From Elusimicrobiota bacterium (GTDB lineage Bacteria > Elusimicrobiota > Elusimicrobia > FEN-1173): a stretch of 64,000 nt of DNA. Position 1 is the first letter of the stretch, and every line of letters starts with the position of its first letter. Under the pieces are notes generated by a model. That model was not told the origin of the DNA. It made no database searches and worked only from the letters and a program-made list of their open reading frames with translations. The stretch is taken from positions 48,241 to 112,240 of the forward strand of contig JADJZR010000008.1 of assembly GCA_016715645.1 (NCBI GenBank). The letters are read 5' to 3'. Position numbers and translations under genes: made by a program. Shown piece after piece: positions 1 through 64,000 of this stretch.

Positions 1-1248
1 GCCAGGGGAGGGACCATTTTTCTCGGGGTTAACGATGAAAGTCAAATTATCGGCGAAAAGCTCACCAACCGGATGAAAGCGGAAATTCTGTCCCTGGCGA
101 GAAAGTGTGAACCGCCGGTGCCCCTCTCAAAAATTTCGCAGATCGGCAAGACGGTCGCTATCGAGGTGTCGGAGGGTCCGAAGAAACCTTACAGTTGCTC
201 CTCCGGCTATTTTCGCAGATTGGACGCGGTGACTCAAAAGATGACCCATGAGGAAGTGGGTCTTTTGTTCAGGAACGCCGATGAACTCTCGTTTGAGGAG
301 CGGCCTTGCCGGGACGTCTCCTGGACCGACATTTCAGAGGAAAAAATTAAAATTTTTTTCGAAGAAGCCGGAATCCATGCGGGAGAAAGAACCCCGCGGG
401 ATATTTTGACCAGTCTCAATCTCGCGTCGAAAGAAGGCATCAAAAACGCGGGCGTTCTTTTCTTTGCCCGAGAACCCCGACGTCCTCTGTTGCAATGCGA
501 AGCGATCCTTGTTTCTTTCAAGGGCACGAAGGGCGTGGATATTTTGGACCGAAAAGACATACAAGACGACCTCCGGACCCAGTATCAAGAGGCCATGGTT
601 TTTTTAAAACGGCATTTAAGCGTCAGAACCAATATCCAGGGGTTCGATCGCAAAGATTACTACGAAATCCCTCTGGAAGCGTTGCGCGAGGCGGTGGCCA
701 ACGCCGTCATTCATCGGGACTACGGGGTGCGCGGGACGAGCTTGATGGTGGAAGTTCACGAGGACCGGGTGGTGATCAAAAATCCGGGGGGGTTTCCAGC
801 GGGCATGAGCCGGCAGAAAATCGGAGATCTCTCGGTGCGGCGCAACGAATTGATCGCCGACATGTTTGCCCGCATGCACCGGGTGGAACGCATGGGTTCC
901 GGATTTAAGCGGATTCGCGAAAGCATGGAAAAGGCCGGGTTGCCCTTCCCTAAGATATCCAGCAACGGTTTTTTCATTATTGAATTTGCCAGGCCCCCGC
1001 TGGCTGAGCAGGCCGGGAATCAAAGTTCGGTGAAAAGTTCGGTGAAAAGTTCGGTGAAAATTGTTGATCTCATCCGCCAATACAAGGACATAACAATTCC
1101 TGTGATGGCGGAAAGATTAAATTTGACAACACGCGCTGTTGAAAAACAACTGGAGAAATTGCAGACGACCGGCCGTGTCCGCCGTGTGGGTCCCGACAAG
1201 GGGGGGCATTGGGTAATTACGGAGATTAAAGGTAGTGAAAACACGTGA
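1..1248 (+). CDS. Schlafen/AlbA_2 + HATPase_c_4 + C-terminal wHTH protein (COG2865, often annotated RecG-like transcriptional regulator); 5' end lies outside the window
   Basis: The reading frame is open from base 1 and joins ORF 73..1248. Motifs present: GTIFLGVNDES (AlbA_2), ALREAVANAVIHRDYGVRGTSLMVEV (HATPase_c_4), and a C-terminal HTH-like segment. An in-frame SSVKx3 tandem repeat occurs near the C-terminus. Confidence 0.7.
   Translation, partial: ARGGTIFLGVNDESQIIGEKLTNRMKAEILSLARKCEPPVPLSKISQIGKTVAIEVSEGPKKPYSCSSGYFRRLDAVTQKMTHEEVGLLFRNADELSFEERPCRDVSWTDISEEKIKIFFEEAGIHAGERTPRDILTSLNLASKEGIKNAGVLFFAREPRRPLLQCEAILVSFKGTKGVDILDRKDIQDDLRTQYQEAMVFLKRHLSVRTNIQGFDRKDYYEIPLEALREAVANAVIHRDYGVRGTSLMVEVHEDRVVIKNPGGFPAGMSRQKIGDLSVRRNELIADMFARMHRVERMGSGFKRIRESMEKAGLPFPKISSNGFFIIEFARPPLAEQAGNQSSVKSSVKSSVKIVDLIRQYKDITIPVMAERLNLTTRAVEKQLEKLQTTGRVRRVGPDKGGHWVITEIKGSENT
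1024..1059 (+). repeat. Perfect 12-nt x3 in-frame tandem repeat (agttcggtgaaa) encoding SSVK-SSVK-SSVK
   Basis: Read directly from the sequence; it lies inside the COG2865-like CDS. Confidence 0.9.
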
Positions 1249-1718
1249 ACAGGGCCATGCCACGCAATGGGGTAACGAATAGGGTCATAGCATCTTCCGG
1301 GAGTCCAATGAACCGGCCCATCGGAGAAATCCCGAAGGCGGTGAGTCTCCGCCGAATTCGAACTTCAAGTGACGCGCGCCCGCCGTCCCCCACCGCCCTG
1401 TTCGAATCCCTCTCCGAATCGCGGATCTCTGTTCTTTATCTAGCCCGCCAGGCCAAAGAAGGCAAGAACACTGACCTGGCCAAGCGATTGACCGCCCAAG
1501 GCCAATCCCTGCGCCAGGAAATAACCCGAATTCGCCAAACAGCGACCGCCGTCTGGACCAAAGAAACCCAATCGCTCATCGCCCAGGCCGGGACCGCCCA
1601 ATCCGAACTTGCTAAACTCATCAAAGACGCTGACAAAAGCGCAAAGAAAACGAAGGCCTTTGCCCGCGCCCTCGCCGCCGTATCAAACGTCCTCGCGTTA
1701 GCGAAAAAGGCGATCTAA
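1245..1718 (+). CDS. Hypothetical small alpha-helical protein, paralog A of a duplicated pair (true start may be the internal Met near 1308)
   Basis: ORF 1245..1718. Shares the conserved block STALFESLSESRISVLYLAR...AQSELAK...ALA..S.VLALAKK with ORF 2247..2612. No recognisable family. Confidence 0.45.
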   Translation: MNRAMPRNGVTNRVIASSGSPMNRPIGEIPKAVSLRRIRTSSDARPPSPTALFESLSESRISVLYLARQAKEGKNTDLAKRLTAQGQSLRQEITRIRQTATAVWTKETQSLIAQAGTAQSELAKLIKDADKSAKKTKAFARALAAVSNVLALAKKAI

Positions 1719-1728
1719 TGGAATCCGC

Positions 1729-2250
1729 ATGAAACCCCATTCAGGCTATATTCGATTGCTTAAGGCCATAGAAGGGACCAATGCCCACATGGCTGGTCGC
1801 GTTGCGACTGTGGTCAATCAGGCTCTGACCCTGCGGAATTGGCTGATCGGATCTCATATAGTGGAATATGAACAGCATGGTTTAGATCGGGCGAGATATG
1901 GAGTTCGGTTGCTGGATCGACTCTCCAAAGATCTGAAAAAGAAAGGGGTCCGCGGTCTGGATGTTCGTGCGCTGAGGGACTGTCGGTTGTTCTTTCGTTT
2001 CTATCCTCAAATTCGGGGGTCAGTGACCCCCGAATTGGTGGTCCCGCCACACCTAACGGCATTACTGAACCACTGCAGTGAAAAAGACCAGACCGTTGTT
2101 GAATTCACAACGGCTGGGATGGACAACAAGCTGTTTGTGTCCCGATATCAAACCTCCCTCCCATCGGTTGACCAGTTAAAAAAACTAGTGGAAGCCGATC
2201 GTGCCCAATTGAAATATAGTGGACCCTCTGTGAAGGGGAACCTCCCATGA
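1729..2250 (+). CDS. DUF1016 (YhcG) N-terminal-domain protein; short form that lacks the PDDEXK nuclease half
   Basis: Pattern ...VNQALTLRNWLIGSHIVEYEQHG..RARYGVRLLDRLSKDL...GLDVRALRDCRLFFRFYP resembles the YhcG N-terminal domain. At 173 aa it is about half of a full-length DUF1016 protein. Confidence 0.45.
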   Translation: MKPHSGYIRLLKAIEGTNAHMAGRVATVVNQALTLRNWLIGSHIVEYEQHGLDRARYGVRLLDRLSKDLKKKGVRGLDVRALRDCRLFFRFYPQIRGSVTPELVVPPHLTALLNHCSEKDQTVVEFTTAGMDNKLFVSRYQTSLPSVDQLKKLVEADRAQLKYSGPSVKGNLP

Positions 2251-2612
2251 ATCGGGTTTCAAATTCAACACACCAATCCCCCTCCACCGCCCTGTTCGAA
2301 TCCCTGTCCGAATCGCGGATCTCTGTCCTTTATCTGGCCCGCCGGGCCAAAGAAACCAAGGACATGGCCCTGGCCAAAGAATTAACCGAAAAAGGTCAAT
2401 CGCTCAAAATTGAAATGGCCAGAATTCGCCGAACACTCACTGTCGAATGGACCAAAGAGGCCGCCGCCCTTCTGAAACGCTCAAAAACCGCCCAATCCGA
2501 ACTGGCCAAACATGTGGCGGACGCGGAAAAAAGCGCCCGGAAAACAAAGGCCCTCGCCCGGGCCCTAACCGCTGTGTCAAAGGTCCTTGCGCTCGCGAAA
2601 AAGGTTCTTTGA
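2247..2612 (+). CDS. Hypothetical small alpha-helical protein, paralog B of the duplicated pair
   Basis: About 50% amino-acid identity to ORF 1245..1718, with a near-identical ~70-nt 5' segment. Its stop overlaps the next start (TGATG). Confidence 0.5.
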   Translation: MNRVSNSTHQSPSTALFESLSESRISVLYLARRAKETKDMALAKELTEKGQSLKIEMARIRRTLTVEWTKEAAALLKRSKTAQSELAKHVADAEKSARKTKALARALTAVSKVLALAKKVL

Positions 2613-3838
2613 TGGAATCCACGGACTTTCTCATCGTCGGCGCCGGAATCGTGGGGCTGGCCGTAGCCAATGAGTTACGTCGACGCCACCCCAAAGCCAA
2701 CATCGTCGTTTTGGAAAAGGAAACGGAAGTGGGTTGCCACGCCAGTGGCCGAAACAGCGGGGTGTTGCACTCGGGTATTTACTATTCGCCGGGGACACTC
2801 AAGGCGAAATTTTGCGCGGAAGGCGCCCGCCGAATGTTGGCGTTCGCTAAAGAAAATGGTGTGGCCCATCGCGTGGCGGGGAAAGTGATTCTCGCTGTCG
2901 GACCGGAAGACCTCCCCGGACTGGAGCGGTTGGAACAAAACGCCAAAGCCAACGGGATTCGCGCCGTCCGTTTGTCCGCCCAAACACTCATGGAGATCGA
3001 ACCCCACGCTACGCCAGGAGAAGCGATCCATTGTTTGGACACCGCGGTGGTGGACGCCCCGGCCGTGGTGCAAGCGTTGGCCGAAAAAGTGGAATTAAGC
3101 GGAACTCGTTTTTTCTTTGGCGAAGAGGTGATCGAGGCAGAAGAAACCGCGGTAATAACGCGTTCTGGTCGAAAGTTGAAATTTGAAAAGATGATTAATT
3201 GTGCGGGCGCCCACGCGGATAAAGTGGCCAGGCTGTTCGGCCTGGCCAAGGATCATATTTTGGTTCCCTTCAAAGGGCTCTATTGGAAACTGCGTAATGG
3301 GGCCGACCATTGGGTTCGCGAAAGCATCTACCCTGTTCCGGACCTCAATTTTCCGTTTTTAGGCATTCACCTGACCCGCGGCGTGGGGGGCGACGTCTAC
3401 GTGGGCCCCACCGCCATTCCCGCTTTCGGAAGGGAAAATTATGGACTGCTGGAAGGAATCACCCCTGGCGAAAGCGCTCAAATAATGGGACGATTAACGA
3501 AAATGTATTTCCAAAAAGACCCCACGTTTCGACGACTGGTCAACCGTGAGATGGGTCATTACGTGAAAACCGGTTTTCTCAAAGCGGTTCAACGTTTGGT
3601 GCCCGCTCTTTCGGTGGAAGATCTGGTCCCATCGAACAAAGTCGGCATCCGCCCTCAACTGGTCCGCCGTACCGGTGAACTGGAAATGGATTTCCATATG
3701 GAACAGACCGACAATTCGTTGCATGTGTTGAACGCGATTTCACCGGCGTTCACCTGTTCCCTCGCCTTTGCCGAAAAAATCGTTGACGAGGTGGAGAGAC
3801 AAGGCGGTGAAGTCAAAGAAGAGGTCAAGGTCGCATGA
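2612..3838 (+). CDS. FAD-dependent oxidoreductase, L-2-hydroxyglutarate oxidase (LhgO/YgaF)-like
   Basis: ATG at 2612 (MESTDFLIVGAGIVGLAVANEL, an FAD-binding GxGxxG). CHASGRNSGVLHSGIYYSPGTLKAKFC closely matches the LhgO family. The upstream in-frame extension of ORF 2447 is probably not translated. Confidence 0.65.
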   Translation: MESTDFLIVGAGIVGLAVANELRRRHPKANIVVLEKETEVGCHASGRNSGVLHSGIYYSPGTLKAKFCAEGARRMLAFAKENGVAHRVAGKVILAVGPEDLPGLERLEQNAKANGIRAVRLSAQTLMEIEPHATPGEAIHCLDTAVVDAPAVVQALAEKVELSGTRFFFGEEVIEAEETAVITRSGRKLKFEKMINCAGAHADKVARLFGLAKDHILVPFKGLYWKLRNGADHWVRESIYPVPDLNFPFLGIHLTRGVGGDVYVGPTAIPAFGRENYGLLEGITPGESAQIMGRLTKMYFQKDPTFRRLVNREMGHYVKTGFLKAVQRLVPALSVEDLVPSNKVGIRPQLVRRTGELEMDFHMEQTDNSLHVLNAISPAFTCSLAFAEKIVDEVERQGGEVKEEVKVA

Positions 3839-4467
3839 GAAAAAATAAAAGGCCCGTTTGGAAAAACCCCACCGGTCGTCACGCCATGAGTTTCCTCGTG
3901 AACTTGGAAGAGATTGAAAAAGAGTTCCAGGTGACGAACAAACACAAAAAGCCGCTCTCGCTCGTGGACGGGTTTGCCCAAGCGATGGGCTTGATGGTGG
4001 ACGCCGCGCGCCGGAATAAGAAGCTCATTTTTGTGGGAAACGGGGGAAGCGCCGCGATTGCCAGTCACCAAGCCGTGGATTTTTGGAAGAACGGGGGAAT
4101 TAAAGCCCTGACGTTTAATGACGCAAGTCTTTTAACGTGCCTAGGGAATGACTGCGGTTATGAGAACGTTTTTTCCGAGCCGGTGCGCCGATTCGCCGAG
4201 TCGGGGGATGTGGTGTTGGCCATCAGCAGTTCGGGTCGTTCGCCCAATATTCTCAACGCCGTCACCGCAGCCCGTTCGGTGGGGAGCCGTGTTATTACTT
4301 TCTCAGGATTTACCGGTGACAATCCTCTTCGGAAAATGGGTGACGTGAACTTTTTCGTTCCCGTGCGGGCTTATGGGTTGGTGGAAGTCAGTCATCTCAT
4401 CCTGATCCATGCCATGTTGCGGGAAATCATCTACATCAATCCTCATGTGAAGAAATCGGGATATTGA
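3835..4467 (+). CDS. gmhA: SIS-domain sedoheptulose-7-phosphate isomerase (GmhA-like)
   Basis: Matches the GmhA/DiaA SIS family: KLIFVGNGGSAAIASHQAVDF, VVLAISSSGRSPNILNAV, ITFSGFTG. The ATGA overlaps the upstream stop; an alternative start is the Met at 3886. Confidence 0.65.
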   Translation: MRKNKRPVWKNPTGRHAMSFLVNLEEIEKEFQVTNKHKKPLSLVDGFAQAMGLMVDAARRNKKLIFVGNGGSAAIASHQAVDFWKNGGIKALTFNDASLLTCLGNDCGYENVFSEPVRRFAESGDVVLAISSSGRSPNILNAVTAARSVGSRVITFSGFTGDNPLRKMGDVNFFVPVRAYGLVEVSHLILIHAMLREIIYINPHVKKSGY

Positions 4468-5471
4468 GGAACAATGTGATAAAAAAAGCGGTCGTCACCG
4501 GCGGGTTGGGGTTTATCGGAAGCCACCTTGCGGAAGCTCTATTGGCTCGGGAGATTCAAACGACCATTGTTGACAACGCCTCCACCGGTCGACACGAAAA
4601 CATTCGCACGTTCGCGAACCACCCTCTCCTGACGGTCCTCCAGGCGGACGTGGCTTCTGACGATTTGGCGGGAGGGTTTGGCAACGCCGACGTTGTTTTT
4701 CACTTGGCCGGGTTGGCGGACATCGTTCCTTCGATCCAGCGTCCCATGGATTATTGCCGGACCAACATCACGGGAACGTTGCGTGTTTTGGAAGCGGCCC
4801 GGCAGGCCAAAGTCTCCCGTGTCGTCTATGCCGCCTCCTCGTCCTGCTATGGCCTCCCCGACATTTTTCCAACACCGGAGACCGCCCCCATCCGTCCCCA
4901 ATACCCCTACGCGCTCTCGAAGTGGATGGGCGAAGAGGCCGTGCATCATTGGGGGCGTGTCTACGGTCTAAAAACCACGTCGCTTCGACTTTTTAATGTG
5001 TACGGGCCCCGTTCCCGCACGACCGGAGCCTACGGCGCCGTTTTTGGTGTTTTTCTGGCCCAAAAGCTGGCAGAGAAACCGCTAACCATTGTTGGAGATG
5101 GAACCCAACAGCGAGATTTTATTTATGTCTCAGATGTGGTGGAGGCGTTCCTGGCCGCTGGAGAATCGACTTTGTCAAGGGAAGTTTTTAATGTGGCGGG
5201 GGGAAACCCGGTTGCGGTGAACACGCTGGCCGGTTTGGTGGGAGGTTCTCGGGTGGAAATTCCAAAACGTCCCGGAGAACCGGATGTGACGCACGGGGAC
5301 ATCACAAAAATTAAATCGGCCTTGGGCTGGGCGCCGCGCGTGTCGTTTGAGCAAGGGGTCGCCCGGGTCATGGCGCGTCTGGACGATTGGCGGAATGCCC
5401 CCGTGTGGACCCCCGCGTCGATAGCGGAAGCCACGGCGGATTGGTTTGCCCATTTGGGCAAGGGGAAATAA
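4464..5471 (+). CDS. NAD-dependent sugar epimerase/dehydratase (extended SDR)
   Basis: VVTGGLGFIGSHL Rossmann motif, YxxxK (YPYALSK), typical WcaG-like length. Confidence 0.75.
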   Translation: MRNNVIKKAVVTGGLGFIGSHLAEALLAREIQTTIVDNASTGRHENIRTFANHPLLTVLQADVASDDLAGGFGNADVVFHLAGLADIVPSIQRPMDYCRTNITGTLRVLEAARQAKVSRVVYAASSSCYGLPDIFPTPETAPIRPQYPYALSKWMGEEAVHHWGRVYGLKTTSLRLFNVYGPRSRTTGAYGAVFGVFLAQKLAEKPLTIVGDGTQQRDFIYVSDVVEAFLAAGESTLSREVFNVAGGNPVAVNTLAGLVGGSRVEIPKRPGEPDVTHGDITKIKSALGWAPRVSFEQGVARVMARLDDWRNAPVWTPASIAEATADWFAHLGKGK

Positions 5472-6994
5472 TGGACTCAAAAAAAATTATGGAGTTGGAT
5501 GCGTTGGCACTACAAGTTACGGACTGGAAACGGCAGGGCAAACGGGTGGTGCAGTGCCACGGCGTCTTTGACCTGTTGCACGTGGGGCATATTCGCCATT
5601 TAAATGAGGCCAAACGGTTCGGAGACTATTTAATCGTCACGCTGACCCCCGACCATCTCGTGAACAAAGGCCCCCATCGCCCTGCGTTTCCCCAACATCT
5701 CCGGGCAGAGGTGATGGCGGCTCTGGACGTGGTGGACGGTGTTGCGATCAATCGATGGCCCTCTGCGGTGGAATCCATCGGCCTTCTCAAACCAAACGTC
5801 TACGCCAAGGGGCCGGACTATCGAAAGGCGTCGGACGACGTCACGGGCGGAATTCTCCGGGAAGAAGAGGCCGTCCGCGCGGTGGGGGGCGAAATCCGTT
5901 TTACCGATGACGTGACGTTTAGTTCATCCAGCCTGGTCAATCTCCATTTAGATCTGCTTCCCCCGGAAGTCAAATCGTTCCTGGATGGTTTCCGTAAGAA
6001 ATACACAAAGGACGATATTTTCCGCTACATCGAAAGTCTTAAGGGTTTGCGGGTTGCGGTGGTGGGAGAAACCATTTTGGATGAGTATGTTTATTGTGAA
6101 GCCATGGGGAAATCTTCCAAAGAACCCACTTTGGCTGTACTTCGCCGGTCCCAGGAATTATTCGCGGGGGGGGCTTTGGCCATTGCCAACCATCTGGCGC
6201 AATTCTGCTCGGAAGTAGAGGTGATCACCTATTTGGGCGAACGGGATTCACAGGAAGAATTTGTCCGGAAAAGCCTGAATCCGCGCGTGCGGCTGACGGC
6301 CGTGAAAAAGCCGGGAGCCCCCACCATTGTCAAACGTCGCTACGTGGAGTCGTATCTTTTGTCAAAAATGTTTGAAGTCTATGATATGGACGACGAGGCC
6401 CTGACGGGCATTGCGGAAAATTCACTTTGCCAAGCAATGGAGTCTTCTTTTTCTAAAGTCGATGCGGTTCTTGTGGCCGATTATGGGCACGGTCTCATGA
6501 CGTCTAAGGCGGTGGCCCTGGCCTGTCAAAAGGCGCCTTTTCTGACGGTCAATACCCAGATCAACGCCGCCAACATCGGATTCCATGCCATTTCCCGCTA
6601 TCCCAAAGCGAACCATGTGTGTATCCAGGAATCTGAGCTGCGGTTGGAATACCGAAGTCGCCGGGGCCCCGTCAATGCCATGGTAACCGATCTGGAACGT
6701 CGTCTTGCGTGCGAGCGGATAACGGTGACCCGCGGCAGAGCGGGTATTCTGGTCCATGACCAGAAAGGTGATTTCCATCAATCTCCTGCCTTTGCCGTTA
6801 AGGTTTTGGATCGGATTGGGGCGGGAGACGCGGTTCTTGCGCTCACGTCCCTTTGCGCCGTGGCTGGCGTTCCGCCGGACGTTTCGGCGTTCCTGGGCAA
6901 TCTGGCGGGCGCCCAAGCGGTCACGATCATCGGCAACAAGACTTCCATTGATAAGGCGCTCCTTTTAAAAGCCGCCGAAGCCATGCTGAAATAA
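5471..6994 (+). CDS. hldE: Bifunctional heptose-7-phosphate kinase / heptose-1-phosphate nucleotidyltransferase (HldE/RfaE-like) with reversed domain order
   Basis: The N-terminus is a cytidylyltransferase-fold domain (VVQCHGVFDLLHVGHIRHLNEAKRFGDYLIVTLTPD, the RfaE domain-II signature). The C-terminus is a PfkB/ribokinase-like kinase (DRIGAGDAVLA). ATG at 5471 directly follows the upstream stop. Confidence 0.7.
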   Translation: MDSKKIMELDALALQVTDWKRQGKRVVQCHGVFDLLHVGHIRHLNEAKRFGDYLIVTLTPDHLVNKGPHRPAFPQHLRAEVMAALDVVDGVAINRWPSAVESIGLLKPNVYAKGPDYRKASDDVTGGILREEEAVRAVGGEIRFTDDVTFSSSSLVNLHLDLLPPEVKSFLDGFRKKYTKDDIFRYIESLKGLRVAVVGETILDEYVYCEAMGKSSKEPTLAVLRRSQELFAGGALAIANHLAQFCSEVEVITYLGERDSQEEFVRKSLNPRVRLTAVKKPGAPTIVKRRYVESYLLSKMFEVYDMDDEALTGIAENSLCQAMESSFSKVDAVLVADYGHGLMTSKAVALACQKAPFLTVNTQINAANIGFHAISRYPKANHVCIQESELRLEYRSRRGPVNAMVTDLERRLACERITVTRGRAGILVHDQKGDFHQSPAFAVKVLDRIGAGDAVLALTSLCAVAGVPPDVSAFLGNLAGAQAVTIIGNKTSIDKALLLKAAEAMLK

Positions 6995-7080
6995 GGAGCC
7001 CCTTTTTTTCCTTCCCCTCTTGGGGGAAGGTGCCCCAAAGGGTCGGATGAGGGGAGGAATTTTTTCTTTAAGGAGTTAAA

Positions 7081-8082
7081 ATGGTTCGATTCAAAAAAAT
7101 TTTGGTCACTGGTGGAGCTGGCTATGTTGGTTCGGCCCTTGTGCCGGCCCTGCTGAAAGTCGGCTACACCGTGCGCGCGCTGGACTTGTATTTGTACGGC
7201 GACCCCTTAAAAGACGTCGCAACGAACCCCCAACTCGAACAGGTGAAAGGCGACCTCCGGGACCAGGTTGTTTTAGACAAAGCCGTCCAGGGCTGTGACG
7301 CGGTGATTCACTTAGCGTGTGTTTCCAACGATCCCAGCTTTGAATTGGATCCCGCTCTCGGAAAGTCCATCAACTACGACGCTTTCTTCGGACTCATGAA
7401 GGCCGTGCGAAAAGCCAGGGTTCAGCGGTTGATCTATGCGTCCAGTTCCAGCGTGTATGGTTTGCGGGAAGAACCGGATGTGCGCGAGGAAACCCCCTGC
7501 ACTCCTTTGACAGATTACTCGAAGTACAAGCTGATGTGCGAAGACGCGTTGCGCGCCGACGGCCTGGGCGGAGCGGAATACGTCATTGTTCGACCAGCCA
7601 CGGTCTGCGGCTACGCCCCGCGCATGCGGTTGGACCTTTCCGTCAATATCCTCACCATCCATGCCCTGGTCAAAAAACAGATCACTGTGTTCGGTGGCAG
7701 TCAACTTCGCCCCAACATCAATATTCTGGACATGGTGGACGTCTACAAGCTTTTGTTAGAGGCCCCAAAAGAAAAAATTCAGGGGGACGTTTTTAACGCG
7801 GGGTATGAGAACCTTTCCCTCTCTCGTATCGCTGAGATGGTCAAAAACCAACTCCAAGACCCGACCATCACCATTAAAGTGGAACCCACCAACGATCTGC
7901 GTTCCTATCACGTGAACTCCGACAAAATCGCCCGAATCCTGGGTTTCCGCGCGCGCCATACTGTCGAACAGGCGATTGAAAGCATTCACAAGGCTTTTCA
8001 GGAAGGAAAATTCCAAGACCCTCTGACGAACCCTCTTTATTACAACATCAAAACCATGCAACAGGCGAAGCTCGGGGGCTAA
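7081..8082 (+). CDS. NAD-dependent sugar epimerase/dehydratase (extended SDR)
   Basis: ILVTGGAGYVGSAL, YASSSSVYG, YxxxK (YSKYK). Confidence 0.75.
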   Translation: MVRFKKILVTGGAGYVGSALVPALLKVGYTVRALDLYLYGDPLKDVATNPQLEQVKGDLRDQVVLDKAVQGCDAVIHLACVSNDPSFELDPALGKSINYDAFFGLMKAVRKARVQRLIYASSSSVYGLREEPDVREETPCTPLTDYSKYKLMCEDALRADGLGGAEYVIVRPATVCGYAPRMRLDLSVNILTIHALVKKQITVFGGSQLRPNINILDMVDVYKLLLEAPKEKIQGDVFNAGYENLSLSRIAEMVKNQLQDPTITIKVEPTNDLRSYHVNSDKIARILGFRARHTVEQAIESIHKAFQEGKFQDPLTNPLYYNIKTMQQAKLGG

Positions 8083-8954
8083 TGGCATCTCCGGTTGACA
8101 TCGAAGCGTTGGATCTTAAGGCCTTGGCCCGGACCATCCGAGGCGACGTCATCGATATGTCCCACCGGGCAGAAACAGCCCATCTGGGGGGATCCCTTTC
8201 GGTGGTGGATATTTTGGTGGCGGCGTACTGGGGAGTTCTTTCTTTAGACCCGAAGGACCCCCTCGCCCCCGATCGGGATCTATTTATCTTTAGCAAGGGC
8301 CACGCCATCAGCGCTTTCTATTCTACGCTGGCCCACCGGGGTTTTTTCCCGATCCCCCTGCTGGAAACGTTTGCCGTTTCCGGTGGATCTCTTCCCGAAC
8401 ACCCCAGTCCTTCGTGTGTCCCCGGCCTAGAGTTCGCCACAGGGTCCCTCGGCCATGGGTTACCCGTTGGCCTTGGGATGGCCTGGGCCGCCCGGCGGCA
8501 GGGTCGTCTTTCGCGCGTGTTCGTCGTGATTAGCGACGGAGAAGCCAACGAGGGGTCCGTCTGGGAAGCCGCCCTTCTGGCGCCCGCCCAAAAGCTCGGC
8601 AACCTGGCGGTCATTGTCGATTACAACAAATGGCAAGCCACGGGCCGTAGCCACGAAGTGATGGCCCTTAATCCCCTAAAAGAAAAATGGCAATCCTTCG
8701 GCTGGAACGCGGTGGAGGTGGACGGACACGACATTCCCGCTCTGGTCGACGCTCTGAACAAACATCCCTATCATTCCTCCCAACCGTTGGCGATCGTGGC
8801 CCACACGGTGAAGGGGAAAGGTGTTTCTTTCATGGAAGATGACAACAACTGGCATTACCGCATTCCCACTGCCGATGAGGTCCGCCGGGACCGAGCGTTT
8901 TGTCCAGGAGGCCGAAAATTTGTGGAACTCGGGCCCTGGGCCAACCGGGGGTGA
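8082..8954 (+). CDS. Transketolase, N-terminal (ThDP/pyrophosphate-binding) subunit
   Basis: GHLGGSLSVVDILVAAYW, ISDGEANEGSVWEA and the GDG-like ThDP motif. Split form of about 290 aa. Confidence 0.8.
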   Translation: MASPVDIEALDLKALARTIRGDVIDMSHRAETAHLGGSLSVVDILVAAYWGVLSLDPKDPLAPDRDLFIFSKGHAISAFYSTLAHRGFFPIPLLETFAVSGGSLPEHPSPSCVPGLEFATGSLGHGLPVGLGMAWAARRQGRLSRVFVVISDGEANEGSVWEAALLAPAQKLGNLAVIVDYNKWQATGRSHEVMALNPLKEKWQSFGWNAVEVDGHDIPALVDALNKHPYHSSQPLAIVAHTVKGKGVSFMEDDNNWHYRIPTADEVRRDRAFCPGGRKFVELGPWANRG

Positions 8955-9880
8955 GAAATGCTTTCGCAAGTGAAATAACGGCGCTCGCTAAAAAGGACGA
9001 GCGGGTCGTCCTGGTGTCCGGCGATATCGGGAACCGGTTGTTTGACGAGTTCAAAATCGCAGCGCCCGGCCGGTTCGTCAACGCCGGCGCCGCCGAAGGA
9101 AACATGATCGGTTTGGCGGCCGGGATGGCTTTAAGCGGACTGCGCCCGGTCGTCTACACCATAAACTCATTTCTTACAACGCGCTGCTATGAGCAGATTC
9201 GCGTCGATCTATGCTACCACAACCTACCCGTGGTCCTAGCGGGAGTGGGCGCTGGACTGAGTTACGCGTCCTTGGGGGCCACCCACCATTCTCTGGAAGA
9301 CGTGGCGGCTCTTCGGGTCCTCCCCCGCATGGCGGTGGTTTGTCCAGGCGATCCGTTGGAGGTCCGTCTGGCGTTGCGCGCGGCTCTCCAACAGGAGGGC
9401 CCCGTCTTCATTCGAATGGGCAAAAAAGGGGAACCTCCGGTCCATGTCGAGCCACCCCCTTTTGCCATCGGCCGTGCCATTGTCGTCAAACCGGGAAACA
9501 GAATCTGCTTGCTTGGCAACGGGCACATCCTTTCAATGGTCATGAAAGCGGCCGACATTTTAGAGCAAAAGGGCGTCTCAACCCAAGTTGTCAGTTTTCA
9601 CACCGTAAAACCATTGGACAAAGAATTCCTTCAAGACGCATTCAAGCGGTTTCAGTTGGTGGCGACGGTGGAGGATCACGGCGTCCTGGGGGGCTTGGGG
9701 GGAAGCGTGGCGGAATGGTTGGCGGATCACCCTTCCCCGGCTCGCCTATGCCGGATCGGTACCCCCGACGAATTTTTGATGGAGACCATCGACAACGAAT
9801 CCGCTCGGCATCGGTGTGGCCTCACCCCCGACTCTGTGGCGGCCAAGGCGCTCGCGGCCCTGGCCCCCGAAACGGTTTAA
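8951..9880 (+). CDS. Transketolase, C-terminal (pyrimidine-binding) subunit
   Basis: GTG at 8951 overlaps the upstream stop (GTGA). VRNAFASEITALAKKDERVVLVSGDIG... is a typical split-transketolase C-subunit. Confidence 0.75.
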   Translation: MRNAFASEITALAKKDERVVLVSGDIGNRLFDEFKIAAPGRFVNAGAAEGNMIGLAAGMALSGLRPVVYTINSFLTTRCYEQIRVDLCYHNLPVVLAGVGAGLSYASLGATHHSLEDVAALRVLPRMAVVCPGDPLEVRLALRAALQQEGPVFIRMGKKGEPPVHVEPPPFAIGRAIVVKPGNRICLLGNGHILSMVMKAADILEQKGVSTQVVSFHTVKPLDKEFLQDAFKRFQLVATVEDHGVLGGLGGSVAEWLADHPSPARLCRIGTPDEFLMETIDNESARHRCGLTPDSVAAKALAALAPETV

Positions 9881-10486
9881 ATGCGCGTGGGAATAGATTT
9901 CGACAACACGCTGGTTTGTTGCGCACCCCTCTTTCATCGGGTTGCCCTGGAGCGGGGTCTTGTACCTCCCCATCTGCCCGCCACAAAGGACGCGGTGCGA
10001 AATTACTTGATGGATCTAGGGCGCGAAACAGATTGGACGGAACTACAGGGAACCGTCTACGGTCCACGTCTTTGTGAAGCGCTTCCTTTCCCAGGGGCAA
10101 GGGAGTTTGTGGTTCTGTGTCGCCAAAAAAATATCCCTGTGGGTGTGGTCAGCCATAAGACGCGCCACGCCTTGTGTGGTCCGGCCCACAACCTTCACGA
10201 TGCGGGGTATCGTTGGCTGGAGAGCGCTGGTTTTTTTGACCAGGATGTTATATCACGGGACCAGGTTTTTTTCGAGCCATCGCGAGCGGCCAAATTGAAC
10301 CGAATCCGCGCTTTGGGCTGTTCGCATTTTATTGACGATTTGAGAGAGGTCTTTTCTGAGCCACGCTTTCCCGTTGAAGTAAAAAAGTGGCTATTCGATC
10401 CGGATTCTTCCCAAAAGGGATCGAAGGACACCCGTTCTTTTTCGACCTGGGTCCAGCTTTCTGGGGCTCTCGAAGAAGACTTTTAG
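9881..10486 (+). CDS. HAD-superfamily phosphatase (possible heptose-bisphosphate phosphatase analogue)
   Basis: N-terminal GIDFDNTLV (DxDxT/V HAD motif I). Its start abuts the transketolase stop. Confidence 0.55.
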   Translation: MRVGIDFDNTLVCCAPLFHRVALERGLVPPHLPATKDAVRNYLMDLGRETDWTELQGTVYGPRLCEALPFPGAREFVVLCRQKNIPVGVVSHKTRHALCGPAHNLHDAGYRWLESAGFFDQDVISRDQVFFEPSRAAKLNRIRALGCSHFIDDLREVFSEPRFPVEVKKWLFDPDSSQKGSKDTRSFSTWVQLSGALEEDF

Positions 10487-10487
10487 A

Positions 10488-11534
10488 ATGACGCCCGGTG
10501 AAGTCGCTTCAGCCGTCTCCCGGGCCACGGGCGAGCGTCCCAAAGAGGTCGTTCTTTTAAAAGGCGTCGGGAACAATGTGGTGGCAAAGGTGAACATGGC
10601 CGCTGGTACTCGGGTCGCAAAAATCTATTTTCGTCACCCGGCCGACCCCCGGGATCGTTTGGGAACCGAATATGACATGTTGACGTTTTTGTGGGAGGCC
10701 GGGGTTCGCCGGGTTCCCCAGCCCTATGGGATGTTTCGCGACGACTCTTTGGGGCTTTATGAGTTCATTGATGGAGTTCCGTTGGCTCCCGGCGGCGTCA
10801 CATGGAAAGAGGTAGAACAGCTCATATCGTTTTTGGGGGAAATGTATAATTGCAAGGGTCGTCCAGGAGCGCAGAGACTGCCGACCGCTTCGGAGTATGC
10901 CCCTTCGTTGGCGGATTACCGGGAAAACGTTTCCCGACGATTTCAGCGTTTGCGACAAGGGATCGACCCAAAAATGGAGCCGACAGCAGCCGATTTCGTG
11001 AACGGCCCGCTCTTCCGGGCCCATGAAGACCTGGCCCGTTTTCTGGCGAATTGGTCGAAAGTGGGGATGAATCTTGACGACGTGTTGGATCCAGCCCAGC
11101 GAACGTTAAGTCCGGCTGATCACGGGTTTCAGAACACGCTGGCGCGAAACGGACAGTTGGTGTTTCTGGATTTTGAATACGCGGGGTGGGACGATCCAGC
11201 CCAGGTGATTGCCAACGCCTGCCTGCACCCGGCGGTGCCCATGCCGACGGCTTTTGTTCCTCGATTTGTCGAGGACCTGTCGGAACGGCTGAGGGGAGGG
11301 CTCGCGTTTCGAAGACGTTTACGGTGTCTTTACCCCCTGCTGGCGTTCAAATGGAGTCTCATCATGCTGAACGAGTTTCTTCCCGTAGACCGTGACCGAC
11401 GTGCGTTTACGGGGGCGGATGTGGAGTTGAAAAAAGGAATCCAGTTAAAAAAGTCAATTCTTCAACTGGATAAGGTCAAAGAAGCTCTGGCCGACGATTT
11501 TTTTCTCAAGGAGATGGTTCATGGAACAAATTGA
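10488..11534 (+). CDS. Aminoglycoside-phosphotransferase-fold (APH/ChoK-like) kinase, likely a sugar kinase
   Basis: HGFQNTLARNGQLVFLDFEYAGWDD matches the Brenner HxDhxxxN...D motif of the APH family. Confidence 0.6.
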   Translation: MTPGEVASAVSRATGERPKEVVLLKGVGNNVVAKVNMAAGTRVAKIYFRHPADPRDRLGTEYDMLTFLWEAGVRRVPQPYGMFRDDSLGLYEFIDGVPLAPGGVTWKEVEQLISFLGEMYNCKGRPGAQRLPTASEYAPSLADYRENVSRRFQRLRQGIDPKMEPTAADFVNGPLFRAHEDLARFLANWSKVGMNLDDVLDPAQRTLSPADHGFQNTLARNGQLVFLDFEYAGWDDPAQVIANACLHPAVPMPTAFVPRFVEDLSERLRGGLAFRRRLRCLYPLLAFKWSLIMLNEFLPVDRDRRAFTGADVELKKGIQLKKSILQLDKVKEALADDFFLKEMVHGTN

Positions 11535-12183
11535 TTTTATTCAAGCGCTCAATAAATCGACCAAACGCGACTACGTGGGCCGAGTGACGGAGTTCCCGAA
11601 GCCAGAGGCGGCGAAAATCGCCAAGCAATACGGAAAAGACTATTGGGATGGGGACAGAAAGTTCGGTTATGGGGGATACAAATACGATGGTCGATGGCTC
11701 CCGCTGGCCCAAACCATCGCCAAACACTATGGGATAAAAGCAGGCGACAAAATTCTTGATGTGGGGTGTGGCAAAGGATTTTTGCTTTACGAGTTCACCC
11801 GAGCGGTTCCTGGCGTGCAGGTCGCGGGCATCGATATTTCCACTTACGCCATTGAAAACGCCAAGGAGGAGGTTAAGCCGTTCCTGAAAGTGGGGAACGC
11901 CGTCAAACTCCCCTTCGCAGACAAAACCTTCGATTTTGTCTATTCCAACACGACATTCCACAATCTCCATAACTACGAACTTTTTGATGCGGTAAAGGAA
12001 GTCGAGCGCGTAGGGAAAAAAAACAAATACCTTTGCGTCGAATCCTACCGGAACGACGAAGAAAAAGCCAACTTACTGTATTGGCAACTCACCTGCGCCA
12101 GTTTCTATACCCCCCACGAGTGGGCGTGGTTCTATAAACTGTGCGGATACACAGGGGATTATGGTTTCATATACTTTGAGTAA
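11521..12183 (+). CDS. Class I SAM-dependent methyltransferase
   Basis: ILDVGCGKGFLLYEF (motif I), followed by a Methyltransf_11-like core. Confidence 0.65.
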   Translation: MEQIDFIQALNKSTKRDYVGRVTEFPKPEAAKIAKQYGKDYWDGDRKFGYGGYKYDGRWLPLAQTIAKHYGIKAGDKILDVGCGKGFLLYEFTRAVPGVQVAGIDISTYAIENAKEEVKPFLKVGNAVKLPFADKTFDFVYSNTTFHNLHNYELFDAVKEVERVGKKNKYLCVESYRNDEEKANLLYWQLTCASFYTPHEWAWFYKLCGYTGDYGFIYFE

Positions 12184-12186
12184 CCT

Positions 12187-12261
12187 ATGAAATTCAACGT
12201 CGCCGTCCTTGTCGAGAGCAGGGAGCCTAATGTCATCAAAGATTTTGAGAAACCACGATGA
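12187..12261 (+). pseudogene. 24-codon remnant of an MDR alcohol-dehydrogenase N-terminus (MKFNVAVLVESREPNVIKDFEKPR*)
   Basis: Close match to the N-terminus of the intact dehydrogenase at 13843 (MKFKAAVLVESRNPLVIEELE). It is terminated by TGA, which overlaps the ATG of the next gene. Confidence 0.5.
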
Positions 12262-13712
12262 AGGTCAAACGCGCTCTAAAACGAAATGTTTCCTCCCCTC
12301 CGTCGCTTTTAGAAAATCTGCAGGCTTGGGTGCGTTTAGGGGAGTCTGAAATTTTGGAGTTTAAACGCACGACAAATGAACGGAGAGAGGCTGTTCGCTC
12401 GCTTTGCGCAATGATCAACCATCGAGGGGGACGTGTGTTGTTCGGAGTTTCCTCTGCCGGAGAGATCCTCGGGCAGCAGGTCAGTGATCGCACCATTGAA
12501 GAATTGGCGCAAGAAATCAAGGAGATCGACCCCCCTGTTTTTCCATCCATCGAACGCATTGTCGTTTCCCGGGAGCGGGAAGCAATCGCCGTAACCGTTT
12601 TACCCGGGCCGTCAGGTCCCTACACCTACAAAGGGCGCGCCTATCGGCGCGTGGGGAACGCGAGTCTCGCGATGTCGAAGGATGAATGCAATCGTATTTT
12701 ACTCGAACGATTGCATGGCCAGAGCCGCTGGGAAAATCAGTTGTTGGAAGAATGGTCCGTCAAAGATTTGGACATTGGCGAAATCACGCGGACCATTGAC
12801 GAGTCCGTGCGCCGCGGTCGATCTGAGGATCCAGGCACGCGAGACCCCGAGATTATTCTTCGCGGGCTTGGCCTCATGAAAGGGAAGCGTCTTTTTCGAG
12901 CCGCCGCCGTTTTATTTGGCCGTCGCGACCTCCTCGCAGCGGAGTATCCCCAATGCCTCCTTCGGGTCGCTCGGTTTCGCGGGTCAGACAAGACAGTTTT
13001 CGTTGATAACCGTCAGTTTCAAGGCAACGTGTTTGACTTATTGTCCCATGCGGAGAGATTCCTGCGCGATAATTTGCCCGTCGCGGGGCGCGTGCTCCCA
13101 GGCCTTTTTGAACGAGTGGATGATCCTCTGTACCCTTCTCTTGCCTTGCGTGAATCTCTGGCCAACGCTTTTTGCCATCGGGATTACAGCATGGGGGGCG
13201 GCTCGGTTTCGCTCGCTGTTTATGACGACCGATTGGAGATCACGTCTTCAGGCCCTCTGCATTTTGGGCTCACAGAGGAAATGCTGTTCCTTCCACACGA
13301 ATCCCTTCCCTGGAATCCCCTGATCGCAAGGACCTTCTATCGGCGGGGCATCATTGAATCCTGGGGACGCGGCACTTTGAAAATGGCCGAGTTAATGCAC
13401 GCCGCCGGTCTTCCCCACCCGGAAATTGTTGAGGCCAGTGGATGCGTTATCGTTCGATTCCGACCGAAAGAGAGCCTCCCTCTTCATGCATCGGGGGACT
13501 TAAATGCGCAACAAAAAAATATAATCGCCCTCATCGTGGCCACCCCCATCGGGCTTTCGTTGCGTGACATTCGGAAAGGGATCCCATCCTCTCCGCCTGT
13601 GTGGAAACTGAAAAGGGAACTGGAGACGTTGAAAAATCTAGGCAAACTCGCGACGCGCGGGCGTGGCCTCGGCGCTCGCTGGCTCCTCCGAAAGGAGCCG
13701 AACGCCCCATGA
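12258..13712 (+). CDS. Schlafen/AlbA_2 + HATPase_c_4 + wHTH protein (COG2865), paralog of the gene at 1..1248
   Basis: ESEILEFKR (AlbA_2); ALRESLANAFCHRDYSMGGGSVSLAVYDDRLEITSSGPL (HATPase_c_4); C-terminal wHTH-like region. Confidence 0.7.
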   Translation: MKVKRALKRNVSSPPSLLENLQAWVRLGESEILEFKRTTNERREAVRSLCAMINHRGGRVLFGVSSAGEILGQQVSDRTIEELAQEIKEIDPPVFPSIERIVVSREREAIAVTVLPGPSGPYTYKGRAYRRVGNASLAMSKDECNRILLERLHGQSRWENQLLEEWSVKDLDIGEITRTIDESVRRGRSEDPGTRDPEIILRGLGLMKGKRLFRAAAVLFGRRDLLAAEYPQCLLRVARFRGSDKTVFVDNRQFQGNVFDLLSHAERFLRDNLPVAGRVLPGLFERVDDPLYPSLALRESLANAFCHRDYSMGGGSVSLAVYDDRLEITSSGPLHFGLTEEMLFLPHESLPWNPLIARTFYRRGIIESWGRGTLKMAELMHAAGLPHPEIVEASGCVIVRFRPKESLPLHASGDLNAQQKNIIALIVATPIGLSLRDIRKGIPSSPPVWKLKRELETLKNLGKLATRGRGLGARWLLRKEPNAP

Positions 13713-13715
13713 GCA

Positions 13716-13762
13716 CCAATGGCGCTCCAATGCGCTCCAATGGCGCTCCAATGCGCTCCAAT
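13716..13762 (+). repeat. Tandem repeat, roughly 21-nt unit (ggcgctccaatgcgctccaat) x2, with 10/11-nt sub-periodicity
   Basis: Read directly: ccaatggcgctccaatgcgctccaatggcgctccaatgcgctccaat, immediately 3' of the COG2865 paralog. Confidence 0.85.
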
Positions 13763-13842
13763 AACTTCAGGGGAGCACATCGGACGAAAGTTCCTGACCA
13801 CTTTCAATCCCTCGGTTTTAACTCCAATTATTTCATCCACCC

Positions 13843-14889
13843 ATGAAATTTAAAGCCGCCGTCCTCGTCGAAAGCCGCAACCCCCTCGTCATCGAGGAGC
13901 TCGAAGTCCCGGTCCTAAAATATGGCCAGGTCCTCGTGAAAATTATTTGCAGTGGCATCTGCGGAGCCCAAATCAACGAAATCGATGCCGTGAAAGGTCC
14001 GGACAAATTTCTCCCCCACCTGTTGGGCCATGAAGCGACAGCGGAAGTTGTGGACTGCGGCGAAGGCGTGACCACGGTAAAACCGGGCCAGCGGGTGGTC
14101 TGTCACTGGCGCAAAGGCGCGGGCCTCCAATCCCCCACACCCCAATACAAATCAAAGTTGGGCCTTGTGAATGCCGGTTGGGTGACCACGTTTAGCGAAT
14201 ACTCGGTGGTTTCTGAAAATAGACTAACACCAGTTTCCAGGGATTTGGACCCAGAAATTGGCGCTCTCATGGGGTGCGCCATCACCACAGCCATGGGCGT
14301 CATCAACAACGATGCCCGTTTGGGCATTGGAGAATCGATTGTTGTATTTGGAGCAGGCGGCGTAGGCCTGAGCATAATTCAATTTGCCGCCCTGGTGGGG
14401 GGCTATCCCATCGTTGCGATTGACCTGCATGAAAATAAACTCGAATTGGCAAAGAGTCTCGGCGCAACCCACACGTTCAAAGCCGGGGCCATTGACCTGG
14501 ACGAGGAAATCCGCAATATTGTCGGCACCGCTGGGGCAGACGTGGCCATCGAAAACACTGGGAACGCCGACGTTATTGAGATGGCCTACGCCCTGACAAA
14601 TGGGAAAGGAGGCCGCACGATTTTGGTGGGCGTCCCCCCTGTGACGGCCCGCCGCCCCAGCATCTACACCCTCCCTCTCCATTTCGACAAGGTACTCAAA
14701 GGAAGCGAAGGCGGTCATTGTCGACCCGAATCCGACATCCCGAAACTCCTGAAGCTTTGCCAAGTGGGTCGAGTTCGTTTCAATGGGCTGGTGGGGGTGC
14801 GATATCCGTTGGGTCGAGTCAATGACGCCTTGTTAGATCTTCGTTCTGGGCGTATTCCGGGCCGGTGCCTTCTTATGATGGGGCAGTGA
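13843..14889 (+). CDS. Zinc-dependent medium-chain dehydrogenase/reductase (alcohol/sugar dehydrogenase)
   Basis: GICGAQINE... and GHEATAEVVDCGEGV (Zn ligands); FGAGGVGLS Rossmann motif. Confidence 0.75.
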   Translation: MKFKAAVLVESRNPLVIEELEVPVLKYGQVLVKIICSGICGAQINEIDAVKGPDKFLPHLLGHEATAEVVDCGEGVTTVKPGQRVVCHWRKGAGLQSPTPQYKSKLGLVNAGWVTTFSEYSVVSENRLTPVSRDLDPEIGALMGCAITTAMGVINNDARLGIGESIVVFGAGGVGLSIIQFAALVGGYPIVAIDLHENKLELAKSLGATHTFKAGAIDLDEEIRNIVGTAGADVAIENTGNADVIEMAYALTNGKGGRTILVGVPPVTARRPSIYTLPLHFDKVLKGSEGGHCRPESDIPKLLKLCQVGRVRFNGLVGVRYPLGRVNDALLDLRSGRIPGRCLLMMGQ

Positions 14890-14924
14890 CGTGATTCAAT
14901 TTTTTTAAAAAGCGAATATTACCA

Positions 14925-16154
14925 ATGACCTCTTCCATTTGTCGGAGTTGTGGAACCGATGGGGTGACAGCGTTAATCGATTTTGGACCCCAACCACTCT
15001 GCAATAGGTTCCTCCCTTCTTCTCGCGGAGAGGAATACACTCATCTTCTGAAATTGGGATTTTGCCGACGATGCGGAGTGATTGAGCAAATGGTTCCAGC
15101 GCCGAATGATCAAATCAGACCCCGTTACGATTGGATAACCTACAGCGAACCGGAAGGCCACTTAGATGAATTGGTGGGAGAACTCACTCAACTTGCTGAC
15201 CTCGGTCCAGACTCCATGATCTGTGGGATAACTTTCAAGGACGATTCCACCCTAGCGAGATTTCGAAACAAAGGGTTCTCTCGCACCCGGCGGTTGGACC
15301 TTAAGGAAGACTTAGAGATCACTGACCCGGGGGCCGGTTTAGAGACCATCCAAGATCGATTGACTGTTGAGCGGGCGCGGAAATGGGCCCAACGATGGGG
15401 GAAGTGTCATCTCCTCGTGGTGCGGCATATTCTGGAGCACGCCCATGACCTTCCCCATTTCATGGATGCGCTGAGGGAGCTCGTTTCTCCGAAGGGCTAT
15501 GTCGTGTTTGAAATTCCCGATTGTGCGCGGGCCCTGGAAAAATTCGATTTCAGTTCCATTTGGGAGGAACATGTGTTTTATTTTACAGAGCCAACATATA
15601 AGCGAGCGTTGGCCCACCAGGGATTTTTCGTGGAGCAATTTAAAGTGATCCCCTATTCTTTGGAAAACTCTCTTGTGGCTATCGGTCAGTTCCATGATAG
15701 AAAATCCGTTACGAGTGACGATGTTCTTCCGTACGAAATGGAACAGGCGATGGCATTCGCCGGGGGTTTTGAAATAAAAAAGACCGAATGGCGGAAATTT
15801 CTCGCAGAGGCTCGGCGTCAAACACGCCCGATCGCGATGTTTGGCGCTGGGCACTCAAGTTGCGCTTTCATTAACCTTTTGGGTTTAAGCGATTTAATCG
15901 ATTTTTTTGTTGATGACAATCCCCACAAAAAAGGCCTTCTTATGCCCGGAAGTCGCTTGCCCATTTCTCCCTCCTCCTCGTTGATAGAAAAGGCTGTCAA
16001 ATTCTGTTTACTAAGCGTTAGCCCGGAAAATGAACCAAAGGTCATGGAAAAGAATCAATCGTATTTGAAGGCGGGGGGTCGATTCGTCTCAATTTTTCCG
16101 GACAGTCCCTATTCGTTTCAGAGGACGAAAACCCATGCGAACACGGCCATTTAA
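14925..16154 (+). CDS. NDP-hexose C-methyltransferase (TylC3 family: N-terminal Zn-ribbon + SAM methyltransferase + C-MT C-domain)
   Basis: CRSCGTDGVTALIDFGPQPLCNRF Zn-finger N-terminus, about 410 aa, central class-I methyltransferase core. Confidence 0.6.
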   Translation: MTSSICRSCGTDGVTALIDFGPQPLCNRFLPSSRGEEYTHLLKLGFCRRCGVIEQMVPAPNDQIRPRYDWITYSEPEGHLDELVGELTQLADLGPDSMICGITFKDDSTLARFRNKGFSRTRRLDLKEDLEITDPGAGLETIQDRLTVERARKWAQRWGKCHLLVVRHILEHAHDLPHFMDALRELVSPKGYVVFEIPDCARALEKFDFSSIWEEHVFYFTEPTYKRALAHQGFFVEQFKVIPYSLENSLVAIGQFHDRKSVTSDDVLPYEMEQAMAFAGGFEIKKTEWRKFLAEARRQTRPIAMFGAGHSSCAFINLLGLSDLIDFFVDDNPHKKGLLMPGSRLPISPSSSLIEKAVKFCLLSVSPENEPKVMEKNQSYLKAGGRFVSIFPDSPYSFQRTKTHANTAI

Positions 16155-16680
16155 TCAAGAAGTCTTGTATGCCGAGGACACGGTTGTGCGAGTCTCGACA
16201 GCGGATGTCCGGTCTTTGGCGAAACGGGCCCTGGGGGCTCCGCGCGGTCGAATTCGTTTGTGCGCCCATCCAAAAATAGAAGATCCTTTCCATGAAATGT
16301 TTATTGTCCATACGCGAAACGTTTATGTGCGTCCACACAAACATCTCGGGAAATCAGAATCTCTTCATGTGATTGCGGGAAAGGCTGATGTGGTCTTGTT
16401 CAGCGAATCTGGTTTGGTGGAGGACGTTTTTTCTCTTTCTCCCTATGGGGCTCGTTCAATCTTTTATTATCGAATTCCTGAAAATTTTTATCATGCGTTG
16501 ATCATTCGCTCCCATCGATTTGTTTTTCACGAGGCCACACCGGGACCGTTTGACCGTTCTAAAACGATTTTTGCGCCCTGGGCGCCGGAGCCGGGTAAAT
16601 CGCGCGATGTCTCCGATTGTTTGAAGTGGTTGAAAACCCGATCTGTTTGCCCCACCGGGTTGCGGGGTGGGGTTTTATGA
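16135..16680 (+). CDS. WbuC-family cupin-fold protein
   Basis: RIRLCAHPKIEDPFHEMFIVHTRNVYVRPHKH, typical of WbuC proteins found in O-antigen loci. Confidence 0.6.
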   Translation: MRTRPFNQEVLYAEDTVVRVSTADVRSLAKRALGAPRGRIRLCAHPKIEDPFHEMFIVHTRNVYVRPHKHLGKSESLHVIAGKADVVLFSESGLVEDVFSLSPYGARSIFYYRIPENFYHALIIRSHRFVFHEATPGPFDRSKTIFAPWAPEPGKSRDVSDCLKWLKTRSVCPTGLRGGVL

Positions 16681-17606
16681 AATATATAGTCTTTGGAGCT
16701 TCTGGTTTTCTTGGGCGACATTTTGTTCAACAAGCCCGTCAACACGGGCACGAAGTCCTTGGTACATATCACCTCCAAAAACGAGAAGGCCTGCTTCCCT
16801 TCAACTTAAAAAATAACCGGCTGAGCGAAATCGTGCCGGCGGATTTTTTTTCTTCTGGCCCTGTCTGTGCCGTTCTTTGTTCGTTCATTAGTCAGATCGA
16901 CGATTGTTTTCGCTGGAAAGACGAAGCGCGATTGTCCAATGTGGACGGGATGATCCGCTTGATCAATGATCTTTGCGAAAAAGACGCCTTTCCGGTCTTC
17001 CTCTCCACTTGTGCGGTGTTTGATGGAACTGCCGGTTACTATTCTGAGGAATCCCCGACAGGGCCCATCAACGAATACGGGCGGCAAAAACTCGCGGTCG
17101 AAGAATTTCTACGCGCACACGGGATGGCTTCCTCTATTCTTCGCTGCGACAAATTGATTGGCGACGATGCGGGAGAGTCCCATATGCTGTCCGAATGGTA
17201 TCGGTGGGCCAATGAGGGGCGACCTCTGGTCTGTATACAAGGGCAGATGATTTCGCCAACGCTGGTTACGGACGTGGCCCGGGCCATTGTAGTGGTTTGT
17301 GAAAAACGGCTAACGGGCGTTTTTCACGTCGCAAATCCACAACACTGCCTCAGAGAAGAGCTGGCCTTGGAATTTTTGAAAGCGCTCAATTTGCGGGGAA
17401 CAGTGGTGGGGAAAACTCAACAAGAATTGGGATTCGCGGATTTACGCCCGTTAAAGGCCCATCTGAACCCCTTAAAATTTATCAAGGCCACGGGTTTCCA
17501 ATTTACCCCCGTTCAGCGGATTTTTGAGGTATTCGCTCAATCAGCCAAGTGCCCGCCTAAACAAGTGAGTGGGCACGGCACCGTGAACGTTCTGCCGGGA
17601 AAATGA
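16677..17606 (+). CDS. dTDP-4-dehydrorhamnose reductase (RmlD)-like SDR
   Basis: ATG at 16677 (MKYIVFGASGFLGRHF). RmlD-like length and motifs. Confidence 0.55.
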   Translation: MKYIVFGASGFLGRHFVQQARQHGHEVLGTYHLQKREGLLPFNLKNNRLSEIVPADFFSSGPVCAVLCSFISQIDDCFRWKDEARLSNVDGMIRLINDLCEKDAFPVFLSTCAVFDGTAGYYSEESPTGPINEYGRQKLAVEEFLRAHGMASSILRCDKLIGDDAGESHMLSEWYRWANEGRPLVCIQGQMISPTLVTDVARAIVVVCEKRLTGVFHVANPQHCLREELALEFLKALNLRGTVVGKTQQELGFADLRPLKAHLNPLKFIKATGFQFTPVQRIFEVFAQSAKCPPKQVSGHGTVNVLPGK

Positions 17607-19408
17607 TTTCGATTAACAAACAGGAGACGAATGCTGAAATGAGTGTTTTTCGGTTTTTTTGTGAGATGTTTGAAAAATTTCCGCGGTTGCTTATGTTCAA
17701 TATCTCTCTTCTTTTTATCTCTGGGATCTTGGAAAGTTTAATCCTCATCACGTTGGTTCCTATCGTGGATTGTCTTTCAATGAGAGATCTGAACCTGGCC
17801 AGTCCGTGGACCCGCCATTTTTTTGCAGGGATGAATTTTGTCGGGTTGACCCCTACTTTAAAAAACCTCTTTGTCGTTCTTTTGATGTTCCAAATTGGTG
17901 CAAGCGGGTTTTTTATTATTGCCAACCATTCTGTTCTAAGGACGAAATACCTTATATCGGACAAATTGCTCGTGGAGGCCTTCCGGGATTTTTTTAGCGC
18001 GAGGTTTTGTTTTTTTAGTAACAATTCCCACGGCGCTTTACAAACGACCTTTGCCCGGTTGGTCAGCCAAGTGGGGGACGCTTTTGGAGGGCTGGGTTTG
18101 ATGGTTGTTGTGGTTTCCCGGATAATTTTTTATCTGGCTGTCCCGATGCTGATTTCATGGCAAGTGACTCTCTTGAGTGTCGTTTTATCCACAATTCTTG
18201 TTTGGCCGTTTATGAAAATGGGAAAAAGGTCATATCGTTGGGGTCAGGCGAACGTTACGACGGCCAATGACATGATGTCCCTCATCCAGGAGAGTATTGG
18301 TGGAGCCAGGGTCGTTATGGGGTTCGGAAATGAGCGGAAAAGCGAGGAGTCTCTTCGAGAAACCTATCGGAATCATTACAAAGTGTCTATTAAGTTTCAA
18401 ACGCTCAACAACATCATTCCGGTGGTTTTTAAGCCCCTGGGATTGGGGGTTTTGATCGTTGTGTTGTTCGTTGCTCGTCGCCTGGATATCCCTTTCTCAG
18501 AAATCACCATCATTGTTCTTTCATTTCTCCAGATGATTCCTTTGTTTGGCCAATTGGCAGCGAGTAAAAATGCGATTCAAAACGCCCTCCCATCCTACGA
18601 ACAAATTGAGTCATTGCGTCGGGAAGCTCGGCTCTTGGCGAACTCTTCGGGGACCCGAACGTTTTCGTCTCTAAAAGATGGAATTGAGTTTCATCATGTG
18701 GGTTTTTCCTATCGCGACCGTCCCCCCGTTCTGACGGATGTTTCGCTCAAGATCTCTCGGGGCCAGTTTGTGGCTATTGCAGGGGAGTCCGGCGTGGGAA
18801 AGTCAACTCTGGTTGATTTGATCATGGCCCTACACGATCCGTCCTCCGGCCAAATTACACTTGATGGAATCCCTTTGCGGGAGTTTGACGTAAAATCCTA
18901 TCGTAAACGCATCGGATATGTCCCTCAGGATTCCATGCTTTTCAACCGTAGTGTGAGGGAAAATCTGCTTTGGGCCAATGAAACCGCCTCAGAATCCGAC
19001 ATTCGGTTTGCCTGCCAAAGGGCCCACGCCGCAGAGTTCATTGAACAATTTCCCAAAGGATACGATACAATGATCGGCGATCGGGGCGTTCGTCTTTCGG
19101 GCGGCCAGGCTCAACGCGTGAGTCTGGCGAGGGCGATTTTGCGCGATCCACTTATCCTTATATTGGATGAGGCTACCAGCGCCTTGGACACGCAATCCGA
19201 ACGTTTAATTCAACAGGCGGTGGAAACCATTGCAAAAGGGACCACAGTCATCGCCATTGCCCATCGCCTATCCACGATCATGAATGCCGATCATATTGTT
19301 TTTTTGAGGGAAGGACGTGTGGCGGAGGAAGGGACCTACGCGAATTTGCTCAAACAAGGCGGTTATTTCGCCAAAATGGTTCAACTGCAAACGCTCAATG
19401 CTCAATAG
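17603..19408 (+). CDS. ABC exporter, fused permease + ATPase (MsbA/lipid-linked glycan flippase-like)
   Basis: Six predicted TM helices followed by Walker A GESGVGKST, signature LSGGQAQR and Walker B ILILDE. Confidence 0.85.
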   Translation: MISINKQETNAEMSVFRFFCEMFEKFPRLLMFNISLLFISGILESLILITLVPIVDCLSMRDLNLASPWTRHFFAGMNFVGLTPTLKNLFVVLLMFQIGASGFFIIANHSVLRTKYLISDKLLVEAFRDFFSARFCFFSNNSHGALQTTFARLVSQVGDAFGGLGLMVVVVSRIIFYLAVPMLISWQVTLLSVVLSTILVWPFMKMGKRSYRWGQANVTTANDMMSLIQESIGGARVVMGFGNERKSEESLRETYRNHYKVSIKFQTLNNIIPVVFKPLGLGVLIVVLFVARRLDIPFSEITIIVLSFLQMIPLFGQLAASKNAIQNALPSYEQIESLRREARLLANSSGTRTFSSLKDGIEFHHVGFSYRDRPPVLTDVSLKISRGQFVAIAGESGVGKSTLVDLIMALHDPSSGQITLDGIPLREFDVKSYRKRIGYVPQDSMLFNRSVRENLLWANETASESDIRFACQRAHAAEFIEQFPKGYDTMIGDRGVRLSGGQAQRVSLARAILRDPLILILDEATSALDTQSERLIQQAVETIAKGTTVIAIAHRLSTIMNADHIVFLREGRVAEEGTYANLLKQGGYFAKMVQLQTLNAQ

Positions 19409-19414
19409 GATTAT

Positions 19415-19423
19415 ACAAAGGCC
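19415..19423 (+). repeat. 9-bp target-site duplication (acaaaggcc), left copy
   Basis: An identical 9-mer directly abuts both inverted repeats of the IS element. Confidence 0.7.
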
Positions 19424-20739
19424 CACTACTGTCCGGTTAAGAAGTGATGAGCAGTAACTGTTTTCCGGCGAGGCGACTCTCGGTTTCCGAACGATTTTCC
19501 GAAAGTGACTGATTGATATCGCTTTTCTCGAAAATGGAAATGCTGAGGATCTGCAGGATTTCGTTCAGACTTCGAGAAATGTTCCGCTCTTTTTTGAGGA
19601 GAGCGACCAGGACGTAAACTGTGATGGCGATCCAGATTTGAGTCTTGACCGCATTCTCTGATGTCCCGTAGAACGTCTTGATGCGCAGATTTTGTTTGAT
19701 CCATTTGAAGAAAAGCTCCACCCGCCAGCGGGCCTTGTAAAGTTGCGCGATGGTCAAGGCAGGGAGAGAAAAGTTGTTGGTCAAAAAGACCAAATGCTTC
19801 TTTGTTTCGGGGTCGATGTAGTGAATGCGTCGGAGGACGTCTGGATAATTTTGAGATGGGTAGAACCCTCTCAAGCGGATGGTTTGATCGGAACAGAGTC
19901 CGGTGGTTTTGTCTACTGCCTGCGAAGACACGTGATTGAATTTCATATTTCGTTTGGCTCGGGTCACAAAGAAGGCCGCGCTCTGGGTGATGACATAAAG
20001 CCGGGAAAAATCGATGTAGCCCCGGTCCATCATGTAGAAAGCACCGGCCTCTAAAATAAGATGGTCCAGAGCGTTGACATCGTGGACTTTTCCGTCGGTA
20101 ATGTGAATAAAACAGGGAATGCTTCCCCGCAGATCGATGAGCGTATGGAGCTTGACGGCAGCCTTGTGTTTGCGAAAGCGAGCCCACGGGAACAGCGAGA
20201 GACAGAGATCGGTGGTTGTCGAATCGAATGCGTAGGCGGTCTGATTCAAATCGACACCGAAAGAATCTTTGGCGTATAGAGTTCTGGCTCGCTGAATCAG
20301 GATGTGAGCGAAGTCGGCATAGATGCGCCAATCGCGCGTTTCGTTGGCATCGGCCAAAGTGCTTTTGAACATTTGGCCACGAAAGCCCATGTGATAAAGT
20401 CGGGACTGCATCGGGCGCAAACACGTTTCGATATCTCGAAGGCTTTCCCGGTAAGTCAGCTGGGCAAAAGCCATCGATAAAAACTGGTCCCAGCAGGAGA
20501 ACCGGCGGAGACGACGATCTCCCCGATAGCGATGAACGCACTTTCTGAAATCGTGCAAAGGAACGTGATCCATGATTTGGGCAAACGCAGTCCGTCCGGT
20601 GTTCATAGGCCATCCCCTCCCCTGTGGAATGGCCAAAGAGTAACATGAATTTCAAATCGATTACAGGCATTATTGTTTTCAATCCTTTGTCTTTAATGCA
20701 TTTTCAGCAATTTCTGTTTCGCTTAACCGGACAGCAGTG
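19424..20739 (-). mobile_element. IS4-family (DDE) insertion sequence, about 1.3 kb, with 18-bp imperfect terminal inverted repeats (17/18 match)
   Basis: Left IR cactactgtccggttaag (19424-19441) versus the reverse complement of the right IR cttaaccggacagcagtg (20722-20739). A single transposase ORF lies inside. Confidence 0.75.
19437..20636 (-). CDS. IS4-family DDE transposase
   Basis: N-terminus MAIPQGRGW...FSCWDQFLSMAFAQLTYRESLRDIE is a typical IS4-family leader; 399 aa. The overlapping 418-aa ORF in another frame is taken to be an artefact. Confidence 0.75.
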   Translation of the reverse strand: MAIPQGRGWPMNTGRTAFAQIMDHVPLHDFRKCVHRYRGDRRLRRFSCWDQFLSMAFAQLTYRESLRDIETCLRPMQSRLYHMGFRGQMFKSTLADANETRDWRIYADFAHILIQRARTLYAKDSFGVDLNQTAYAFDSTTTDLCLSLFPWARFRKHKAAVKLHTLIDLRGSIPCFIHITDGKVHDVNALDHLILEAGAFYMMDRGYIDFSRLYVITQSAAFFVTRAKRNMKFNHVSSQAVDKTTGLCSDQTIRLRGFYPSQNYPDVLRRIHYIDPETKKHLVFLTNNFSLPALTIAQLYKARWRVELFFKWIKQNLRIKTFYGTSENAVKTQIWIAITVYVLVALLKKERNISRSLNEILQILSISIFEKSDINQSLSENRSETESRLAGKQLLLITS

Positions 20740-20748
20740 ACAAAGGCC
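20740..20748 (+). repeat. 9-bp target-site duplication (acaaaggcc), right copy
   Basis: See the left copy; it lies 3 nt upstream of the ATG of the downstream aminotransferase. Confidence 0.7.
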
Positions 20749-20751
20749 ATT

Positions 20752-21864
20752 ATGGACATTAAAAAAATAGACTGGTGGAGGACTTCATTCGGTCAAGAAG
20801 AAATCAGTATGTTGACGAAATCAATGTCCGAAGAACATATTAGCCAAGGTCCCGTCACGGCTGAATTTGAAGCGCAATTCGCCAAGGCGATGAATGTCCC
20901 CTACGCTGTTGCGACCACCAGCGGGAGTGTCGCTCTCCTGATGTCTCTTATGGCCATGGGCGTAAAGAGAGGGGATGAGGTGATCGTGTCCAATCGCACG
21001 TTCATTGCGACGGCTCATGCTCCTCTGATGTTGGGGGCAAAAGTCGTCCTTGTTGATGTTCACCGGGACGTCCCTGTTATGGACGTTTCTTTAATTAAGA
21101 AAAAAATCACGGCTCGGACCAAGGCCATTATGCCGGTACATCTGTGTGGTCGTGCGGTTGATCTGGCGGGAATTCATCGCCTTGCCAAGGCCTATGGGCT
21201 TTGTGTCATCGAGGATGCCTGTCAAGCGATGTTTTCAAAAAACGAGAGGGGGTATTTGGGCACACAATCCGATGTGGGTTGTTTTTCGTTGGGTGTCACT
21301 AAACTTATATCATCGGGACAGGGCGGGGTTGTTGTAACCAGCAATCGCCGCACATACGAAGAATTGAAATTAATTCGCAACCATGGAGTTCCTGGAACAT
21401 TCGAAGCCACCTATCCGCGGTTAGGGTTTAATTTCAAATTTACCGATATTCAGGCCGCCATCGGGTTGGCTCAACTCCGTCGAGTAAAGGATCGATTATT
21501 GAAGCTTCATTCCCTTTACCGGAAATACGAAGGTAACTTGAAGGAGCTCGATTTTCCGTTTCTGAGATTAATTCCCGTGAATGTGAACGCTGGCGAAGTC
21601 CCCCTTTATATTGAGGCGCTGTGTCAAAATAGAGATTCCGTTCGGAATTATCTAAACAGTCGAGGAATTGAGGTGCGGCCCTTTCTTCCCAATCTCAATC
21701 AATCCCCACATATCAAAAATGGAGGATCCTTCCCCCATTCGACCGAATTTTCAAAGCACGGGTTCTTTCTCCCCTCAGGCCCGGATCAATCAGACTCTAA
21801 CGTTGATCGGGTTCTAAACGCTATGCAATCTTATGTTAGAAGAAAAAAAATAGGTTTATTCTGA
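20752..21864 (+). CDS. DegT/DnrJ/EryC1/StrS-family PLP-dependent sugar aminotransferase
   Basis: ATG at 20752 (MDIKKIDWW). The ORF-track start at 20737 lies inside the IS inverted repeat. Typical DegT motifs are present, and the catalytic Lys is in ...SLGVTKLISSGQGG. Confidence 0.8.
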   Translation: MDIKKIDWWRTSFGQEEISMLTKSMSEEHISQGPVTAEFEAQFAKAMNVPYAVATTSGSVALLMSLMAMGVKRGDEVIVSNRTFIATAHAPLMLGAKVVLVDVHRDVPVMDVSLIKKKITARTKAIMPVHLCGRAVDLAGIHRLAKAYGLCVIEDACQAMFSKNERGYLGTQSDVGCFSLGVTKLISSGQGGVVVTSNRRTYEELKLIRNHGVPGTFEATYPRLGFNFKFTDIQAAIGLAQLRRVKDRLLKLHSLYRKYEGNLKELDFPFLRLIPVNVNAGEVPLYIEALCQNRDSVRNYLNSRGIEVRPFLPNLNQSPHIKNGGSFPHSTEFSKHGFFLPSGPDQSDSNVDRVLNAMQSYVRRKKIGLF

Positions 21865-22571
21865 TGGTGGATTCAAAAAAAGTCGCTGTTTTGGGATTTC
21901 AAGAAGGAGTTGCCGGTCAGGTGGACTCATGGTTTGAAATGGCCACGGGCCTTCAGATTTCTTGTTTTGTCCTTGAGGCGGATGATTTTCCCCCGATTGA
22001 CGTCGAGGCAGAAAATAGAAAACGTGTTTCCCAGCGAATGGAGTATCCAACAAAAGGCCAGTACAAAGGACGCCCCTTTATTATCGCGCTGGATTGGGCG
22101 AAGCATTTGAAAAGGCTTGGGATATCGAAAGTTCTCCCACTCACTCCGGATAACCGGGTTCGGTTTCATCAATTGGAGGTGTGTCATCAAGAAGGTTTTC
22201 AATTGATTTCCGCTATTCATCCAAGTGTAATCATTCTTCCCGGGGCCACGATCCAACCAGGGGTATGGATTAATGCGGGCAGTATCATCGGATATAAATC
22301 GGAAATTGAGGAAGGCGTCTTTATCAATACGGGCGTGAAGATTGACCACCATAACGTTTTAAAGCGGTGTTGTCAGGTGGACCCCGGCGTGGTAACGGCT
22401 GGGAATGTGACACTTCGGGAGTGTAGCCACGTTCATACCGCCGCCACCCTTATCAATCGTGTTGAAATTGGGGAAGACGCGATCGTGGGGGCGGGGGCGG
22501 TGGTCCTCGATTCAGTTCCGCCAAAAGTGGTCACGGTGGGAGTTCCATCGAAAGTGATTCGCCATGTCTAA
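21864..22571 (+). CDS. Sugar N/O-acetyltransferase, NeuD/PglD family (hexapeptide-repeat left-handed beta-helix)
   Basis: N-terminal Rossmann-like VAVLGFQEG followed by hexapeptide repeats (IGEDAIVGAGAVV). Confidence 0.65.
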   Translation: MVDSKKVAVLGFQEGVAGQVDSWFEMATGLQISCFVLEADDFPPIDVEAENRKRVSQRMEYPTKGQYKGRPFIIALDWAKHLKRLGISKVLPLTPDNRVRFHQLEVCHQEGFQLISAIHPSVIILPGATIQPGVWINAGSIIGYKSEIEEGVFINTGVKIDHHNVLKRCCQVDPGVVTAGNVTLRECSHVHTAATLINRVEIGEDAIVGAGAVVLDSVPPKVVTVGVPSKVIRHV

Positions 22572-24426
22572 GCTAAAAATTGGTTTGAGTTCATTGCTGA
22601 GCAATCATACGACAAAAGACATTTTCCTGCTCATTGGTGTGTATTTCTTAAGCTATGGGTTTATGTTGTTGAATCCGGGTATTTATTGGGACGACTGGTT
22701 TATATCAACACACACTTTGCCAGACCTAATTAGTCATTGGGGAATGTGTGGCGGGAGTTTGTTCATTCGGATTCATCATGGCATTCTCGGTTATGATAAT
22801 GCTGTTTTAATTTTCCGTTTGCTCATCTTCACGGCTTATTTTTTGGGGATGATTTTCTTTTACTTGTTTTTAAAAGAAATAAAAATACTCGGAGGATCAA
22901 AGCCATTTTGGTTATGTCTGCTGATCTCCGTATATCCTGTCAGCCAGGGAAGATTGGCTTTGATTCTAACTTATAATGCTTGGAGTTATTGTTTTTTTGC
23001 CTTAGGTTTGTGGTTGACATTGCTCTGGGTTCGTCGCCCGAACCTTGTATTTCGATGGGGGGCGCTTTTATCCTTTAATCTTTCTTTCTTCACCAATTCA
23101 TTCTTAGTCATTTACGCCGTTGTCCCTCTCCTCTTGCTTGGGGATTCAATTAAAAAATTCCCCAAGAATCTCCGGTCAATATGTATTGATGTATTGAAAC
23201 GGGTTGATTTTTTTGTTCTGCCGTTGTTATTTTGGCTAGCGAGATTGAAGTATTGGTCGCCGGACTCAGGTTCAGGTTACAATGAGATCGTATTCATGCC
23301 ATTACAAGTGCTCTTCATACAATTTACCAAGGCTTTCCATTCTTCATTTTTAGGTGTTTTTGAACTCCTTTTTGGTAGGCTGGACGGGTCACTGTCTCGA
23401 AGTGTGTTGTTCGCAGGCGCTTTCGTGCTATGTTTTAGAGCATTGATGGAAAAAGTGGGGGACACGAAGTGGAAGTTTGTCGCCACTGGATGGGGGCTTC
23501 TCTGTGTCGCCTCCTATTTTTATGTGCTTTACCCGTTTCCATATGTGGATGGATTTCCCGCCTCGGATTTATTTTTAATAATCACATGTCTTTTCGTTTT
23601 CGGGGAAACTTTTGAGACTGAAACCCTTGAGCCTGTTCAAAGGAACGAGGAACTCATGAATTGCGGATTGATACTCTGCGGTGCTTTCCTTTTCCTATTG
23701 GGGGTGTACCCCTACATTGCAGTCTGGAAGGTTCCCCGCCCGGTGGATTTTGATTCGCGTTACGAACTCATCGTTCCGTTCGGCGCTGGTTTTATGGTTT
23801 ATGGAACGGTTTGCCTTGTGGGTTCTCATTTTAAGTTTCGAAAGATTTACAACAAAATCTTATTAAGCACGTTGATCATTTTCTTTGTTGGATTGAATGT
23901 CAGGAGTTTATTTTTGTGGCAGTGTGATTACTACAAACAATGCGCCATTATGGCGCGCCTTCGTGTGATCCCTCCCCCCGTTTTTGATTCAAAGATAGTG
24001 GTGGTTGACGATGAAACAGGTGCAATTAATGCGTGGGGGCGAAAGTATTATCACTATGAATGGGAAGGGTTCATTCGTTTCGCTCTAAATAGTGATGAAC
24101 AGATTGGAACGGACTATAGGAATTTTAAGTGGATGGACTACCGGGGTGTCAGGAGAAAAGGGGGAGAATCAAAATTGATCGTAAGAAACACCTATGGGCG
24201 TCACCATCGACCCTGTCTTATCATCACAGCCCCTCCGCTTTCTCCGTTCGAGGAGCAGGAGAGCTCCCTCTCCTTCCCATCGAGATTTCGAAAGGATTGC
24301 CTGCGCCTCCTGTGGCTCGAACTGTTTTATCCGGAGGATTTCCAGAAAAAAATTGGTCAAATGCTTGATTTGAAATGGATTTGCACGTGTGAAATAAATG
24401 AAAAAAATCGCCATCGTTCAATCTAA
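22564..24426 (+). CDS. Polytopic membrane protein with C-terminal soluble domain; candidate GT-C glycosyltransferase/polymerase
   Basis: At least 11 hydrophobic segments over the first ~450 aa, then a ~170-aa hydrophilic tail. No specific family recognised. Confidence 0.35.
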
Positions 24427-25093
24427 TTATATTCCGTGGAAGGGCTACTTTGATTTGATTGCGGCTGTCGACGAATTTATCTTATATGATGATGTTCAAT
24501 ACACCCGGCGGGATTGGCGAAATCGGAATCAAATAAAGACTCCGCGGGGAGTGGAATGGATGACCGTGCCCGTGAAGGTCAAGGGTCGGTTTGAACAAAT
24601 CGTTCGCAAGACGGAGGTCGATGGGGTGAAATGGGCAAAGGATCACTGGAAATCGCTCGTGCAAAACTACCGATCCGCCCCTTGTTTTGGCGGAATAGCA
24701 TCCTGGCTTGAGCCACTTTACCTCAATGAGGAATATACCCACCTTTCGCAACTGAATCATCGGTTTATGAGCGCCATCTCCTCATTCCTTGGAATTACAA
24801 CACCGATTCGCCATTCGAGGGATTACCCCTTGTCGGAAGGCCGATCGAAACGATTGGCCGAGCTTTGTGTGTCCGTGGGGGCGACCGAATACATATCGGG
24901 TCCTGCAGCCAGAGAGTACATCGACGAAACCGTGTTTGCCGCACGTGGTATCACGCTAAAATGGTTCGATTACGCCGGCTATCCGGAGTATCCTCAACTT
25001 TGGGGGAAATTTGTTCATGGGGTTTCCATCCTGGATTTGTTGTTCAATTGCGGGAAGGACGCTCCACGATACATGAGGTATGTGCGATCATGA
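24398..25093 (+). CDS. WbqC-family protein
   Basis: [48 protein letters not shown] is diagnostic of the WbqC-like family. Confidence 0.7.
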
Positions 25094-26016
25094 AACTATC
25101 CATTGTTTCGACCCTTTATCGATCGGCTTCTCACCTTCCCGAGTTTTACTACCGTTCCAGCCAAGCCGCCCAGAAACTTGTTGGGGACGACTATGAGATT
25201 GTCTTGGTGAACGATGGTTCGCCCGATAACAGTTTGGAGATCGCGGTCAGCCTCGCGCAAAAGGACAAACACATCGTGGTTGTTGATTTGTCGCGCAACT
25301 TCGGTCATCACAAGGCTATGCGAACGGGTTTGGAGTATTCCTTAGGGGAGAGAATGTTTCTCATTGACAGTGATCTTGAAGAACAACCCGAGTGGCTCTT
25401 TACGTTTTCTTCGACCATGATGGAGGAATCGGCCGACGTGGTCTTTGGTGTCCAATTGAATCGTAAAGGCAATTGGTTTGAACGATGGAGTGGTTACATG
25501 TACTACTCTGTTTTCAAATGGTTGTGCAATATCCAGCATCCGCGGGATATCGTCACCGCTCGCCTCATGTCACGTCGTTACGTCAAGGCGTTCCTGCAGT
25601 TCCCTGAAAAGGAAGCCCCCATTTCTTGTCTTTGGTTGCTAACGGGATTTAAACAGTGCCAACAGGTTGTGAAAAAACAGATGCGTAGTCCATCGACCTA
25701 CTCCGTACCAAAAAAAATACAACTTGCGATGGACTCTATTACCTCATTTAGTGAGGTCCCTTTAAAGATCATTTTCTATTTGGGGGCATCGATTTTTATT
25801 TGCGCACTTTTTTACAGCGCTTATCTTGTGTTTATTCGTTTGGCGCATTCCCAAGCCGTTGATGGATGGACGTCTGTCATGGTGTCCGTTTGGCTTCTGG
25901 GGGGGGGGGGCATATCATTTATTGGCTTGTTGGGAATTTACATTTCCAAGATATTCCTGGAAGCAAAACAGCGGCCACACGCCATTGTGAGGGAAATCCA
26001 TGGGCGATCTCACTGA
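25090..26016 (+). CDS. GT2-family glycosyltransferase (polyprenyl-phosphate sugar transferase-like; C-terminal TM helices)
   Basis: ATGA overlap start at 25090. [14 protein letters not shown] and DLSRNFGHH (a DxD region). The C-terminal membrane anchor contains the G12 tract. Confidence 0.75.
25899..25910 (+). repeat. Homopolymeric G12 tract inside the GT2 coding sequence (encodes GGGG in the C-terminal TM region)
   Basis: Read directly: ctgg-gggggggggg-cat. Confidence 0.9.
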
Positions 26017-26695
26017 CAACATCAATTCTCGCTACGAACAATTCTATGGAAAGAGAACCGGCCTTCGTGTGTATCCAACGGAATTCGTCGTTCGAACTTT
26101 TTTGGCAAACTATCCAAATTTGACTTTTCCTAAGCCTAGCCCCGGCAATCGTGTGCTTGATGTGGGATTTGGCGATGGTCGGAATACTATTTTCCTCTGC
26201 GATCAGGGTTTTGCCGTGAGTGGTACTGAAATCACACAGGGGATTGTTGATCAGACGAAGGCCAGGGTTCAGAGGTTGGGTTTTCGAGCGGATTTGAAGG
26301 TTGGCAGAAACAGCCATCTTCCCTTCGGCGATGAATTCTTCGACTACCTTCTCGCCTGCCATTGTTGTTATTATTGTGACGAGGGGGTATCTTTTTCTGA
26401 CAACCTAAACGAGTATGCCCGGGTTTTAAAGAGCGGGGCCTATTTGGTGGCATCGGTGGCCAGCCGTTCGTCTTTCATATTCGACCAGGCGGTTGCGCTC
26501 GATGACGGATCGCTTGTCGTTAAGTTAGATCCATACGGTAATCGCAATGGATATCGTTTGCAAGCATTTGACACGAAGGAACAGATCCGCGATTATTTTT
26601 CTCGTTGGTTCAGTAATTTTTCATTCGGGTATGCGGATAATGACTACTATGGTATTTCAGAGCGTGTTTTCTGGGTTGTTTGCCAAAGGATTTGA
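26000..26695 (+). CDS. Class I SAM-dependent methyltransferase
   Basis: VLDVGFGDGRNTIFL motif I. Confidence 0.6.
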   Translation: MGDLTDNINSRYEQFYGKRTGLRVYPTEFVVRTFLANYPNLTFPKPSPGNRVLDVGFGDGRNTIFLCDQGFAVSGTEITQGIVDQTKARVQRLGFRADLKVGRNSHLPFGDEFFDYLLACHCCYYCDEGVSFSDNLNEYARVLKSGAYLVASVASRSSFIFDQAVALDDGSLVVKLDPYGNRNGYRLQAFDTKEQIRDYFSRWFSNFSFGYADNDYYGISERVFWVVCQRI

Positions 26696-26698
26696 GAT

Positions 26699-27676
26699 AT
26701 GAGCAATAATTCTGTCTATTGTTGCATTGAGCCTGCATGTTTAAAGGGGCGTTTAGCTAAAGGCCAAGAGGGCCTTTCTTGTTGTAACGGACATTTTATT
26801 CCATTTATCCCGTCCACGGATGTCCCCGTTTTTAATTGTGACCCGAAAGATTCAAATGAGTATACGCGTTTAAACGCGGGGGAAATACATGAAAATTCAC
26901 TCCGCTGGCTTTTTTCAACTTTTGGCGACGACGAAGTCAGTTTTAGGGAGCGGCTCATTACTCGGCTGTTTCTAAAAAAAGGGTCTCGGGTGCTGGTCAC
27001 CGGCGCGGGAGCTGGTAACGACTTGCCTTTCTTGATCCGCGCGCTGGAGGGAAAGGGAGAAATCTTTGCACAGGACATCGCGAAGGAAATGATCCTTGTT
27101 GGAATTTCTCGATATAAAAATGATTTCCCTCGTTCTGATGTTAATGTGTATTTTTCAGTTTCCGATGCGACTACTCTTCCTTTTTTAGATGATTTCTTTG
27201 ACTCCGCCTACCATTTCGGCGGCATCAACTTGTTTTCGAATATCAAACGCGGTATCGCCGAGATGAACCGTGTGGTAAAGGCGGAGGGGCGTGTTGTGAT
27301 CGGTGATGAAGGACTCGCCCCCTGGCTTACGCGAACCGAATATGGGGAGATGCTGGTTAAAAATAACCCGCTCTATTCTTGTGCGCCTCCCCTCTCGGCC
27401 ATTCCGGAAACAGCGAGGGCGGTTAATCTTTCTTGGGAATTGGGCAATTGTTATTACATTATTGAATTTCAAGTGTCCAAAACCCCCTTATCGATCAATA
27501 TTGATATTCCACACAAGGGCAAGCGGGGGGGCACCCTTCGGACACGCTACTATGGACAACTGGAAGGGGTTGACCCCAACTTACGCGATAGAATTTATGC
27601 GGAAGCGGAGCGGCAGGGTGTCAGCCGGGTTAATTTCCTTGAATCAATTTTGCGTGCATCCCTTCGGGGGGATTGA
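26699..27676 (+). CDS. Methyltransferase-like protein with N-terminal Cys-rich (Zn-ribbon-like) segment
   Basis: An N-terminal Cys cluster (CCIEPACL...CCNGH) followed by VLVTGAGAGNDLPFL (motif-I-like). The C-terminus is unrecognised. Confidence 0.4.
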   Translation: MSNNSVYCCIEPACLKGRLAKGQEGLSCCNGHFIPFIPSTDVPVFNCDPKDSNEYTRLNAGEIHENSLRWLFSTFGDDEVSFRERLITRLFLKKGSRVLVTGAGAGNDLPFLIRALEGKGEIFAQDIAKEMILVGISRYKNDFPRSDVNVYFSVSDATTLPFLDDFFDSAYHFGGINLFSNIKRGIAEMNRVVKAEGRVVIGDEGLAPWLTRTEYGEMLVKNNPLYSCAPPLSAIPETARAVNLSWELGNCYYIIEFQVSKTPLSINIDIPHKGKRGGTLRTRYYGQLEGVDPNLRDRIYAEAERQGVSRVNFLESILRASLRGD

Positions 27677-28641
27677 TGTTCGAAGGGAATGGGATTAAAC
27701 GTTATCTGTCTCAGTCACACCCATTCCCTTGGCAAAAAAGAGGTTTGATATTTGAGCCCGTTGGCTTGGATTATTCGCACGGTAGCCATCCCTGCGCATT
27801 TCATTTAAAAGAGGATCTTTTCCTTATTGCATTCACCCGTCGGGATGCCCAACAACGATCTCACATCTTTTTGTCCCACGCCACGGTTTCTGAAGGTCGG
27901 GTCGTGTTGCATGGAAATCCAACGCTCGCCTTGCGTCCTGGAAATACCGGTTGCTTTGATTGCGATGGGGTCATCAGTGTCTGTTTTGTGGCCCATCAGG
28001 GGCAAACGTATTTGTATTTTGTAGGTTGGCAAAATCTTCCGGAGGGCATGTGGATATGCGACACGGGTCGGGCACGGCTCGATTTCAATCAGCTCACGTT
28101 AACGAAAGAGTTTCCAGGTCCCGTGCTTGGTCGCGATAAATCAAATCCGCTTTTCGCCGCCGCCACAGCTTTCCACATAACGGAGGATGGTCTTTGGCAG
28201 ACGTGGTATAACTCCGGGATTAAATGGGAAAAGACTTCCCAAGGAATGAAGCCTATTTATGGGATCCATTACGCCCACTCATTAGATGGCATTGAATGGG
28301 TTTGTCACCCTGGTTTATGTTTGCCGTTTGCCGATGAATTTGAATATGCATTTGGGCGGCCAAGTGTGGTTAAAGTTGACGATACTTATTTCATGTGGTA
28401 TGCGCACCGTGCCTCGAGGAACATAGATAGTTATCGGATGGGATTTTCCTCTTCAACGGATGGACGTTATTGGTGTCGAAACGATCTCTTGGCAGGAATT
28501 GATGTTTCTGTATCGGGATGGGATAGTGAAATGATTTGTTATCCCTATGTGTTTAGCCATAAGGGATGGATGTATATGCTCTACAATGGAAACGGGTTTG
28601 GGAAAACGGGTTTTGGTTTAGCGGTGCTGGAGCCATCGTAA
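27673..28641 (+). CDS. Beta-propeller protein, glycoside-hydrolase/sialidase-like (GH43/GH130/BNR-type); function uncertain
   Basis: Repeated W/Y-rich blade-like segments and an Asp-box-like SSSTDGRYW. Assignment is by composition and pattern only. Confidence 0.3.
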   Translation: MMFEGNGIKRYLSQSHPFPWQKRGLIFEPVGLDYSHGSHPCAFHLKEDLFLIAFTRRDAQQRSHIFLSHATVSEGRVVLHGNPTLALRPGNTGCFDCDGVISVCFVAHQGQTYLYFVGWQNLPEGMWICDTGRARLDFNQLTLTKEFPGPVLGRDKSNPLFAAATAFHITEDGLWQTWYNSGIKWEKTSQGMKPIYGIHYAHSLDGIEWVCHPGLCLPFADEFEYAFGRPSVVKVDDTYFMWYAHRASRNIDSYRMGFSSSTDGRYWCRNDLLAGIDVSVSGWDSEMICYPYVFSHKGWMYMLYNGNGFGKTGFGLAVLEPS

Positions 28642-29312
28642 TGAAAAGAATCGTTCTGGCGGGCAATGCCATCACCGCAAGGGTTCTTATTCCCCTCTTA
28701 CGGGGTGACAAAAGGTATGAGGTCGTGGGTTTTGTCGTTGATGATGAGTTTCTTATAAAGGAGAGCCGTGAGGATTTTGCGACTGTGGGAATGTCTCGCG
28801 TTAGAGACGTCTATACTCCCAATCAGTGTCGGGTGGTGATGGCGGTCGGCTACAACGACCTTAACCGTGTGCGTGAATCCTTGTTTGCCCGACTCAAGAG
28901 CATGGGATATGAAATGGAGACCTACGTCCATCCGGACGCGCGGGTCTATACCGCACATCCGCTTGGCGAAGGTTGTGTCGTGTTTCCCGGAGCAGTGATT
29001 GAACCGGAAGCGTATCTCGGCGCCAATACCATGGTCTGGAGCAACGTGACTCTCGCGCACCACAGTCGTGTGGCGGAAAACTGTTGGATCGCCGCAGGGG
29101 CCGTTATTTCAGGACAAGCCAAGGTGTTGCGAAACACGTTTGTTGGTGTGAATGCAACGGTGGTCAACGACGTTACTGTGGGAGAGTACAATATTGTGGG
29201 AGCAAATGCCCTCATTTCCAAAGACACAAAACCTCAATCCGTTCATTTGGCTCGCTCAGCGGAAACTGTGCGGTTTTTGGCGGAAGATTACAAGAAGTTT
29301 TTCAGGATCTGA
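28641..29312 (+). CDS. Sugar acetyltransferase, NeuD/PglB family (hexapeptide repeat)
   Basis: ATG at 28641 (TAATG overlap). MKRIVLAGNAITARVL Rossmann-like N-terminus and hexapeptide repeats (VGVNATVVNDVTVGEYNIVGANALI). Confidence 0.65.
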   Translation: MKRIVLAGNAITARVLIPLLRGDKRYEVVGFVVDDEFLIKESREDFATVGMSRVRDVYTPNQCRVVMAVGYNDLNRVRESLFARLKSMGYEMETYVHPDARVYTAHPLGEGCVVFPGAVIEPEAYLGANTMVWSNVTLAHHSRVAENCWIAAGAVISGQAKVLRNTFVGVNATVVNDVTVGEYNIVGANALISKDTKPQSVHLARSAETVRFLAEDYKKFFRI

Positions 29313-29313
29313 A

Positions 29314-29553
29314 ATGAATAAACGGTTGGCTTCGATCCTTGCCGAAGTGTTTCATATTCGAGAAACTGAAATTCATCCTAAACTTACCAAAGCCGATGTG
29401 GGGGCTTGGGATTCCTTAAAACAAATGGATTTAGTCGTTGTCCTGGAAAGATCCTATGGGATCGAATTAAGCATCCCCGACATTCTTCGAATGGGATCGG
29501 TTTCTGCCATCATGGATGTGTTGAAGGAAAAAGGGGTGAACCTTGGAGATTAG
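29314..29553 (+). CDS. Acyl/peptidyl carrier protein (stand-alone, DltC/ACP-like)
   Basis: 79 aa. The GAWDSLKQMDLVVVLE segment contains the conserved DSL phosphopantetheine-attachment serine in a 4-helix-sized protein. Confidence 0.65.
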   Translation: MNKRLASILAEVFHIRETEIHPKLTKADVGAWDSLKQMDLVVVLERSYGIELSIPDILRMGSVSAIMDVLKEKGVNLGD

Positions 29554-30283
29554 AGGGACCGTCGCATTGGTCACGGGAGGGGCTCAGGGATTGGGATTGG
29601 CCATTGTGAACCATCTGGTCGCACTGGGGGCCACTGTTATTGTCGCTGACCGGGACGACCAGGCAATCAAAAAGCTCCCCAAAAATTTGGAGGCGGTCCA
29701 CATGGACGTCACCCAAGTCGAGTCGGTCAGGACCGGGGTGGCGGGCATTGTCGACCGTCACGGTCGTCTCGACATACTTGTAAATAATGCCGGGGTGATA
29801 TCGAGCGAGCCATTTGTAAACATAATGAATCCCGCAGGAATCATGCATGATTACGGGCGCTTCCGTGAATCCATCACGGTAAATTTGGATTCAGTTTTTA
29901 TCGTTACCTCCGCTGTGGTGGAGTTTATGGTCAAACGCAGGACCAAAGGTGTTATCGTTAATATCAGCTCCATCAGCGCTTGCGGCAATGAAGGACAAAC
30001 GGCCTATTCGGCCGCCAAAGCGGGAGTAGACGCTATGACGGTCACCTGGTCAAAAGAATTGGGCCCCTGGGGAATTCGTTGTAATGCCGTGGCTCCCGGC
30101 TTTATCGGAACAGAATCCACCCGCCGCGCCTTAAAGGAACCCATTCTGAAACATATCCAAACAGACACGCCTCTGGGGCGACTGGGGGATGCTCACGAAG
30201 TGGCTCAAACCGTCGGTTTTGTCATTCAAAATGACTTCATCAACGGCGCCGTCTTGAATGTGAACGGAGGGTTGAGAATATAA
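29543..30283 (+). CDS. Short-chain dehydrogenase/reductase (FabG-like 3-oxoacyl reductase)
   Basis: TGGAQGLGLAIV (TGxxxGxG); NNAG; catalytic YSAAK. Confidence 0.8.
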   Translation: MEIRGTVALVTGGAQGLGLAIVNHLVALGATVIVADRDDQAIKKLPKNLEAVHMDVTQVESVRTGVAGIVDRHGRLDILVNNAGVISSEPFVNIMNPAGIMHDYGRFRESITVNLDSVFIVTSAVVEFMVKRRTKGVIVNISSISACGNEGQTAYSAAKAGVDAMTVTWSKELGPWGIRCNAVAPGFIGTESTRRALKEPILKHIQTDTPLGRLGDAHEVAQTVGFVIQNDFINGAVLNVNGGLRI

Positions 30284-30284
30284 A

Positions 30285-31073
30285 ATGATCAAATTGACAA
30301 GCTCACATTATCCCCAGGCGTACGAGCTTTATTACCAGCATAAAGCGTTCTTCCCAATAATTGCTGGGGTATTGCTTTGTGAGCAAGATGGTGTTGTCTA
30401 CACCGACAATCTTGCTGTGCCCAGTCAATTCTATGTGGAGCATACTTTTGGATTTGCACAGATCTTCGGTTTGCCGGTTTTTCCTTTTGAGGCGGACTTA
30501 CGCGATTATCTGTTCTATCGCCGGGATTTTTTGTCCTCAAAAGTTCGGTTGTATACGCCAAATCATCCAAGCTTTCTGGAATCGCCGGAATGGGAAAGAT
30601 TGTGTTCCAAACGTCAACGATTTACTCTTTCTCCTTTTGGTGACATGAGGGTCGAAAAGTTGGGTGGACTTCACTTCCCACAAACCGTTGAAATTGAAGA
30701 CGTAGATAGCAGCAATGTCGAGTTGATCCAAAAACATTTCGGTGTGGTTAGCCGATTTTGGCGAACGGCCGGAGACTTTATTTCTAAGGGTAAACCTGTT
30801 GTGGCCTTCTTTAAGGGAATTCCAGCCGCCATTTGTTACGCCGCTGCTGTTGCAGATGATCAGGCGGAAATTGATGTGTTCACTGTCCCTGATTACAGGT
30901 GTTTGGGATTAGGGAGGTTGGTTGTTCAACTTTTCCTTAAGCAATGCCAGTCTACAGGGATGATACCGGTTTGGGATTGCTTCATTAACAATGTCGGTTC
31001 GATGGCCCTATGTCAATCGACTGGTTTTGTCCCGGCCGGTGCCCCCTACCCGTTTTTTACAATTGCCAAATAA
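30285..31073 (+). CDS. Hypothetical protein with C-terminal GNAT-like acyltransferase fold
   Basis: RCLGLGRLVVQLF resembles GNAT motif A (R/Q-x-x-G-x-G/A). The N-terminal half is unrecognised. Confidence 0.35.
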   Translation: MIKLTSSHYPQAYELYYQHKAFFPIIAGVLLCEQDGVVYTDNLAVPSQFYVEHTFGFAQIFGLPVFPFEADLRDYLFYRRDFLSSKVRLYTPNHPSFLESPEWERLCSKRQRFTLSPFGDMRVEKLGGLHFPQTVEIEDVDSSNVELIQKHFGVVSRFWRTAGDFISKGKPVVAFFKGIPAAICYAAAVADDQAEIDVFTVPDYRCLGLGRLVVQLFLKQCQSTGMIPVWDCFINNVGSMALCQSTGFVPAGAPYPFFTIAK

Positions 31074-31093
31074 ATTTTTATACTGGACACCTT

Positions 31094-32644
31094 GTGTTTC
31101 CTCATTATTTTAACCTCGGTGTTCCTTTCGCTCAAATCCTGGCAACTTACGCCACGCATACGGCTCTTCACTATTCGGAGAGGGTGTATCGCTACGAGAC
31201 ACTAAGTCAATGGATGGATTCTCTTTGTGCATTGTTGTTAGTCCGTGGGGTGAAAAAGGGAGATGTCATTGCCATCGCCCATACCAAACAGCCCCTGGCC
31301 TACGCATTAATGCTGGCCGGGATTCGGTTAGGGGTGACTTACGTTATCATCGATGTTGCGTCCCCCGCCACACGCCTCCATCGGATTCTTGATATCAGTA
31401 AACCTTCCCATCTTTTTTTCGATGACCCGGGTGACCAAAAGGCGATGTCTGATTTAGCAGAAAAGCAGGGTTGCCCCTTGTGGTTGTTGGAGGAAGCCAC
31501 TTTGCCTGAGGTGACCGATGCTGATCGGACTGAGCAGCATCGTCTTTCTCGGTTGGTGGATGGATCCTGTATCGCTTACATTATGTTTACCTCGGGATCA
31601 ACCGGAGTGCCCAAAGGCGTTGCCATCACCCACCAGAACGTGCTGCACTTTATCGCCTGGGGCCAAGAACGCTTTGGTATTACCGAAAAAGATAATTTTG
31701 CGAATCTGAGTCCGATGTTCTTCGACAATTCCGTTTTTGATTTTTTTGTCGGCCTATTTTCTGGGGCGTCGCTCTCCCCTGTGCGTCGTGAAGTTCTGAC
31801 GAATCCATATGAATTAGTCCCGTATGTGGGCCGGATGGGTTGCACCGTATGGTTTTCGGTTCCCTCGTTGCTCATTTATCTTATGACCATGAAGGCGCTG
31901 ACGCCGGGGTCTCTGCCAGCTTTGAGAACCATCGTGTTTGGTGGGGAAGGGTATCCCAAGGTCGAGTTGAAGAAGCTCTATGATCTCTTTTCAAGGCAGG
32001 CCACACTCGTTAATGTATATGGCCCAACAGAATGCACGTGCATTTGCAGCAGCCACTCACTGGGGGCGGACGATTTTATCGACCTAGAGGGCTTGCCAAC
32101 ACTGGGGTTTCTTAATCCAAACTTCGATTATCGTATCTTTGATGAACAAGGCCGGGATGCCACCCGTGGAGAGCTGTGTCTGATTGGTCCGAACGTGGGG
32201 GCCGGCTATTTCAATGATCCGGAGCTTACCGGTTCAGTTTTTCGCACCCTTATGGACTCCAATCGTTTCATGAAGCGCATGTATTGTACTGGCGATCAAG
32301 TGCGAGAGGTTAATGGAAGACTTGATTTCATTGGAAGGAAAGATAACCAAATCAAACATTTGGGCTATCGCATTGAATTGGAAGAAATTGAGTGTGCGTT
32401 GCTGAAACTGACCCACGTGCATCAGGCCGCGGTGGTCTACCACCGTGTGAATGCCGCTTATGGAAAGCTGGTAGCTTATGTAGCTTCTTCCGAGCCATTA
32501 GACGGTGGTGATTTGCTCAAAGCACTAGCCAGGTCCCTGCCTGATTATATGGTTCCCAGCAAAGTCTTTGTGATGTCGAAATTGCCGATAAACCCAAATG
32601 GAAAAGTTGACCGTTTGACCCTGCGGGAAATGTTAGACAATTAA
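31094..32644 (+). CDS. Stand-alone adenylation (AMP-binding) domain enzyme, NRPS-A/DltA-like carrier-protein ligase
   Basis: GTG start inferred at 31094. YIMFTSGSTGVPKGV (A3 core), YGPTE (A5), YCTGDQV (A7), GRKDNQIKHLGYRIELEEIE (A8), PNGKVDR (A10). Confidence 0.75.
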   Translation: MFPHYFNLGVPFAQILATYATHTALHYSERVYRYETLSQWMDSLCALLLVRGVKKGDVIAIAHTKQPLAYALMLAGIRLGVTYVIIDVASPATRLHRILDISKPSHLFFDDPGDQKAMSDLAEKQGCPLWLLEEATLPEVTDADRTEQHRLSRLVDGSCIAYIMFTSGSTGVPKGVAITHQNVLHFIAWGQERFGITEKDNFANLSPMFFDNSVFDFFVGLFSGASLSPVRREVLTNPYELVPYVGRMGCTVWFSVPSLLIYLMTMKALTPGSLPALRTIVFGGEGYPKVELKKLYDLFSRQATLVNVYGPTECTCICSSHSLGADDFIDLEGLPTLGFLNPNFDYRIFDEQGRDATRGELCLIGPNVGAGYFNDPELTGSVFRTLMDSNRFMKRMYCTGDQVREVNGRLDFIGRKDNQIKHLGYRIELEEIECALLKLTHVHQAAVVYHRVNAAYGKLVAYVASSEPLDGGDLLKALARSLPDYMVPSKVFVMSKLPINPNGKVDRLTLREMLDN

Positions 32645-32671
32645 AGGGGTCGGAGGTATGGCTTTGAGGAA

Positions 32672-33550
32672 GTGTCCGTGATTGTCTGTCCCTCTTGTGG
32701 ATCGACAGAAATAAACCCGCAAGTCGGGTGTGCCTGTTGCGGGTTCAAAACCATGCGTGTGGATGGTTTCCCAGCCTGGGCGACCGATCTGACAAAACGG
32801 GATGAAGGGTTTTCCGCCCAAAATTTTGAAAGGCTAGCACAGGTTGAGGCCGATTCATTTTGGTTTCGGTCCAGAAATGCGCTTATCCTGTGGGTGATTC
32901 ATAAAGATGTTCACCGAATCGGGTCCTTGCTTGAGGTTGGGTGCGGCACGGGTTTTGTTCTGGCCGCTATTGCGAAAAAATTCCCGGGCGTGAGAATCGT
33001 GGGGGCCGATACCCATACAGCTGGACTGTCATTTGCTGCCCATCGTGTGCCCACTGCCGAACTTCTCCAAATGGACGCTCGGCAACAAATTTTCGTGGAC
33101 GAATTTGATGTAATAGCCGCATTCGACGTTATTGAGCACATACAGGAAGACGAAACAGTCCTTCGTAACTTCCACCGAGCGATTAAACCCGGTGGGACAT
33201 GCCTGATCACAGTCCCCCAACACCCCCGGTTGTGGAGCTCAATTGACGAGGAATCGTGCCACAAGAGGCGCTATCGCTCCAAAGAACTTCATGAAAAATT
33301 GGAATCGGCCGGTTTCCGAATTGTTCGAAGCACTTCTTTCGTCACCTTTCTATTGCCTTTTCTTTTTCTCTCAAGGATGACCACAGGAGTCATTGGTAAA
33401 AAGGTGAATGATCGGGCTCTCCATCTGAACCCGTTACTTGATATCGTTCTGGAGGCGGTCATGTTTTTGGAACGCCAACTAATCAAACTTGGGTTTTCAT
33501 TGCCCCTGGGGGGGTCACGGCTCGTGGTGGCTGTGCGAAAAGATGATTAA
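32672..33550 (+). CDS. Class I SAM-dependent methyltransferase with N-terminal Zn-ribbon
   Basis: CPSCGS...CACCGF followed by LLEVGCGTGFVL motif I. GTG start. Confidence 0.6.
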   Translation: MSVIVCPSCGSTEINPQVGCACCGFKTMRVDGFPAWATDLTKRDEGFSAQNFERLAQVEADSFWFRSRNALILWVIHKDVHRIGSLLEVGCGTGFVLAAIAKKFPGVRIVGADTHTAGLSFAAHRVPTAELLQMDARQQIFVDEFDVIAAFDVIEHIQEDETVLRNFHRAIKPGGTCLITVPQHPRLWSSIDEESCHKRRYRSKELHEKLESAGFRIVRSTSFVTFLLPFLFLSRMTTGVIGKKVNDRALHLNPLLDIVLEAVMFLERQLIKLGFSLPLGGSRLVVAVRKDD

Positions 33551-33748
33551 CCTCTCCGAATCAGCCCGATCGCCTAGTGGCTGGACTCTGTCTGCCCGCG
33601 ATGGGGTCATCCTGTTTCGCTGCTTTTCGAAATGGTTAACCAAAAGAATTCAGTTGACGGAGCACTTGCGTCCGGGAGGGTTCATTAATTCTGCTCCAAT
33701 CACTGTCGACGGTAGCCCCGCTCCAACCGGGGAATCCCGGTTAATCAA

Positions 33749-34894
33749 ATGAATTCAGATATTATCCCATTCAATCGTCCATATTTGACGGGAAAGGAAC
33801 TTTCCAATATTTCCCAGGCGTATTCCAATTCACAACTGGCGGGGGATGGGCCCTTTTCTCGGCGTTGCCATCAATGGCTTCAAAAACAAACAGGAAGTAA
33901 GAGCGCTTTGTTAACCCATTCGTGCACGGCAGCGCTCGAGATGGCCGCGTTGTTGCTTGATATTTGTCCTGGTGATGAAATCATAATGCCTTCATACACT
34001 TTTGTTTCAACCGCCAACGCTTTTGTCCTTCGGGGGGGAGTCCCTGTGTTTGTCGATATTCGGTATGATACACTCAATATTAATGAGCAATTAATTGAGG
34101 TGGCCATCACATCACGAACGAAGGCCATAGTCGCCGTGCACTACGCCGGGGTGGCCTGTGAAATGGATTCAATTCTTGCTGTTGCCAAACGACATTCGGT
34201 TAGAGTCGTGGAGGATGCGGCGCAGGGAGTGATGGCGAGATACAAAGGGCGGCCCCTGGGGAGTCTTGGAGATCTTGGCGCTTACAGCTTTCATGAAACC
34301 AAGAACGTGATTTCCGGAGAAGGGGGGTGCCTGCTTGTAAATAATCCGGAATGGGTGACGCGGGCAGAAATTCTCAGACAAAAAGGGACAGACCGGAGTC
34401 GTTTCGATCGTGGAGAAGTTGATCGATATACCTGGAGGGATATGGGGTCTTCATTTCTTCCAGGTGAATTAACGGCGGCTTTCCTATGGGCTCAATTGGA
34501 AGAGGCAGATCAAATCACTCGAGAGAGAGTGAAAATTTGGCGTCGATATCAGGATCTGACATTAACCTGGGAAGAGAAGGGCGTGCTGCGTCGACCCGTT
34601 GTGCCGCAAGATTGTCAGCATAATGGCCACACATTTTTCGTCCTTTTGCCGGATGGCGTAGACAGGAAAATGGTTATCAAGGGGCTCTCAGATGAAAGAA
34701 TCAACGCGATATTCCATTTTGTCCCTCTCCACTCATCCCCTTACGGAAAGGCTCGCGGTCGCACCAGTGGACCCATGACGAACACGGAAAATCTTTCGTT
34801 AAGGATTATTCGACTTCCCCTGTGGATCGGAATGACCAACGATCAACAAACGCGGGTTGTGGAAACTTTAGGAAACATGCTCACGCGGCGATGA
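33749..34894 (+). CDS. wecE: dTDP-4-amino-4,6-dideoxygalactose-type sugar transaminase (WecE/RffA-like DegT family)
   Basis: Very close to the E. coli WecE pattern throughout: IPFNRPYLTGKEL...GDGPFSRRCHQWL...LLTHSCTAALEMAALLLDI.PGDEIIMPSYTFVSTANAFVLRGG.PVFVD...HYAGVACEMD...VVEDAAQGVM..YKGR.LG...FHETKN...GEGG. Confidence 0.8.
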   Translation: MNSDIIPFNRPYLTGKELSNISQAYSNSQLAGDGPFSRRCHQWLQKQTGSKSALLTHSCTAALEMAALLLDICPGDEIIMPSYTFVSTANAFVLRGGVPVFVDIRYDTLNINEQLIEVAITSRTKAIVAVHYAGVACEMDSILAVAKRHSVRVVEDAAQGVMARYKGRPLGSLGDLGAYSFHETKNVISGEGGCLLVNNPEWVTRAEILRQKGTDRSRFDRGEVDRYTWRDMGSSFLPGELTAAFLWAQLEEADQITRERVKIWRRYQDLTLTWEEKGVLRRPVVPQDCQHNGHTFFVLLPDGVDRKMVIKGLSDERINAIFHFVPLHSSPYGKARGRTSGPMTNTENLSLRIIRLPLWIGMTNDQQTRVVETLGNMLTRR

Positions 34895-34907
34895 GGAGGG
34901 ATGAGTC

Positions 34908-35603
34908 ATGAAACAAAAAACAACCAAAGAAGTCCAATACATGGACCATTTATTACTGAAGGAGGCCCAGGGTCTGACGCCATTGGGCCTGCGGGCGAAC
35001 ATGACGTGGCATGAGGACCCTCGCCGGTTCATGATTGTCCTTTCCCGTTATAAATTCGTTGCAAAAATGTTGAGCGGAAAAAAGAGGGTGTTGGAAGTCG
35101 GGTGTGGGGACGCATTTGGTTCCCGCCTTCTTCTTCAGGAGGTTGGTTCTCTCTGCGCCATTGATTTCGATCCGGTCTTTGTGGAGGACGTCAAAAACCG
35201 GATGGATAAGAATTGGGCATTTGATTGCAGGGTCCATGACATTCTTTCAGGGCCTGTGGAGAAAGAGGCTTTTGACGCCGCCTATGCGCTTGACATCATT
35301 GAACATATTCCAAAGACAGAAGAGCAACGCTTCATGACCAATATAACGAGATCATTAAAAAACGACGGAGTTTTAATTCTTGGAACACCCTCTGTGCAGT
35401 CCCAAATCTATGCCTCCAAATGGAGTCGTGAAGGGCACATCAATTGTAAGGATCACAAGGAACTGAAGGAATTAGTTCTGGGTTATTTTGAGAACGTTTT
35501 TCTTTTTTCAATGAACGATGAAGTGGTCCACACGGGTTTTTCCCCCATGGCCCATTATCTCTTTGTCATTGCTTGCGGAAAAAAACCTGAAAGAAATTTC
35601 TAA
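34908..35603 (+). CDS. Class I SAM-dependent methyltransferase
   Basis: VLEVGCGDAFGSRLL motif I; DIIEHIP. Confidence 0.6.
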   Translation: MKQKTTKEVQYMDHLLLKEAQGLTPLGLRANMTWHEDPRRFMIVLSRYKFVAKMLSGKKRVLEVGCGDAFGSRLLLQEVGSLCAIDFDPVFVEDVKNRMDKNWAFDCRVHDILSGPVEKEAFDAAYALDIIEHIPKTEEQRFMTNITRSLKNDGVLILGTPSVQSQIYASKWSREGHINCKDHKELKELVLGYFENVFLFSMNDEVVHTGFSPMAHYLFVIACGKKPERNF

Positions 35604-35627
35604 AAGCCGAAAGGTTTTAAGGGCAAA

Positions 35628-36874
35628 ATGACCCGTGGTATGGATTTTTTTGTTAACCAATTCAACCAAATTCGGAAAGGAGGTCGGCCAGCCTTTTTTC
35701 AAAGGATCTGGAACCTCACCGGCCTGCTACTAGCCGTCGTCCCGGTTGTATTGATTCGACTCCTCCGGCCGTTTGTTTTAATCCGACTGGGAAGGCTGGA
35801 AAGCAGGCGAATAGGACATTTCATCTCGGACCCTGAATTTTATCTTTCCGAGAAAGAGTGTGGAATGCAGCCTCTCCGGACCATTGACATATTTTGTTAC
35901 GCGGCATGGATATGCAATAAACAGATTAAGAAAATGTGTGATCGCGCTCTTCACACGACAAGGGTATTTCGACATATGTACCGAGTCAACCAACTATTGC
36001 CGGGTGGAAAACCCCACACGATTTCCATCATCACGGCGGAGCGGCACAACAGTCGGGATGTTCTTGGTCTTTTGCGTAAAACCCCAGTGCACTTAAAGTT
36101 AACCGCCCAAGAGGAAAAGCGTGGGATGCGTGAACTTCAAGCTTTTGGAGTCCCAGAGGGGGGCCCTTTTGTTTGTTTTCATGCTCGGGATTCGGTCTAC
36201 CTGAACACCGTCATGCCGGGGTTTGATTTTAGTTATCATGATTATCGGGACAGCGAGATATTAAACTACTTACAAGCCGCGGAAGAGCTGACTCGCAGGG
36301 GCTATTTCGTCTTTAGAATGGGGGCCCACATTGGGAAAAAGCTCCCGACTGGAAATCCAATGATTATTGACTATGCCAGTCATTGGCGAACAGACTTTAT
36401 GGATATTTATCTCGCCGCGAAATGTCGTTTCTTCTTGGGCTGTAGCTCGGGAATAGATTTTGTTGCAACTATCTATCGGCGACCAATCGCCTACGTTAAT
36501 GTTCTCCCTTTCGAGTTAGTTCCAAGTTGGGGTCCCGAGGATTTGTTTATCCCTAAAAAGTTGCGGTTGATTCGCGAAAACCGATTCATGAGTTTTCAAG
36601 AAATACTGACATCTGGCGCCGGCAAATTCAGTTCTACGCAGGATTATTCCAGGCGGGGGATCCAAGTGGTTGAAAACTCCCCAAATGAAATTGCCGACTT
36701 GACAACCGAAATGGATGAAAGACTAAAGGGAACATGGAATATTTTGGAAGAGGATAAAGAATTGCAAAAGCGATTTTGGTCTCTTTTTAAATTCAGCAAA
36801 GTTCATGGAGAGATCTTGTCCCCTGTGGGCGCTGTCTTCTTGCGACAAAACCGCCAACTTCTCGAGTCGAACCC

Positions 36875-36878
<4 letters not shown>
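35628..36878 (+). CDS. Hypothetical protein (possible glycosyltransferase of the O-antigen-locus TIGR04372-like type); family not confidently recognised
   Basis: One N-terminal hydrophobic segment, 416 aa, no canonical motifs identified. Confidence 0.25.
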
Positions 36879-39952
<3,074 letters not shown>

Positions 39953-39956
<4 letters not shown>

Positions 39957-40741
39957 TCCTGGGTATCGTTCAGGCGAGGATGGGCTCTTCTCGTTTACCG
40001 GGAAAAACCCTCATGCCAATCGTCGGTCGTCCAATGTTGGAACTTCTTCTTGAACGTGTGAGACGTTCTCGCCTATTAAACCGGATCGTGGTGGCGACAA
40101 CTCAGGAACCGGAAGATCTCGCGATTGCGAACTTGTGTGAAAAGCTAGGGATAGGTTGTCAGAGGGGATCGACCCACGATGTGCTGGACCGATTTTACCA
40201 GGCTGCTCGTTTCTGCCACCCCTTGCATGTAGTCCGAATCACGGGAGATTGTCCCTTGATTGACCCGACTCTTATCGACGAAATGATTGAATTTTATATC
40301 CATGGAGAATTTGATTATGTGAGCAACGCCCTTATCCCATCGTTTCCAGACGGCCTCGACGCGGAAATCTTTCGTTTCGCTGTTCTTGAACGGGTTTGGA
40401 GGGAAGCCACTCTTACATCGGAACGGGAGCATGTGACCCCTTTAATTTACAAACATCCGGAGATCTTTCGCGTGAAAAATTATTCGAGCATTCAAGGTCT
40501 TTCTTCTTTGCGCTGGACGGTTGACGCACACGAAGATTTCCTTTTCGTCTCGCGCATTTTCGAGGCTCTTTATACTTTTAACGCCGCATTTGGTTATACG
40601 GATGTGTTGGATCTCCTCCACCGCCATCCGGAACTTTTGACTTTGAATGCTCGGTTTAGGCGAAACGAGGGTTATGCCCATTCTTTAGAAACAGATCTTC
40701 CCTTCCAAGGACAGGTTAACAAAGGAGGATTCAATGGTTAA
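39953..40741 (+). CDS. pseF: Cytidylyltransferase of the acylneuraminate-CMP-transferase/SpsF family (candidate CMP-pseudaminic acid synthetase)
   Basis: MILGIVQARMGSSRLPGKTL (ATGA overlap start). Co-located with pseB/C/G/H/I. Confidence 0.6.
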
Positions 40742-42026
40742 TCCTCACGAACAGTCACAAAATCTATTGAAACGAGCCCTGAAAGTTATTCCACTAGGGG
40801 CTCAAACCTTTAGCAAAAGCATCACGCAATATCCCCTTGGGATATCGCCCCATTTCGCGACACACGCCCGCGGAAGCAAGATATGGGATGTCGATGGAAA
40901 TGAATATATAGATTTCGTAAACGCCTTGGCCGCCGTTACCTTGGGGTATGGGGATCCTGACGTTATAAGGGCCGTGCAAGATCAGATGGAGAGGGGGAGC
41001 CTCTTTTCCCTTTCTCACCCCCTCGAAATCGATGTCGCGGAGGCTCTTGTTGAAATGGTCCCGTGTGCAGAAATGGTTCGGTTTGGGAAGAATGGGTCTG
41101 ACGTGACCACGGCCGCTGTGCGTTTGTCAAGAGCGTTTACCCAACGGGACCACGTGGCCCTTTGCGGATACCATGGGTGGCAGGACTGGTCCATTGGGAC
41201 GACCGCGCGGCGCAAAGGAGTTCCTGAACCGGTGAGTCGACTAAGTCATCCGTTCAATTACAATGACCTGGATTCGTTACATCATCTTTTTAATTCTTAT
41301 CCGGACCAAATCGCTGCCGTCATTCTTGAACCTATGAGTATCGAATTTCCCCGGGACGGTTTTTTACAGGGGGTAAGGGATCTTTGTAATCGACATAAGT
41401 CCGTTATGATATTTGACGAGGTGGTCACGGGCTTTCGCCTGGCCCGTGGAGGAGCCCAGGAACTGTTTGGGGTCACACCCGACTTGGCGTGTTTTGGGAA
41501 GGGGATGGCAAACGGGTTTCCCCTTTCTGCGATCGTTGGCCGTGAAGAGCTCATGCGGCTTCTCGAAGAAGTATTCTTTTCATTCACGTTTGGGGGCGAT
41601 GTATTGTCTTTGGCGGCCGCCCGAGCGACATTGAAGAAGGTACGGAATGAACCTGTCGTGGAGGAATTGGAGCGTCGCGGTCGGGTGGTAATGGAAGGCG
41701 CCCAGCGGCTATTGCAACAATTTAAAATGGAACAGTATATTTCTCTATCAGGACATCCATCATGGAGTTTTCTCCGGTTTCACAGCATAGAGGCAGTGGA
41801 TGAGTGGGAAATGAAAACGTTATTTTTGCAAGAAGTCTTCGCTCGTGGGGTTTTAACGATCGGCACACACAACATGAGTTACGCCCATACGCAGGGGGAC
41901 CTGGATCGGCTTCTAGCGGTCTATGCAGAGGTGTTTTCGGTGATCGCGGAGGCTGTCCGGTCCAACGGCGTGGCGAAGCGACTCCGCTGTGAGGCGCTGA
42001 AACCACTTTTCAAGTTGAGAGGATAA
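40734..42026 (+). CDS. Class III PLP aminotransferase (glutamate-1-semialdehyde aminomutase-like)
   Basis: Pattern resembling the GSA-aminomutase family: SKIWDVDGNEYIDFV, FDEVVTGFR, FGKGMANGFPLSA (a likely PLP-Lys region). Confidence 0.65.
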   Translation: MVNPHEQSQNLLKRALKVIPLGAQTFSKSITQYPLGISPHFATHARGSKIWDVDGNEYIDFVNALAAVTLGYGDPDVIRAVQDQMERGSLFSLSHPLEIDVAEALVEMVPCAEMVRFGKNGSDVTTAAVRLSRAFTQRDHVALCGYHGWQDWSIGTTARRKGVPEPVSRLSHPFNYNDLDSLHHLFNSYPDQIAAVILEPMSIEFPRDGFLQGVRDLCNRHKSVMIFDEVVTGFRLARGGAQELFGVTPDLACFGKGMANGFPLSAIVGREELMRLLEEVFFSFTFGGDVLSLAAARATLKKVRNEPVVEELERRGRVVMEGAQRLLQQFKMEQYISLSGHPSWSFLRFHSIEAVDEWEMKTLFLQEVFARGVLTIGTHNMSYAHTQGDLDRLLAVYAEVFSVIAEAVRSNGVAKRLRCEALKPLFKLRG

Positions 42027-42030
42027 ATCA

Positions 42031-43101
42031 ATGAAAGTGGTTATTCGTGTGGATGGTTCCCGTGCGATTGGGACGGGACATATCGTTCGTTGTCTGACAT
42101 TAGCAAAGGCCTTACGTTCAAAGGCCGCACAAGTCTCATTTATTGTTAACGATATGGAAAATAGATGGGCGAGATGGATATCAAGCGCTGGATACAAGGT
42201 GCATCGAATCTTAATTAATCCAGTGGCCAACTTTTCTTGGAAGCGTGACGCGGACCAAACACTCTGTTTCCTGGAAAGGCAAGGGTCTCTTTGGGACGTT
42301 TTAATCGTAGATCATTACGGATTGGATCAAAAATGGGAAAGGGCAGTTCGATATTCCACCCGAGTTCTCCTTGTCATTGATGATATTTGTGGGCGGTATC
42401 ATGATTGTGATATTCTCCTAAACACATCCGATTATCGGACAATTTCTCAAAGGTCCTCGCGGCGACGGGGAACAAGCCCCATTCTGTTAAGGGGGGGGGC
42501 GTATGCTCTTTTGGAGACAGATTTTTTGAAAGGACATAATCGGTTGAAAGAGAAGGAGGATCGACCTCCCAACACGGTCCATGTATTTTTTGGTGGGGTT
42601 GATGATCCTAATTACACTGAACGCTTTTCCCGGTGGGTCGCGACCTCTTTCCCCAATTTAAAACTCCAGATTGTGGTGAGTCGGTGGTACCCTCACATCC
42701 GTTCCCTGACAAGGCTTAAGAAGGATTTTAGGGGTTCTGTAAACTGGGCCAGAAATGTAAAGATGGCATTGCCTATGGCGAAATGTGACCTAGCTCTTGG
42801 TACGCCTGGGGCTACCACATGGGAAAGGGCTTGTCTTGGTCTGGCTCCGGCATACGTGTCTGTGGCGGAGAATCAGAAACCCATTCTTCGGCGTCTTCAG
42901 AACGATGGTTTGTGTTCTTATTTGGGTGAAGCCGGAAAATTAACTGAGGATGTTTTTTTGAAGCGTTTTTCTGCATTCCTGTCAGATCAATGCGGTCTCA
43001 CCCGCATGCGCCGGAATGGCATGTCCATGGTCGATGGGGACGGGGTTAGAAGAGTGGTCGAGACGGTATTCGCTAGGTTAAGGGAAGGCGGCCCAAGGTG
43101 A
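42031..43101 (+). CDS. pseG: UDP-2,4-diacetamido-2,4,6-trideoxy-beta-L-altropyranose hydrolase (PseG)
   Basis: MKVVIRVDGSRAIGTGHIVRCLTLAKAL is the PseG N-terminal signature. About 350 aa, GT-B fold. Confidence 0.7.
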   Translation: MKVVIRVDGSRAIGTGHIVRCLTLAKALRSKAAQVSFIVNDMENRWARWISSAGYKVHRILINPVANFSWKRDADQTLCFLERQGSLWDVLIVDHYGLDQKWERAVRYSTRVLLVIDDICGRYHDCDILLNTSDYRTISQRSSRRRGTSPILLRGGAYALLETDFLKGHNRLKEKEDRPPNTVHVFFGGVDDPNYTERFSRWVATSFPNLKLQIVVSRWYPHIRSLTRLKKDFRGSVNWARNVKMALPMAKCDLALGTPGATTWERACLGLAPAYVSVAENQKPILRRLQNDGLCSYLGEAGKLTEDVFLKRFSAFLSDQCGLTRMRRNGMSMVDGDGVRRVVETVFARLREGGPR

Positions 43102-43622
43102 ATCAGGGGATAAGACTTCAAGAATATAATTCGGCGTTTGATCGATCGACCGTGCGCTGGTTGAATTATCCCAGTGTTCGGCGAGGGTTTGGTCTAACTT
43201 ATCGGATATCTTTGTCGTCGCACCGTCAATGGAGGCGGGGGCAGAAAAATCTTCTGTTTTGGGGAATTTTGGATGAAAAGGGACGTCACCAGGGGAATGT
43301 TTTGGTTCATTGCAACCCTCGTCATCGAAGTGGTTATCTGCAGATGTATATTGGCAGCCCACGCAAAAGAGGGAAAGGTCTCGGACAAGGAGCTTTGGTG
43401 GCTGCGTTGGATGACCTATTTTTTCGAAGAGGATTCCATCGCGTTTGGTTGCATACGCTTTGTCGAAATTCCCGCGTTGAAAAATTTTACCGTAGACTGG
43501 GGTTTTCTTCCGAGGGGGTTGAAAGAGGGTCTTTTTTTCGTGCGGGTCGCTTTGAGGATCAACGCCGTTGGTCTATACTTGCCTCAGAATGGAGAAAAAA
43601 CCCAGGTCGCACGATACAATGA
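43098..43622 (+). CDS. pseH: GNAT N-acetyltransferase (PseH-like)
   Basis: 174 aa GNAT with RGKGLGQGAL motif A. It directly follows pseG with a GTGA overlap. Confidence 0.55.
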   Translation: MNQGIRLQEYNSAFDRSTVRWLNYPSVRRGFGLTYRISLSSHRQWRRGQKNLLFWGILDEKGRHQGNVLVHCNPRHRSGYLQMYIGSPRKRGKGLGQGALVAALDDLFFRRGFHRVWLHTLCRNSRVEKFYRRLGFSSEGVERGSFFRAGRFEDQRRWSILASEWRKNPGRTIQ

Positions 43623-44314
43623 TGTGTGTGATTATGCAACCAACATATTTTCCGTGGCCAGGGTATTTTAACCTGATCGCCTCGGCGGATGTGTTCGTTT
43701 TCTTGGATGACGTTGCGTATGAAAAAACCTCTTGGCAAAACAGGAACCGTGTTTTGGTGTCCGGGCGACCGCATTGGATCACCGTTCCTGCCCGACGCAT
43801 GTTTTTGGGACAACAGCTTCGGAACGTTGAAGTATCAGAAAACAATCGGTGGCGGGACAAGCATTTTCGATTGTTAAAAGAATCGTATGCGAGGCACCCA
43901 CACTACACGGACATGATGGACATCGTCTCGATACTGAGGGATGAATCGTTAAAATCCTTGGTGGATCTCAACACCAAAATCATTCGAACAGTGTGCGATC
44001 GATTGGGTCTTTTGGCTTCCTTTCGAAGTTCTGGGCAGATGGGAATTTTGGGGGACCGCTCGGAACGGTTGTCGAAAATTTGTGTGGCTCTCGGATGCGA
44101 CACTTATCTCAGTCCGATTGGAGCTAAAGAATACCTGGAAAATGATCATTTCAGTTCCACTGGATCGGTTCGTCTCCTTTTCCAGGATTATTCTCCTCAA
44201 TCCTATCCACAAATGGGATCGAAGAACTTTTTCGACCATCTCTCAATTTTGGACCTCATTGCCAACGTGGGATTTTCACATGCCGCGGCTTATGTGAAAA
44301 GTGGCGGTTCGTGA
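43619..44314 (+). CDS. WbqC-family protein (second copy)
   Basis: MMCVIMQPTYFPWPGYFNLIASADVFVFLDDVAYEKTSWQNRNRV is paralogous to the gene at 24398. Confidence 0.7.
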   Translation: MMCVIMQPTYFPWPGYFNLIASADVFVFLDDVAYEKTSWQNRNRVLVSGRPHWITVPARRMFLGQQLRNVEVSENNRWRDKHFRLLKESYARHPHYTDMMDIVSILRDESLKSLVDLNTKIIRTVCDRLGLLASFRSSGQMGILGDRSERLSKICVALGCDTYLSPIGAKEYLENDHFSSTGSVRLLFQDYSPQSYPQMGSKNFFDHLSILDLIANVGFSHAAAYVKSGGS

Positions 44315-44335
44315 CTTTAATTTTGGAGGATCATT

Positions 44336-45259
44336 GTGGAACACCAATACAAACTTGAAAAGGATCCGGTTTATGGTTTTTTCCGAGTTGTTCCATGCCC
44401 AAGTTCCAAAGAACTTCAGGAATACTACTCGCGTGAATTTTATTCAGCTCAATACTCAAATTGCAACGACTCCTCTATTGAAATTCAAGAAAAAGACAAA
44501 GAATTCTATCAAGGGCATTTTGAGGACATTTGCTGCGCTATTGAAGAAACCAGTCGAAGACCGTCAACGGGTCTCCGGGTTTTAGATATCGGGTGCGGGT
44601 GGGGCCAGGCTCTGTTGCATTTCAGGAAAAGAGGGATGCAGTGTGTAGGGTTGGACCCTGCCCCAGAGGCGGTTCGCTACGCTCGTGCCCAAGGCCTTGA
44701 GGTGTACGAATCCAATATGGGGGATGTATCTATACTGAATGAGCGGAAATTTGATGTTGTTTGTCTATTAAATGTTCTCGAACACCTTCCAGATCCGGGA
44801 TTGGTCCTTGAGACCATTCACGGAAAGCTCTTAGCAGAGGGCGGTTTACTAATCGTAGAGGTCCCAAATGAGTTTAACGCTTTTCAAGTGTGTGCTGATG
44901 AAGAGTTTCAATTGGCTCAATGGTGGGTGGCTCCGCCCGCCCATCTGAATTACTTTACTGTCGACACGTTGACATCTTTTATGGAGGGACATGGATTTTC
45001 GGTTCGCCTCAAAGAGGCGTCATTTCCAATGGAGATGTTTTTGCTGTTCGGCGAAAATTATGTCAAAAAAAACCGTCGCGGGCGAACGTGCCATAAAAAG
45101 AGGATGAATTTTGAACACCATCTGAGATCAACGGGACGAACGGATGTGCTTCGACGGTTCTATCGATCATTGGCCGAACAAAACTTGGGACGCCAAATCT
45201 TTGTTGTTGCTGAGCGAAGGCCATTGTTTGTCCGGGCACGCCGGCCCCCCATTCAATGA
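44336..45259 (+). CDS. Class I SAM-dependent methyltransferase
   Basis: VLDIGCGWGQALL motif I; LLNVLEHLPDP. Confidence 0.65.
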   Translation: MEHQYKLEKDPVYGFFRVVPCPSSKELQEYYSREFYSAQYSNCNDSSIEIQEKDKEFYQGHFEDICCAIEETSRRPSTGLRVLDIGCGWGQALLHFRKRGMQCVGLDPAPEAVRYARAQGLEVYESNMGDVSILNERKFDVVCLLNVLEHLPDPGLVLETIHGKLLAEGGLLIVEVPNEFNAFQVCADEEFQLAQWWVAPPAHLNYFTVDTLTSFMEGHGFSVRLKEASFPMEMFLLFGENYVKKNRRGRTCHKKRMNFEHHLRSTGRTDVLRRFYRSLAEQNLGRQIFVVAERRPLFVRARRPPIQ

Positions 45260-46551
45260 AAATAGAAAATTTGGGTGGGGCGACAGCTATCGTTACCCAT
45301 AAAGGGAAGCGCATCCTTTTTGACCCTTGGCTCAATGATGGGATATTCCATGGGGCCTGGTACCATTTTCCACCTCTTCAAAAAAAGATCGGAGATCTGG
45401 GACGGGTCGACTGGATCTTTATTTCCCACATCCATGAGGATCATTGTGCGGAAGGAACTCTTCGCTATATTAATAGGGATGCAGAGGTGATTCTGATGGA
45501 TCGTCAGCCCGATTATGTTGGACAATTTTTAAGTAATCGTGGATTTCGGTTCAAAAAAATTCATTGTGTTAAACCGTTTACTTCCAAACGAATAACTTCT
45601 CTTCTCTCAGTCGATATGATCCCGGCGGATCCCTCCCACACCTATAATTATTCCATTGATTCAGCCCTTGTCATGAAGTGGGATGGTTGGGTGATCTATA
45701 ATGCCAATGACTGCCCGCCTTATGACCAAGGGATGGCGTATTTGTCTGGAAGATATGGCCATGTGGACTTGGCTCTTTTGCCCTACACGGGGGGGTCCGG
45801 GTATCCAGCGTGTTACAGCAACCTTTCGGCGAACCAGAAACACAACGAGAAAAAACGTTTGCGTGAAGAAGGTGTGAAAAGTTTTCTCAGAACGGTTACC
45901 CAAATCGCCCCGACATTCGCGATGCCATTTGCGGATCAATATGTTGTCGCAGGTTCCCGTTCAATACTCAACCGTTTTTTGCCGCACCCCCCGTGTCCGG
46001 GCGACCTCCTTGAGCGCTATAATAAGGCCAACCTTGTTTCAAAGCTGCTCTTGTTAAATCCAGGGCAGGCTTTTGATCTAGGAACAGGTCGAAAAAATCC
46101 GCCGGGCGCTTATCGAGTTTACACGGAGAGTGATCGAAAAAAGCATATCTCATCGCTTAAAGGGAAAATCTATGATCATGAAAAAATAAATGTGAGCCGA
46201 TCGGTTCCTATCTCTCGGTTGCTGGCGTTGGCGAGGGAACATCTTTGGAAAAAGCAATTGACATCTAAATATTTTCCAAAATTCTCCTACCTAATTCATA
46301 TTTCGGATTGGGACCGATTATTCCTACTGGATTTACAAAAACCGTCTCCAATGGAGATCACGAACTCGATGAAAAAAGTTCAGATGGAACCCTATCTGCG
46401 TGTGAGTGTCTCAAGCACTCTTTTGCTTTTGCTCTTAGTTGGTCATGTGTCGTGGAACATCGCGGATGCCGCTCTTTTCCTGGACTATGAACGAGTCCCC
46501 AATCACTACGACCCCACTATTCATGAATTTCTTAATCACCTAAAAATATGA
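45256..46551 (+). CDS. MBL-fold metallo-hydrolase
   Basis: IFISHIHEDHC (HxHxDH Zn motif) after an N-terminal beta-lactamase-fold lead-in. Confidence 0.65.
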   Translation: MKIENLGGATAIVTHKGKRILFDPWLNDGIFHGAWYHFPPLQKKIGDLGRVDWIFISHIHEDHCAEGTLRYINRDAEVILMDRQPDYVGQFLSNRGFRFKKIHCVKPFTSKRITSLLSVDMIPADPSHTYNYSIDSALVMKWDGWVIYNANDCPPYDQGMAYLSGRYGHVDLALLPYTGGSGYPACYSNLSANQKHNEKKRLREEGVKSFLRTVTQIAPTFAMPFADQYVVAGSRSILNRFLPHPPCPGDLLERYNKANLVSKLLLLNPGQAFDLGTGRKNPPGAYRVYTESDRKKHISSLKGKIYDHEKINVSRSVPISRLLALAREHLWKKQLTSKYFPKFSYLIHISDWDRLFLLDLQKPSPMEITNSMKKVQMEPYLRVSVSSTLLLLLLVGHVSWNIADAALFLDYERVPNHYDPTIHEFLNHLKI

Positions 46552-47636
46552 TCCTTCGCGATATTCGCATTGGAAATCAATCCATCGGCGAAAACCATAT
46601 CCCCTGGATTGTGGCAGAAATGTCAGCCAACCACGGGCAATCGCTTGAACACGCTCTTAGCATTGTTGACGCAGCCGCAAAAGCCGGCGTTCAGGCTCTC
46701 AAACTCCAAACGTACAAAGCAGAGACGATGACATTGGATCTCTCCACCTCGGATTTTATGATTGAAGATCCTGGTAACATATGGAAAGGTCAATCTTTGT
46801 ATAACCTTTATCAAATGGCGCACTGTCCTTGGGAATGGCATGAGCCTATTTTCCGTCGGTGTCGTGCGCTTGGTCTGGTGGGTTTTAGTACTCCATTTGA
46901 TGTAACCGCCGTCGACTTTTTAGAAGATTTGGGGGTTCCTATGTATAAGGTGGCGTCTTTTGAGAACAACGATCTCCCATTAATACGAAAAATTGGAAAA
47001 ACCGGAAAACCCCTTATGTTGTCAACAGGAATGGCCACCCTGAACGAATTGGAGGAGGCTGTTTCGGCCGCCCGTGAAGCTGGTTGTGAAGACATTGTCC
47101 TCTTGAAATGTACCAGCGCATACCCCGCCCCAGCTGAGGAGGCCAACTTGGCGACCATTCCGGATCTGAAAGAAAGGTTTCAATGCCTCGTGGGGATTTC
47201 GGATCATTCGAATGGGATCGGGATTTCTATGGCCAGCGTGGCGCTCGGTGCTCGGGTCATTGAAAGACATTTCATCGACTCCCGTCTGAGCGGAGGACCG
47301 GACGCATCGTTTTCTCTTGAGCCAATGGAAATGCAACAATTGGTCGAAGAGTCCCAAAAAATTTTTTTGGCGCAGGGGAAAGTTTTTTATGGATCTACCC
47401 ACACCGAAATGAAATCCGCAAGGTATCGACGTTCCCTGTATATCACGGAACCCCTTAAAAAGGGCGATCGCTTGACACCCTATAACCTGAGATCTATACG
47501 TCCAGGCATGGGGCTTGCGCCAAAATATCTTGAAAAAGTTCTCGACCTCCCAGTCGAACGGGATGTGAGTAAGGGCACTCCTCTAACATGGGATATCGTT
47601 GGCGGAAAACCTCCTTCTATGAAAGGGGAGGCTTAA
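46548..47636 (+). CDS. pseI: Pseudaminic acid synthase (NeuB/PseI family, with C-terminal SAF domain)
   Basis: IGENHIPWIVAEMSANHGQSLEHALSIVDAAAKAGVQALKLQTY...GFSTPFD...KVASFENNDLPLI matches the NeuB family. It is assigned to Pse because of the flanking pseBCGH genes. Confidence 0.8.
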   Translation: MILRDIRIGNQSIGENHIPWIVAEMSANHGQSLEHALSIVDAAAKAGVQALKLQTYKAETMTLDLSTSDFMIEDPGNIWKGQSLYNLYQMAHCPWEWHEPIFRRCRALGLVGFSTPFDVTAVDFLEDLGVPMYKVASFENNDLPLIRKIGKTGKPLMLSTGMATLNELEEAVSAAREAGCEDIVLLKCTSAYPAPAEEANLATIPDLKERFQCLVGISDHSNGIGISMASVALGARVIERHFIDSRLSGGPDASFSLEPMEMQQLVEESQKIFLAQGKVFYGSTHTEMKSARYRRSLYITEPLKKGDRLTPYNLRSIRPGMGLAPKYLEKVLDLPVERDVSKGTPLTWDIVGGKPPSMKGEA

Positions 47637-47639
47637 TCC

Positions 47640-48710
47640 ATGGAGTTGATTGACTTGTCCCGTTATGCAACCATTCGTTCACCCGCAATCATTCCACCGT
47701 TTTCTTCTCTTCGGAATTCTGATTCCATCTCATTCACCCCAAATTTGGAGTTAGTGGAGACACCTGAAAATCTACATCGTGTGGACCAACTGATAAAAGC
47801 AGGTTGGCGCGTGGCTCGCGTGCATCGCATTCCGCCCGACACCCCGTTCCCTTTTCGAAAAACATTCCCCCGCCGAATTCTTTTCGAAATGACAAGCAAT
47901 TGCAACTACAGGTGTCGTATGTGTCCTCAAAACAATCTCACTCGTCCCCGAATCCATATGGAGGGGGATCTGTATCGAAGGGGTTTAGATGAAATTGATG
48001 TTCATGGTGTTGAGGGATTGTGGCTCTACCATCTCGGCGAATCTATTTTACATCCCGAATTTCGAGAAATACTCCAATACGTTAGCAGTAAGAAACATTT
48101 AGGCACAGTTTGGATGAGCACCAATGGGCGATATTTTGACGAACAAATGGCACGTTTTGTCATGGAATCTTCGGTCGATTATGTCAACTTCTCTGCCCAT
48201 GGGGTGACTCAATCTGCCTATGAAAGCGTCATCCCCGGTGGGGCTTTTGAGATTGTCCAAAGAAACCTTGAAGCGTTCTATAGGCTCAAAGGATCCCCTC
48301 GAATCAAACGAAAACCATTCATCCATACACAAATGATCGAGCAGGAATCAACCCAGGGCGAAGTGGATTCATTTATCGCACAGCACATCGATCGAGCCGA
48401 CCTAGTGAGCATAAACATGCTGGAATACGTCAATCTTCCCAAAAATCAATTTGGAATCCAACAGAGGGATCGTCCCCCTTTGCGTTCCTGTTTGCGAGTA
48501 GAACGAAACGATTGCTTCATTTGTTCTAACGGCAGCGTTACTCTTTGTGACGCCGCCTACAACGGAGAAATTTTCTTAGGGGACATCCATACTCAGACCA
48601 TTGAAGAGATTTGGAACGGGGAAAAAAGGAAAGAAATCTTGGAACTGAGTCGCTCCGGGCGTATGGGCGAAATCGAATTTTGCCGTCACTGCACCGATTA
48701 CGACATTTGA
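47640..48710 (+). CDS. Radical SAM enzyme with C-terminal SPASM/twitch-like Cys cluster
   Basis: CNYRCRMC (CxxxCxxC) in FEMTSNCNYRCRMCPQN, and a C-terminal CFICSNGS...CDAAY...CRHC. Confidence 0.7.
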   Translation: MELIDLSRYATIRSPAIIPPFSSLRNSDSISFTPNLELVETPENLHRVDQLIKAGWRVARVHRIPPDTPFPFRKTFPRRILFEMTSNCNYRCRMCPQNNLTRPRIHMEGDLYRRGLDEIDVHGVEGLWLYHLGESILHPEFREILQYVSSKKHLGTVWMSTNGRYFDEQMARFVMESSVDYVNFSAHGVTQSAYESVIPGGAFEIVQRNLEAFYRLKGSPRIKRKPFIHTQMIEQESTQGEVDSFIAQHIDRADLVSINMLEYVNLPKNQFGIQQRDRPPLRSCLRVERNDCFICSNGSVTLCDAAYNGEIFLGDIHTQTIEEIWNGEKRKEILELSRSGRMGEIEFCRHCTDYDI

Positions 48711-48816
48711 ATGTTACTTTTTGGTGATGATTCTAGTCCGGGATCCAGAAATAACATTGGGGGAACAAGGGTAAAAGAATAACGGAAGGTGGTTGCCGGA
48801 CGACTGAGATGATCCC

Positions 48817-49689
48817 ATGGAGAAAGAAATTATGACGGATGACATTAAATCATTGTATCTTGGACTTTTGAAAAAATCCCTCACCTTCAATATATGGCCG
48901 GAACCGCTGGTTCCTGTATCCTTTTTTAATTCCGGTCGGTCGTGGTTGATCCGTTGCCTCTTCGCGACTGCAACTAAATTGTTAGGCCCGTGGGGCCTGG
49001 TGCTTGCCCGGCAGTACGGTCATCATTCGGTAGACCTTGCGGAAGGGAAAAGTTTTGCGCTCTTTGCGGACACGATGGTTGGACTTAAACGCCTTGACAA
49101 TCTTCAAACTTGCCTAGAGACTGTGTTGCGGGAAGGGATTCCAGGCGAAATGATAGAAACGGGGGTTTGGAGAGGTGGAGCGTGTATATTTATGCGGGGC
49201 GTTTTAGCCGCGCATGGAGTAACGGATCGGAAGGTTTTTGTAGCCGATTCGTTTGAAGGGCTTCCTAAACCAGACGTCGACCTGTTCCCTGAGGATAAGG
49301 GAGATCGCCATTCCCGATGGCGGTTCTTAGCGGTTTCGCTGGAGGAAGTCAAAAATAATTTTCTACGGTATGGGCTTTTAGATGATCAAGTTGTATTCGT
49401 TAAAGGGTTTTTCCACGACTCCCTTCCTCATGCGCCGATTGGAAGTCTCTCCGTTCTTCGGTTGGACGGAGATATGTACGGATCTACAATGGACGTGCTT
49501 GAAAATCTCTATAAAAAACTTAACCCGGGGGGATTTTGTATCATTGACGATTATGCGCTTCCAGGCTGTCGCAAGGCAGTGAACGATTTTAGGGAAAAAC
49601 ATGGGATTTGTGAACCTATGATAGAAATTGATTGGACCGGTTGTTATTGGCGCAAGGGAGAGGCTGTTTGCAAAGGGCAGCTGACTTGA
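48817..49689 (+). CDS. TylF/MycF-family sugar O-methyltransferase
   Basis: The LRLDGDMYGST...GGFCIIDDY metal-binding motifs are characteristic of macrocin-O-methyltransferase-like enzymes. Confidence 0.7.
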   Translation: MEKEIMTDDIKSLYLGLLKKSLTFNIWPEPLVPVSFFNSGRSWLIRCLFATATKLLGPWGLVLARQYGHHSVDLAEGKSFALFADTMVGLKRLDNLQTCLETVLREGIPGEMIETGVWRGGACIFMRGVLAAHGVTDRKVFVADSFEGLPKPDVDLFPEDKGDRHSRWRFLAVSLEEVKNNFLRYGLLDDQVVFVKGFFHDSLPHAPIGSLSVLRLDGDMYGSTMDVLENLYKKLNPGGFCIIDDYALPGCRKAVNDFREKHGICEPMIEIDWTGCYWRKGEAVCKGQLT

Positions 49690-49805
49690 TGCTGGAACAG
49701 TTTGCGAAGAATGATCGGGTAAGGAAGAGAGGGTTGTTTTTTCCATTAGTTTATAGGCGAGTGCCATCACCTATGACCCGTTGGATTTGCTAGAGGGCGA
49801 CCTCC

Positions 49806-50690
49806 ATGTGGTCAATGAAGGAACTTCTCAAAAGTGGATTTGAAAGGATGGGGTTGTTAGGGGCATTGCGAAAGGTAAAACGTCGGAGCCTTGTCTGGGC
49901 CGACCATTTGATTCATGGCCCCCTCTTTAAGAAAAGGCTAGCGGATGTGGTCGGAGATCGGGCAGCGATCCTCGATATTGGTTTTGGTCATTATGAGACG
50001 ATGGCGAAACCTTATTTGGCAGCCCGGGCTAAATCATATGTGGGGGTCGATTCAAACCCGGAATATGTCGCGAATGCCAAAGCGGCAATCGATTTGGGTT
50101 TCTTACCAGACAAGTGCCAATTCATTAACCGGCCAATCGAGGAATGTGCTTTTCCTGAACAGTCCTTCGATGTCATTTTTTCAAGCTCAGCTCTGGTGCT
50201 TATTCCCACTTACGCAGAGGTTATTCGGAATTGTGCGAATTGGATAAGTCCACAGGGGCGCCTTATCCTTTGTCTTGGAGCGCGCCACCCATCTAAGAAG
50301 AACAATGCCATACTGAGGGCCGCTTTCCGGTGTCTCCACCCATTCGCGAAACCGGCCGAGGTGCTGGAAGGAGTTAATGGCTGGCTGGACTGGAATCGCA
50401 AGGGCGCACGCGATGGTCAGTTTGGACACCTGCCTGGAAAGCGTATGATCCAAGAAGATGCGATCTTGACCGAAGTGGAGAAGTTCTTTTTCCTTTCGGA
50501 TTCATTCGGTTGTCGTCCCTTCATTGATATTATCACTAAAGACCTTAACGAACTGAGGCTCCTAGGCGCTGTCCTCGTGAAACCCATTGATTTTATTTTG
50601 AATATTACCGGGCTAATGGACCCAACCTACTTCACCTATGTGTTTCGACCTAAATTACCTAAGCCTGCCCATACGATTCCCTTTCCATGA
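49806..50690 (+). CDS. Class I SAM-dependent methyltransferase
   Basis: ILDIGFGHYE motif I; DVIFSSSALV. Confidence 0.5.
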   Translation: MWSMKELLKSGFERMGLLGALRKVKRRSLVWADHLIHGPLFKKRLADVVGDRAAILDIGFGHYETMAKPYLAARAKSYVGVDSNPEYVANAKAAIDLGFLPDKCQFINRPIEECAFPEQSFDVIFSSSALVLIPTYAEVIRNCANWISPQGRLILCLGARHPSKKNNAILRAAFRCLHPFAKPAEVLEGVNGWLDWNRKGARDGQFGHLPGKRMIQEDAILTEVEKFFFLSDSFGCRPFIDIITKDLNELRLLGAVLVKPIDFILNITGLMDPTYFTYVFRPKLPKPAHTIPFP

Positions 50691-50831
50691 AATCTGGTGT
50701 AGAGTCGATTTTCTATTGGAAAATTGTCGACATCGTAAATTCCGATATTTTGCTTTGTGTGTAATGGGTTTTCTCGATTGTGCGATTCTCAAATAATGTC
50801 ATGATTATGACCCTGTAATCCAGAGGAGTTC

Positions 50832-52676
50832 TTGGACCTCTATTTTGCATTCGATATTGATGCGCTGAAGAACTTCCGCCATTGTGCCAACCCAACCCGT
50901 GTTCGTTTCTTTGGAGGGCAATGGTCGGTGTTGGATTACCTCCAACAGAGTGGGCTCCCGTTAGTTGATGAGGGCAATCTTCTGGATGTGGACACGGCAT
51001 GCACCCTCAATAAATTTGCCCATGCCTGAGTTAGAGACTGGTACATTGACCTGGAAGGAAATGATTTTACATTGTTCCGCGGAATTTCTCTGGGAAAACT
51101 TTTTGAGACTCTCTTGGGTGTGCACCATTTTGTCCAACTCTACAAATTTGATCTGATCGGCCGCGTCTTAATTACCCGAGAGTGTCCTTCGGTTGTCTGG
51201 ACGGATCGAGGTTGTCCAGAACTTTTAACATTAATTTTGGACCAGATTCAGAGTGAGTCACGACCAAGGTTCATTTTATCTCAGCAGGAGGGGGCGGGCC
51301 CAAGCACAAGGGCCATGCCAGTTAAGGGCCATCGTACGCTCAAAATTTTTACTTCCCATAGAGTTAAGAATGTTGTGGAAAGCATCTTCCACAAGGTCTA
51401 TAACTACGGCGTAGGAATCCTGAAATTTATTCAGCCCCGTATTCAACGACGGGTGATGGTTTCTTATTTCCATACGCTGTCCGGGTTGTTTGAGGCTTTG
51501 TTGTCTCCGCGCTGGCGTAAAGAATTTCACGTGACGCTTATTCAGAGGCCTGGGAAAAAAATAGTAGGTCGGTGTTTTCGAACCGGCTGGCCCATCTTGC
51601 AGTCCGATGTTTCGGGAGAAATAGCCAATTGCCCGCCGGCGCTAACCGTGGTCGATAAGACTCGCCTCCGCGAAATTCGGTCCCGTTGGGAGGAACTCAA
51701 TAAATCGTTAGACTACCGTCAGCGATTTATTTTTCGGGAAAAACCGCCCTGGAAAGCATTGGAAAATGTATTGGAAGAAGAGTTTTTCGAGCGATTGGAT
51801 CACACGGCCAATTGGCTGGCTTTCCTTGAAAATTATTTCACAAGGAATCGGTTGGGCGCGGTCATTCTCGCCGACGATTCCTTGCCAGTCTCTTTGTCAG
51901 TCGTTGTCGTCGCACGACGTTTTGGCGTTCCCAGTTTTGTTGTCCTTCATGGTTTGCTCAGTGACAATCAAAATCAAGGCATGCTCTATGGTGCTGGCGC
52001 AGACCACGTGGCTGTGTCCGGACCTGAAATCCGTTCGCAATTCGACGTTTCATCCAAGGGGGGGGAAAGGGTCTTAGTTAATAGTAGCCCTCTCTTCGAT
52101 CGATATGCGGCTCGGCAACATTCGTTTTCTCCTTCTACGGGTTTGGTTCGGCGTGTTTTGGCGCTGACCCATCCCTTCGACTTTGGCAACACACTCTCTT
52201 GTGTCGGTGATTCAGAGAGACATGTGTTGACGGTTGCGCGTTTATTGTCTGGGTTCCAAGAGGTAACAGGGACGATTAAGCTGCATCCCTCGGAGAATTT
52301 GGACTATTACCTGAAATTGATGAAGGGATTTCCGGGGATCAAGGTGGTTAAAAAAGGGGACATTGATAGATTCATCCTTGCCCACGATTTTGTTCTGGCC
52401 ACAACATCAACGGTATTGTTACAGGCAGCTTTGCTGGGGAGGAGAATTGTCTATGTTAACTTTTCGCGAGCAAATTACGATGATCCATTCAGAGAGGGAT
52501 GGGGGTTCCCTGTCGCTCGGACTCCAAGCGATTTGGAGAAAATTCTTCGGCGGGAGTTCTCTTCGGATCCTGGTCCCGCGCCGGATTACTCCGCTCTCAT
52601 TCAGGGTTTTGCTGGAAGAATCGATGGGGACGGCGCTAGACGATTTCTCGAAAAAGTGCGAAGCACTGTTCAATGA
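50832..52676 (+). CDS. GT-B-like hypothetical protein (putative glycosyl/pseudaminyl transferase) interrupted by one in-frame TGA at 51027-51029; alternatively a shorter gene starting at TTG 51072
   Basis: ORFs 50832..51029 and 51072..52676 share a frame and are separated only by the TGA. The C-terminal region (ILAHDFVLATTSTVLLQAALLGRRIVYVN) resembles a GT-B C-domain. Confidence 0.4.
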
Positions 52677-53716
52677 CTGACTTCAAGCGATTGCGGGTCG
52701 GGTATGTCCCCTACAGTCAATCCTTGGACTCCCCGGGGGACCGTCGCCGGTTCGTTTTCTATGCTGGACGGCGAGGGATTCCGTTTGAAGTAGCGGACCC
52801 ATCGAAGAAATATGATGTTGTCGTGGCGAGCGGGAACGCGGACCTGAGCCTGTGGACCCGTTACCAAGGATCGCCACTATTTTTCGATTACATCGATTCT
52901 TATTTCGCTGTTCCCTGTTTGAGCGTTCGTGGTCTTTTGCGCGGGGTGGCTCATTTTTCAACGGGTCGCAGCCGATGGCTTCAGTTGATCCATCGAAAAT
53001 CCCTGGAACGAATGTTCCAGAGGGCCGATGCGGTCATATGCGCCACCACCGAACAACGTCAACAGGTCCTGCCATATTGCCGAAATGTCCACGCCATTCT
53101 GGATTCCCATGCCCTCTATCATTCCACTAAGACCGATTACTCCGCGGGAGATATTTTCCGTCTTGTATGGGAGGGACAACCTCAGAATGTGGAACATTTT
53201 GGAGTGATCGCCCGCGCCTTGAAATCGGTGGGAAAAGATCAAAAACTGGAATTGAATCTCGTGACAAACCCTCGGTATTTTCGTTTTCTGGGGAAGGTTT
53301 GGCCCCGAGACACCATGAGAGTCGCGCGTTCTTTCTTTAATTCGATCCACTTCCATCATTGGGATGAAATAACTTCTCCGTCCTTCATGACATCCTGCGA
53401 TATGGCTGTGATCCCCCTTCCTCTGGATGACCCCTTTAACGCAGGGAAACCCGAGAACAAACTTCTCATTTTTTGGAAGATGGGAATCCCGGCAATAGTG
53501 TCAGCCACTCCGGCCTATTCCCGAGCGATGAAGGCCGCAGGGTTGTCCATGGACTGTCGGACGACGGAAGAGTGGATTATTGCTTTGGAAAAATTCATTA
53601 AAAATGGAGAGCTTCGCCGTCAAGCAGGTATTCAAGGGAAGGCCTTTGTCGAAACCCATCACAATGATGAAATTCTTGTAACCCAATGGGACGCTCTTTT
53701 CTCCTCAATATTATGA
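52673..53716 (+). CDS. Hypothetical GT-B-like protein, paralog 1 of a tandem pair (candidate glycosyltransferase)
   Basis: About 35-40% identity to the next ORF over the full length. The C-terminal LIFWKMGIPAIVSATPAYSRAM resembles the GT-B donor-binding region. Confidence 0.35.
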   Translation: MTDFKRLRVGYVPYSQSLDSPGDRRRFVFYAGRRGIPFEVADPSKKYDVVVASGNADLSLWTRYQGSPLFFDYIDSYFAVPCLSVRGLLRGVAHFSTGRSRWLQLIHRKSLERMFQRADAVICATTEQRQQVLPYCRNVHAILDSHALYHSTKTDYSAGDIFRLVWEGQPQNVEHFGVIARALKSVGKDQKLELNLVTNPRYFRFLGKVWPRDTMRVARSFFNSIHFHHWDEITSPSFMTSCDMAVIPLPLDDPFNAGKPENKLLIFWKMGIPAIVSATPAYSRAMKAAGLSMDCRTTEEWIIALEKFIKNGELRRQAGIQGKAFVETHHNDEILVTQWDALFSSIL

Positions 53717-54765
53717 AGAATATTTCCCACCCTCTTCTGTTAGGATATGTTCCCTATGATTCCTCCCTGACCCATCCGGCGGATCGTCGTCGCTTTTGTC
53801 GCTATGCCCAACGGAAAGGGCTCACCTTTGAAATCGCTGACCCGAAGAAAGCCTATGATGTGGTGATCGTATCGGAAGGCGGTGACTTAAGTGTTTGGAG
53901 CCGCTATAGGAAAGGGAAAGTTATTTTCGATATGGTGAACGCCTACCTCGACGTTCCTTTAACAGAGATCAAGGGCCTGTTCCGTGGGGTGGCCAAGTAT
54001 GTGACGGGCCAATGCCAGCGTTTGACGGTGAGTTACTGGAAGGCGGTTCAAGAGATGTGTGGTCATGCAGGGGCCGTCGTTTGCGGTTCTCCTGAGCAAG
54101 CCGATCGAATTCGTTCTTTCCAGGCGAACGTCCACCCCATATTGGATTATCATGGGATGTACGATAAAGTGAAAGAAAACTACGAGTCAGGAAGTCCGTT
54201 TCGGTTGGTCTGGGAAGGACTTCCTCATAATGTGGAGTTTTTTAGTGAAATTCGCAAGGCGCTCCTCTCTTTGCATCAAAAATTTCCTCTGTCGTTGCAT
54301 GTCATCACCGCGCCTCAATCGAAGAAATATTTGCGAAAGTTTTGGACCGTCGAAACAAAAGACATCCTCCCATCTTTCCCATTTCCCACCGTCCTTCACC
54401 CCTGGGATGAACGAACCGTTTCCGATATCATTCGTTCCTGCGATCTTGCCCTGATCCCACTCCCTGCGGGGAGCCCGTTCAATACGCTCAAGCCCGAAAA
54501 CAAACTGTTGATATTTTGGCGAATGGGGATGCCCACCGTCACCTCCGCCATTCCGTCTTACGTCCGGGTCATGGGTGAAGCGGGCCTGTCCATGTTTTGC
54601 CGGAGCAGTGAGCAGTGGCAACAGACCCTGGAGAAATTTATCATCAGCACCTCCGCCCGTTCGGCAGCCGGGGAAAAAGGGAAGAGGTATTTGGAAAGTC
54701 ATTGTGGTGAAGCCGGATGGCTGGAAAAATGGGACGCGGTCTTTGAATCCATCGGAAAGGTATAG
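53713..54765 (+). CDS. Hypothetical GT-B-like protein, paralog 2 of the tandem pair
   Basis: ATGA overlap start at 53713 (MKNISHPLLLGYVPYD), collinear with paralog 1 (LLIFWRMGMPTVTSAIPSYVRVM). Confidence 0.35.
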   Translation: MKNISHPLLLGYVPYDSSLTHPADRRRFCRYAQRKGLTFEIADPKKAYDVVIVSEGGDLSVWSRYRKGKVIFDMVNAYLDVPLTEIKGLFRGVAKYVTGQCQRLTVSYWKAVQEMCGHAGAVVCGSPEQADRIRSFQANVHPILDYHGMYDKVKENYESGSPFRLVWEGLPHNVEFFSEIRKALLSLHQKFPLSLHVITAPQSKKYLRKFWTVETKDILPSFPFPTVLHPWDERTVSDIIRSCDLALIPLPAGSPFNTLKPENKLLIFWRMGMPTVTSAIPSYVRVMGEAGLSMFCRSSEQWQQTLEKFIISTSARSAAGEKGKRYLESHCGEAGWLEKWDAVFESIGKV

Positions 54766-54797
54766 CGAATCCTCCCGACCACCGCGTTTCCTCTCGC

Positions 54798-55142
54798 ATG
54801 GGAAAAGGGGAGATTCGTCAAAAGGATAAATGGGAATTGAGCCTGGGAATACCAACAGTGTCCGGACGTCGATGGATTTTCATTTTTCTCGTTGGGTGTG
54901 GGGTTGTCAATGCACAGGCGTACCCCGGGGATTTGGAACACACCCCGCCCCGACAATACGCCGCGGTGGTCGGGAAAGAAATTCAGAAAGTCAAATCGTC
55001 CGTCACGCTCTGCCTCTATCTTTTCAATCTGCAAACACAACGACACGATTCTCCCGTTTTACAATTAGCGGAATCCCTTCGAAAAGCCCATCACTCCGTT
55101 GTTCGCGTTGACGTGATCCTTGATCAAAATATTCCGGTTTAG
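54798..55142 (+). CDS. Hypothetical small protein with a predicted signal peptide; possibly a fragment of a gene disrupted by the downstream IS
   Basis: RRWIFIFLVGCGVVNAQA looks like a signal sequence. There is no family match. It sits in the 640-bp gap before the IS1634 remnant. Confidence 0.2.
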   Translation: MGKGEIRQKDKWELSLGIPTVSGRRWIFIFLVGCGVVNAQAYPGDLEHTPPRQYAAVVGKEIQKVKSSVTLCLYLFNLQTQRHDSPVLQLAESLRKAHHSVVRVDVILDQNIPV

Positions 55143-55405
55143 AGATTCAATTCGGCAACCCCGGATGGACGCTGCGCTGAAACTCATTGCCCAGAAAAAC
55201 CCCGACAATCCCCTGCGTTCCATCGCCTCCCTCATCGCGACAGTGAAGAATATGGAATGACGGACCCGACTTTGACAGATAAATTCAACTTTTGAGGGTC
55301 CCATCGTCGAAGGCGGGTTTTCAAAACCGAAAATGTAGTTACACGATTTTTATTTTTCTGTGATTTTCTATTGACGATATCGGTAAAAGTTAATGTAATG
55401 TTGCC

Positions 55406-56395
55406 ATGTTCGTCAGACTCAATCGCAACTCTCAGGGCAAAGCCTACCTCCAATTCGTCCGCAGTTATCGAGAGGGGGGCAAGGTCCGTCAACAGATTCT
55501 CTTGACGTTGGGTCGGTTGGATGTTCTTCAATCGACGGGGCAAATTGACAACCTCGTGGCGGCGTTGGGACGATACGCCACGAGGGAAAAGCTGGTGGAC
55601 CTGAGCAAAGACATCTCCGTTGATCAGGTCTATTTTCTGGGTGCGGCGCACGTGGTGAGCCGGATGATGGAACGGCTGAAACTGACGGCGATGTTTACCC
55701 GATTGAGGGCGAAGCATCCGAAGATGAAGTTGCCCTGGGTAGGGATTATCACCGGGATGATTGTGAGTCGATTTATCGCGCCGTGCTCGAAACGGCGGCT
55801 GAACATGGAACAGTGGGGGCGAATCTATCCCGGGATTTTGGAAATGGAGGCGCCGCCCCTGAAAAGTTTTTACCGAGCGATGGACGTGTTGTGGAAACAT
55901 CGGGAGGACGTTGAGGGAGCCCTGTTTGACCGCGGGGGCCAGCGGGATCTTTTCAACCGCGGGTTGGACGTCGTTTTTTACGATTTAACGACACTGCGTT
56001 TTGAAAGCACCAACGCGACGGACGGGGAACTTCGACGGTTCGGGTATTCAAAAGAACACTGGAGCGATTGCACACAAGTGATCCTGGGCTTGTTGGTGGA
56101 CCGGGACGGGGTGCCGGTGGGCTACGAACTTTTCCCGGGCAACACGTATGAACCTCACAGCTTGCCGAAGATTCTGGAGAAGATGAAAACGAAGTATCAC
56201 ATCGAACGCGTGATCGTGGTGGCAGATCGGGGGTTGGTGACGCAGGAGAACGTCGGGGAACTGAGCAAGAACGGGATGGATTTCATTCTGGGGATGAAAT
56301 TGTGGTCGATGTCGGAGGCCGATCAGGACCAAGAAAATCCGATAAAACCGTTCCTTAGAGGGAAAAGGAGACCCGCTGCTTCACCAAATTGGTGA
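55406..56395 (+). CDS. IS1634-family transposase, N-terminal ~60% only (truncated/disrupted)
   Basis: MFVRLNRNSQGKAYLQFVRSYREGGKVRQQILLTLGRL is the hallmark IS1634 N-terminus. The ORF ends prematurely where the IS1380-like element begins. Confidence 0.65.
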   Translation: MFVRLNRNSQGKAYLQFVRSYREGGKVRQQILLTLGRLDVLQSTGQIDNLVAALGRYATREKLVDLSKDISVDQVYFLGAAHVVSRMMERLKLTAMFTRLRAKHPKMKLPWVGIITGMIVSRFIAPCSKRRLNMEQWGRIYPGILEMEAPPLKSFYRAMDVLWKHREDVEGALFDRGGQRDLFNRGLDVVFYDLTTLRFESTNATDGELRRFGYSKEHWSDCTQVILGLLVDRDGVPVGYELFPGNTYEPHSLPKILEKMKTKYHIERVIVVADRGLVTQENVGELSKNGMDFILGMKLWSMSEADQDQENPIKPFLRGKRRPAASPNW

Positions 56396-56619
56396 AAAAT
56401 GAAGGGCTCTTTATAGGGGGCCCTGAAAGCGGGAATTCGTGTGGTTTTTTGGGGACCCCGGTAAAAGGTAAAGAGGTGGGGGCTCTCCCATGTGTGGGAG
56501 GGTGGGGTCTGAAGGGCCGCAAGAGGAGGAGGGGTGGGGGCACCTTGGCCAGCGGGAGAGGTCAAAATCAAATAAAATGCCTCGTCGAAAGACGGACATC
56601 TTCACGACGAGGCGAAACC

Positions 56620-57924
56620 ATGATAACACGTGTGCTTGAAAAATACAAAGTATCGATGACGAATCTAGCGGTGACGTCGTATGCGGGGTTGCCGCTGTTG
56701 TTGGGAATGGCGAAGAGCTTGGGTTTGGAAGAGAGGCTGAACGGTTTACCCGTGAAGGAAAGGGCGCGAGGCTATCGACCGGCGGAAACGATCTTCAGCT
56801 TAATGGGGTTGTTGCAATCGGGTGGAGTGGCGTTGGACGACATGGATCTGTTAAATGGCGACGAGGGATTGAGGGCGCTTCTAGGGAAATTCCCGGCGGC
56901 GAATACGGTGGGCGAATTGCTGAGACGGTTCGGGAATTCGGCGATACACCGGTTGGGTCAAATCCAATTGGAAACGGCGGTGAAGGTGATTCGATCGGCG
57001 GGGTTGAAATCGGTGGTTGTGGACGTGGACTCGTTTTTTGTTGAGTCACAGAAGTCGGATGCGGTGATGAACTATGAAGGGAAAACGGGATACAATCCCG
57101 TGGCGGTGACGTGCGCAGAGCTGAAGATGCCGATGGCGGGTTTGTTTCGTCCCGGGAACGCATCGGCGATGGCGAACGTGGCGGGCCTGTTGGAGCGAGT
57201 GTTGGAGGCGGTGAAAGGGATCGGCGTGCGAGTGCGAAGCGACAGTGCGGGTTTTCAGGCGGATGTGGTGCGGGTGTTGAGGGCGAAGGGGGCGCGGTTC
57301 ACGATTACGGCGCGCAAAGACGCGGCGGTTCTCGAGACGATCCGGGGGATAAAGCCAGAGTGTTGGCGTAAGTATGAGGGTGGGGCGTGGGAGAACCGGG
57401 AAACGGAGATTGCGCAGACGGTTCATGCGTTCGGGGCGGAGGATCTTGCGGCGCATCGAATGATTGTGATCCGATGGAAAAAAACGAATCCGGAATTGTT
57501 TGACAAAGAGCCCTATGAATATCATGCGGTGATCACGAACATGGATGACTGGTCGGGGGAAATGGTTCTTCAATTTCATCGAACACGCCAGGATGGATCG
57601 GAAAACGTGAACAAGGAATTGAAGGGTGGGATTGGTTTATCCAAGTTACCCTGTCGGGCGATGAAAGCGAACGCGGCGTATTTTCAGGTGGCTCTTCTGG
57701 CGTATACGGTGTTTGCGGCGACAAAACATTTGGCGTTGCCCAAGAGCTGGGGATCCTTGACGATCGAGACGGTGAGATCACGGCTGATTCGACTGGCGGG
57801 GGTCGTGGCGAAGAGGGCCCGGTATGTCTGGTTGAAGATCGGGAAGGGGTATCCGTATATGAAGTGTTTTGAGGACGCACGGTGGCGGATTATAGGGCTA
57901 TCGGTTGAAATAGCGACGGGATAG
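56620..57924 (+). CDS. IS1380-family DDE transposase
   Basis: ATG at 56620 (MITRVLEKYKV). YNPVAVTCAELKMPMAGLFRPGNASAMANVAGLLERVLEAVKGIGVRVRSDSAGFQADVV is an IS1380-like catalytic region. Confidence 0.65.
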   Translation: MITRVLEKYKVSMTNLAVTSYAGLPLLLGMAKSLGLEERLNGLPVKERARGYRPAETIFSLMGLLQSGGVALDDMDLLNGDEGLRALLGKFPAANTVGELLRRFGNSAIHRLGQIQLETAVKVIRSAGLKSVVVDVDSFFVESQKSDAVMNYEGKTGYNPVAVTCAELKMPMAGLFRPGNASAMANVAGLLERVLEAVKGIGVRVRSDSAGFQADVVRVLRAKGARFTITARKDAAVLETIRGIKPECWRKYEGGAWENRETEIAQTVHAFGAEDLAAHRMIVIRWKKTNPELFDKEPYEYHAVITNMDDWSGEMVLQFHRTRQDGSENVNKELKGGIGLSKLPCRAMKANAAYFQVALLAYTVFAATKHLALPKSWGSLTIETVRSRLIRLAGVVAKRARYVWLKIGKGYPYMKCFEDARWRIIGLSVEIATG

Positions 57925-58213
57925 ATTTTCGAAGGAATCGCATCGAATCGGTCGGTGATTGAGAGATCAGGCTCGTTTAAAACGACGGGAGGGAGGGGCA
58001 CGCAAAAAGGGTTGTGGATAACCCGCGGACAGCGAACCAAGACCATGTCTGACGGGCGCAAAGCGCCCCGGAGAGATGAGAACGTCGCGTGGGAGGTCAC
58101 AAAACCGCTCACAAGACAGGATGGACCGGAGGATTTTTGAATTTCGGGGATCTTCCACGCCCCCAGGTCGGTCAGAAAAAAGTTACGTGATTTTTTGGGG
58201 AAAACCGTGTCCC

Positions 58214-58242
58214 TTGACAGCCTCTGGGTCGGGCTGTATAAT
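58214..58242 (+). promoter_or_regulatory. Consensus sigma70 promoter: TTGACA, 17-bp spacer, TATAAT, upstream of vapBC
   Basis: Read directly: cccTTGACAgcctctgggtcgggctgTATAATtaactgg, about 30 nt before the antitoxin start. Confidence 0.6.
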
Positions 58243-58275
58243 TAACTGGTCAGACTAGTTTGTGGAGGGTGTGTT

Positions 58276-58563
58276 ATGTCTCTCAAATATCGAAGCCGGT
58301 TTGGACGCGGGTGTTGGCAGGTTCAGGAGGCCAAGGCCCGGTTCAGCGAATTGTTTCGAAAAGCTCGGACCGAAGGTGTTCAGCGGGTGGCGCATCACGG
58401 GAAAGAGGCGGTGGTGGTGTTGTCGCAGGAAGAGTTTGATCGGCTTTGCCATCGAACAGCACGCAAAGAGGGGCTCGTTGAATTTATGGAGCGTTCGCCC
58501 TGGGCTGGACTGAAAACGGATCTCCATCGAACCAAAGACGATTTCCGGTCGGTGGACATATGA
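58276..58563 (+). CDS. vapB: Type II antitoxin (Phd/YefM-like), VapB partner
   Basis: WQVQEAKARFSELFRKA...GKEAVVVLSQEEFDRL is a Phd/YefM-type N-terminus. Its stop overlaps the vapC start (ATGA). Confidence 0.6.
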   Translation: MSLKYRSRFGRGCWQVQEAKARFSELFRKARTEGVQRVAHHGKEAVVVLSQEEFDRLCHRTARKEGLVEFMERSPWAGLKTDLHRTKDDFRSVDI

Positions 58564-58982
58564 GTGGATTTCTTTTGGACACGAATGTCCTTTCCGAGCT
58601 TGTGAAACCGAAACCCCACCCCCCTGTTGTTCGGTGGATTAACGATGCGGACGAAGACTCCCTCTATTTGAGCGTTCTGACGTTGGGTGAAATTCGAAAG
58701 GGTATTGCGGGTTTGCCCCAGGGACCCCGGAAATCTCATTTGGAAACATGGCTTCAACAGGACCTTCCGGATCGATTCCTGGGTCGCATTCTGCCGGTCA
58801 CGGAACGAATTGCAACCCGATGGGGGTTGATCACCGCTCCGTCACTGATGCACGGTAAGACGTTGCATGTAATTGATGGGCTCCTGGCGGCAACGGCCCT
58901 CGACCACAATCTTGTGTTCGTTACCAGAAACGTGAACGACGTGGCCCCCACCGGTGTCCCCTATCAAAACCCCTGGGGATAA
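58560..58982 (+). CDS. vapC: VapC PIN-domain ribonuclease toxin
   Basis: MSGFLLDTNVLSELVKPKP... contains the canonical PIN acidic residues (DTN, E, D...D). 140 aa. Confidence 0.85.
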   Translation: MSGFLLDTNVLSELVKPKPHPPVVRWINDADEDSLYLSVLTLGEIRKGIAGLPQGPRKSHLETWLQQDLPDRFLGRILPVTERIATRWGLITAPSLMHGKTLHVIDGLLAATALDHNLVFVTRNVNDVAPTGVPYQNPWG

Positions 58983-59057
58983 TGCCGGGGGATTCCAGAT
59001 AAAACCAATCCGAAATATGGGCAATACGCTTTCTTCCGTTGGGGGGGGATTGGTCAT

Positions 59058-60191
59058 TTGAACGTGTTGATCGCGCCAAACGCGTTTAAGGGGTCCCTGA
59101 CCGCCACACAGGCGGCACGGGCCATGGCCGTCGGCGTTCGCCGGGCGGGCGGTGCGGCCGTTTTGTTGCCGTTGGCCGACGGAGGGGATGGGACGTTGGA
59201 TGTCCTTCAAAATCCGCTTGGATTAAAAATGAGACGATCCAGGGTGATGGATCCTGTGGGTCGGCCGGTGACGGCGCGGTGGGGATATAATCCAAAAACC
59301 CTATGGGCGGTGGTTGAAATGGCCCGGGCTTCCGGTCTGGCCCTGTTAAAACATCACGAACGGAATCCTCTGAAAACAACCAGTTTCGGCACGGGGCAAC
59401 TGATCCGCGCGGCGGTTCGGGCTGGGGCCAGGAAAATATTTCTGGGGCTCGGAGGAAGCGCGACCGTGGATGGGGGGCTTGGCCTTCTCCAGGCGTTGGG
59501 GGCCACGGTCACAATTAGAAAAAACGGACAGACGGTGTATCTCGACCGGCCCGTCACCGGGGAGGATTTAGAGACGCTCGAAGAAGTTAATCCTTCTCCT
59601 GTGATGCGATTCATGAAAGGTGTTCAACTTCGCGTTCTCTGCGATGTGCGTAACTCACTTCTGGGCCCCCGGGGGGCCGCGCGGGCGTTCGGGCCTCAAA
59701 AAGGAGCGACGCTAAAAGGGGTGGTTCGGCTGGAGCGAGGGCTCAAACGAATGGCGGCGTTGGCTCGGGCGGAGGGGAAAGATATTTCAAAAATCCCTGG
59801 AACCGGTGCGGCGGGGGGAGCGGCGGGGGGGCTCCTGGGATTTACGAACGCGCGGCTTGAAAGGGGGACGGACACCCTTTTTCGCCTCAAGGGTTTGGAA
59901 AAGCAGATTCAGCGGGCGGATGTCGTGATGACCGGGGAAGGCCGGGTGGACCGAACGTCCTGGGAAGGCAAGGCGTTGGGAGAACTCGTTCGCCTCTGCC
60001 GCCGACACAAAAAACCTTTGATTGTCCTGGCGGGGGAAATCGGTCCCGGCGGCCCTCGCCGGGGGGTGGACGTCGTAGGAGTGGGAACTCCCCGAATGAG
60101 CCGGAAAGAGAAAATGCACAAAGCCAAACAGCTTATCGCGAAAGCCGCGGCGGGTTGTTGGAAGATCCAACTGAAAACAACGAATTTATAG
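59058..60191 (+). CDS. Glycerate kinase (GlxK/GarK family)
   Basis: MNVLIAPNAFKGSLTA...LPLADGGDGTLDVL... matches the glycerate kinase I family end to end. Confidence 0.8.
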   Translation: MNVLIAPNAFKGSLTATQAARAMAVGVRRAGGAAVLLPLADGGDGTLDVLQNPLGLKMRRSRVMDPVGRPVTARWGYNPKTLWAVVEMARASGLALLKHHERNPLKTTSFGTGQLIRAAVRAGARKIFLGLGGSATVDGGLGLLQALGATVTIRKNGQTVYLDRPVTGEDLETLEEVNPSPVMRFMKGVQLRVLCDVRNSLLGPRGAARAFGPQKGATLKGVVRLERGLKRMAALARAEGKDISKIPGTGAAGGAAGGLLGFTNARLERGTDTLFRLKGLEKQIQRADVVMTGEGRVDRTSWEGKALGELVRLCRRHKKPLIVLAGEIGPGGPRRGVDVVGVGTPRMSRKEKMHKAKQLIAKAAAGCWKIQLKTTNL

Positions 60192-61370
60192 TTCAGCCAG
60201 TATGTCTTTTGTTTGGTGCCAGGGGAGAGCGACGCCGTGGCGGAACGTCTGTGGGCGTGGAACGCGACAGATCAAATATCCCCCCTTTGCTTTTTCCTGG
60301 GTTTGGAAAGCCGCAAGACCGTCGAAATCGGATTCCCGAGGGGTTTCGGTCCATTTAATCTCGATGGGAACCCGGCGGTTTTCTTTCTCAATAACAAGGT
60401 CAACTTCTTCTCCCCGTTTCGTGCGCCAATAAGTGAGCCGGGCACCCGGCTGAACTGTTGCGATGAGTTCGAGGATAACGGCGTGTTCAAACAGAGTTCC
60501 CTTTTGAAGAGGGAGAATTCCTGGAGAGTGTTCAAGGCCGGCGGCGGCGTTTCGGACCCCCATATCGAAAAAGTAGTAACGTGGTTTTCGTAGAGTGGAG
60601 GCCCGGTGAGCGCCAAAGGCGGGAATTCGATGAAGGATGAGGCTATCTTCCAAAACGGTGTAATACTGGGCCAGGGTCGTATGGGACACTCCCACGTCCG
60701 TTGCGATTTTTGAGAAGTTGGGGCTTTGCCCCGATTCCAAGGCGGCAAGGCGTAGAAAAGCGGCGAACGGCGGGAGCCGCCGCACGGCGGCTTCCTGGCG
60801 AATTTCTTCCTCTAAGTACAGGGCCGTGTAAGACGTCAAATAATCGCGCCGGACGGCAACGTCCGGTTCGCGCAGGATGCCAGGCAATCCTCCGTAAAGC
60901 ATTCGCTCTTCCAGGAGCGGCTGTCGGTCTTCTTTGGAGGCGAGCATCCCCCGCTCTTCCCAGGTCAACGGATGAAGATGTCGCAGATGGATCCTTCCCG
61001 GAAGCCAGTTCTTCGCGCCGTGACGCATTTTCCGCGCCGAAGACCCCGATGCCACCAACACAATCCGTTTTTCATCCAATAGATATTGCAGAACATCCAT
61101 CAAAGCGGGATTTTTTTGGATCTCGTCTATAAAGACGACCTGCGGGGGGCCTCTCTTCCCCGCTTCCCGGACCAACACTTCGGGGTCCTGTTCCAGCCGT
61201 GTTCGGACGGAAGGGAGTTGCAACGGATACTCCAGCGCTCCCGGGAACGCGGAAAGAACCTCCTTGATGAGCGTGGATTTCCCCGTCTGGCGGGGGCCGA
61301 GCAGGAGAGTCGACCGTCCGTGTCGAAGGTCTTCGGCCAAAGGGGCCGTGAGTAACCGTTTGAAACTCAT
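60186..61370 (-). CDS. AAA+ ATPase with C-terminal DUF4143 domain
   Basis: Start taken at MSFKRLL (61370). Walker A GPRQTGKST and Walker B VFIDEIQ. The C-terminal half is typical of the DUF4143 family. Confidence 0.65.
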   Translation of the reverse strand: MSFKRLLTAPLAEDLRHGRSTLLLGPRQTGKSTLIKEVLSAFPGALEYPLQLPSVRTRLEQDPEVLVREAGKRGPPQVVFIDEIQKNPALMDVLQYLLDEKRIVLVASGSSARKMRHGAKNWLPGRIHLRHLHPLTWEERGMLASKEDRQPLLEERMLYGGLPGILREPDVAVRRDYLTSYTALYLEEEIRQEAAVRRLPPFAAFLRLAALESGQSPNFSKIATDVGVSHTTLAQYYTVLEDSLILHRIPAFGAHRASTLRKPRYYFFDMGVRNAAAGLEHSPGILPLQKGTLFEHAVILELIATVQPGARLTYWRTKRGEEVDLVIEKENRRVPIEIKWTETPRESDFDGLAAFQTQEKAKGGYLICRVPRPQTFRHGVALPWHQTKDILAEL

Positions 61371-61483
61371 GATTTCAAAAAGTATACAATTTTGCAATAA
61401 CAACTTGCAAATGGTTCCATCGTTTGGTCGACCGGGAGGAAAATGGTAAATTGGGTGTCCAATGATCCTCCGAGGCAATTTTC

Positions 61484-63028
61484 GTGATTAAGGCCGAAGA
61501 AATTCCGAAACCGACGGATGCGGCCGGGCTGTTGCGGCGGGAACCCCGGGAAGGGTTTCGACGGGGAGCTCACCTTCGGTTGGCGGACCTGGCCGACGGG
61601 GGGGTGACGCGGTTTTTGTCCGCGGAGGCCGCGCCGGTCTATTTGACGATTCTTTACGCCCTGCTCTTGTTTCGCCGTCGGCACGAACTGGATCCCCTGC
61701 ACACCGTCCTTTACGACGACATTCGGCCCGTGGTGGAAAGCCAGACCGCCGCGCCCTATTCCCTGGACGCGTTCGCGTCCGACGTGAACCAGCTGGTGGA
61801 GTGGGGCTGTTTAAAACGGGAAGTGGAAGCCGCCCGCATTCGCGGCTACCGCGACCGAAGCCGGGACCATTTTCGATACACTCTCACCTCCGACACAGTT
61901 TCTTTTCTGGAATGGCTGGAAGGCCGGTTGGATCACCGTGTTCACGGCACGCTCCAGGACGGCCGCGATCTCCTGCTGGATCTAACCCAACGGTTGAACG
62001 AAGCGGCCAAAATTGTCCGTCGGTTGCGGGAGGGCGGTGACGAGGAAGACGCGCGCCGGTTGATTTATTTGCTGGAATCGGCCGACAACGAAATGGACGC
62101 GATCGGGCGGGACCTCACCGTGTTGCGAGCCGAGATGCACGCCTACGCCCGGGGGTTGGCCACCGCGGACGATTTGCGCCGGGTGGTGGACGGGCTGGAA
62201 CGATACGTGGCCCGTTACGTGCGCCGGTTGCGGGAGTTGGGCGGGCGGGCTTACATGGCGGCGCGGCGGCTGACGCGTAAAACGGCGCTGGACGTTCTTC
62301 GCCGGGCCCAGGAAAAAATCGCCGCTGACAGTCTGGGGGGCCGCTCCACCCGACGGGACACGGCGGAACTCCTTCAAAACGCCATTGTGCCGTTTTTGCG
62401 TCCCAACGGACGGCTGTTGGACACCTGTTCGCGGGTGGAAGAAATGGCGGCCCAGGTGGTTCAGCGCATCCACCGACGGTTGCGGGACCTGGAACTGCGC
62501 AATTTCCGGCTGGAAGAAATTGGCGCGCGGCTTAAAGAGATGGCCGCGATGGAGGAAACCGATCGTCGGCCGGGCCTTTTCCTGCGACGGCTGACGGCGC
62601 TTGTTCATGTCCCGTTGGATCCCAACTTACAGTCCGAAGGGAAATCCCGGTTGCCCCTGGTGCGGGCTTTCCGGGAATGGACCGACCGGGGCGCGCCCGA
62701 ACCCCTGCGCCGGCCGACGGCCCGGCCCGAGGACGCGTTGACACAAGACGATGACCGTCGGGCGCGTCTGCGGGCGTATGTGCACAACACTCTGTTGCGG
62801 GGCGCGTGGTCGGGCCGGTTGTCCAACGCCCGGCTGGAGAGCGGGGAAAATCCGTTCGAGTGGTTGGCCGTGGCCAAGGCGGGATTTTTAAGCCAGGGCC
62901 GCGACCTGGACCGGGCCGGTGTCCATATCCAAGACGAGGCGGGTTCGGCCCATCTGTCGGCCGACGGCCGCCATGTGGCCACCGTCGATCACACCCTGGT
63001 GGTGATGGAAAAATCCCATGGAACCTGA
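61484..63028 (+). CDS. jetA: Wadjet/condensin-like subunit A (JetA/MksF-like; DUF3375-type) - tentative
   Basis: 514-aa Arg/Leu-rich helical protein (GTG start). It is the first gene of an operon whose third gene has an SMC/JetC-type Walker-A N-terminus. Assignment is by size, order and composition. Confidence 0.4.
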   Translation: MIKAEEIPKPTDAAGLLRREPREGFRRGAHLRLADLADGGVTRFLSAEAAPVYLTILYALLLFRRRHELDPLHTVLYDDIRPVVESQTAAPYSLDAFASDVNQLVEWGCLKREVEAARIRGYRDRSRDHFRYTLTSDTVSFLEWLEGRLDHRVHGTLQDGRDLLLDLTQRLNEAAKIVRRLREGGDEEDARRLIYLLESADNEMDAIGRDLTVLRAEMHAYARGLATADDLRRVVDGLERYVARYVRRLRELGGRAYMAARRLTRKTALDVLRRAQEKIAADSLGGRSTRRDTAELLQNAIVPFLRPNGRLLDTCSRVEEMAAQVVQRIHRRLRDLELRNFRLEEIGARLKEMAAMEETDRRPGLFLRRLTALVHVPLDPNLQSEGKSRLPLVRAFREWTDRGAPEPLRRPTARPEDALTQDDDRRARLRAYVHNTLLRGAWSGRLSNARLESGENPFEWLAVAKAGFLSQGRDLDRAGVHIQDEAGSAHLSADGRHVATVDHTLVVMEKSHGT

Positions 63029-63710
63029 ATCCGCCGAACTCCCCGAATCCGCCTCGCTTCAGCGGCTCAACCAGGATCTTGTGCGCCGCGTGATGAACGT
63101 GTTGACCGAAGCCCCGTTTTTTTATCTGGAAGACGATCGGGCCCTGTTTCAATACGCCCGGCGCCATCGCGCCGCGTTTCGGGATTTCGCGAAATATTAT
63201 TTCGGCTGGGACCTGGTGATCGACGCGCGGTGCGCCCGCCTGGTCAAACGGGGGGACCGGGAAAATCCCGAACTCAAAAGCGCTCACGTGGACACGTTTC
63301 ATCTTCCGCGCCGAAACCTGTCCTTGGTGTTTTTAATTCTGCTGGAACTGTTTGAAATCGAACAACGTCGAGTCAATTGGCAATACGAGCGGGACGCGTA
63401 TTTGCGTTTTTTCCACAACGACTTTTTTGAATACGCCAAAACGCGGTTTCGGGCCCTGCTGGGGGACCGCGCGCCGGACGACAGCGCTCTGCGTCGGGAC
63501 ATCCAGGAGACATGGACAATTTTGATCAAATACCGGTTCATCCGGCCCATTCCCCCCACGCCGGCGGAACTGTTGGTGATGGACCGCAAACAAGGCGAGC
63601 TGTATGAGTTTTTGCCCGGTGTGACCTGTTACGACTCCAACGTGTTGCGGGACGCCGATTGGGTAGCGCGGCTAAAAGTTCAACCGGAAGAGGAGCCCCC
63701 TTCGTCATGA
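63018..63710 (+). CDS. jetB: Wadjet/condensin-like subunit B (JetB/MksE-like; DUF4194-type) - tentative
   Basis: 230-aa acidic protein overlapping both neighbours. Matches JetB in size and position. Confidence 0.4.
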   Translation: MEPESAELPESASLQRLNQDLVRRVMNVLTEAPFFYLEDDRALFQYARRHRAAFRDFAKYYFGWDLVIDARCARLVKRGDRENPELKSAHVDTFHLPRRNLSLVFLILLELFEIEQRRVNWQYERDAYLRFFHNDFFEYAKTRFRALLGDRAPDDSALRRDIQETWTILIKYRFIRPIPPTPAELLVMDRKQGELYEFLPGVTCYDSNVLRDADWVARLKVQPEEEPPSS

Positions 63711-64000
63711 CCACTTACCGAATCCGCTCGGTGCGGCTCATCAACTTCCACAATTTCATCGACGTGGAGATCCCGGTCCAAGGCCACCTCTTTTTGGTGG
63801 GCGACAACGCCTCGGGTAAAACCACCGTTTTGGACGCGGTCCAATGGGCCTTGTCGGGGGGACAAGATTTGGAGTTCAACGCCGCGGCCCAACTGTGGGG
63901 CGTGAAACAGGATGGCCGGACCCTGCGCGGCGCGGTTTTGCGCACGGACTTGGAAAAAGGCGACCAACGCACCGGCCGAACCATCACCTATGCCGCCGTC
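63707..64000 (+). CDS. jetC: SMC-like ATPase N-terminus (JetC/MksB-like); 3' end lies outside the window
   Basis: MTTYRIRSVRLINFHNFIDVEIPVQGHLFLVGDNASGKTTVLDAVQWAL is an SMC/Rad50-type Walker A head. Confidence 0.55.
   Translation, partial: MTTYRIRSVRLINFHNFIDVEIPVQGHLFLVGDNASGKTTVLDAVQWALSGGQDLEFNAAAQLWGVKQDGRTLRGAVLRTDLEKGDQRTGRTITYAAV

Follow-up and report, generated by a model that had tools for sequence, protein, structure and literature searches.

The combination of a Schlafen domain with a GHKL ATPase, with or without a helix-turn-helix (HTH), is the commonest architecture among prokaryotic Schlafen proteins, accounting for 34% plus 19% of 5,930 proteins in one survey (PMC13056530) and for 58.6% of 103,533 in a preprint devoted to RzAgo (bioRxiv 10.64898/2026.05.29.728809). 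Both of these, together with a third survey (PMC13462974), agree on a general link between Schlafen-type genes and defence. The members of this architecture tested so far gave no phenotype: the sole two protective Schlafen genes in PMC13056530 are a DUF262 fusion and an Ig-like fusion, and, therefore, none of the HisKinase-type fusions tested there in E. coli conferred protection. A mechanism is available from the Schlatpase of RzAgo, for which ATP-driven tetramerization and tRNA cleavage are described (bioRxiv 10.64898/2026.05.29.728809), and further analogues are provided by Cash (PMC13462974), and by RorSlfn5 and EcoSlfn7 (PMC13056530).

A further point of comparison for the present locus lies outside the Schlafen family, in the specificity subunits (HsdS) of type IC restriction-modification (R-M) systems. 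These reportedly contain tetra-amino-acid tandem repeats; the number of repeats alters the length of the spacer that is recognized.

The stretch of DNA analysed here, referred to as the window, comprises 64 kb from an Elusimicrobiota bacterium. It contains two genes of the above architecture and, adjoining the first of these, a nuclease fragment:

1..1248, forward strand: gene 1, a Schlafen(AlbA_2)–GHKL ATPase–winged helix protein (Pfam; homologs at 48–74% identity; AF2; Foldseek)
1729..2250, forward strand: degraded DUF1016/YhcG PD-(D/E)XK nuclease fragment, adjoining gene 1 (Pfam; PADLOC)
12258..13712, forward strand: gene 2, a Schlafen(AlbA_2)–GHKL ATPase–winged helix protein of 484 aa (Pfam; alignment A3)

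The domain assignment made for both genes in the first-pass annotation, namely, Schlafen/AlbA_2, HATPase_c_4 and winged HTH, is borne out by Pfam. For gene 2, SLFN_AlbA_2 is matched with an E-value of 2.9e-17 (63.7 bits; cut-off, 25.3) and HATPase_c_4 with 2.2e-17. Gene 1 is truncated at its 5' end by the window, such that 415 codons are visible and ~32 are absent, as judged from homologs of 447 aa; HATPase_c_4 is matched at 3.9e-21, and the match to SLFN_AlbA_2 (1e-05, 26.5 bits on the in-window part) is confined to profile positions 31–117 because the window cuts the N-terminus. Residues 353–405 of gene 1 give Pfam matches to HTH_11, HTH_69 and HTH_24, all of which are sub-threshold. In a Foldseek search, the AF2 model of a gene 1 relative with 74% identity (P0121) matches PDB entry 3LMM, the human SLFN11–14 structures (via its N domain) and winged HTH proteins. 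NCBIfam holds no family for gene 1, gene 2, the two short ORFs beside gene 1 or the 45-codon ORF described below.

The Ex4(E/D)xK nuclease motif is intact in gene 2, where it takes the form E29-SEIL-E34-F-K36 and is invariant in 31 sequences (alignment A3); within the N-box, RESLANAFCHRDY, both E299 and N303 are invariant in the same alignment. Gene 2 thus retains the predicted catalytic and ATP-binding residues. The catalytic motif of gene 1 would fall upstream of window base 1 and is seen in its homologs only, among which E14-GLTV-E19-F-K21 is near-invariant (alignment A2); its N-box, REAVANAVIHRDY, is present, with the E and N invariant in the homolog alignment. The glycine box is NPGG in gene 1 and TSSG at the corresponding position in gene 2, and, therefore, ATP handling may differ between them. 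The two products share 27% identity over 439 columns (BLASTP, E 2e-36), and relatives that are 60–74% identical to each occur in other phyla. They had been described as paralogous, which is correct in the superfamily sense, as they are clearly homologous, but not in the sense of recent paralogs: with an identity of only 27%, they belong to separate subfamilies. Both are ordinary members of a known Schlafen family and architecture, and neither the tail exchange nor the insertion described below alters this classification.

More specifically, the architecture is that of the Schlatpases with a C-terminal HTH (bioRxiv 10.64898/2026.05.29.728809), which correspond to the pSlfn-HisKinase-HTH class (PMC13056530): PF04326 and PF13749 are followed by a short winged helix. 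The Ex4(E/D)xK motif, the GHKL N-box, a patchy horizontal spread and an association with restriction systems are also held in common. The accessible portions of these two sources make no mention of a 12-nt repeat linker, of tail swapping between near-identical cores, or of insertion into a glycan operon. The SLFN-pAgo protein of Runella zeae (RzAgo) has homologous N-terminal Schlafen and GHKL domains, and its PADLOC model, PDLC02394, gives matches of 7.5e-14 and 2.4e-08; in contrast to RzAgo, the window proteins have no PAZ, MID or PIWI domains, are 447–484 aa rather than >1,070 aa in length, and would use a winged helix as sensor in place of a guide-loaded Argonaute. Membership of SLFN-pAgo was rejected, since the model is covered only at positions ~60–424 of 1121 and the proteins (415+ and 484 aa) end in a winged helix. 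The only solved structure that matches over the full length is that of DIP2311 from Corynebacterium diphtheriae (PDB code: 3LMM; Foldseek E 1e-23, profile E 5e-14), although this protein is ~20% identical, is longer (583 aa), and is a structural-genomics entry without an assigned function.

The principal feature of gene 1 is its C-terminal portion, in which two elements can be delineated:

1000..1245, forward strand: exchangeable tail module of gene 1, consisting of a variable linker, a tetrapeptide repeat and the winged helix (core and tail identities uncoupled)
1022..1060, forward strand: 12-nt tandem repeat AAAGTTCGGTGA, encoding SSVK ×3 (TRF: period 12, 3.2 copies, 100% match)

The repeat is in frame with gene 1 and translates to SSVKSSVKSSVK; it lies inside the protein as a linker immediately preceding helix 1 of this domain, the winged helix, and in the P0121 model it occupies a low-confidence stretch (pLDDT <50) that enters this helix. 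A repeat with a period of 4 or 8 aa is present at the equivalent site, just before the winged helix, in ~100 of 120 gene 1 homologs and persists down to 48% identity, whilst at the DNA level 16 of 17 genes of the family have a repeat there with a period of exactly 12 or 24 nt. The number of copies ranges from 2 to 8 across the homologs and, as the unit is 12 nt, such changes preserve the reading frame. Two of the homologs, P0130 and P0135, are identical except for an 8-aa indel in the repeat, and differences in both copy number and tail are present within 90% clusters. The proposal that the repeats mediate copy-number variation therefore stands for gene 1, since units have been gained or lost among homologs that are identical or >90% identical, except that it is the linker and not the C-terminus that varies. 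SSVK ×3 exemplifies a 12-nt repeat linker found throughout the subfamily, the unit number of which changes on short time scales. A phase-variable contingency gene, operated by a frame or promoter-spacing switch, was considered and rejected: the variants differ by steps of 4 or 8 aa and stay full length.

The tail module begins immediately past the core motif FFIIEFARP, and its identity is uncoupled from that of the core. Cores that are 90–96% identical are paired with tails that are 27–45% identical, and the tail type of the window gene 1 (SSVK followed by IVDLIRQ...) is also found in P0121, P0126 and P0401, on different cores. By this comparison, the linker and the winged helix form a tail module that has been exchanged among cores of near-identical sequence. 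The occurrence of near-identical cores with unrelated tails, together with a linker length that changes in 4-residue steps, points to the winged-helix tail as the diversifying part of the protein, and to diversifying pressure upon it. There is a parallel with type IC HsdS (EcoR124I/II and NgoAV), in which an in-frame 12-nt/4-aa repeat of variable copy number also lies beside a swappable DNA-recognition module, and the genes of which likewise reside within or close to type I R-M operons. However, HsdS belongs to a different family and fold, and its repeat forms part of a helical spacer that separates two recognition domains.

Gene 2 is solitary. It lies at the junction between the methyltransferase and dehydrogenase genes of a glycan operon that is conserved in Elusimicrobia, and is bounded by the following features:

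11521..12183, forward strand: SAM methyltransferase, upstream flank of the slot (Pfam; syntenic in L025, L026, L028, L189 and L192)
12187..12261, forward strand: remnant copy of the dehydrogenase 5' end, an open 24-codon ORF (direct repeat D1; tblastn; sequence)
13709..13762, forward strand: 21-nt tandem repeat, or a 10/11-nt unit GCGCTCCAAT(G) ×4.5 (TRF: period 21, 2.6 copies, 93% match)
13709..13846, forward strand: putative 45-codon ORF across the spacer, MSTNGAPMRSNGAPMRSNNF... (translation)
13843..14889, forward strand: intact zinc-dependent dehydrogenase (ADH), downstream flank of the slot (Pfam; orthologs at 74–84% identity)

The remnant ORF starts 3 nt past the methyltransferase stop codon, and 15 of 23 residues are identical to the N-terminus of ADH (tblastn E 4e-4). 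At the nucleotide level, the two form a direct repeat of 60 nt with 73% identity and a spacing of 1656 nt, the duplicated stretch being ~60–70 nt. The first-pass annotation had gene 2 apparently inserted into an older dehydrogenase gene: the remnant is indeed real and reflects a 5' duplication of ~70 nt, but no dehydrogenase was disrupted, as the insertion is at the junction and ADH is full length (348 aa, with 100% coverage and 78–84% identity to the orthologs used in that comparison). A variant of this idea, in which the body of a second ADH copy gave way to gene 2, is without support, since a search downstream of gene 2 found no remnant of a dehydrogenase C-terminus. The 1.66-kb insert consists of gene 2 and two short ORFs, and has no recombinase gene; a search around it gave no convincing terminal inverted repeats, and the flanking repeat, at 60–70 nt and 73% identity, is not a short exact duplication.

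Among close relatives, the same slot is empty in one case, and five others have a YhcG/DUF1016 nuclease there. The empty slot (L028) reads TAA-CCC-ATG; L025 and L026/L027 have YhcG genes that are just 35% identical to each other, and L189 and L191/L192 have a truncated DUF1016_N gene. L189 and L191 share an identical DUF1016_N product of 170 aa, and their ADH genes agree at each of the initial 70 nt, versus 70% identity for the ADHs overall; this tract of 100% identity through the slot points to homologous recombination. As judged from these sister operons, the methyltransferase–dehydrogenase junction is a recurrently used slot. The YhcG/DUF1016 PD-(D/E)XK nucleases (PADLOC candidate PDC-S02) resemble gene 2 in their use of this slot and as single-gene nuclease candidates, whereas their fold and family are unrelated to those of gene 2. 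No YhcG remnants were detected by tblastn inside the window slot. A 19-nt match (16/19) between the window slot and the L189/L191 spacer is too weak to support any claim.

A scan for promoters and terminators gave chance-level results, with nothing bracketing gene 2. Moreover, three ATGA stop/start overlaps chain the insert to its neighbours: the TGA of the remnant ORF overlaps the ATG of gene 2, the stop codon of gene 2 overlaps the ATG of the 45-codon ORF, and the TGA of the latter overlaps the ATG of the dehydrogenase. On both counts, gene 2 is probably expressed together with the host operon genes, through co-transcription and translational coupling. The 21-nt repeat starts at the gene 2 stop codon (TGA, 13710–13712) and is contained in the 130 nt that separate gene 2 from the dehydrogenase. 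Thus, both of the repeats noted in the first-pass annotation are present, although the second, which had been assigned to the 3' end of gene 2, is in fact outside the gene and, being non-coding with respect to it, has no power to vary its C-terminus. This repeat has no comparators, and is most simply explained as a slippage product in a junction spacer made by the insertion. Rfam returned nothing at either the 12-nt or the 21-nt repeat, the sole match being a borderline sRNA model inside an oxidoreductase gene, and, in the rest of the 64 kb, a motif search detected neither unit above chance level.

Apart from an NCBI Elusimicrobia MAG protein that matches it at 100%, gene 2 has orthologs at 60–68% identity in >15 phyla. 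Type I R-M operons (hsdM/S/R) provide the context at 38 of 80 genome loci, and such embedding is seen at the P0102 and P0100 loci; the counts are lower bounds, as the HsdR profile missed a truncated hsdR, found by Pfam, that lies 30 nt downstream of the closest gene 1 relative (L109). The usual order is hsdM-hsdS-...-gene-hsdR, with the gene 2 ortholog 130–540 nt upstream of hsdR. Several of the remaining loci adjoin type III, type ISP, DISARM-like or AbiEii-type genes. The neighbourhoods of the homologues are thus not confined to housekeeping contexts, and the suggested defence association holds for the gene 2 orthologs; however, it does not extend to the surroundings of the window copies. 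No hsdM/S/R, Kiwa or Abi_C homolog is found in the 64-kb window, and both genes are without an adjoining known defence system. Consequently, a designation as type I R-M-embedded accessory genes, for which the 38 orthologous loci and L109 qualify, was rejected for the window copies. The nearest defence candidates are the YhcG fragment beside gene 1, which matches PDC-S02 and is 39% identical to the L026 YhcG, with 173 aa versus 372–380 aa at full length, and an island at least 42 kb from gene 2 (PADLOC). Relatives of gene 1 are often at sites unrelated to defence, for example, within sugar operons or a two-component operon, or beside BacA or RNR.

Taking these data together, we consider it probable on balance that genes 1 and 2 encode stand-alone prokaryotic Schlafen proteins, with RNase, GHKL ATPase and winged-helix parts, that serve in infection-linked growth arrest, gene 2 having been inserted into its slot and gene 1 having received a swapped repeat tail. 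In both products, the Schlafen domain is predicted to be an RNase, accompanied by a GHKL ATPase and, at the C-terminus, a winged helix; by analogy with RzAgo, the proteins would form an ATP-driven tetramer and cleave tRNA, the winged-helix tail would act as the sensor or specificity part, and the infected cell would stop growing. The older COG2865 annotation implies, instead, that both are ordinary transcription regulators, in which the winged helix binds an operator and the ATPase is a ligand or energy switch, with gene 2 regulating its own glycan operon. The resemblance of the C-terminal winged helix to MarR/ArsR/Lrp regulators, the presence of gene 1 relatives in two-component and sugar operons, a DegT aminotransferase adjoining one gene 2 relative, and the observation that ~30% of prokaryotic Schlafen genes are without defence neighbours (PMC13056530) would all be compatible with such a role. 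Nevertheless, we regard it as unlikely: a pure regulator needs no nuclease triad, yet this is invariant in family 2 and near-invariant in family 1; the slot in close relatives holds unrelated nucleases or nothing, so the operon can do without gene 2; and the gene 2 orthologs are most often found in restriction operons.

The repeats themselves could be neutral, that is, slippage noise in a disordered linker in gene 1 and in a junk spacer after gene 2, with the tail differences reflecting relaxed constraint as opposed to selection for novel specificities. The low pLDDT of the linker agrees with this, as does the lack of comparators or a family match for the 21-nt repeat; additionally, the unit sequences vary widely among lineages of the gene 1 family and one DNA unit is used in two frames, giving SSVK or KLGE, such that the peptide sequence would be barely constrained. 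We nonetheless find neutrality rather doubtful, since slippage alone is unlikely to maintain its period at one position in so many genes and proteins and to such low identities, and wholesale replacement of tails in which the winged helices are still intact fits the exchange of functional modules, not decay. The use of two frames also bears on whether the repeat acts as DNA or RNA, either as an internal array of ribosome-binding sites and starts that yields a free winged-helix protein, or as a recombination signal for tail exchange. Units from genes using different frames are identical at 10–11 of 12 nt (null probability of at least 10 matches, 5e-4), and they contain Shine-Dalgarno-like GGTGA/GGAG sequences together with a potential in-frame start codon, which is GTG for the window frame and TTG for the KLGx frame. 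However, the SEKS, KEKS, TTQK and EKPR unit types have no in-frame start codon, the boundary of tail exchange is upstream of the repeat, directly past the core motif, and a search near family 1 genes for orphan tail cassettes, as a source of tail switching, found none; furthermore, the two frames would be accounted for by a single frameshift and a compensating change, given a linker that tolerates sequence variation. A role at the DNA or RNA level is, therefore, highly improbable.

Returning to the reading of both genes as stand-alone Schlafen proteins, a broader proposal can be put forward tentatively. In this most abundant prokaryotic Schlafen class, the tail with its 12-nt-repeat linker may represent a rapidly exchangeable, length-tunable specificity module, functionally analogous to the recognition domains and tetra-amino-acid repeats of type I HsdS, in which the repeat would be a slippage-prone DNA 'ruler' conserved across frames. 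Separately, Schlafen- and YhcG-type single-gene nucleases may spread as promoterless passengers into junctions within restriction, glycan and two-component operons, borrowing the translation start of the host gene. In this regard, a single junction that is either empty or occupied by a YhcG or a Schlafen gene constitutes a natural before-and-after series for the entry of single-gene defence candidates into operons.

Both genes and both repeats described in the first-pass annotation are present (Pfam; Tandem Repeats Finder), and the interpretation placed on them holds in part. The features concerned are as follows:

1-1248: gene 1, Schlafen–ATPase–winged helix; 415 codons visible, 5' end cut by the window edge
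1022-1060: perfect 12-nt tandem repeat, 3.2 copies, in gene 1 (Tandem Repeats Finder)
12258-13712: gene 2, Schlafen–ATPase–winged helix; 484 aa
13709-13762: 21-nt tandem repeat, 2.6 copies, also readable as 10/11 nt in 4.5 copies (Tandem Repeats Finder)

Gene 1 matches HATPase_c_4 (3.9e-21) and the C-terminal two thirds of SLFN_AlbA_2 (1e-05), with sub-threshold winged-helix models at residues 353-405; gene 2 matches SLFN_AlbA_2 (2.9e-17) and HATPase_c_4 (2.2e-17), and at its C-terminal end it aligns to the gene 1 winged helix. Both the Schlafen triad (E29, E34 and K36) and the GHKL N-box (E299 and N303) are kept in gene 2 and invariant in its family (family 2), and their equivalents are kept in relatives of gene 1 (family 1). 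In the AlphaFold2 model of P0121, a gene 1 homolog, the N domain matches human SLFN11-14 and the full length matches the uncharacterised structure 3LMM; the tail, comprising linker, tetrapeptide repeat and winged helix, matches winged helices of the MarR/ArsR/Zalpha type. Both genes are ordinary members of a very large, recently described family. Since their products are 27% identical to one another, and other phyla hold relatives of either one at 60-74% identity, they are members of two old subfamilies rather than recent duplicates. Two such subfamilies also co-occur at locus L116 (10001-12976), where a second, different Schlafen-ATPase gene (491 aa) lies on the same strand 88 nt downstream of the family 1 gene, the pair following a SNF2 helicase; they are in tandem there, as against 11 kb apart in the window.

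The array in gene 1 is in frame and encodes SSVKSSVKSSVK; immediately after it comes IVDLIRQ, with which the winged helix opens as its first helix. Neither the 12-nt nor the 21-nt motif recurs in the 64-kb window beyond chance, according to a motif search. When 20 homologs are aligned, almost every sequence shows a tetrapeptide repeat here, with units that vary among SSVK, SEKS, GVNE, KVTE, LGVK, GSQK and others. About 100 of the 120 gene 1 homologs listed have their best internal repeat, with a period of 4 or 8, around residues ~370-400, and the same scan found such a repeat in none of the 120 gene 2 homologs listed. At the DNA level, a tandem repeat of 12 or 24 nt is present at nt ~1120-1250 in 16 of the 17 family 1 genes compared (2.8 to 8.2 copies, 83-100% match). 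The SSVK repeat is thus a trait of the subfamily. Its copy number, which had been proposed to be variable, does differ among related sequences: P0130 and P0135 agree at every one of their 447 shared residues, two extra units being the sole difference, and same-type tails within individual 90%-identity clusters differ by four-residue steps (95/99/107, 90/94 and 91/95), showing change over short time scales. In the P0121 model (mean pLDDT 84.6), the linker is a low-confidence stretch, residues 373-385 falling below 50, and the repeat leads into the winged helix at its helix 1 (H381-397).

Near-identical unit DNA occurs in genes that use different reading frames. The window unit, AAAGTTCGGTGA, is read as SSVK; the L116 unit, AAAGTTGGGTGA, is identical to it at 11/12 positions and is read as KLGE, whereas those of L109 and L124 (10/12 each) are read as LGVK and LGEK, respectively, and that of L111 (11/12) is read as SEKS in the same frame as in the window. 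The probability of at least 10 matches at the best rotation is 5e-4 under a composition-matched null. The simplest reading is a frameshift with compensation in a linker whose peptide sequence is barely important; alternatively, the 12-nt unit may have a role at the nucleotide level.

Identity to gene 1 is uncorrelated between core (Schlafen plus ATPase) and winged helix (r = -0.24). The closest cores among the homologs listed, P0122-P0124 (79-80%), are joined to tails that are 29-42% identical and whose units are of other types; the SSVK-type tail is common to P0121 (core 75%) and P0126 (core 68%), with tail identities of 62-67%. Within 90% clusters, the pairs P0233/P0377, P0147/P0401, P0121/P0433, P0173/P0408 and P0235/P0412 combine cores that are 90-96% identical with tails that are 27-45% identical; P0401 has an SSVK-type tail like that in the window, its core clustering with P0147, itself of the GVNE type. 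The switch point lies directly after the core motif FFxIxFxRP, and, therefore, the exchanged unit is the variable linker, repeat and winged helix together. No spare tail cassettes were found near family 1 genes, which suggests exchange between genomes rather than local shuffling. Some gene 1 homologs (P0152, P0159 and P0181) reach 532-594 aa through tandem duplication of the entire tail; in P0152, SSEKILRAISDD is present twice.

Gene 2 lies among genes for sugar-nucleotide and glycan enzymes (2447-16154), an operon found in the same order in five related metagenomic lineages, with dehydrogenases 74-84% identical to that of the window. It fills the junction between a methyltransferase (11521-12183) and a dehydrogenase (13843-14889). 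In L028, this slot is empty, the dehydrogenase ATG following the methyltransferase stop by 3 nt; in L025 and L026/L027, it holds a full-length DUF1016/YhcG nuclease gene (the L025 and L026 nucleases are only 35% identical), and in L189 and L191/L192, a truncated DUF1016_N gene. L189 and L191 share an identical truncated product and identical DNA over the initial 70 nt of the dehydrogenase gene, whereas the dehydrogenases are 70% identical overall; therefore, slot contents appear to have moved recently between operons by homologous recombination. In the window, 60-70 nt of the dehydrogenase 5' end are directly repeated on the two sides of the insert (73% identity, 1656-nt spacing), the upstream copy being retained as an open 24-codon ORF. 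The dehydrogenase is intact, and the proposed insertion into an older dehydrogenase gene is to be corrected to insertion at the gene's start, with its first ~70 nt duplicated. As the remnant is equidistant (45-46 of 70 nt) to all dehydrogenase 5' ends compared, it is either old or from a distant donor.

The 21-nt array lies outside gene 2, beginning at its stop codon and falling in the spacer of 130 nt that leads to the dehydrogenase. Only 3 nt separate the methyltransferase stop and the ATG of the remnant, and the remnant TGA overlaps the gene 2 ATG; likewise, the ATG of a 45-codon ORF containing the repeat overlaps the gene 2 TGA, and its own TGA overlaps the dehydrogenase ATG. No homologs of the 24- and 45-codon ORFs were found. 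Gene 2 may thus be a promoterless passenger using the dehydrogenase's original start region, which fits the lack of promoter- or terminator-like sites bracketing the insert in our scan, and the 45-codon ORF would restore coupling for the dehydrogenase. A short motif, TTYAACTCCMATTRTTTCA, is common to filled slots 8-10 nt upstream of the dehydrogenase ATG (window, 13816-13834; L189, ~3981-3999; L191, ~4973-4991; weaker in L026 and L025), the window copy matching those of L189/L191 at 16/19 positions (shuffle p about 0.01). Slot spacers often contain CCAAT (by manual count, 6 copies over 130 nt for the window and 4 over 143 nt for L026), and the empty L028 site has no spacer. The motif may be what remains of an older insert, serve as a cassette-end signal or have arisen by chance.

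The suggested defence link is borne out for family 2 at large, but not by the surroundings of gene 2 itself: no hsd, Kiwa or Abi_C homologs were found in the 64-kb window. One genome per species was scanned, yielding more than 590 relatives, from which 80 loci spanning more than 15 phyla were kept; by profiles made from these loci, 38 have hsdM/S/R no more than 10 kb away, usually in the order hsdM-hsdS-...-gene-hsdR, where the gene precedes hsdR by 130-540 nt. Two orthologs (62-63% identity), one from Limisphaerales and one from Planctomycetota, have hsdS on one side and hsdR on the other in type I restriction operons, the latter also accompanied by Kiwa genes and an Abi_C gene. Among hsd-negative loci, 19 flanking genes tested from 16 loci include type III Res, type ISP, DEAD+MZB helicase, AbiEii-like ATPase, PLD-helicase and DUF499 genes, as well as a DegT aminotransferase, a methionine synthase-like gene and a sulfatase. 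Association with restriction systems is thus strong for the family, in agreement with published surveys (bioRxiv 10.64898/2026.05.29.728809, PMC13462974, PMC13056530). Gene 1 relatives have mixed contexts: between radC and hsdR (L109, the closest core among relatives), before a second Schlafen-ATPase gene (L116), within a sugar operon (L118), adjoining bacA and a Fic gene (P0147), after a small HTH_17 gene (P0122), and between a histidine kinase and its response regulator (L113). The last is another insertion at an operon junction; there (8549-12018), 40 nt separate the gene from the preceding kinase ORF, and the matched coding region of the gene overlaps the stop-to-stop reading frame of the LuxR-type regulator by 24 nt.

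As to function, the relative RzAgo acts through an ATP-driven tetramer, tRNA cleavage and abortive infection (bioRxiv 10.64898/2026.05.29.728809); other characterised relatives are Cash (PMC13462974) and RorSlfn5 and EcoSlfn7 (PMC13056530). By analogy, the activity of both genes would most likely be ATP-gated tRNA cleavage, triggered through the tail. Two genes were protective in E. coli, and none of the HisKinase-type fusions tested there was among them (PMC13056530). Three points seem worth keeping: the 12-nt repeat linker, which occurs across the family and changes fast, the exchange of entire winged-helix tails among near-identical cores, and the repeated use of one operon junction, in which a Schlafen gene, a YhcG nuclease or nothing is present. 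A limited search of partly accessible literature found no description of the repeat linker, tail swapping or recurrent junction, leaving novelty unproven.

Between gene 1 and the sugar operon, two ORFs (1245-1718, 157 aa; 2247-2612, 121 aa) flank a degraded YhcG fragment; neither has a Pfam/NCBIfam match, nor the former a PADLOC match, and 1249-2446 looks like decayed accessory DNA. An antisense match to the Caulobacter sRNA CC0196 (Rfam; 3223-3276, minus strand; 34.9 bits against a gathering score of 35, E 1.3e-4) within an FAD oxidoreductase gene is probably chance. A long same-strand gene run at 16000-54000 (GC 44-50%, versus 53-59% in the flanks), holding an ABC exporter, an AMP-binding enzyme, an aminotransferase and several ORFs without a Pfam match, is probably a variable, and possibly imported, section of the glycan cluster. 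The far end of the window (56389-63710) resembles a small defence island, where GC climbs from ~48% to 55-62%, with strong GC skew at 56-58 kb:

56389-57924: DDE transposase
60186-61478, minus strand: PADLOC PDC-S01 candidate (1.3e-62)
61484-63028 and 63018-63710: weak matches to JetA2/JetB2 (Wadjet type II, DUF2397/DUF2398)

Follow-up and report, generated by a model that had tools for sequence, protein, structure and literature searches.

The window analysed here, the 64,000-nt stretch of an Elusimicrobiota contig whose first lines are shown above, opens with two diverged copies of a small gene, S, on either side of a gene fragment, and raises the question of how such copies came to share a near-identical 5' segment and the same gene-start motif, live after one copy and dead after the other. 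The original prediction answered with a tandem duplication followed by insertion or gene conversion. We consider it rather probable that the region is instead the end nearest LhgO of an insertion hotspot for accessory genes, at which the S copies provide arms of homology, so that cassettes are gained, swapped and probably also lost. Feature coordinates are collected in Table 1.

Table 1. Features at the LhgO-proximal end of the S array (window coordinates)
Feature	Position	Strand	Basis or remark
Cargo: Schlafen/AlbA_2-type protein (HATPase_c_4 + winged helix)	1..1248	+	Pfam HATPase_c_4 3.6e-21 + HTH domains
Upstream flank travelling with copy A	1228..1385	+	Not homologous to copy B flank
S copy A (P0014, IPN19_06405)	1308..1718	+	100% match to P0014
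Near-identical 5' block of copy A (conversion or crossover tract)	1386..1461	+	Mismatch, identity, permutation and dS comparisons
Dead LhgO start ATGGAATCCGCATGA = MESA*	1718..1732	+	Sequence; 12-nt match to L012/L013
Decayed YhcG/DUF1016 (PD-(D/E)XK nuclease, PADLOC candidate PDC-S02), nuclease core deleted	1729..2250	+	Pfam, L012 alignment
27-nt palindrome, just 5' of YhcG deletion junction	2010..2036	.	Sequence
S copy B (P0001, IPN19_06415), alpha type	2247..2612	+	Stop overlaps LhgO start
Near-identical 5' block of copy B	2280..2355	+	Mismatch and permutation comparisons
LhgO (L-2-hydroxyglutarate oxidase family)	2612..3838	+	NCBIfam NF008726, 380 bits vs 299 cut-off

S encodes a helical protein of 121–136 aa in copies A and B and of 116–127 aa in the Elusimicrobia lineage. 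Consistent with the original prediction, the two copies are true paralogous direct repeats, aligning without gaps at an offset of 894 nt (1386–1728 against 2280–2622, boundaries approximate) with 73.5% nucleotide identity across 343 nt. The predicted protein identity of about 50% is obtained only if the non-homologous N-terminal extension of the reading frame from 1245 is counted, and rises to 64% (76/119) over the alignable part; the copy A frame can be extended to a GTG at 1245, while NCBI places its start at ATG 1308, giving 136 aa (P0014). Near-identity over 70 nt was likewise borne out in substance, with the partner of 1392–1461 being 2286–2355 rather than 2285–2354 and with five mismatches between these segments, four being reached only in the best 70-nt window.

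Identity between A and B is 93–94% within this block and 68% in the remainder of the gene, placing it well above the gene-wide level, as had been proposed (p ~1e-4). Windows of 70 nt with four or fewer mismatches were rare among 20,000 shuffles of the mismatch positions (p = 1.5e-4) and when shuffling was confined within codon positions (p = 1e-4). Third codon positions mismatch at 3/25 sites in the block versus 41/85 elsewhere (Fisher p = 0.001), and dS between A and B, 0.91 outside the block, is only 0.16 within it. The block encodes the most conserved part of protein S; in distant orthologues its nucleotide identity is 60–80%, that is, with no extra conservation, and it is also unconserved in copies P0008 and P0023. 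Synonymous conservation that is present between A and B and absent between orthologues is a signature of conversion rather than of protein-level selection. The near-identity is best explained as a recombination (gene-conversion) or crossover tract, in line with one element of the original prediction, and not as a simple remnant of tandem duplication: A matches B at 94% of positions within the block and at only 68% elsewhere, where A approaches other alleles.

Copy A is a chimera, in which an alpha-type 5' block is joined to a beta-type body. Outside the block, an identity matrix places copy A at 86% to P0020 from a sister contig and at 76% to L13, from a distant genome, and to P0023, while the nearest relative of copy B is P0008 (88%), followed by L1 and L4 (82%). 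The two bodies represent different S allele types, both also found as the sole copy in other genomes, and the copy B leader MNRVSNSTHQSPS is common to P0007 (L012) and P0009 (L023). The flank that travels with copy A is 84–88% identical to L006 11993–12151, which lies 3' of a Fic gene and 5' of P0020. This flank and protein P0012 have the motif R.TS.ARPPSP in common.

Both copies end in ...AAAAAGG...ATGGAATCC, in full ...GCGAAAAAGGnnnTnTnATGGAATCC. After copy B this ending leads, as expected, into a real LhgO gene, since ATG 2612 begins a protein that passes the NCBIfam equivalog model for L-2-hydroxyglutarate oxidase. The prediction that the stub after copy A is a vestigial LhgO start also holds: its first 12 nt match the LhgO alleles beginning MESADFL in L012 and L013, unlike the LhgO of the window, which starts MEST. 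ATGGAATCC is found as a boundary in front of three different genes, LhgO, Fic-like_C and YhcG. LhgO is the first gene of a sugar-nucleotide/polysaccharide cluster and is followed by SIS, epimerase and PfkB/cytidylyltransferase genes and transketolase halves.

The fragment between the copies, noted originally as a DUF1016-N gene, is by Pfam a decayed YhcG/DUF1016 gene lacking about 227 codons. Its reading frame scores 54.3 bits against DUF1016_N (cut-off 32.8) and matches YhcG_C over the last 37 positions only, at 21.5 bits and under the 32.5 cut-off; compared with the intact gene of L012 it is without nucleotides 80–508 and ~529–775 (~681 nt, in frame), the deletion junctions lying at 2054/2055 and 2070–2074. 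Intact YhcG relatives match PDC-S02 at 1e-100 to 1e-146 (PADLOC). The palindrome just 5' of the deletion occurs twice in L019 (51 nt apart) and twice in L012. The YhcG block (1696/1716–2286) is 92–100% identical to L006, L012, L019 and L023, whereas LhgO and 7 kb downstream are only 77–79% identical to L012, L019 and L013. On its left, identity breaks at ~1696 against L006 and at ~1716 against L019; on its right, identity to L012 and L023 is 95–100% up to 2286 and ~75–80% from 2287. These breaks are observed directly and fall within S; the YhcG block between them has undergone horizontal exchange.

Comparison with related loci places this pair in a larger context. The single-copy order in L001 and L003 is a 312 aa gene, S and LhgO, and L004 likewise has one S. 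L013 has a different YhcG (373 aa) with S on one side and LhgO on the other; a direct repeat of 122 nt (81% identical), covering the 3' end of S and the 5' end of LhgO, flanks it, and the arrangement represents an independent event of the same kind. Copies A and B appear to close a series of about six S copies that is interleaved with genes for MNT/HepT, YhcG, Fic and Schlafen-AlbA_2 and runs up to LhgO. In accession order, the source MAG carries six copies, MBK8870662, 665, 668, 671, 673 (A) and 675 (B), separated by 2, 2, 2, 1 and 1 genes; the array left of the window is reconstructed from this order and from sister contigs. Three other assemblies (L006, L007, L008), with identical P0015, P0023 and P0008, have the layout peptidase M4, 447 aa gene, 304 aa gene, S, MNT/HepT, S, 42-aa LhgO stub, YhcG, S, Fic-like_C + Fic, S, AlbA_2, S, MESA* stub, YhcG. 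All sequences are metagenome or MAG assemblies, in which arrays of repeats are easily misassembled.

Of this array, the final two units lie in the window: an AlbA_2-like gene, S(A), the LhgO stub, the decayed YhcG, S(B) and LhgO. By accession order the AlbA_2-type cargo, whose 5' end lies beyond the window, is preceded by S copy P0012 (upstream of the window) and followed by copy A; its junction with copy A is known from one assembly, with no independent copy. Its protein shows 46–48% identity to those of 443–452 aa genes beside peptidase M4 in L004, L006 and L019 and 26% to the 485-aa cargo in the L006 array, and is partially matched in PADLOC to pAgo-associated Schlafen regions. Other PADLOC cargo matches are YhcG to PDC-S02, Fic to SoFic and MNT to PDC-S09. 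Cargo genes start at the S stop or a few bases from it.

The assembled sequences show directly that S copies form an array, that there are chimeras among them and that the junctions vary. Right ends of S copies fall at S codon ~90 or ~105, or at LhgO +9, +12, ~+46 or +110, and left ends are similarly variable. Scraps of other loci are also found in the array (the 3' end of a methyltransferase gene and the remnant left by a YhcG of a fifth type), and other array positions differ among near-identical contigs. The extra S copies show decay by indels and frameshifts: several are frameshifted, shortened at an end or enlarged by an insertion of 16 aa. Most copies keep an open frame. A 48-nt insertion common to P0008, P0012 and P0015 indicates that some S copies arose from one another in situ.

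For these events we infer a pathway and a direction from the products. In this lineage S stands immediately 5' of LhgO, its stop overlapping the LhgO start, where the sugar-biosynthesis operon begins. Foreign defence or toxin-type genes or gene pairs (YhcG, MNT/HepT, Fic, Schlafen-AlbA_2) would have been inserted beside S, each insertion leaving an extra S copy, partial or complete and sometimes with a few bases of LhgO, such that an array of S-cargo units, all in one orientation and ending in S-LhgO, would result. No recombinase would be involved: the S copies would provide portable homology for general recombination, either with circularised S+cargo DNA entering by a Campbell-type single crossover or with linear DNA being joined by homology-facilitated illegitimate recombination. 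Neither route is favoured. Later conversion has blurred which copy was resident and which incoming. Gene conversion between S copies would follow, with the A/B tract as a product of conversion or crossover, and the same process may swap cargo between strains and delete cassettes. It is plausible, as originally suggested, that the repeats recombine with each other and thereby delete the YhcG remnant; the single-copy A x B recombinant was not found, nor was a circular intermediate observed in the metagenome assemblies.

The closest analogue appears to be the arrays of orphan modules formed by sequential displacement, as described for T6SS effector-immunity arrays of Vibrio cholerae and for Rhs/CDI orphan toxin/immunity strings, where homologous recombination at one end combined with illegitimate joining was proposed (Kirchberger et al. 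2017, PMC5361080). In both cases heterogeneous, horizontally acquired modules are strung at one locus, each preceded or followed by a repeated piece of a conserved gene as homology anchor, older pieces decay, and there is no dedicated recombinase. The orphan arrays, however, repeat part of the exchanged toxin gene (C-terminus plus immunity gene), whereas S is a whole small gene unrelated to its cargo; the cargos here are stand-alone defence or toxin-type genes, and the resident S-LhgO junction is regenerated each time. Cargo between two hybrid homologous copies, event-specific duplication extents and microhomology-type outer junctions are also expected products of Campbell-type insertion-duplication and homology-facilitated illegitimate recombination, laboratory-defined processes of naturally transformable bacteria for which PMC5361080 cites earlier work (its references 41, 42 and 47); for the S array the mechanism is deduced from products alone. 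As in defence islands, variable sets of defence-type genes (PDC-S02/YhcG, SoFic-like Fic, MNT/HepT, Schlafen-AlbA_2) lie between core genes, and content varies between close strains. The S array differs in carrying a core-gene copy between inserted genes; to our knowledge, the usual defence hotspots have no flanking core-gene copy between every pair of inserted genes.

In-situ tandem duplication of S with the LhgO start, later YhcG insertion, long divergence and recent conversion of the 5' 70 nt would account for the in-register repeat, which includes ATGGAATCC, and for the conversion tract, and the 48-nt insertion does demonstrate in-situ origin for some copies. As the origin of A and B it is nonetheless improbable, and this part of the original prediction is not supported: the repeat unit is not contiguous, since nothing after 2622 corresponds to 1729–2279; in its body, A resembles S genes from other genomes more closely than it does B, indicating different sister alleles; the stub matches a foreign LhgO allele; about six copies alternate with five different cargos; and the YhcG block is far more similar across genomes than its flanks. 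Site-specific recombination at S or its core (the 70-nt block or the ATGGAATCC end) also seems unlikely. It could take the form of an integron-like cassette array, or of integrative elements that accreted in tandem, decayed and are moved in trans by an integrase encoded elsewhere. Integron and CALIN arrays consist of short, mostly single-gene cassettes in one orientation with a recurring spacer element, and toxin-antitoxin genes are common in them; the S array resembles them in its short, same-orientation cassettes of one gene or gene pair bounded by one repeat, presumably expressed from upstream, in cargo (toxin-antitoxin, Fic, nucleases) typical of chromosomal integrons, and in the recurrence of ATGGAATCC. 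Yet it lacks IntI and an attC-like folded single strand: no recombinase gene was found in the 6–10 kb to the left and right of the locus, whether in L001, L006 and L013 or in the window, and neither the 70-nt block nor the 3' end folds, as ssDNA of either strand, better than shuffles (z -0.6 to -2.0). The recurring element is moreover a ~340-nt coding gene with neither boundary at a fixed nucleotide, and the 70-nt block is unconserved among distant orthologues. Element accretion at gene ends is known from tRNA-gene islands, e14 in icd and CIME/ICE at fda in Streptococcus thermophilus; there too partial target-gene duplicates mark boundaries and the copy adjoining the downstream gene keeps the operon intact, but those duplicates start from a single defined crossover core and require an integrase, in contrast to the variable extents seen here.

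The YhcG/DUF1016 nucleases could themselves be mobile, homing-like selfish genes that target the S neighbourhood, with the repeats as by-products of break repair. At least five distant YhcG types (27–45% protein identity among those compared) occur within a few hundred bases of S, namely those of L013 (392 and 373 aa), L006 YhcG#1, YhcG#2 (window, L012, L019) and the L022 type, of which L006 has the remnant, and the YhcG#2 block is far more alike between genomes than its flanks. A neutral hotspot alone does not explain the recurrence of four or five YhcG paralogues at one spot. We still give homing little credence, as unrelated cargos (MNT/HepT, Fic, AlbA_2) occupy equivalent sites with the same flanking S, homing as a rule leaves no flanking duplications of 120–380 nt, and the YhcG of the window is dead. 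We know of no established mobility function for DUF1016, and literature on DUF1016 with defense yielded incidental mentions only. Least probable, and very much so, is that the extra S copies are retained because each partners or regulates its adjoining cargo or couples its translation, with selection on the 70-nt block. The cargo starts close to S stops, the conserved protein segment encoded by the block and the predominance of open frames are in keeping with such a role, as is the dN/dS of copy A (0.38 versus B, 0.47 versus P0020), which, being below 1, suggests that some extra copies may still be under selection. Against it, L001 has S without cargo, the cargos are mutually unrelated, the block bears the synonymous signature of conversion, and several S copies are frameshifted, truncated or interrupted by the 16-aa insertion.

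The small helical-protein gene repeated at the start of the window, here called S, lies on a 180,350 bp contig of an uncultured Elusimicrobia MAG, with all genes in 1-5500 encoded on the + strand (see table). Consistent with the original prediction, nucleotide alignment, mismatch shuffles and dS confirm a repeat between the two window copies A and B, with small corrections: it is an ungapped direct repeat with an offset of 894 nt (1386-1728 versus 2280-2622, 73.5% identity). The near-identical 70-nt stretch noticed within it is real, although the partner of 1392-1461 is 2286-2355, one nucleotide away from the interval proposed, and these segments differ at five positions, the predicted four being reached only in the best 70-nt window. 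As expected from that prediction, the similarity exceeds the gene-wide level (p ~1e-4 for shuffled mismatch positions, likewise within codon positions). Of the third codon positions, 3/25 are mismatched in the 70-nt block and 41/85 elsewhere (Fisher p = 0.001), and dS between A and B is 0.16 in the block versus 0.91 elsewhere. Protein identity between the copies, put earlier at about 50%, measures 64% over the alignable 119 residues. The common end motif was correctly recognised, both copies finishing GCGAAAAAGG...ATGGAATCC with the ATG after B being the LhgO start, as was the vestigial LhgO start after A (ATGGAATCCGCATGA, the MESA* stub), whose 12 nt are the same as those that begin LhgO in other genomes (MESADFL..). 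The LhgO gene itself passes the L-2-hydroxyglutarate oxidase equivalog model (NCBIfam NF008726, 380.2 bits versus a cut-off of 299).

S belongs to no described family, as NCBIfam and PADLOC gave no match and Pfam only DUF7934 at E = 0.0096, under the cut-off; the best PDB sequence match (E = 0.002, 35 residues of a cytochrome construct) is uninformative, and a Foldseek search of PDB with the S model returned none with E < 1. The AlphaFold model (pLDDT 82.5) has a helix at 12-37 followed by one long helix at 40-120. Relatives of S are few, with only 24 found by a word-indexed search and 31 by an exhaustive HMM search of 1.8 billion representatives (90-160 aa), and the organism names, which a minority of the 24 carry, are all those of Elusimicrobia MAGs; locus scans gave only two loci in genomes and only one partial locus in metagenomes. 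The dN/dS of 0.21-0.27 between orthologues indicates that S is a real coding gene. In most genomes read, S directly precedes LhgO and its stop overlaps the LhgO start, the exceptions among the contigs of other assemblies carrying the locus (L001-L023) being L004, where no LhgO follows S, and L019, where the LhgO-proximal S is internally deleted.

Features around the S copies in the window, gene order of the S locus on contigs of other assemblies, and right ends of S
Feature or contig	Coordinates or gene order	Strand	Remark
Schlafen-AlbA_2-type gene (HATPase_c_4 + winged helix)	ends 1248	+	5' end beyond window edge
S copy A (P0014, IPN19_06405)	1308 or 1245 to 1718	+	
173-aa ORF, YhcG/DUF1016 remnant	1729-2250	+	
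S copy B (P0001, IPN19_06415)	2247-2612	+	
LhgO	2612-3838	+	then SIS, epimerase, further sugar-nucleotide genes
L006/L007/L008	MarR-like, peptidase M4, 447 aa, 304 aa, S, MNT/HepT, S, 42-aa LhgO stub, YhcG#1, S, Fic-like_C + Fic, S, AlbA_2 (485 aa), S, MESA* stub, YhcG#2, contig end		YhcG#1 and YhcG#2 are different YhcG types
L001/L003	312 aa gene, S, LhgO		unexpanded state
L004	AlbA_2-like gene, 317 aa gene, S, Fic-like_C start remnant		after S, ATGGAATCC runs into the remnant; no LhgO
L019/L020	303 aa gene, S, MESA* stub, YhcG#2, internally deleted second S, LhgO		
L012, L023	YhcG#2, S, LhgO		S with leader as in B
L013-L018	304 aa gene, YhcG (392 aa), S, ~46-nt LhgO stub, YhcG (373 aa), 84-nt S 3' remnant, LhgO		
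L022	another YhcG type, S, LhgO		
S right ends in S	codon ~90 (P0015); codon ~105 (P0020)		P0015 fused to methyltransferase 3' fragment
S right ends in LhgO	+9 (Fic-like_C follows); +12 (YhcG#2); ~+46 (L013); +110 (YhcG#1)		

The repetition of S extends beyond the window, within which A and B are the only copies. A third copy (IPN19_06395) lies just upstream, and protein search placed three more on the same 180-kb contig; with the order left of the window taken from protein accession numbers, the S-family proteins follow one another as P0015, two genes, P0023, two genes, P0008, two genes, P0012, one gene, A, one gene, B. All evidence on the locus comes from metagenome assemblies, and three others of these (L006, L007, L008) encode P0015, P0023 and P0008 identical to the source MAG. 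Window 1696-2124 is 99.5-100% identical to L006, while the S copy and the cargo (the gene or gene pair between S copies) left of 1696 differ, and the junction of the AlbA_2-like gene with copy A is seen in the window alone. The architecture of L019/L020 is that of the window, with downstream genes only 77-79% identical over 7 kb. The 373-aa YhcG of L013-L018 differs from the window type, and on either side of it 122 nt of the S/LhgO junction are present as a direct repeat; a remnant of the L022 YhcG type precedes the first S copy of L006. Decay is visible in extra S copies, which have lost 4 or 9 codons, carry a 77-nt deletion that shifts the frame, or differ at their ends. A 48-nt in-frame insertion (ISTSGAPSAALSE[SG]GR; L006 6980-7030 and 10148-10195) is common to P0015, P0008 and P0012 and found in no single-copy gene, which is evidence that certain copies in the array arose from others in situ.

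The ORF between A and B matches DUF1016_N (PF17761) at residues 24-96 (54.3 bits, cut-off 32.8) and only profile positions 116-152/157 of YhcG_C (PF06250; 21.5 bits, cut-off 32.5), short of a complete domain. Compared with the intact gene in L012 it has lost two blocks that together make up ~681 nt (227 codons), keep the frame and contain the PD-(D/E)XK core; in L019 the same type (YhcG#2, carried also by L006, L012 and L023) is damaged otherwise, being split into 201 and 76 aa. The window ORF is a pseudogene remnant and no functional member of YhcG, a family listed by PADLOC as defence candidate PDC-S02. A 27-nt palindrome, AATTCGGGGGTCAGTGACCCCCGAATT, is situated in the remnant at 2010-2036, 18 nt before the deletion junction, and occurs twice in L019 (51 nt apart), twice in L012 and once in the window; it may have promoted the YhcG deletions. 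YhcG/DUF1016 paralogues of at least five distantly related kinds (protein identity 27-45%, those compared) adjoin S in different Elusimicrobia genomes, with sites at L013 6826-9573, L022 1-414, and L006 6778-6858 and 8886-10004, a recurrence that a neutral hotspot does not account for.

Compared with L012/L023, the window is 95-100% identical over a stretch that begins in the tail of YhcG, includes the leader of B and stops at 2286, versus 75-80% from 2287 across S and LhgO, and the high-identity block begins at ~1716 against L019 and ~1696 against L006, both within the conserved 3' part of copy A. The block comprising stub, YhcG#2 and S leader has therefore been exchanged between lineages with ~22% divergence in the flanking genes, and its ends fall in the two conserved parts of S. 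A second Schlafen-AlbA_2/HATPase_c_4 gene (484 aa) is found at 12258-13712 (+) within the sugar-biosynthesis cluster of the window, and 12242-13468 matches the AlbA_2 cargo in the L006 array (12479-13705) at 88% identity, indicating the same cargo type at different loci in sister genomes. The start of that L006 gene resembles the S start (29 nt, 79%), and its derivation from S was considered; the likeness is treated as coincidence because the window's AlbA_2 copy at the other locus has the same start. The truncated S copy P0015 of L006 is fused to 98 nt (L006 7186-7283) that match the 3' end (12049-12146, +) of the window methyltransferase gene at 11521-12183 with 78% identity, so that the array includes a piece of a gene from the polysaccharide cluster.

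An alignment of 13 S copies separates two body types, alpha (B, P0008, P0015, L1 and L4, where L numbers of this form denote S copies on the other contigs) and beta (A and P0020), with L12, L13, L19a and P0023 as looser beta-type members. Over the 70-nt block, A shares 94-96% identity with B and P0024, 91% with L4 and only 64-81% with beta-type genes of other genomes, and outside the block this pattern is reversed (A-B 68%, A-P0020 86%, A-L13 76%). A universal nucleotide-level site is ruled out because among distant orthologues the block is conserved no more than the remainder (60-80%); both strands of the block and of the 3' end/stub were folded as single-stranded DNA, with z = +0.1 to -2.0. 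Similarity and nearest relatives in the block thus conflict with the rest of the gene, synonymous sites included, as in gene-conversion or crossover tracts. Given the reversed identity patterns, the lack of extra conservation in orthologues and of a single-strand fold, we infer that the block is a conversion or crossover tract common to several copies of the array. Tandem duplication, the origin originally predicted, does not agree with the finding that A and B are not mutual closest relatives, nor with a repeat unit that is not contiguous (1729-2279 has no homology to 2623-3173). The accompanying proposal that the repeats could mediate deletion of the YhcG remnant is reasonable, and an A x B single-copy recombinant was not found in the assemblies compared.

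The observations agree with an insertion hotspot at S, where foreign DNA would enter, every insertion would leave an extra S copy, and these copies would then recombine among themselves and with incoming DNA. Insertion could proceed by a single crossover of a circular molecule carrying S and cargo (insertion-duplication) or by homology-facilitated illegitimate recombination; both routes would predict the observed products and are not told apart here. Site-specific tandem elements flanked by att sites have a fixed crossover nucleotide, while the right-hand junctions of S vary (see table) and its left ends are variable too, and no recombinase gene or domain was detected within 6-10 kb on either side in L001, L006, L013 or the window. 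An integron or CALIN is also unlikely, as no integrase adjoins the array over the same 6-10 kb on either side and no attC-like fold was found. An attC site is an imperfect palindrome of 60-140 nt that has conserved R/L boxes and folds when single-stranded, whereas the S repeat is a ~340-nt ORF. An e14/icd-type model, with A as the native 5' end and B as a displaced 3' fragment, was rejected since the leader of B is native-like and also occurs in single-copy contexts. The flank of copy A was also compared with the native upstream gene (304 aa) in case it held a remnant; local alignments were no better than shuffles (p 0.06-0.13), and the idea was dropped. Under the insertion hotspot, the cassettes can also be compared by distribution: YhcG#2 beside LhgO is present even in the most distant genomes and decaying in several, and the other cassettes are confined to the window/L006 lineage among the genomes read, which fits, but does not prove, array growth away from LhgO.

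The closest published case is that of sequential displacement arrays, a model proposed for T6SS effector-immunity arrays and for Rhs and CDI orphans (PMC5361080). As in those orphan arrays, the modules here are heterogeneous and horizontally acquired, each with a conserved anchor copy; however, the anchor in sequential displacement is part of the exchanged gene, whereas S is a separate small gene and its cargos are unrelated stand-alone defence-type genes. RecA-dependent crossover with illegitimate joining belongs to sequential displacement, whereas in the present uncultured organism the products alone are visible. A bolder and rather unlikely reading is that the S repeats constitute an integrase-free cassette system, with general homologous recombination doing what an integron does site-specifically. 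The conserved 5' block and 3' end of S would then act as portable homology arms, single defence genes would circularise from one array and insert beside S in another genome, and a defence array would be built and reshuffled at the head of a surface-polysaccharide operon. In a sharper version, YhcG/DUF1016 nucleases would actively seed the hotspot by cutting near S.

If the insertion-hotspot reading holds, a defence island can be assembled without a dedicated recombinase, the small core gene copied with each insertion providing homology for the gain, exchange and loss of single defence genes. This would give the question of how defence hotspots form and change a concrete sequence-level example, taken from an uncultured phylum that has received little study, and 'duplicated small genes' beside defence genes could be insertion scars and not functional paralogues. 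Caution is also warranted in MAG annotation, where the YhcG ORF is a pseudogene, as are some of the S copies; contigs assembled from short reads (e.g. L006/L007) stop inside the array, as expected if repeats break assemblies.

Scans of the surrounding sequence showed no compositional island in the GC profile, no sigma-70 promoter or terminator above shuffle expectation in 1000-3000, and no Rfam match related to the S repeats in 1-5000. An Rfam match to the Caulobacter sRNA CC0196 at 3223-3276 (-), antisense inside LhgO (34.9 bits, gathering score 35, E = 4e-5), is probably fortuitous. A 48-nt GC-rich intergenic element with a short inverted repeat (..CCTTCCCCTCTTGGGGGAAGG..) at 7006-7053, after the PfkB/cytidylyltransferase gene, is 96% identical, in inverted orientation, to L006 8177-8224 between HepT and the S copy P0023, and its 25-nt core has a single occurrence in the window. 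The linker of the AlbA_2-like gene preceding the winged-helix domain contains a perfect 12-nt tandem repeat at 1022-1060 (AAAGTTCGGTGA, three times, coding for SSVK x3).

Follow-up and report, generated by a model that had tools for sequence, protein, structure and literature searches.

Results

Extent and gene content of the locus

The sequence analysed (the window) is a 64-kb stretch of a metagenome-assembled genome (MAG) contig from an uncultured Elusimicrobia bacterium. Three of its proteins show 100% identity to proteins encoded on a 180-kb contig of an Elusimicrobia MAG whose locus tags carry the prefix IPN19_. Between the ATG at 2612, which opens the first gene, and position 54765, which closes the last one, it carries 50 plus-strand genes; both coordinates given in an earlier note on this DNA are exact. 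Searches with Pfam and NCBIfam profiles supported nearly all gene calls of that note: all nine methyltransferases (MTs; 11521, 14925, 26000, 26699, 32672, 34908, 44336, 48817 and 49806) have SAM-MT domains, and the MsbA-like exporter, WbuC, the RmlD-like reductase, the radical-SAM enzyme, the MBL hydrolase, the class-III aminotransferase and the AKR were identified as called. The many start/stop overlaps were also recovered (17 four-base and 4 one-base overlaps, counted with corrected starts). About 55 consecutive plus-strand genes had been claimed; the single-strand glycan run is there, but the count is 50, and the run is interrupted by a minus-strand IS4-family element and an AlbA_2 gene. 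Nor is the single orientation a trait of the island, since 61 of the 63 genes of the entire window are on the plus strand and GC skew is positive or near zero throughout. GC content falls from 0.52-0.59 at 2-16 kb, which is flank-like, to 0.44-0.51 at 16-54 kb.

The genes had been assigned to three sugar-nucleotide pathways. The pseudaminic acid (Pse) route largely stood, but the heptose and C-methyl genes belong to one cassette, and two modules had been overlooked: an Arn/Gtr-like set and an N-acyl 4-amino-6-deoxyhexose set (WecE, carrier protein, DltA-like ligase).

The rare-sugar cassette

The first module was delineated with Pfam and NCBIfam profiles:

2612..17606, plus strand, module 1, rare-sugar cassette
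2612, plus, DAO-type FAD oxidoreductase
3835, plus, GmhA-like SIS protein
4464, plus, first SDR
5471 (true start), plus, nucleotidyltransferase-PfkB kinase fusion
7081, plus, second SDR
8082, plus, split transketolase, second half from about 8951
9881, plus, HAD phosphatase (DFDNT motif)
10488, plus, APH-like kinase
11521, plus, cassette MT (SAM-MT domain)
12258..13712, plus, Schlafen AlbA_2 and HATPase_c_4 protein (Pfam), a non-glycan gene within the cassette
13843, plus, MDR dehydrogenase
14925, plus, 3-C-methyltransferase
16135, plus, WbuC cupin
about 16677 (start), plus, RmlD-like reductase

The left cassette, from the DAO to the MDR gene, is collinear in the related locus L024 (66-89% amino acid identity, eleven genes), where the MDR gene is likewise followed by the C-methyltransferase gene. 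L027 retains the first SDR through the MDR gene; there the MDR gene has moved to directly behind the transketolase, the APH kinase carries the HAD domain as a fusion, and a WbuC-like gene is also present. L029 and L030 carry a shorter core. Other Elusimicrobia have the cassette as well; the shorter core comes from a contig labelled as Deltaproteobacteria and from an Omnitrophota MAG. The heptose-like and the C-methyl-sugar genes constitute a single conserved cassette, not two routes. Cassette homologues adjoin Wzm/Wzt or Wzx genes; this context suggests a surface polysaccharide. The AlbA_2 slot is variable, as L024 carries a DUF1016/YhcG nuclease gene there; a 10/21-nt tandem repeat (13709-13762) follows the AlbA_2 gene.

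The DAO-type gene at 2612 exceeds the cut-off of the L-2-hydroxyglutarate oxidase model (380 bits vs 299) and could thus be a housekeeping gene. The nucleotidyltransferase-kinase fusion has 4274 relatives, with the same domain order in the top 120. The description of the enzyme encoded at 14925 as a TylC3-like C-methyltransferase was borne out by full-length alignments to MtmC, TcaB9 and KijD1. Enzymes of this 3-C-methyltransferase family need an NDP-4-keto sugar; RmlA and RmlB, required for a dTDP route, are absent from the 64-kb window.

The split transketolase retains the ThDP-binding and catalytic residues. All four cassette orthologues have Leu in place of Asp469 and Lys in place of Arg520, and lack Ser385. 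The loss of the aldose-binding Asp suggests that the enzyme may act as a branching enzyme on a keto-sugar instead of providing sedoheptulose-7-P. In L030 the transketolase slot is filled by an E1 alpha/beta pair and a DAO gene. Both split-gene transketolases and E1 alpha/beta enzymes have been proposed to be sugar-branching enzymes, the former so far in Streptomyces clusters only, where the role is itself unproven (PMC12247030).

Exporter and insertion sequence

The cassette is followed by two elements:

17603..19408, plus strand, single-polypeptide ABC exporter of the HepA/MsbA/PglK type (Pfam ABC_membrane and ABC_tran)
19424..20739, minus strand, IS4-family insertion sequence, 1316 bp (DUF4372 and DDE_Tnp_1, inverted repeats, target duplication)

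The exporter combines a membrane domain, with seven to eight hydrophobic segments, and an ATPase domain. Its NCBIfam scores (HepA 428, MsbA 347, PglK 227) are each below the respective cut-off, and it is likely to be a flippase for a lipid-linked glycan. The IS lies between the exporter stop codon (19408) and the probable ATG start of an aminotransferase gene (20752). Its transposase (19437-20636, minus strand) is bounded by intact 18-nt terminal inverted repeats (19424-19441 and 20722-20739), and these are flanked by a 9-bp direct target-site duplication, ACAAAGGCC, at 19415-19423 and 20740-20748. Such intact ends indicate a recent insertion, and the matching duplications imply that the two flanks were contiguous before it. 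The IS may have a polar effect and could switch off genes downstream. An overlapping 418-aa minus-strand ORF (19426-20682) was rejected as a shadow ORF (GC3 0.40, no family match).

Two putative amino-sugar modules

Downstream of the IS, profile matches defined two sets of genes:

20752..26016, plus strand, module 2, Arn/Gtr-like periplasmic decoration set
20752 (probable ATG), plus, DegT aminotransferase
21864, plus, NeuD/PglB/VioB-family acyltransferase
22564, plus, GT-C-like membrane protein, 620 aa (hydrophobic segments, WDDW motif)
24398, plus, WbqC-family protein
about 25090 (start), plus, PgfS/ArnC-like polyprenyl-phosphate GT2
26000..35603, plus strand, module 3, N-acylated and methylated 4-amino-4,6-dideoxyhexose set
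26000 and 26699, plus, two MTs (SAM-MT domains)
27673, plus, GH130/GH43-like propeller (weak GH130 match)
about 28641 (start), plus, VioB-family acyltransferase
about 29314 (start), plus, carrier protein
29543, plus, FabG-like reductase
30285, plus, GNAT
31010, plus, DltA-like adenylating ligase
32672, plus, MT (SAM-MT domain)
33749, plus, WecE-type transaminase
34908, plus, MT (SAM-MT domain)

The 620-aa protein has about 11-12 hydrophobic segments with the WDDW motif past the first one. No Pfam or NCBIfam family and, by sequence, no solved structure matched it. Its family comprises 2189 representatives, and WDDW is kept in 89-99% of 151 members. A homologue on contig L031 lies in the gene order GT2-GtrA-homologue-DegT. 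These features suggest a GT-C-like protein, a fold that the structure model, of low confidence (pLDDT 42.8), did not confirm. In module 3 the WecE match is well above cut-off (579 bits vs 375), and for the ligase the amino-acid adenylation model gave 291.5 (cut-off 317) and the DltA model 288.

The pseudaminic acid block and glycosyltransferase candidates

The distal part of the locus contains:

35628..50690, plus strand, module 4, TIGR04372 glycosyltransferase and decorated pseudaminic acid block (profile matches)
36875, plus, PseC
38044, plus, PseB
39039, plus, AKR
about 39953 (start), plus, KdsB/SpsF-like cytidylyltransferase
40734, plus, class-III aminotransferase
42031, plus, PseG
43098, plus, PseH-like GNAT
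about 43619 (start), plus, WbqC
44336, plus, MT (SAM-MT domain)
45256, plus, MBL-fold protein
46548, plus, PseI
47640, plus, radical-SAM/SPASM enzyme
48817, plus, TylF-type O-MT
49806, plus, MT (SAM-MT domain)
51072..54765, plus strand, module 5, three soluble glycosyltransferase candidates (profiles, model): a 534-aa protein, its C-terminus weakly similar to TIGR04396 and BFO_1060, and tandem paralogues of 347 and 359 aa with a GT-B/GT4-like fold (AlphaFold, Foldseek)

A complete PseBCHGI route with cytidylyltransferase had been claimed. PseB, PseG and PseI are above their NCBIfam equivalog cut-offs, but PseC is 1.8 bits short and PseH is below cut-off. The cytidylyltransferase was rejected as PseF (28.6 bits vs a cut-off of 205.7); it is KdsB/SpsF-like, with 6oew as best solved relative. 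Two other loci (L033 and L035) carry the genes of the block in the same order, minus the MBL gene, at 35-75% amino acid identity. Partial versions occur in three more (L041, L038 and L039), and the AKR, cytidylyltransferase and class-III aminotransferase trio adjoins PseI also in L003, L013 and L022.

The 534-aa protein scored 38 bits on TIGR04396 and 24.5 bits on the family of the nonulosonic-acid transferase BFO_1060 (cut-off 200), both under cut-off. The tandem paralogues are candidate GT-B, GT4-like enzymes: one model has a pLDDT of 93.4, with GT4 enzymes as best Foldseek matches (TM 0.6-0.67), and 719 homologues were found, some with PF13692. The pair is kept on L032 (71%/71%).

Discussion

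Taken together, the locus probably (about 0.7) represents a modular surface-glycan biosynthesis super-locus that provides at least four activated rare sugars, tailoring enzymes and part of the assembly machinery. The data establish the gene families, the recurrence of the modules, the IS insertion and the lineage of origin; substrates, sequence of steps, transketolase role and acceptor, as given in what follows, are inferred. Following a heptose-like logic, the cassette would make a higher-carbon sugar in nucleotide-activated form, with SIS isomerase, kinase, HAD phosphatase and nucleotidyltransferase acting in turn. An SDR would then generate a keto-deoxy intermediate for 3-C-methylation; the sugar would probably be C2-branched by the split transketolase, and would be reduced, O-methylated and perhaps phosphorylated. 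The Arn/Gtr-like set would make an N-acylated amino sugar, which the GT2 would load onto polyprenyl phosphate for transfer by the GT-C-like protein at the outer face of the cytoplasmic membrane. A WecE-type route would yield a 4-amino-4,6-dideoxyhexose, N-acylated from a carrier-protein-bound acid activated by the DltA-like ligase. PseB, C, H, G, I and the KdsB/SpsF-like enzyme would produce a CMP-pseudaminic acid, which could be modified by the conserved set of WbqC and MT, MBL-fold protein, radical-SAM enzyme and TylF-type O-MT. With four soluble glycosyltransferase candidates (TIGR04372, nonulosonic-acid-transferase-like and two GT4-like) and the MsbA/PglK-type exporter, a lipid-linked glycan could be assembled and flipped.

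A lipid-linked polysaccharide or LPS is a more likely acceptor than a protein. The window contains no initiating phosphoglycosyltransferase, Wzx/Wzy/Wzz, ligase or oligosaccharyltransferase, and assembly route and acceptor are therefore unproven; Maf/DUF115, flagellin, Wzy and WaaL domains were found in none of the ORFs scanned. That the sugars are placed on a surface protein, as in O-glycosylation islands of the flagellin, pilin or S-layer type, is a minority reading, which we consider unlikely. Pse is best known from such glycans, the GT2 has its best match in PgfS of a protein-glycosylation system, and a PglK-like exporter fits block transfer to protein. In Tannerella the nonulosonic-acid transferase gene, to whose product the 534-aa protein is weakly akin, directly follows the CMP-sugar locus (PMC5420450), but the protein's score of 24.5 bits (cut-off 200) is far from an assignment. 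Moreover, pilin, PglB, PglL and S-layer genes are, like Maf/DUF115 and flagellin, missing from the 64 kb, and the neighbours of the cassette homologues are polysaccharide exporters.

Decoration of a secreted small molecule appears quite improbable. It would account for the TylC3-like and TylF-like MTs, the split transketolase, the carrier protein and the adenylating ligase: MtmC, TcaB9 and KijD1, the nearest solved relatives of the C-MT, belong to antibiotic pathways, TylF typifies macrolide-sugar O-MTs, and the proposed branching transketolases are from Streptomyces. However, no PKS, NRPS condensation domain, terpene or aminoglycoside core gene was detected, the polyprenyl-phosphate GT2, GT-C-like protein, Pse pathway and PglK/MsbA-type exporter are envelope-glycan hallmarks, and homologous cassettes lie in polysaccharide export contexts. 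Least probable of all is a mis-assembled or mis-binned composite of modules from different genomes: although this is a MAG contig with a GC fall at about 16 kb and IS elements at 19.4-20.7 and 55.4-57.9 kb, and the joined modules 1-2-3-4 were found in no second genome, the GC fall lies inside the conserved cassette (MDR to C-MT order in L024, WbuC-like gene in L027), the 9-bp duplication is perfect, 21 overlaps link neighbouring genes, tags IPN19_06515 to IPN19_06670 span 31 positions for the about 30 genes counted between them, and synteny comparison found collinear relatives of both the left cassette and, in independent metagenome contigs, the Pse block.

The cluster of some 50 sugar-synthesis genes is genuine and built of modules shared with other environmental bacteria. 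It is, as had been noted, large, multi-pathway and rich in methyl- and acyltransferases. Next to ordinary O-antigen clusters it may fairly be called larger than typical and more decorated, but each of the two modules compared elsewhere, left cassette and Pse block, has counterparts in other genomes or contigs.

With the ADP-/GDP-glycero-manno-heptose pathway (GmhA, HldE or HddA/HddC, GmhB, HldD) the cassette shares five clustered enzyme types: SIS isomerase, PfkB kinase, cytidylyltransferase-like nucleotidyltransferase, HAD phosphatase (DxDxT) and SDR. To this extent the proposed NDP-heptose route holds, but the matches are paralogue-level and below every equivalog cut-off (score/cut-off: GmhA 93/209, kinase domain 125/345, nucleotidyltransferase domain 98/181.5, heptose epimerase 109/275); the pathway may therefore start from a ketose phosphate other than sedoheptulose-7-P. 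The fusion runs from nucleotidyltransferase to kinase, the reverse of HldE. Unlike the heptose pathway, every cassette context has a ThDP enzyme pair, three of four have the APH-like kinase, MT and MDR dehydrogenase, and three the DAO-type oxidoreductase.

Sugar branching by ThDP enzymes has been proposed for the split-gene transketolases of the miharamycin and amipurimycin pathways and for E1 alpha/beta enzymes (alpha-KADH2) such as that of kibdelomycin. The likeness lies in a split transketolase lacking the acceptor-binding Asp469, situated in a sugar-nucleotide cassette that would also yield keto-sugar intermediates, and in its replacement by an E1 alpha/beta pair in the orthologous cassette L030. 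Those candidates belong to Streptomyces secondary metabolism, whereas here an envelope glycan of Elusimicrobia, Omnitrophota and Deltaproteobacteria-labelled MAGs would be concerned.

Module 2 resembles the Arn (ArnB/ArnC/ArnT) and Gtr (GtrA/GtrB/GtrC) systems, in which a polyprenyl-phosphate sugar is used to decorate envelope glycans in the periplasm. Shared features are a DegT aminotransferase, a GT2 of the ArnC/PgfS type that ends in two membrane helices, and a multi-pass membrane protein whose first loop bears a conserved acidic motif; a homologue of this protein lies in a GT2-GtrA arrangement. Unlike those systems, module 2 has no GtrA or ArnE/F flippase within the window. As in the CMP-pseudaminic acid loci (PseB, C, H, G, I, F) for Campylobacter/Helicobacter flagellin, Legionella LPS and the Tannerella O-glycan, tailoring genes are clustered with the core PseB/PseG/PseI and borderline PseC genes. 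The WbqC protein beside an MT resembles PtmG/PtmH, PtmG being presumably a WbqC family member. PtmG and PtmH convert CMP-Leg5Ac7Ac to its acetamidino and then its N-methyl-acetimidoyl form (PMC3766260). Unlike the known loci, the block lacks a Maf transferase in the window and has additional conserved radical-SAM/SPASM, MBL-fold, AKR and class-III aminotransferase genes without characterised role.

As a whole, the locus resembles large same-strand LPS or glycosylation loci, such as the Leptospira rfb and Campylobacter flagellar glycosylation loci, in its tens of co-oriented, packed sugar-synthesis and transferase genes, nonulosonic-acid genes included. It differs from these two in phylum and in its set of modules; the kind of locus is ordinary, yet it holds some unstudied sugar chemistry.

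Organization of the locus

In homology searches, three of the island's proteins matched proteins of an Elusimicrobia MAG (IPN19_ locus tags, 180-kb contig) at 100% identity, which identifies the source of the sequence. When every long ORF was searched with Pfam and NCBIfam profiles, nearly all the gene calls of the earlier note, which had been made from the nucleotide sequence, were supported, and the nine genes listed there as methyltransferases were all found to carry a SAM-methyltransferase domain (Pfam). Gene 12258-13712 encodes a Schlafen AlbA_2/HATPase_c_4 protein and not a sugar enzyme (Pfam). Gene starts were corrected to the first start codon close to the upstream stop. With these starts, 50 plus-strand genes lie within 2612-54765, fewer than the approximately 55 counted before, and the overlaps said to join them are real (17 four-base and 4 one-base start/stop overlaps). 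The claim of an uninterrupted run in a single orientation has to be given up, as the run is broken by an insertion element whose transposase is encoded on the minus strand. Nor is shared orientation a signature of the island, since 61 of the 63 genes of the whole window are on the plus strand; GC skew is positive or near zero throughout. No tRNA, Rfam family or long repeat was found that could mark the island borders, and the promoter and terminator scans gave signals that were at background level or due to T-rich coding sequence.

The interrupting element is the following:

19424-20739, transposase on the minus strand: IS4-family element of 1316 bp, with DUF4372 and DDE_Tnp_1 domains

All features of IS4 membership are present, namely a DDE transposase, terminal inverted repeats (18 nt, at the ends of the element) and a target-site duplication, which is a perfect 9-bp repeat, ACAAAGGCC (19415-20748 including the duplications). 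The insertion site is the 18-bp spacer between the stop codon of the ABC exporter gene (19408) and the likely start of an aminotransferase gene (ATG 20752). The insertion looks recent, and it could be polar on the 34 kb downstream. A 418-aa minus-strand ORF (19426-20682) favoured by naive ORF calling was rejected as a shadow ORF: its GC3 is 0.40, it matches no family and it overlaps the true transposase frame.

A recurrent cassette with a split transketolase

The left part of the island (2612-17606) was compared by tblastn with four gene neighbourhoods: those of a close (L024) and a distant (L027) Elusimicrobia MAG, a Deltaproteobacteria-labelled contig (L029) and an Omnitrophota MAG (L030). 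All four carry the cassette, the last two as its core. L024 has, in the order of the window and with 66-89% amino acid identity, the genes for DAO, SIS, SDR, a nucleotidyltransferase-kinase fusion, SDR, the transketolase halves, HAD, APH, MT and MDR, with a 3-C-methyltransferase gene directly downstream of the cassette. L027 retains the set at 35-67% identity, with the MDR dehydrogenase directly after the transketolase, and a WbuC-like protein and the 3-C-methyltransferase a few genes further on. In L027 a single 525-aa protein (15321-16898) joins the HAD phosphatase to the APH-like kinase, an argument for both acting in the same pathway. L029 and L030 have kept the SDR-fusion-SDR core together with a ThDP enzyme pair, and additionally carry APH, MT and MDR genes (L029) or SIS and DAO genes (L030). 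Taken alone, the DAO-type oxidoreductase 2612 scores above the L-2-hydroxyglutarate oxidase cut-off (NCBIfam); it was assigned to the cassette because of its recurrence in the other neighbourhoods. The genes that had been divided between an NDP-heptose and a C-methyl-deoxysugar route thus constitute one recurrent cassette, not two routes.

The conservation of the cassette also bears on the possibility that the island is a chimeric composite created by mis-assembly. Against this speak the drop in GC content at about 16 kb, which falls inside the conserved cassette order, the matched target duplication of the IS4-family element, and the overlapping start and stop codons that join neighbouring genes. 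A small residual doubt is left because none of the module-module junctions was seen in a second genome.

Within the conserved cassette, the HldE-like fusion (507 aa, starting at 5471) consists of a nucleotidyltransferase (residues 44-182) followed by a PfkB kinase (215-519), the reverse of the HldE order of kinase then nucleotidyltransferase. It has 4274 relatives at E <= 1e-10, and the reversed order is common to the top 120 of these, whose sources are Elusimicrobia, Nitrospira, Omnitrophota, Chloroflexota and Deltaproteobacteria-labelled MAGs. The SIS protein, the fusion domains and the SDRs are similar to GmhA, HldE and HldD of the NDP-glycero-manno-heptose pathway, but none reaches the equivalog cut-off (score/cut-off: GmhA 93/209, HldE kinase 125/345, HldE nucleotidyltransferase 98/181.5, HldD 109/275). 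Taking into account these matches and the DxDxT phosphatase motif of the HAD protein, the logic of heptose activation is there, while membership in the pathway is not established.

Gene 14925 has the architecture of a TylC3/TcaB9-type NDP-hexose 3-C-methyltransferase (PF08421, Zn-binding N-terminal domain; PF13489, SAM-methyltransferase; PF08484, C-terminal C-methyltransferase domain), and the similarity is full-length, with residues 4-393 aligning with MtmC (4rv9, E = 3e-28), TcaB9 and KijD1. The substrates of MtmC, TcaB9 and KijD1 are NDP-4-keto sugars, so a keto-deoxy intermediate is implied.

The split transketolase was aligned with E. coli TktA. In this low-identity alignment the residues for ThDP binding and catalysis are retained (H26, H66, H100, D155, N185, E411, H473 and R358 are kept), but the enzymes of the window, L024, L027 and L029 have Leu in place of D469 and Lys in place of R520, and they lack S385. 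The window enzyme therefore differs from canonical transketolases, which have the full residue set for the sugar-phosphate/aldose (R358, S385, H461, D469 and R520 in E. coli). Asp469 of E. coli TktA binds the C2 hydroxyl of the acceptor. In L030 an E1 alpha/beta pair takes the place of the split transketolase. E1 alpha/beta enzymes put C2 branches on deoxy-keto sugars, and for split-gene transketolases, so far in Streptomyces only, transfer of hydroxyacetyl onto a keto sugar has been proposed but not proven (PMC12247030). The changes at D469, S385 and R520, the E1 pair in the corresponding slot of L030 and these proposals lead us to favour a role in branching or chain extension over the supply of precursors implicit in the earlier note. 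A literature search for a direct link between transketolase, heptose and O-antigen clusters found nothing.

Pseudaminic acid genes and their accessory set

The second module that recurs elsewhere is the pseudaminic acid (Pse) block, within 35628-50690. It had been described as a complete PseBCHGI route with a cytidylyltransferase. This is borne out for the inverting UDP-GlcNAc 4,6-dehydratase PseB (TIGR03589, 497.1 bits against a cut-off of 407.75), the UDP-sugar hydrolase PseG (TIGR03590, 210.2 against 153.55) and the synthase PseI (TIGR03586, 453.8 against 340.25; NeuB model, 285.9 against 399.65), all above their cut-offs. The aminotransferase PseC is a full-length top match that falls 1.8 bits short (TIGR03588, 421.7 against 423.5). 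For the N-acetyltransferase PseH the best match is weak (TIGR03585, 42.1 bits against 93.1), with a confirmed GNAT fold. The cytidylyltransferase is not PseF (TIGR03584, 28.6 bits against 205.7) but a KdsB/SpsF-like CTP_transf_3 protein (KdsB, about 68 bits; best solved relative, 6oew), which may plausibly substitute for PseF. In a genome scan of species representatives, to which the MAG with the IPN19_ tags does not belong, the best match of PseI was 60% identical. Gene 48817 encodes a TylF-type O-methyltransferase (324 bits).

Versions of the block were found on several metagenome contigs. Two of these (L033 and L035) have the same order of PseB, PseC, AKR, cytidylyltransferase, class-III aminotransferase, PseG, PseH, WbqC, methyltransferase, PseI and radical-SAM genes, with 35-75% identity. 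On L041 an MBL-fold gene is beside the radical-SAM gene (54% and 49% identity), and L038 and L039 keep the AKR, cytidylyltransferase, PseI, methyltransferase and radical-SAM genes. The trio of AKR, cytidylyltransferase and aminotransferase flanks PseI in contigs of Ignavibacteriae, Pelagibacteraceae and Neomarinimicrobiota. These observations show that the accessory genes are no local oddity and, with the recurrence of the left cassette, are at odds with the uniqueness that had been implied for the island.

By analogy, the conserved pair of WbqC and methyltransferase may correspond to PtmG and PtmH, the former of which would be a WbqC-family protein. PtmH is a methyltransferase, and in Campylobacter and Legionella the two enzymes turn CMP-Leg5Ac7Ac first into the acetamidino and then into the N-methyl-acetimidoyl form (PMC3766260). 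A literature search on WbqC turned up no functional study, and nothing direct was found on pseudaminic acid in Elusimicrobia. Among solved structures the radical-SAM enzyme has a single relative, the auxiliary-cluster domain of the sugar dehydrogenase BtrN; sequence searches with WbqC, the MBL-fold protein and a 534-aa protein encoded 3' of the block returned no informative solved relatives.

Probable amino sugar genes between the two modules

Two gene sets that the earlier note had not separated can be distinguished here. The first (20752-26016) encodes a DegT aminotransferase, a NeuD/PglB/VioB-family acyltransferase, a WbqC protein, a GT2 whose best matches are the polyprenyl-phosphate glycosyltransferases PgfS and ArnC, and a membrane protein:

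22564-24426: 620-aa membrane protein; about 11-12 hydrophobic segments, the first of them followed by a WDDW motif

No Pfam or NCBIfam model and no PDB sequence matched this protein. It is not an orphan: a word-indexed search gave three relatives, but a full profile search gave 2189 representatives, typically of 500-530 aa. Among 151 family members WDDW is 89-99% conserved (D43 99%, D44 92%), and the invariant-like positions are WDDW, SF..S, R399, D455 and E499. An AlphaFold model built from three sequences only had a pLDDT of 42.8. The multi-pass topology and, within the first extracytoplasmic loop, the conserved acidic motif are features of GT-C proteins, and in one neighbourhood a homologue sits in the order GT2-GtrA-homologue-DegT. 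As this is the Gtr/Arn arrangement, the label GT-C-like given before was reasonable, and the family is a candidate for definition as a new GT-C-type family.

The second set (26000-35603) encodes a WecE-type transaminase (579 against a cut-off of 375, NCBIfam), a second VioB-family acyltransferase, a carrier protein, a FabG-like reductase, a GNAT protein, a DltA-like adenylating ligase and four methyltransferases. From these assignments, an N-acylated, methylated 4-amino-4,6-dideoxyhexose would fit as the product. Neither RmlA nor RmlB is encoded within the 64-kb window.

Transferases and export

Upstream of the Pse block lies a TIGR04372 glycosyltransferase gene (236 bits; cut-off, 45). On the 3' side, the gene of the 534-aa protein is followed by two tandem paralogues. 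At its C-terminus, the 534-aa protein weakly matches TIGR04396 and the family of BFO_1060, a candidate legionaminic acid transferase of Tannerella encoded directly after its CMP-sugar locus (PMC5420450). The family of the tandem paralogues has 719 members, some with PF13692, and the pair recurs on another contig (L032); the structural model of one paralogue (pLDDT 93.4) predicts a GT-B fold, with GT4 enzymes as its nearest matches. The sole exporter in the window is an ABC protein of the HepA/MsbA/PglK type, made as one polypeptide.

Neighbouring and mobile genes

AlbA_2/HATPase_c_4-type genes occur twice (73-1248 and 12258-13712), the second followed by a 10/21-nt tandem repeat (13709-13762). 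A DUF1016 nuclease fragment is at 1729-2250, and the small paralogous ORFs 1245-1718 and 2247-2612 have about 340 nt in common with 77-84% identity. In the corresponding places L024 has DUF1016/YhcG genes and a 127-aa ORF; since a DUF1016/YhcG nuclease gene occupies the AlbA_2 slot of its cassette, this slot is variable. Together these may represent a mobile or defence-like unit of two genes that has inserted repeatedly in and beside the cassette.

Directly after the island (55406-57924) two transposase genes of the DDE type lie side by side, DDE_Tnp_1 (329 aa) and DDE_Tnp_1_4 (511 aa), around which no clear terminal repeats were found; GC skew over 56-58 kb is unusually high (0.33). A perfect sigma-70 consensus, TTGACA-17-TATAAT (58214-58242), is directly upstream of a Phd/YefM antitoxin and PIN toxin pair (58276-58982). 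The region 60186-63710 contains a minus-strand AAA_14/DUF4143 ATPase gene and then plus-strand DUF2397 and DUF2398 genes, the start of a conserved multi-gene system that continues past the window end.

Discussion

The region is a genuine, large, modular envelope-glycan locus and, as a genomic object, normal, if large. Of greatest interest are the uncharacterised cassette with the split transketolase and the Pse accessory set containing the radical-SAM enzyme. The most far-reaching interpretation, tentative and with a probability of roughly 30 per cent, is that the left 15 kb are a copy of a widespread uncharacterised cassette whose transketolase, lacking D469, would branch or extend a nucleotide-linked keto-sugar, and that the WbqC, methyltransferase, MBL and radical-SAM set would make a new Pse derivative. 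If true, Elusimicrobia, Omnitrophota and related uncultured lineages would possess branched higher-carbon envelope sugars of a new class.

To our knowledge, nothing is known by experiment about the envelope glycans of Elusimicrobia, for which the locus provides a concrete parts list. Two recurrent uncharacterised sets stand out: a split transketolase (or E1 pair) within a heptose-like nucleotide-sugar cassette, with a fusion enzyme that has thousands of relatives, and the radical-SAM/MBL/WbqC/methyltransferase genes tied to a pseudaminic acid synthase. Either set could yield new rare-sugar reactions and building blocks for glycoengineering, and both can be tested in vitro.

Compared with known systems, the locus differs from flagellin glycosylation islands, which are linked to Maf and flagellar genes: among the ORFs scanned across the 64 kb there was no Maf (DUF115), flagellin or flagellar gene. 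It also differs from O-antigen and other polysaccharide clusters with their initiating transferase and Wzx/Wzy or Wzm/Wzt, in that the 64-kb window contains no initiating phosphoglycosyltransferase, Wzx/Wzy, Wzm/Wzt, ligase or oligosaccharyltransferase gene; the missing initiating and export genes may be located elsewhere in the genome. Homologues of the cassette adjoin Wzm/Wzt or Wzx genes, and this favours a lipid-linked polysaccharide as the acceptor.
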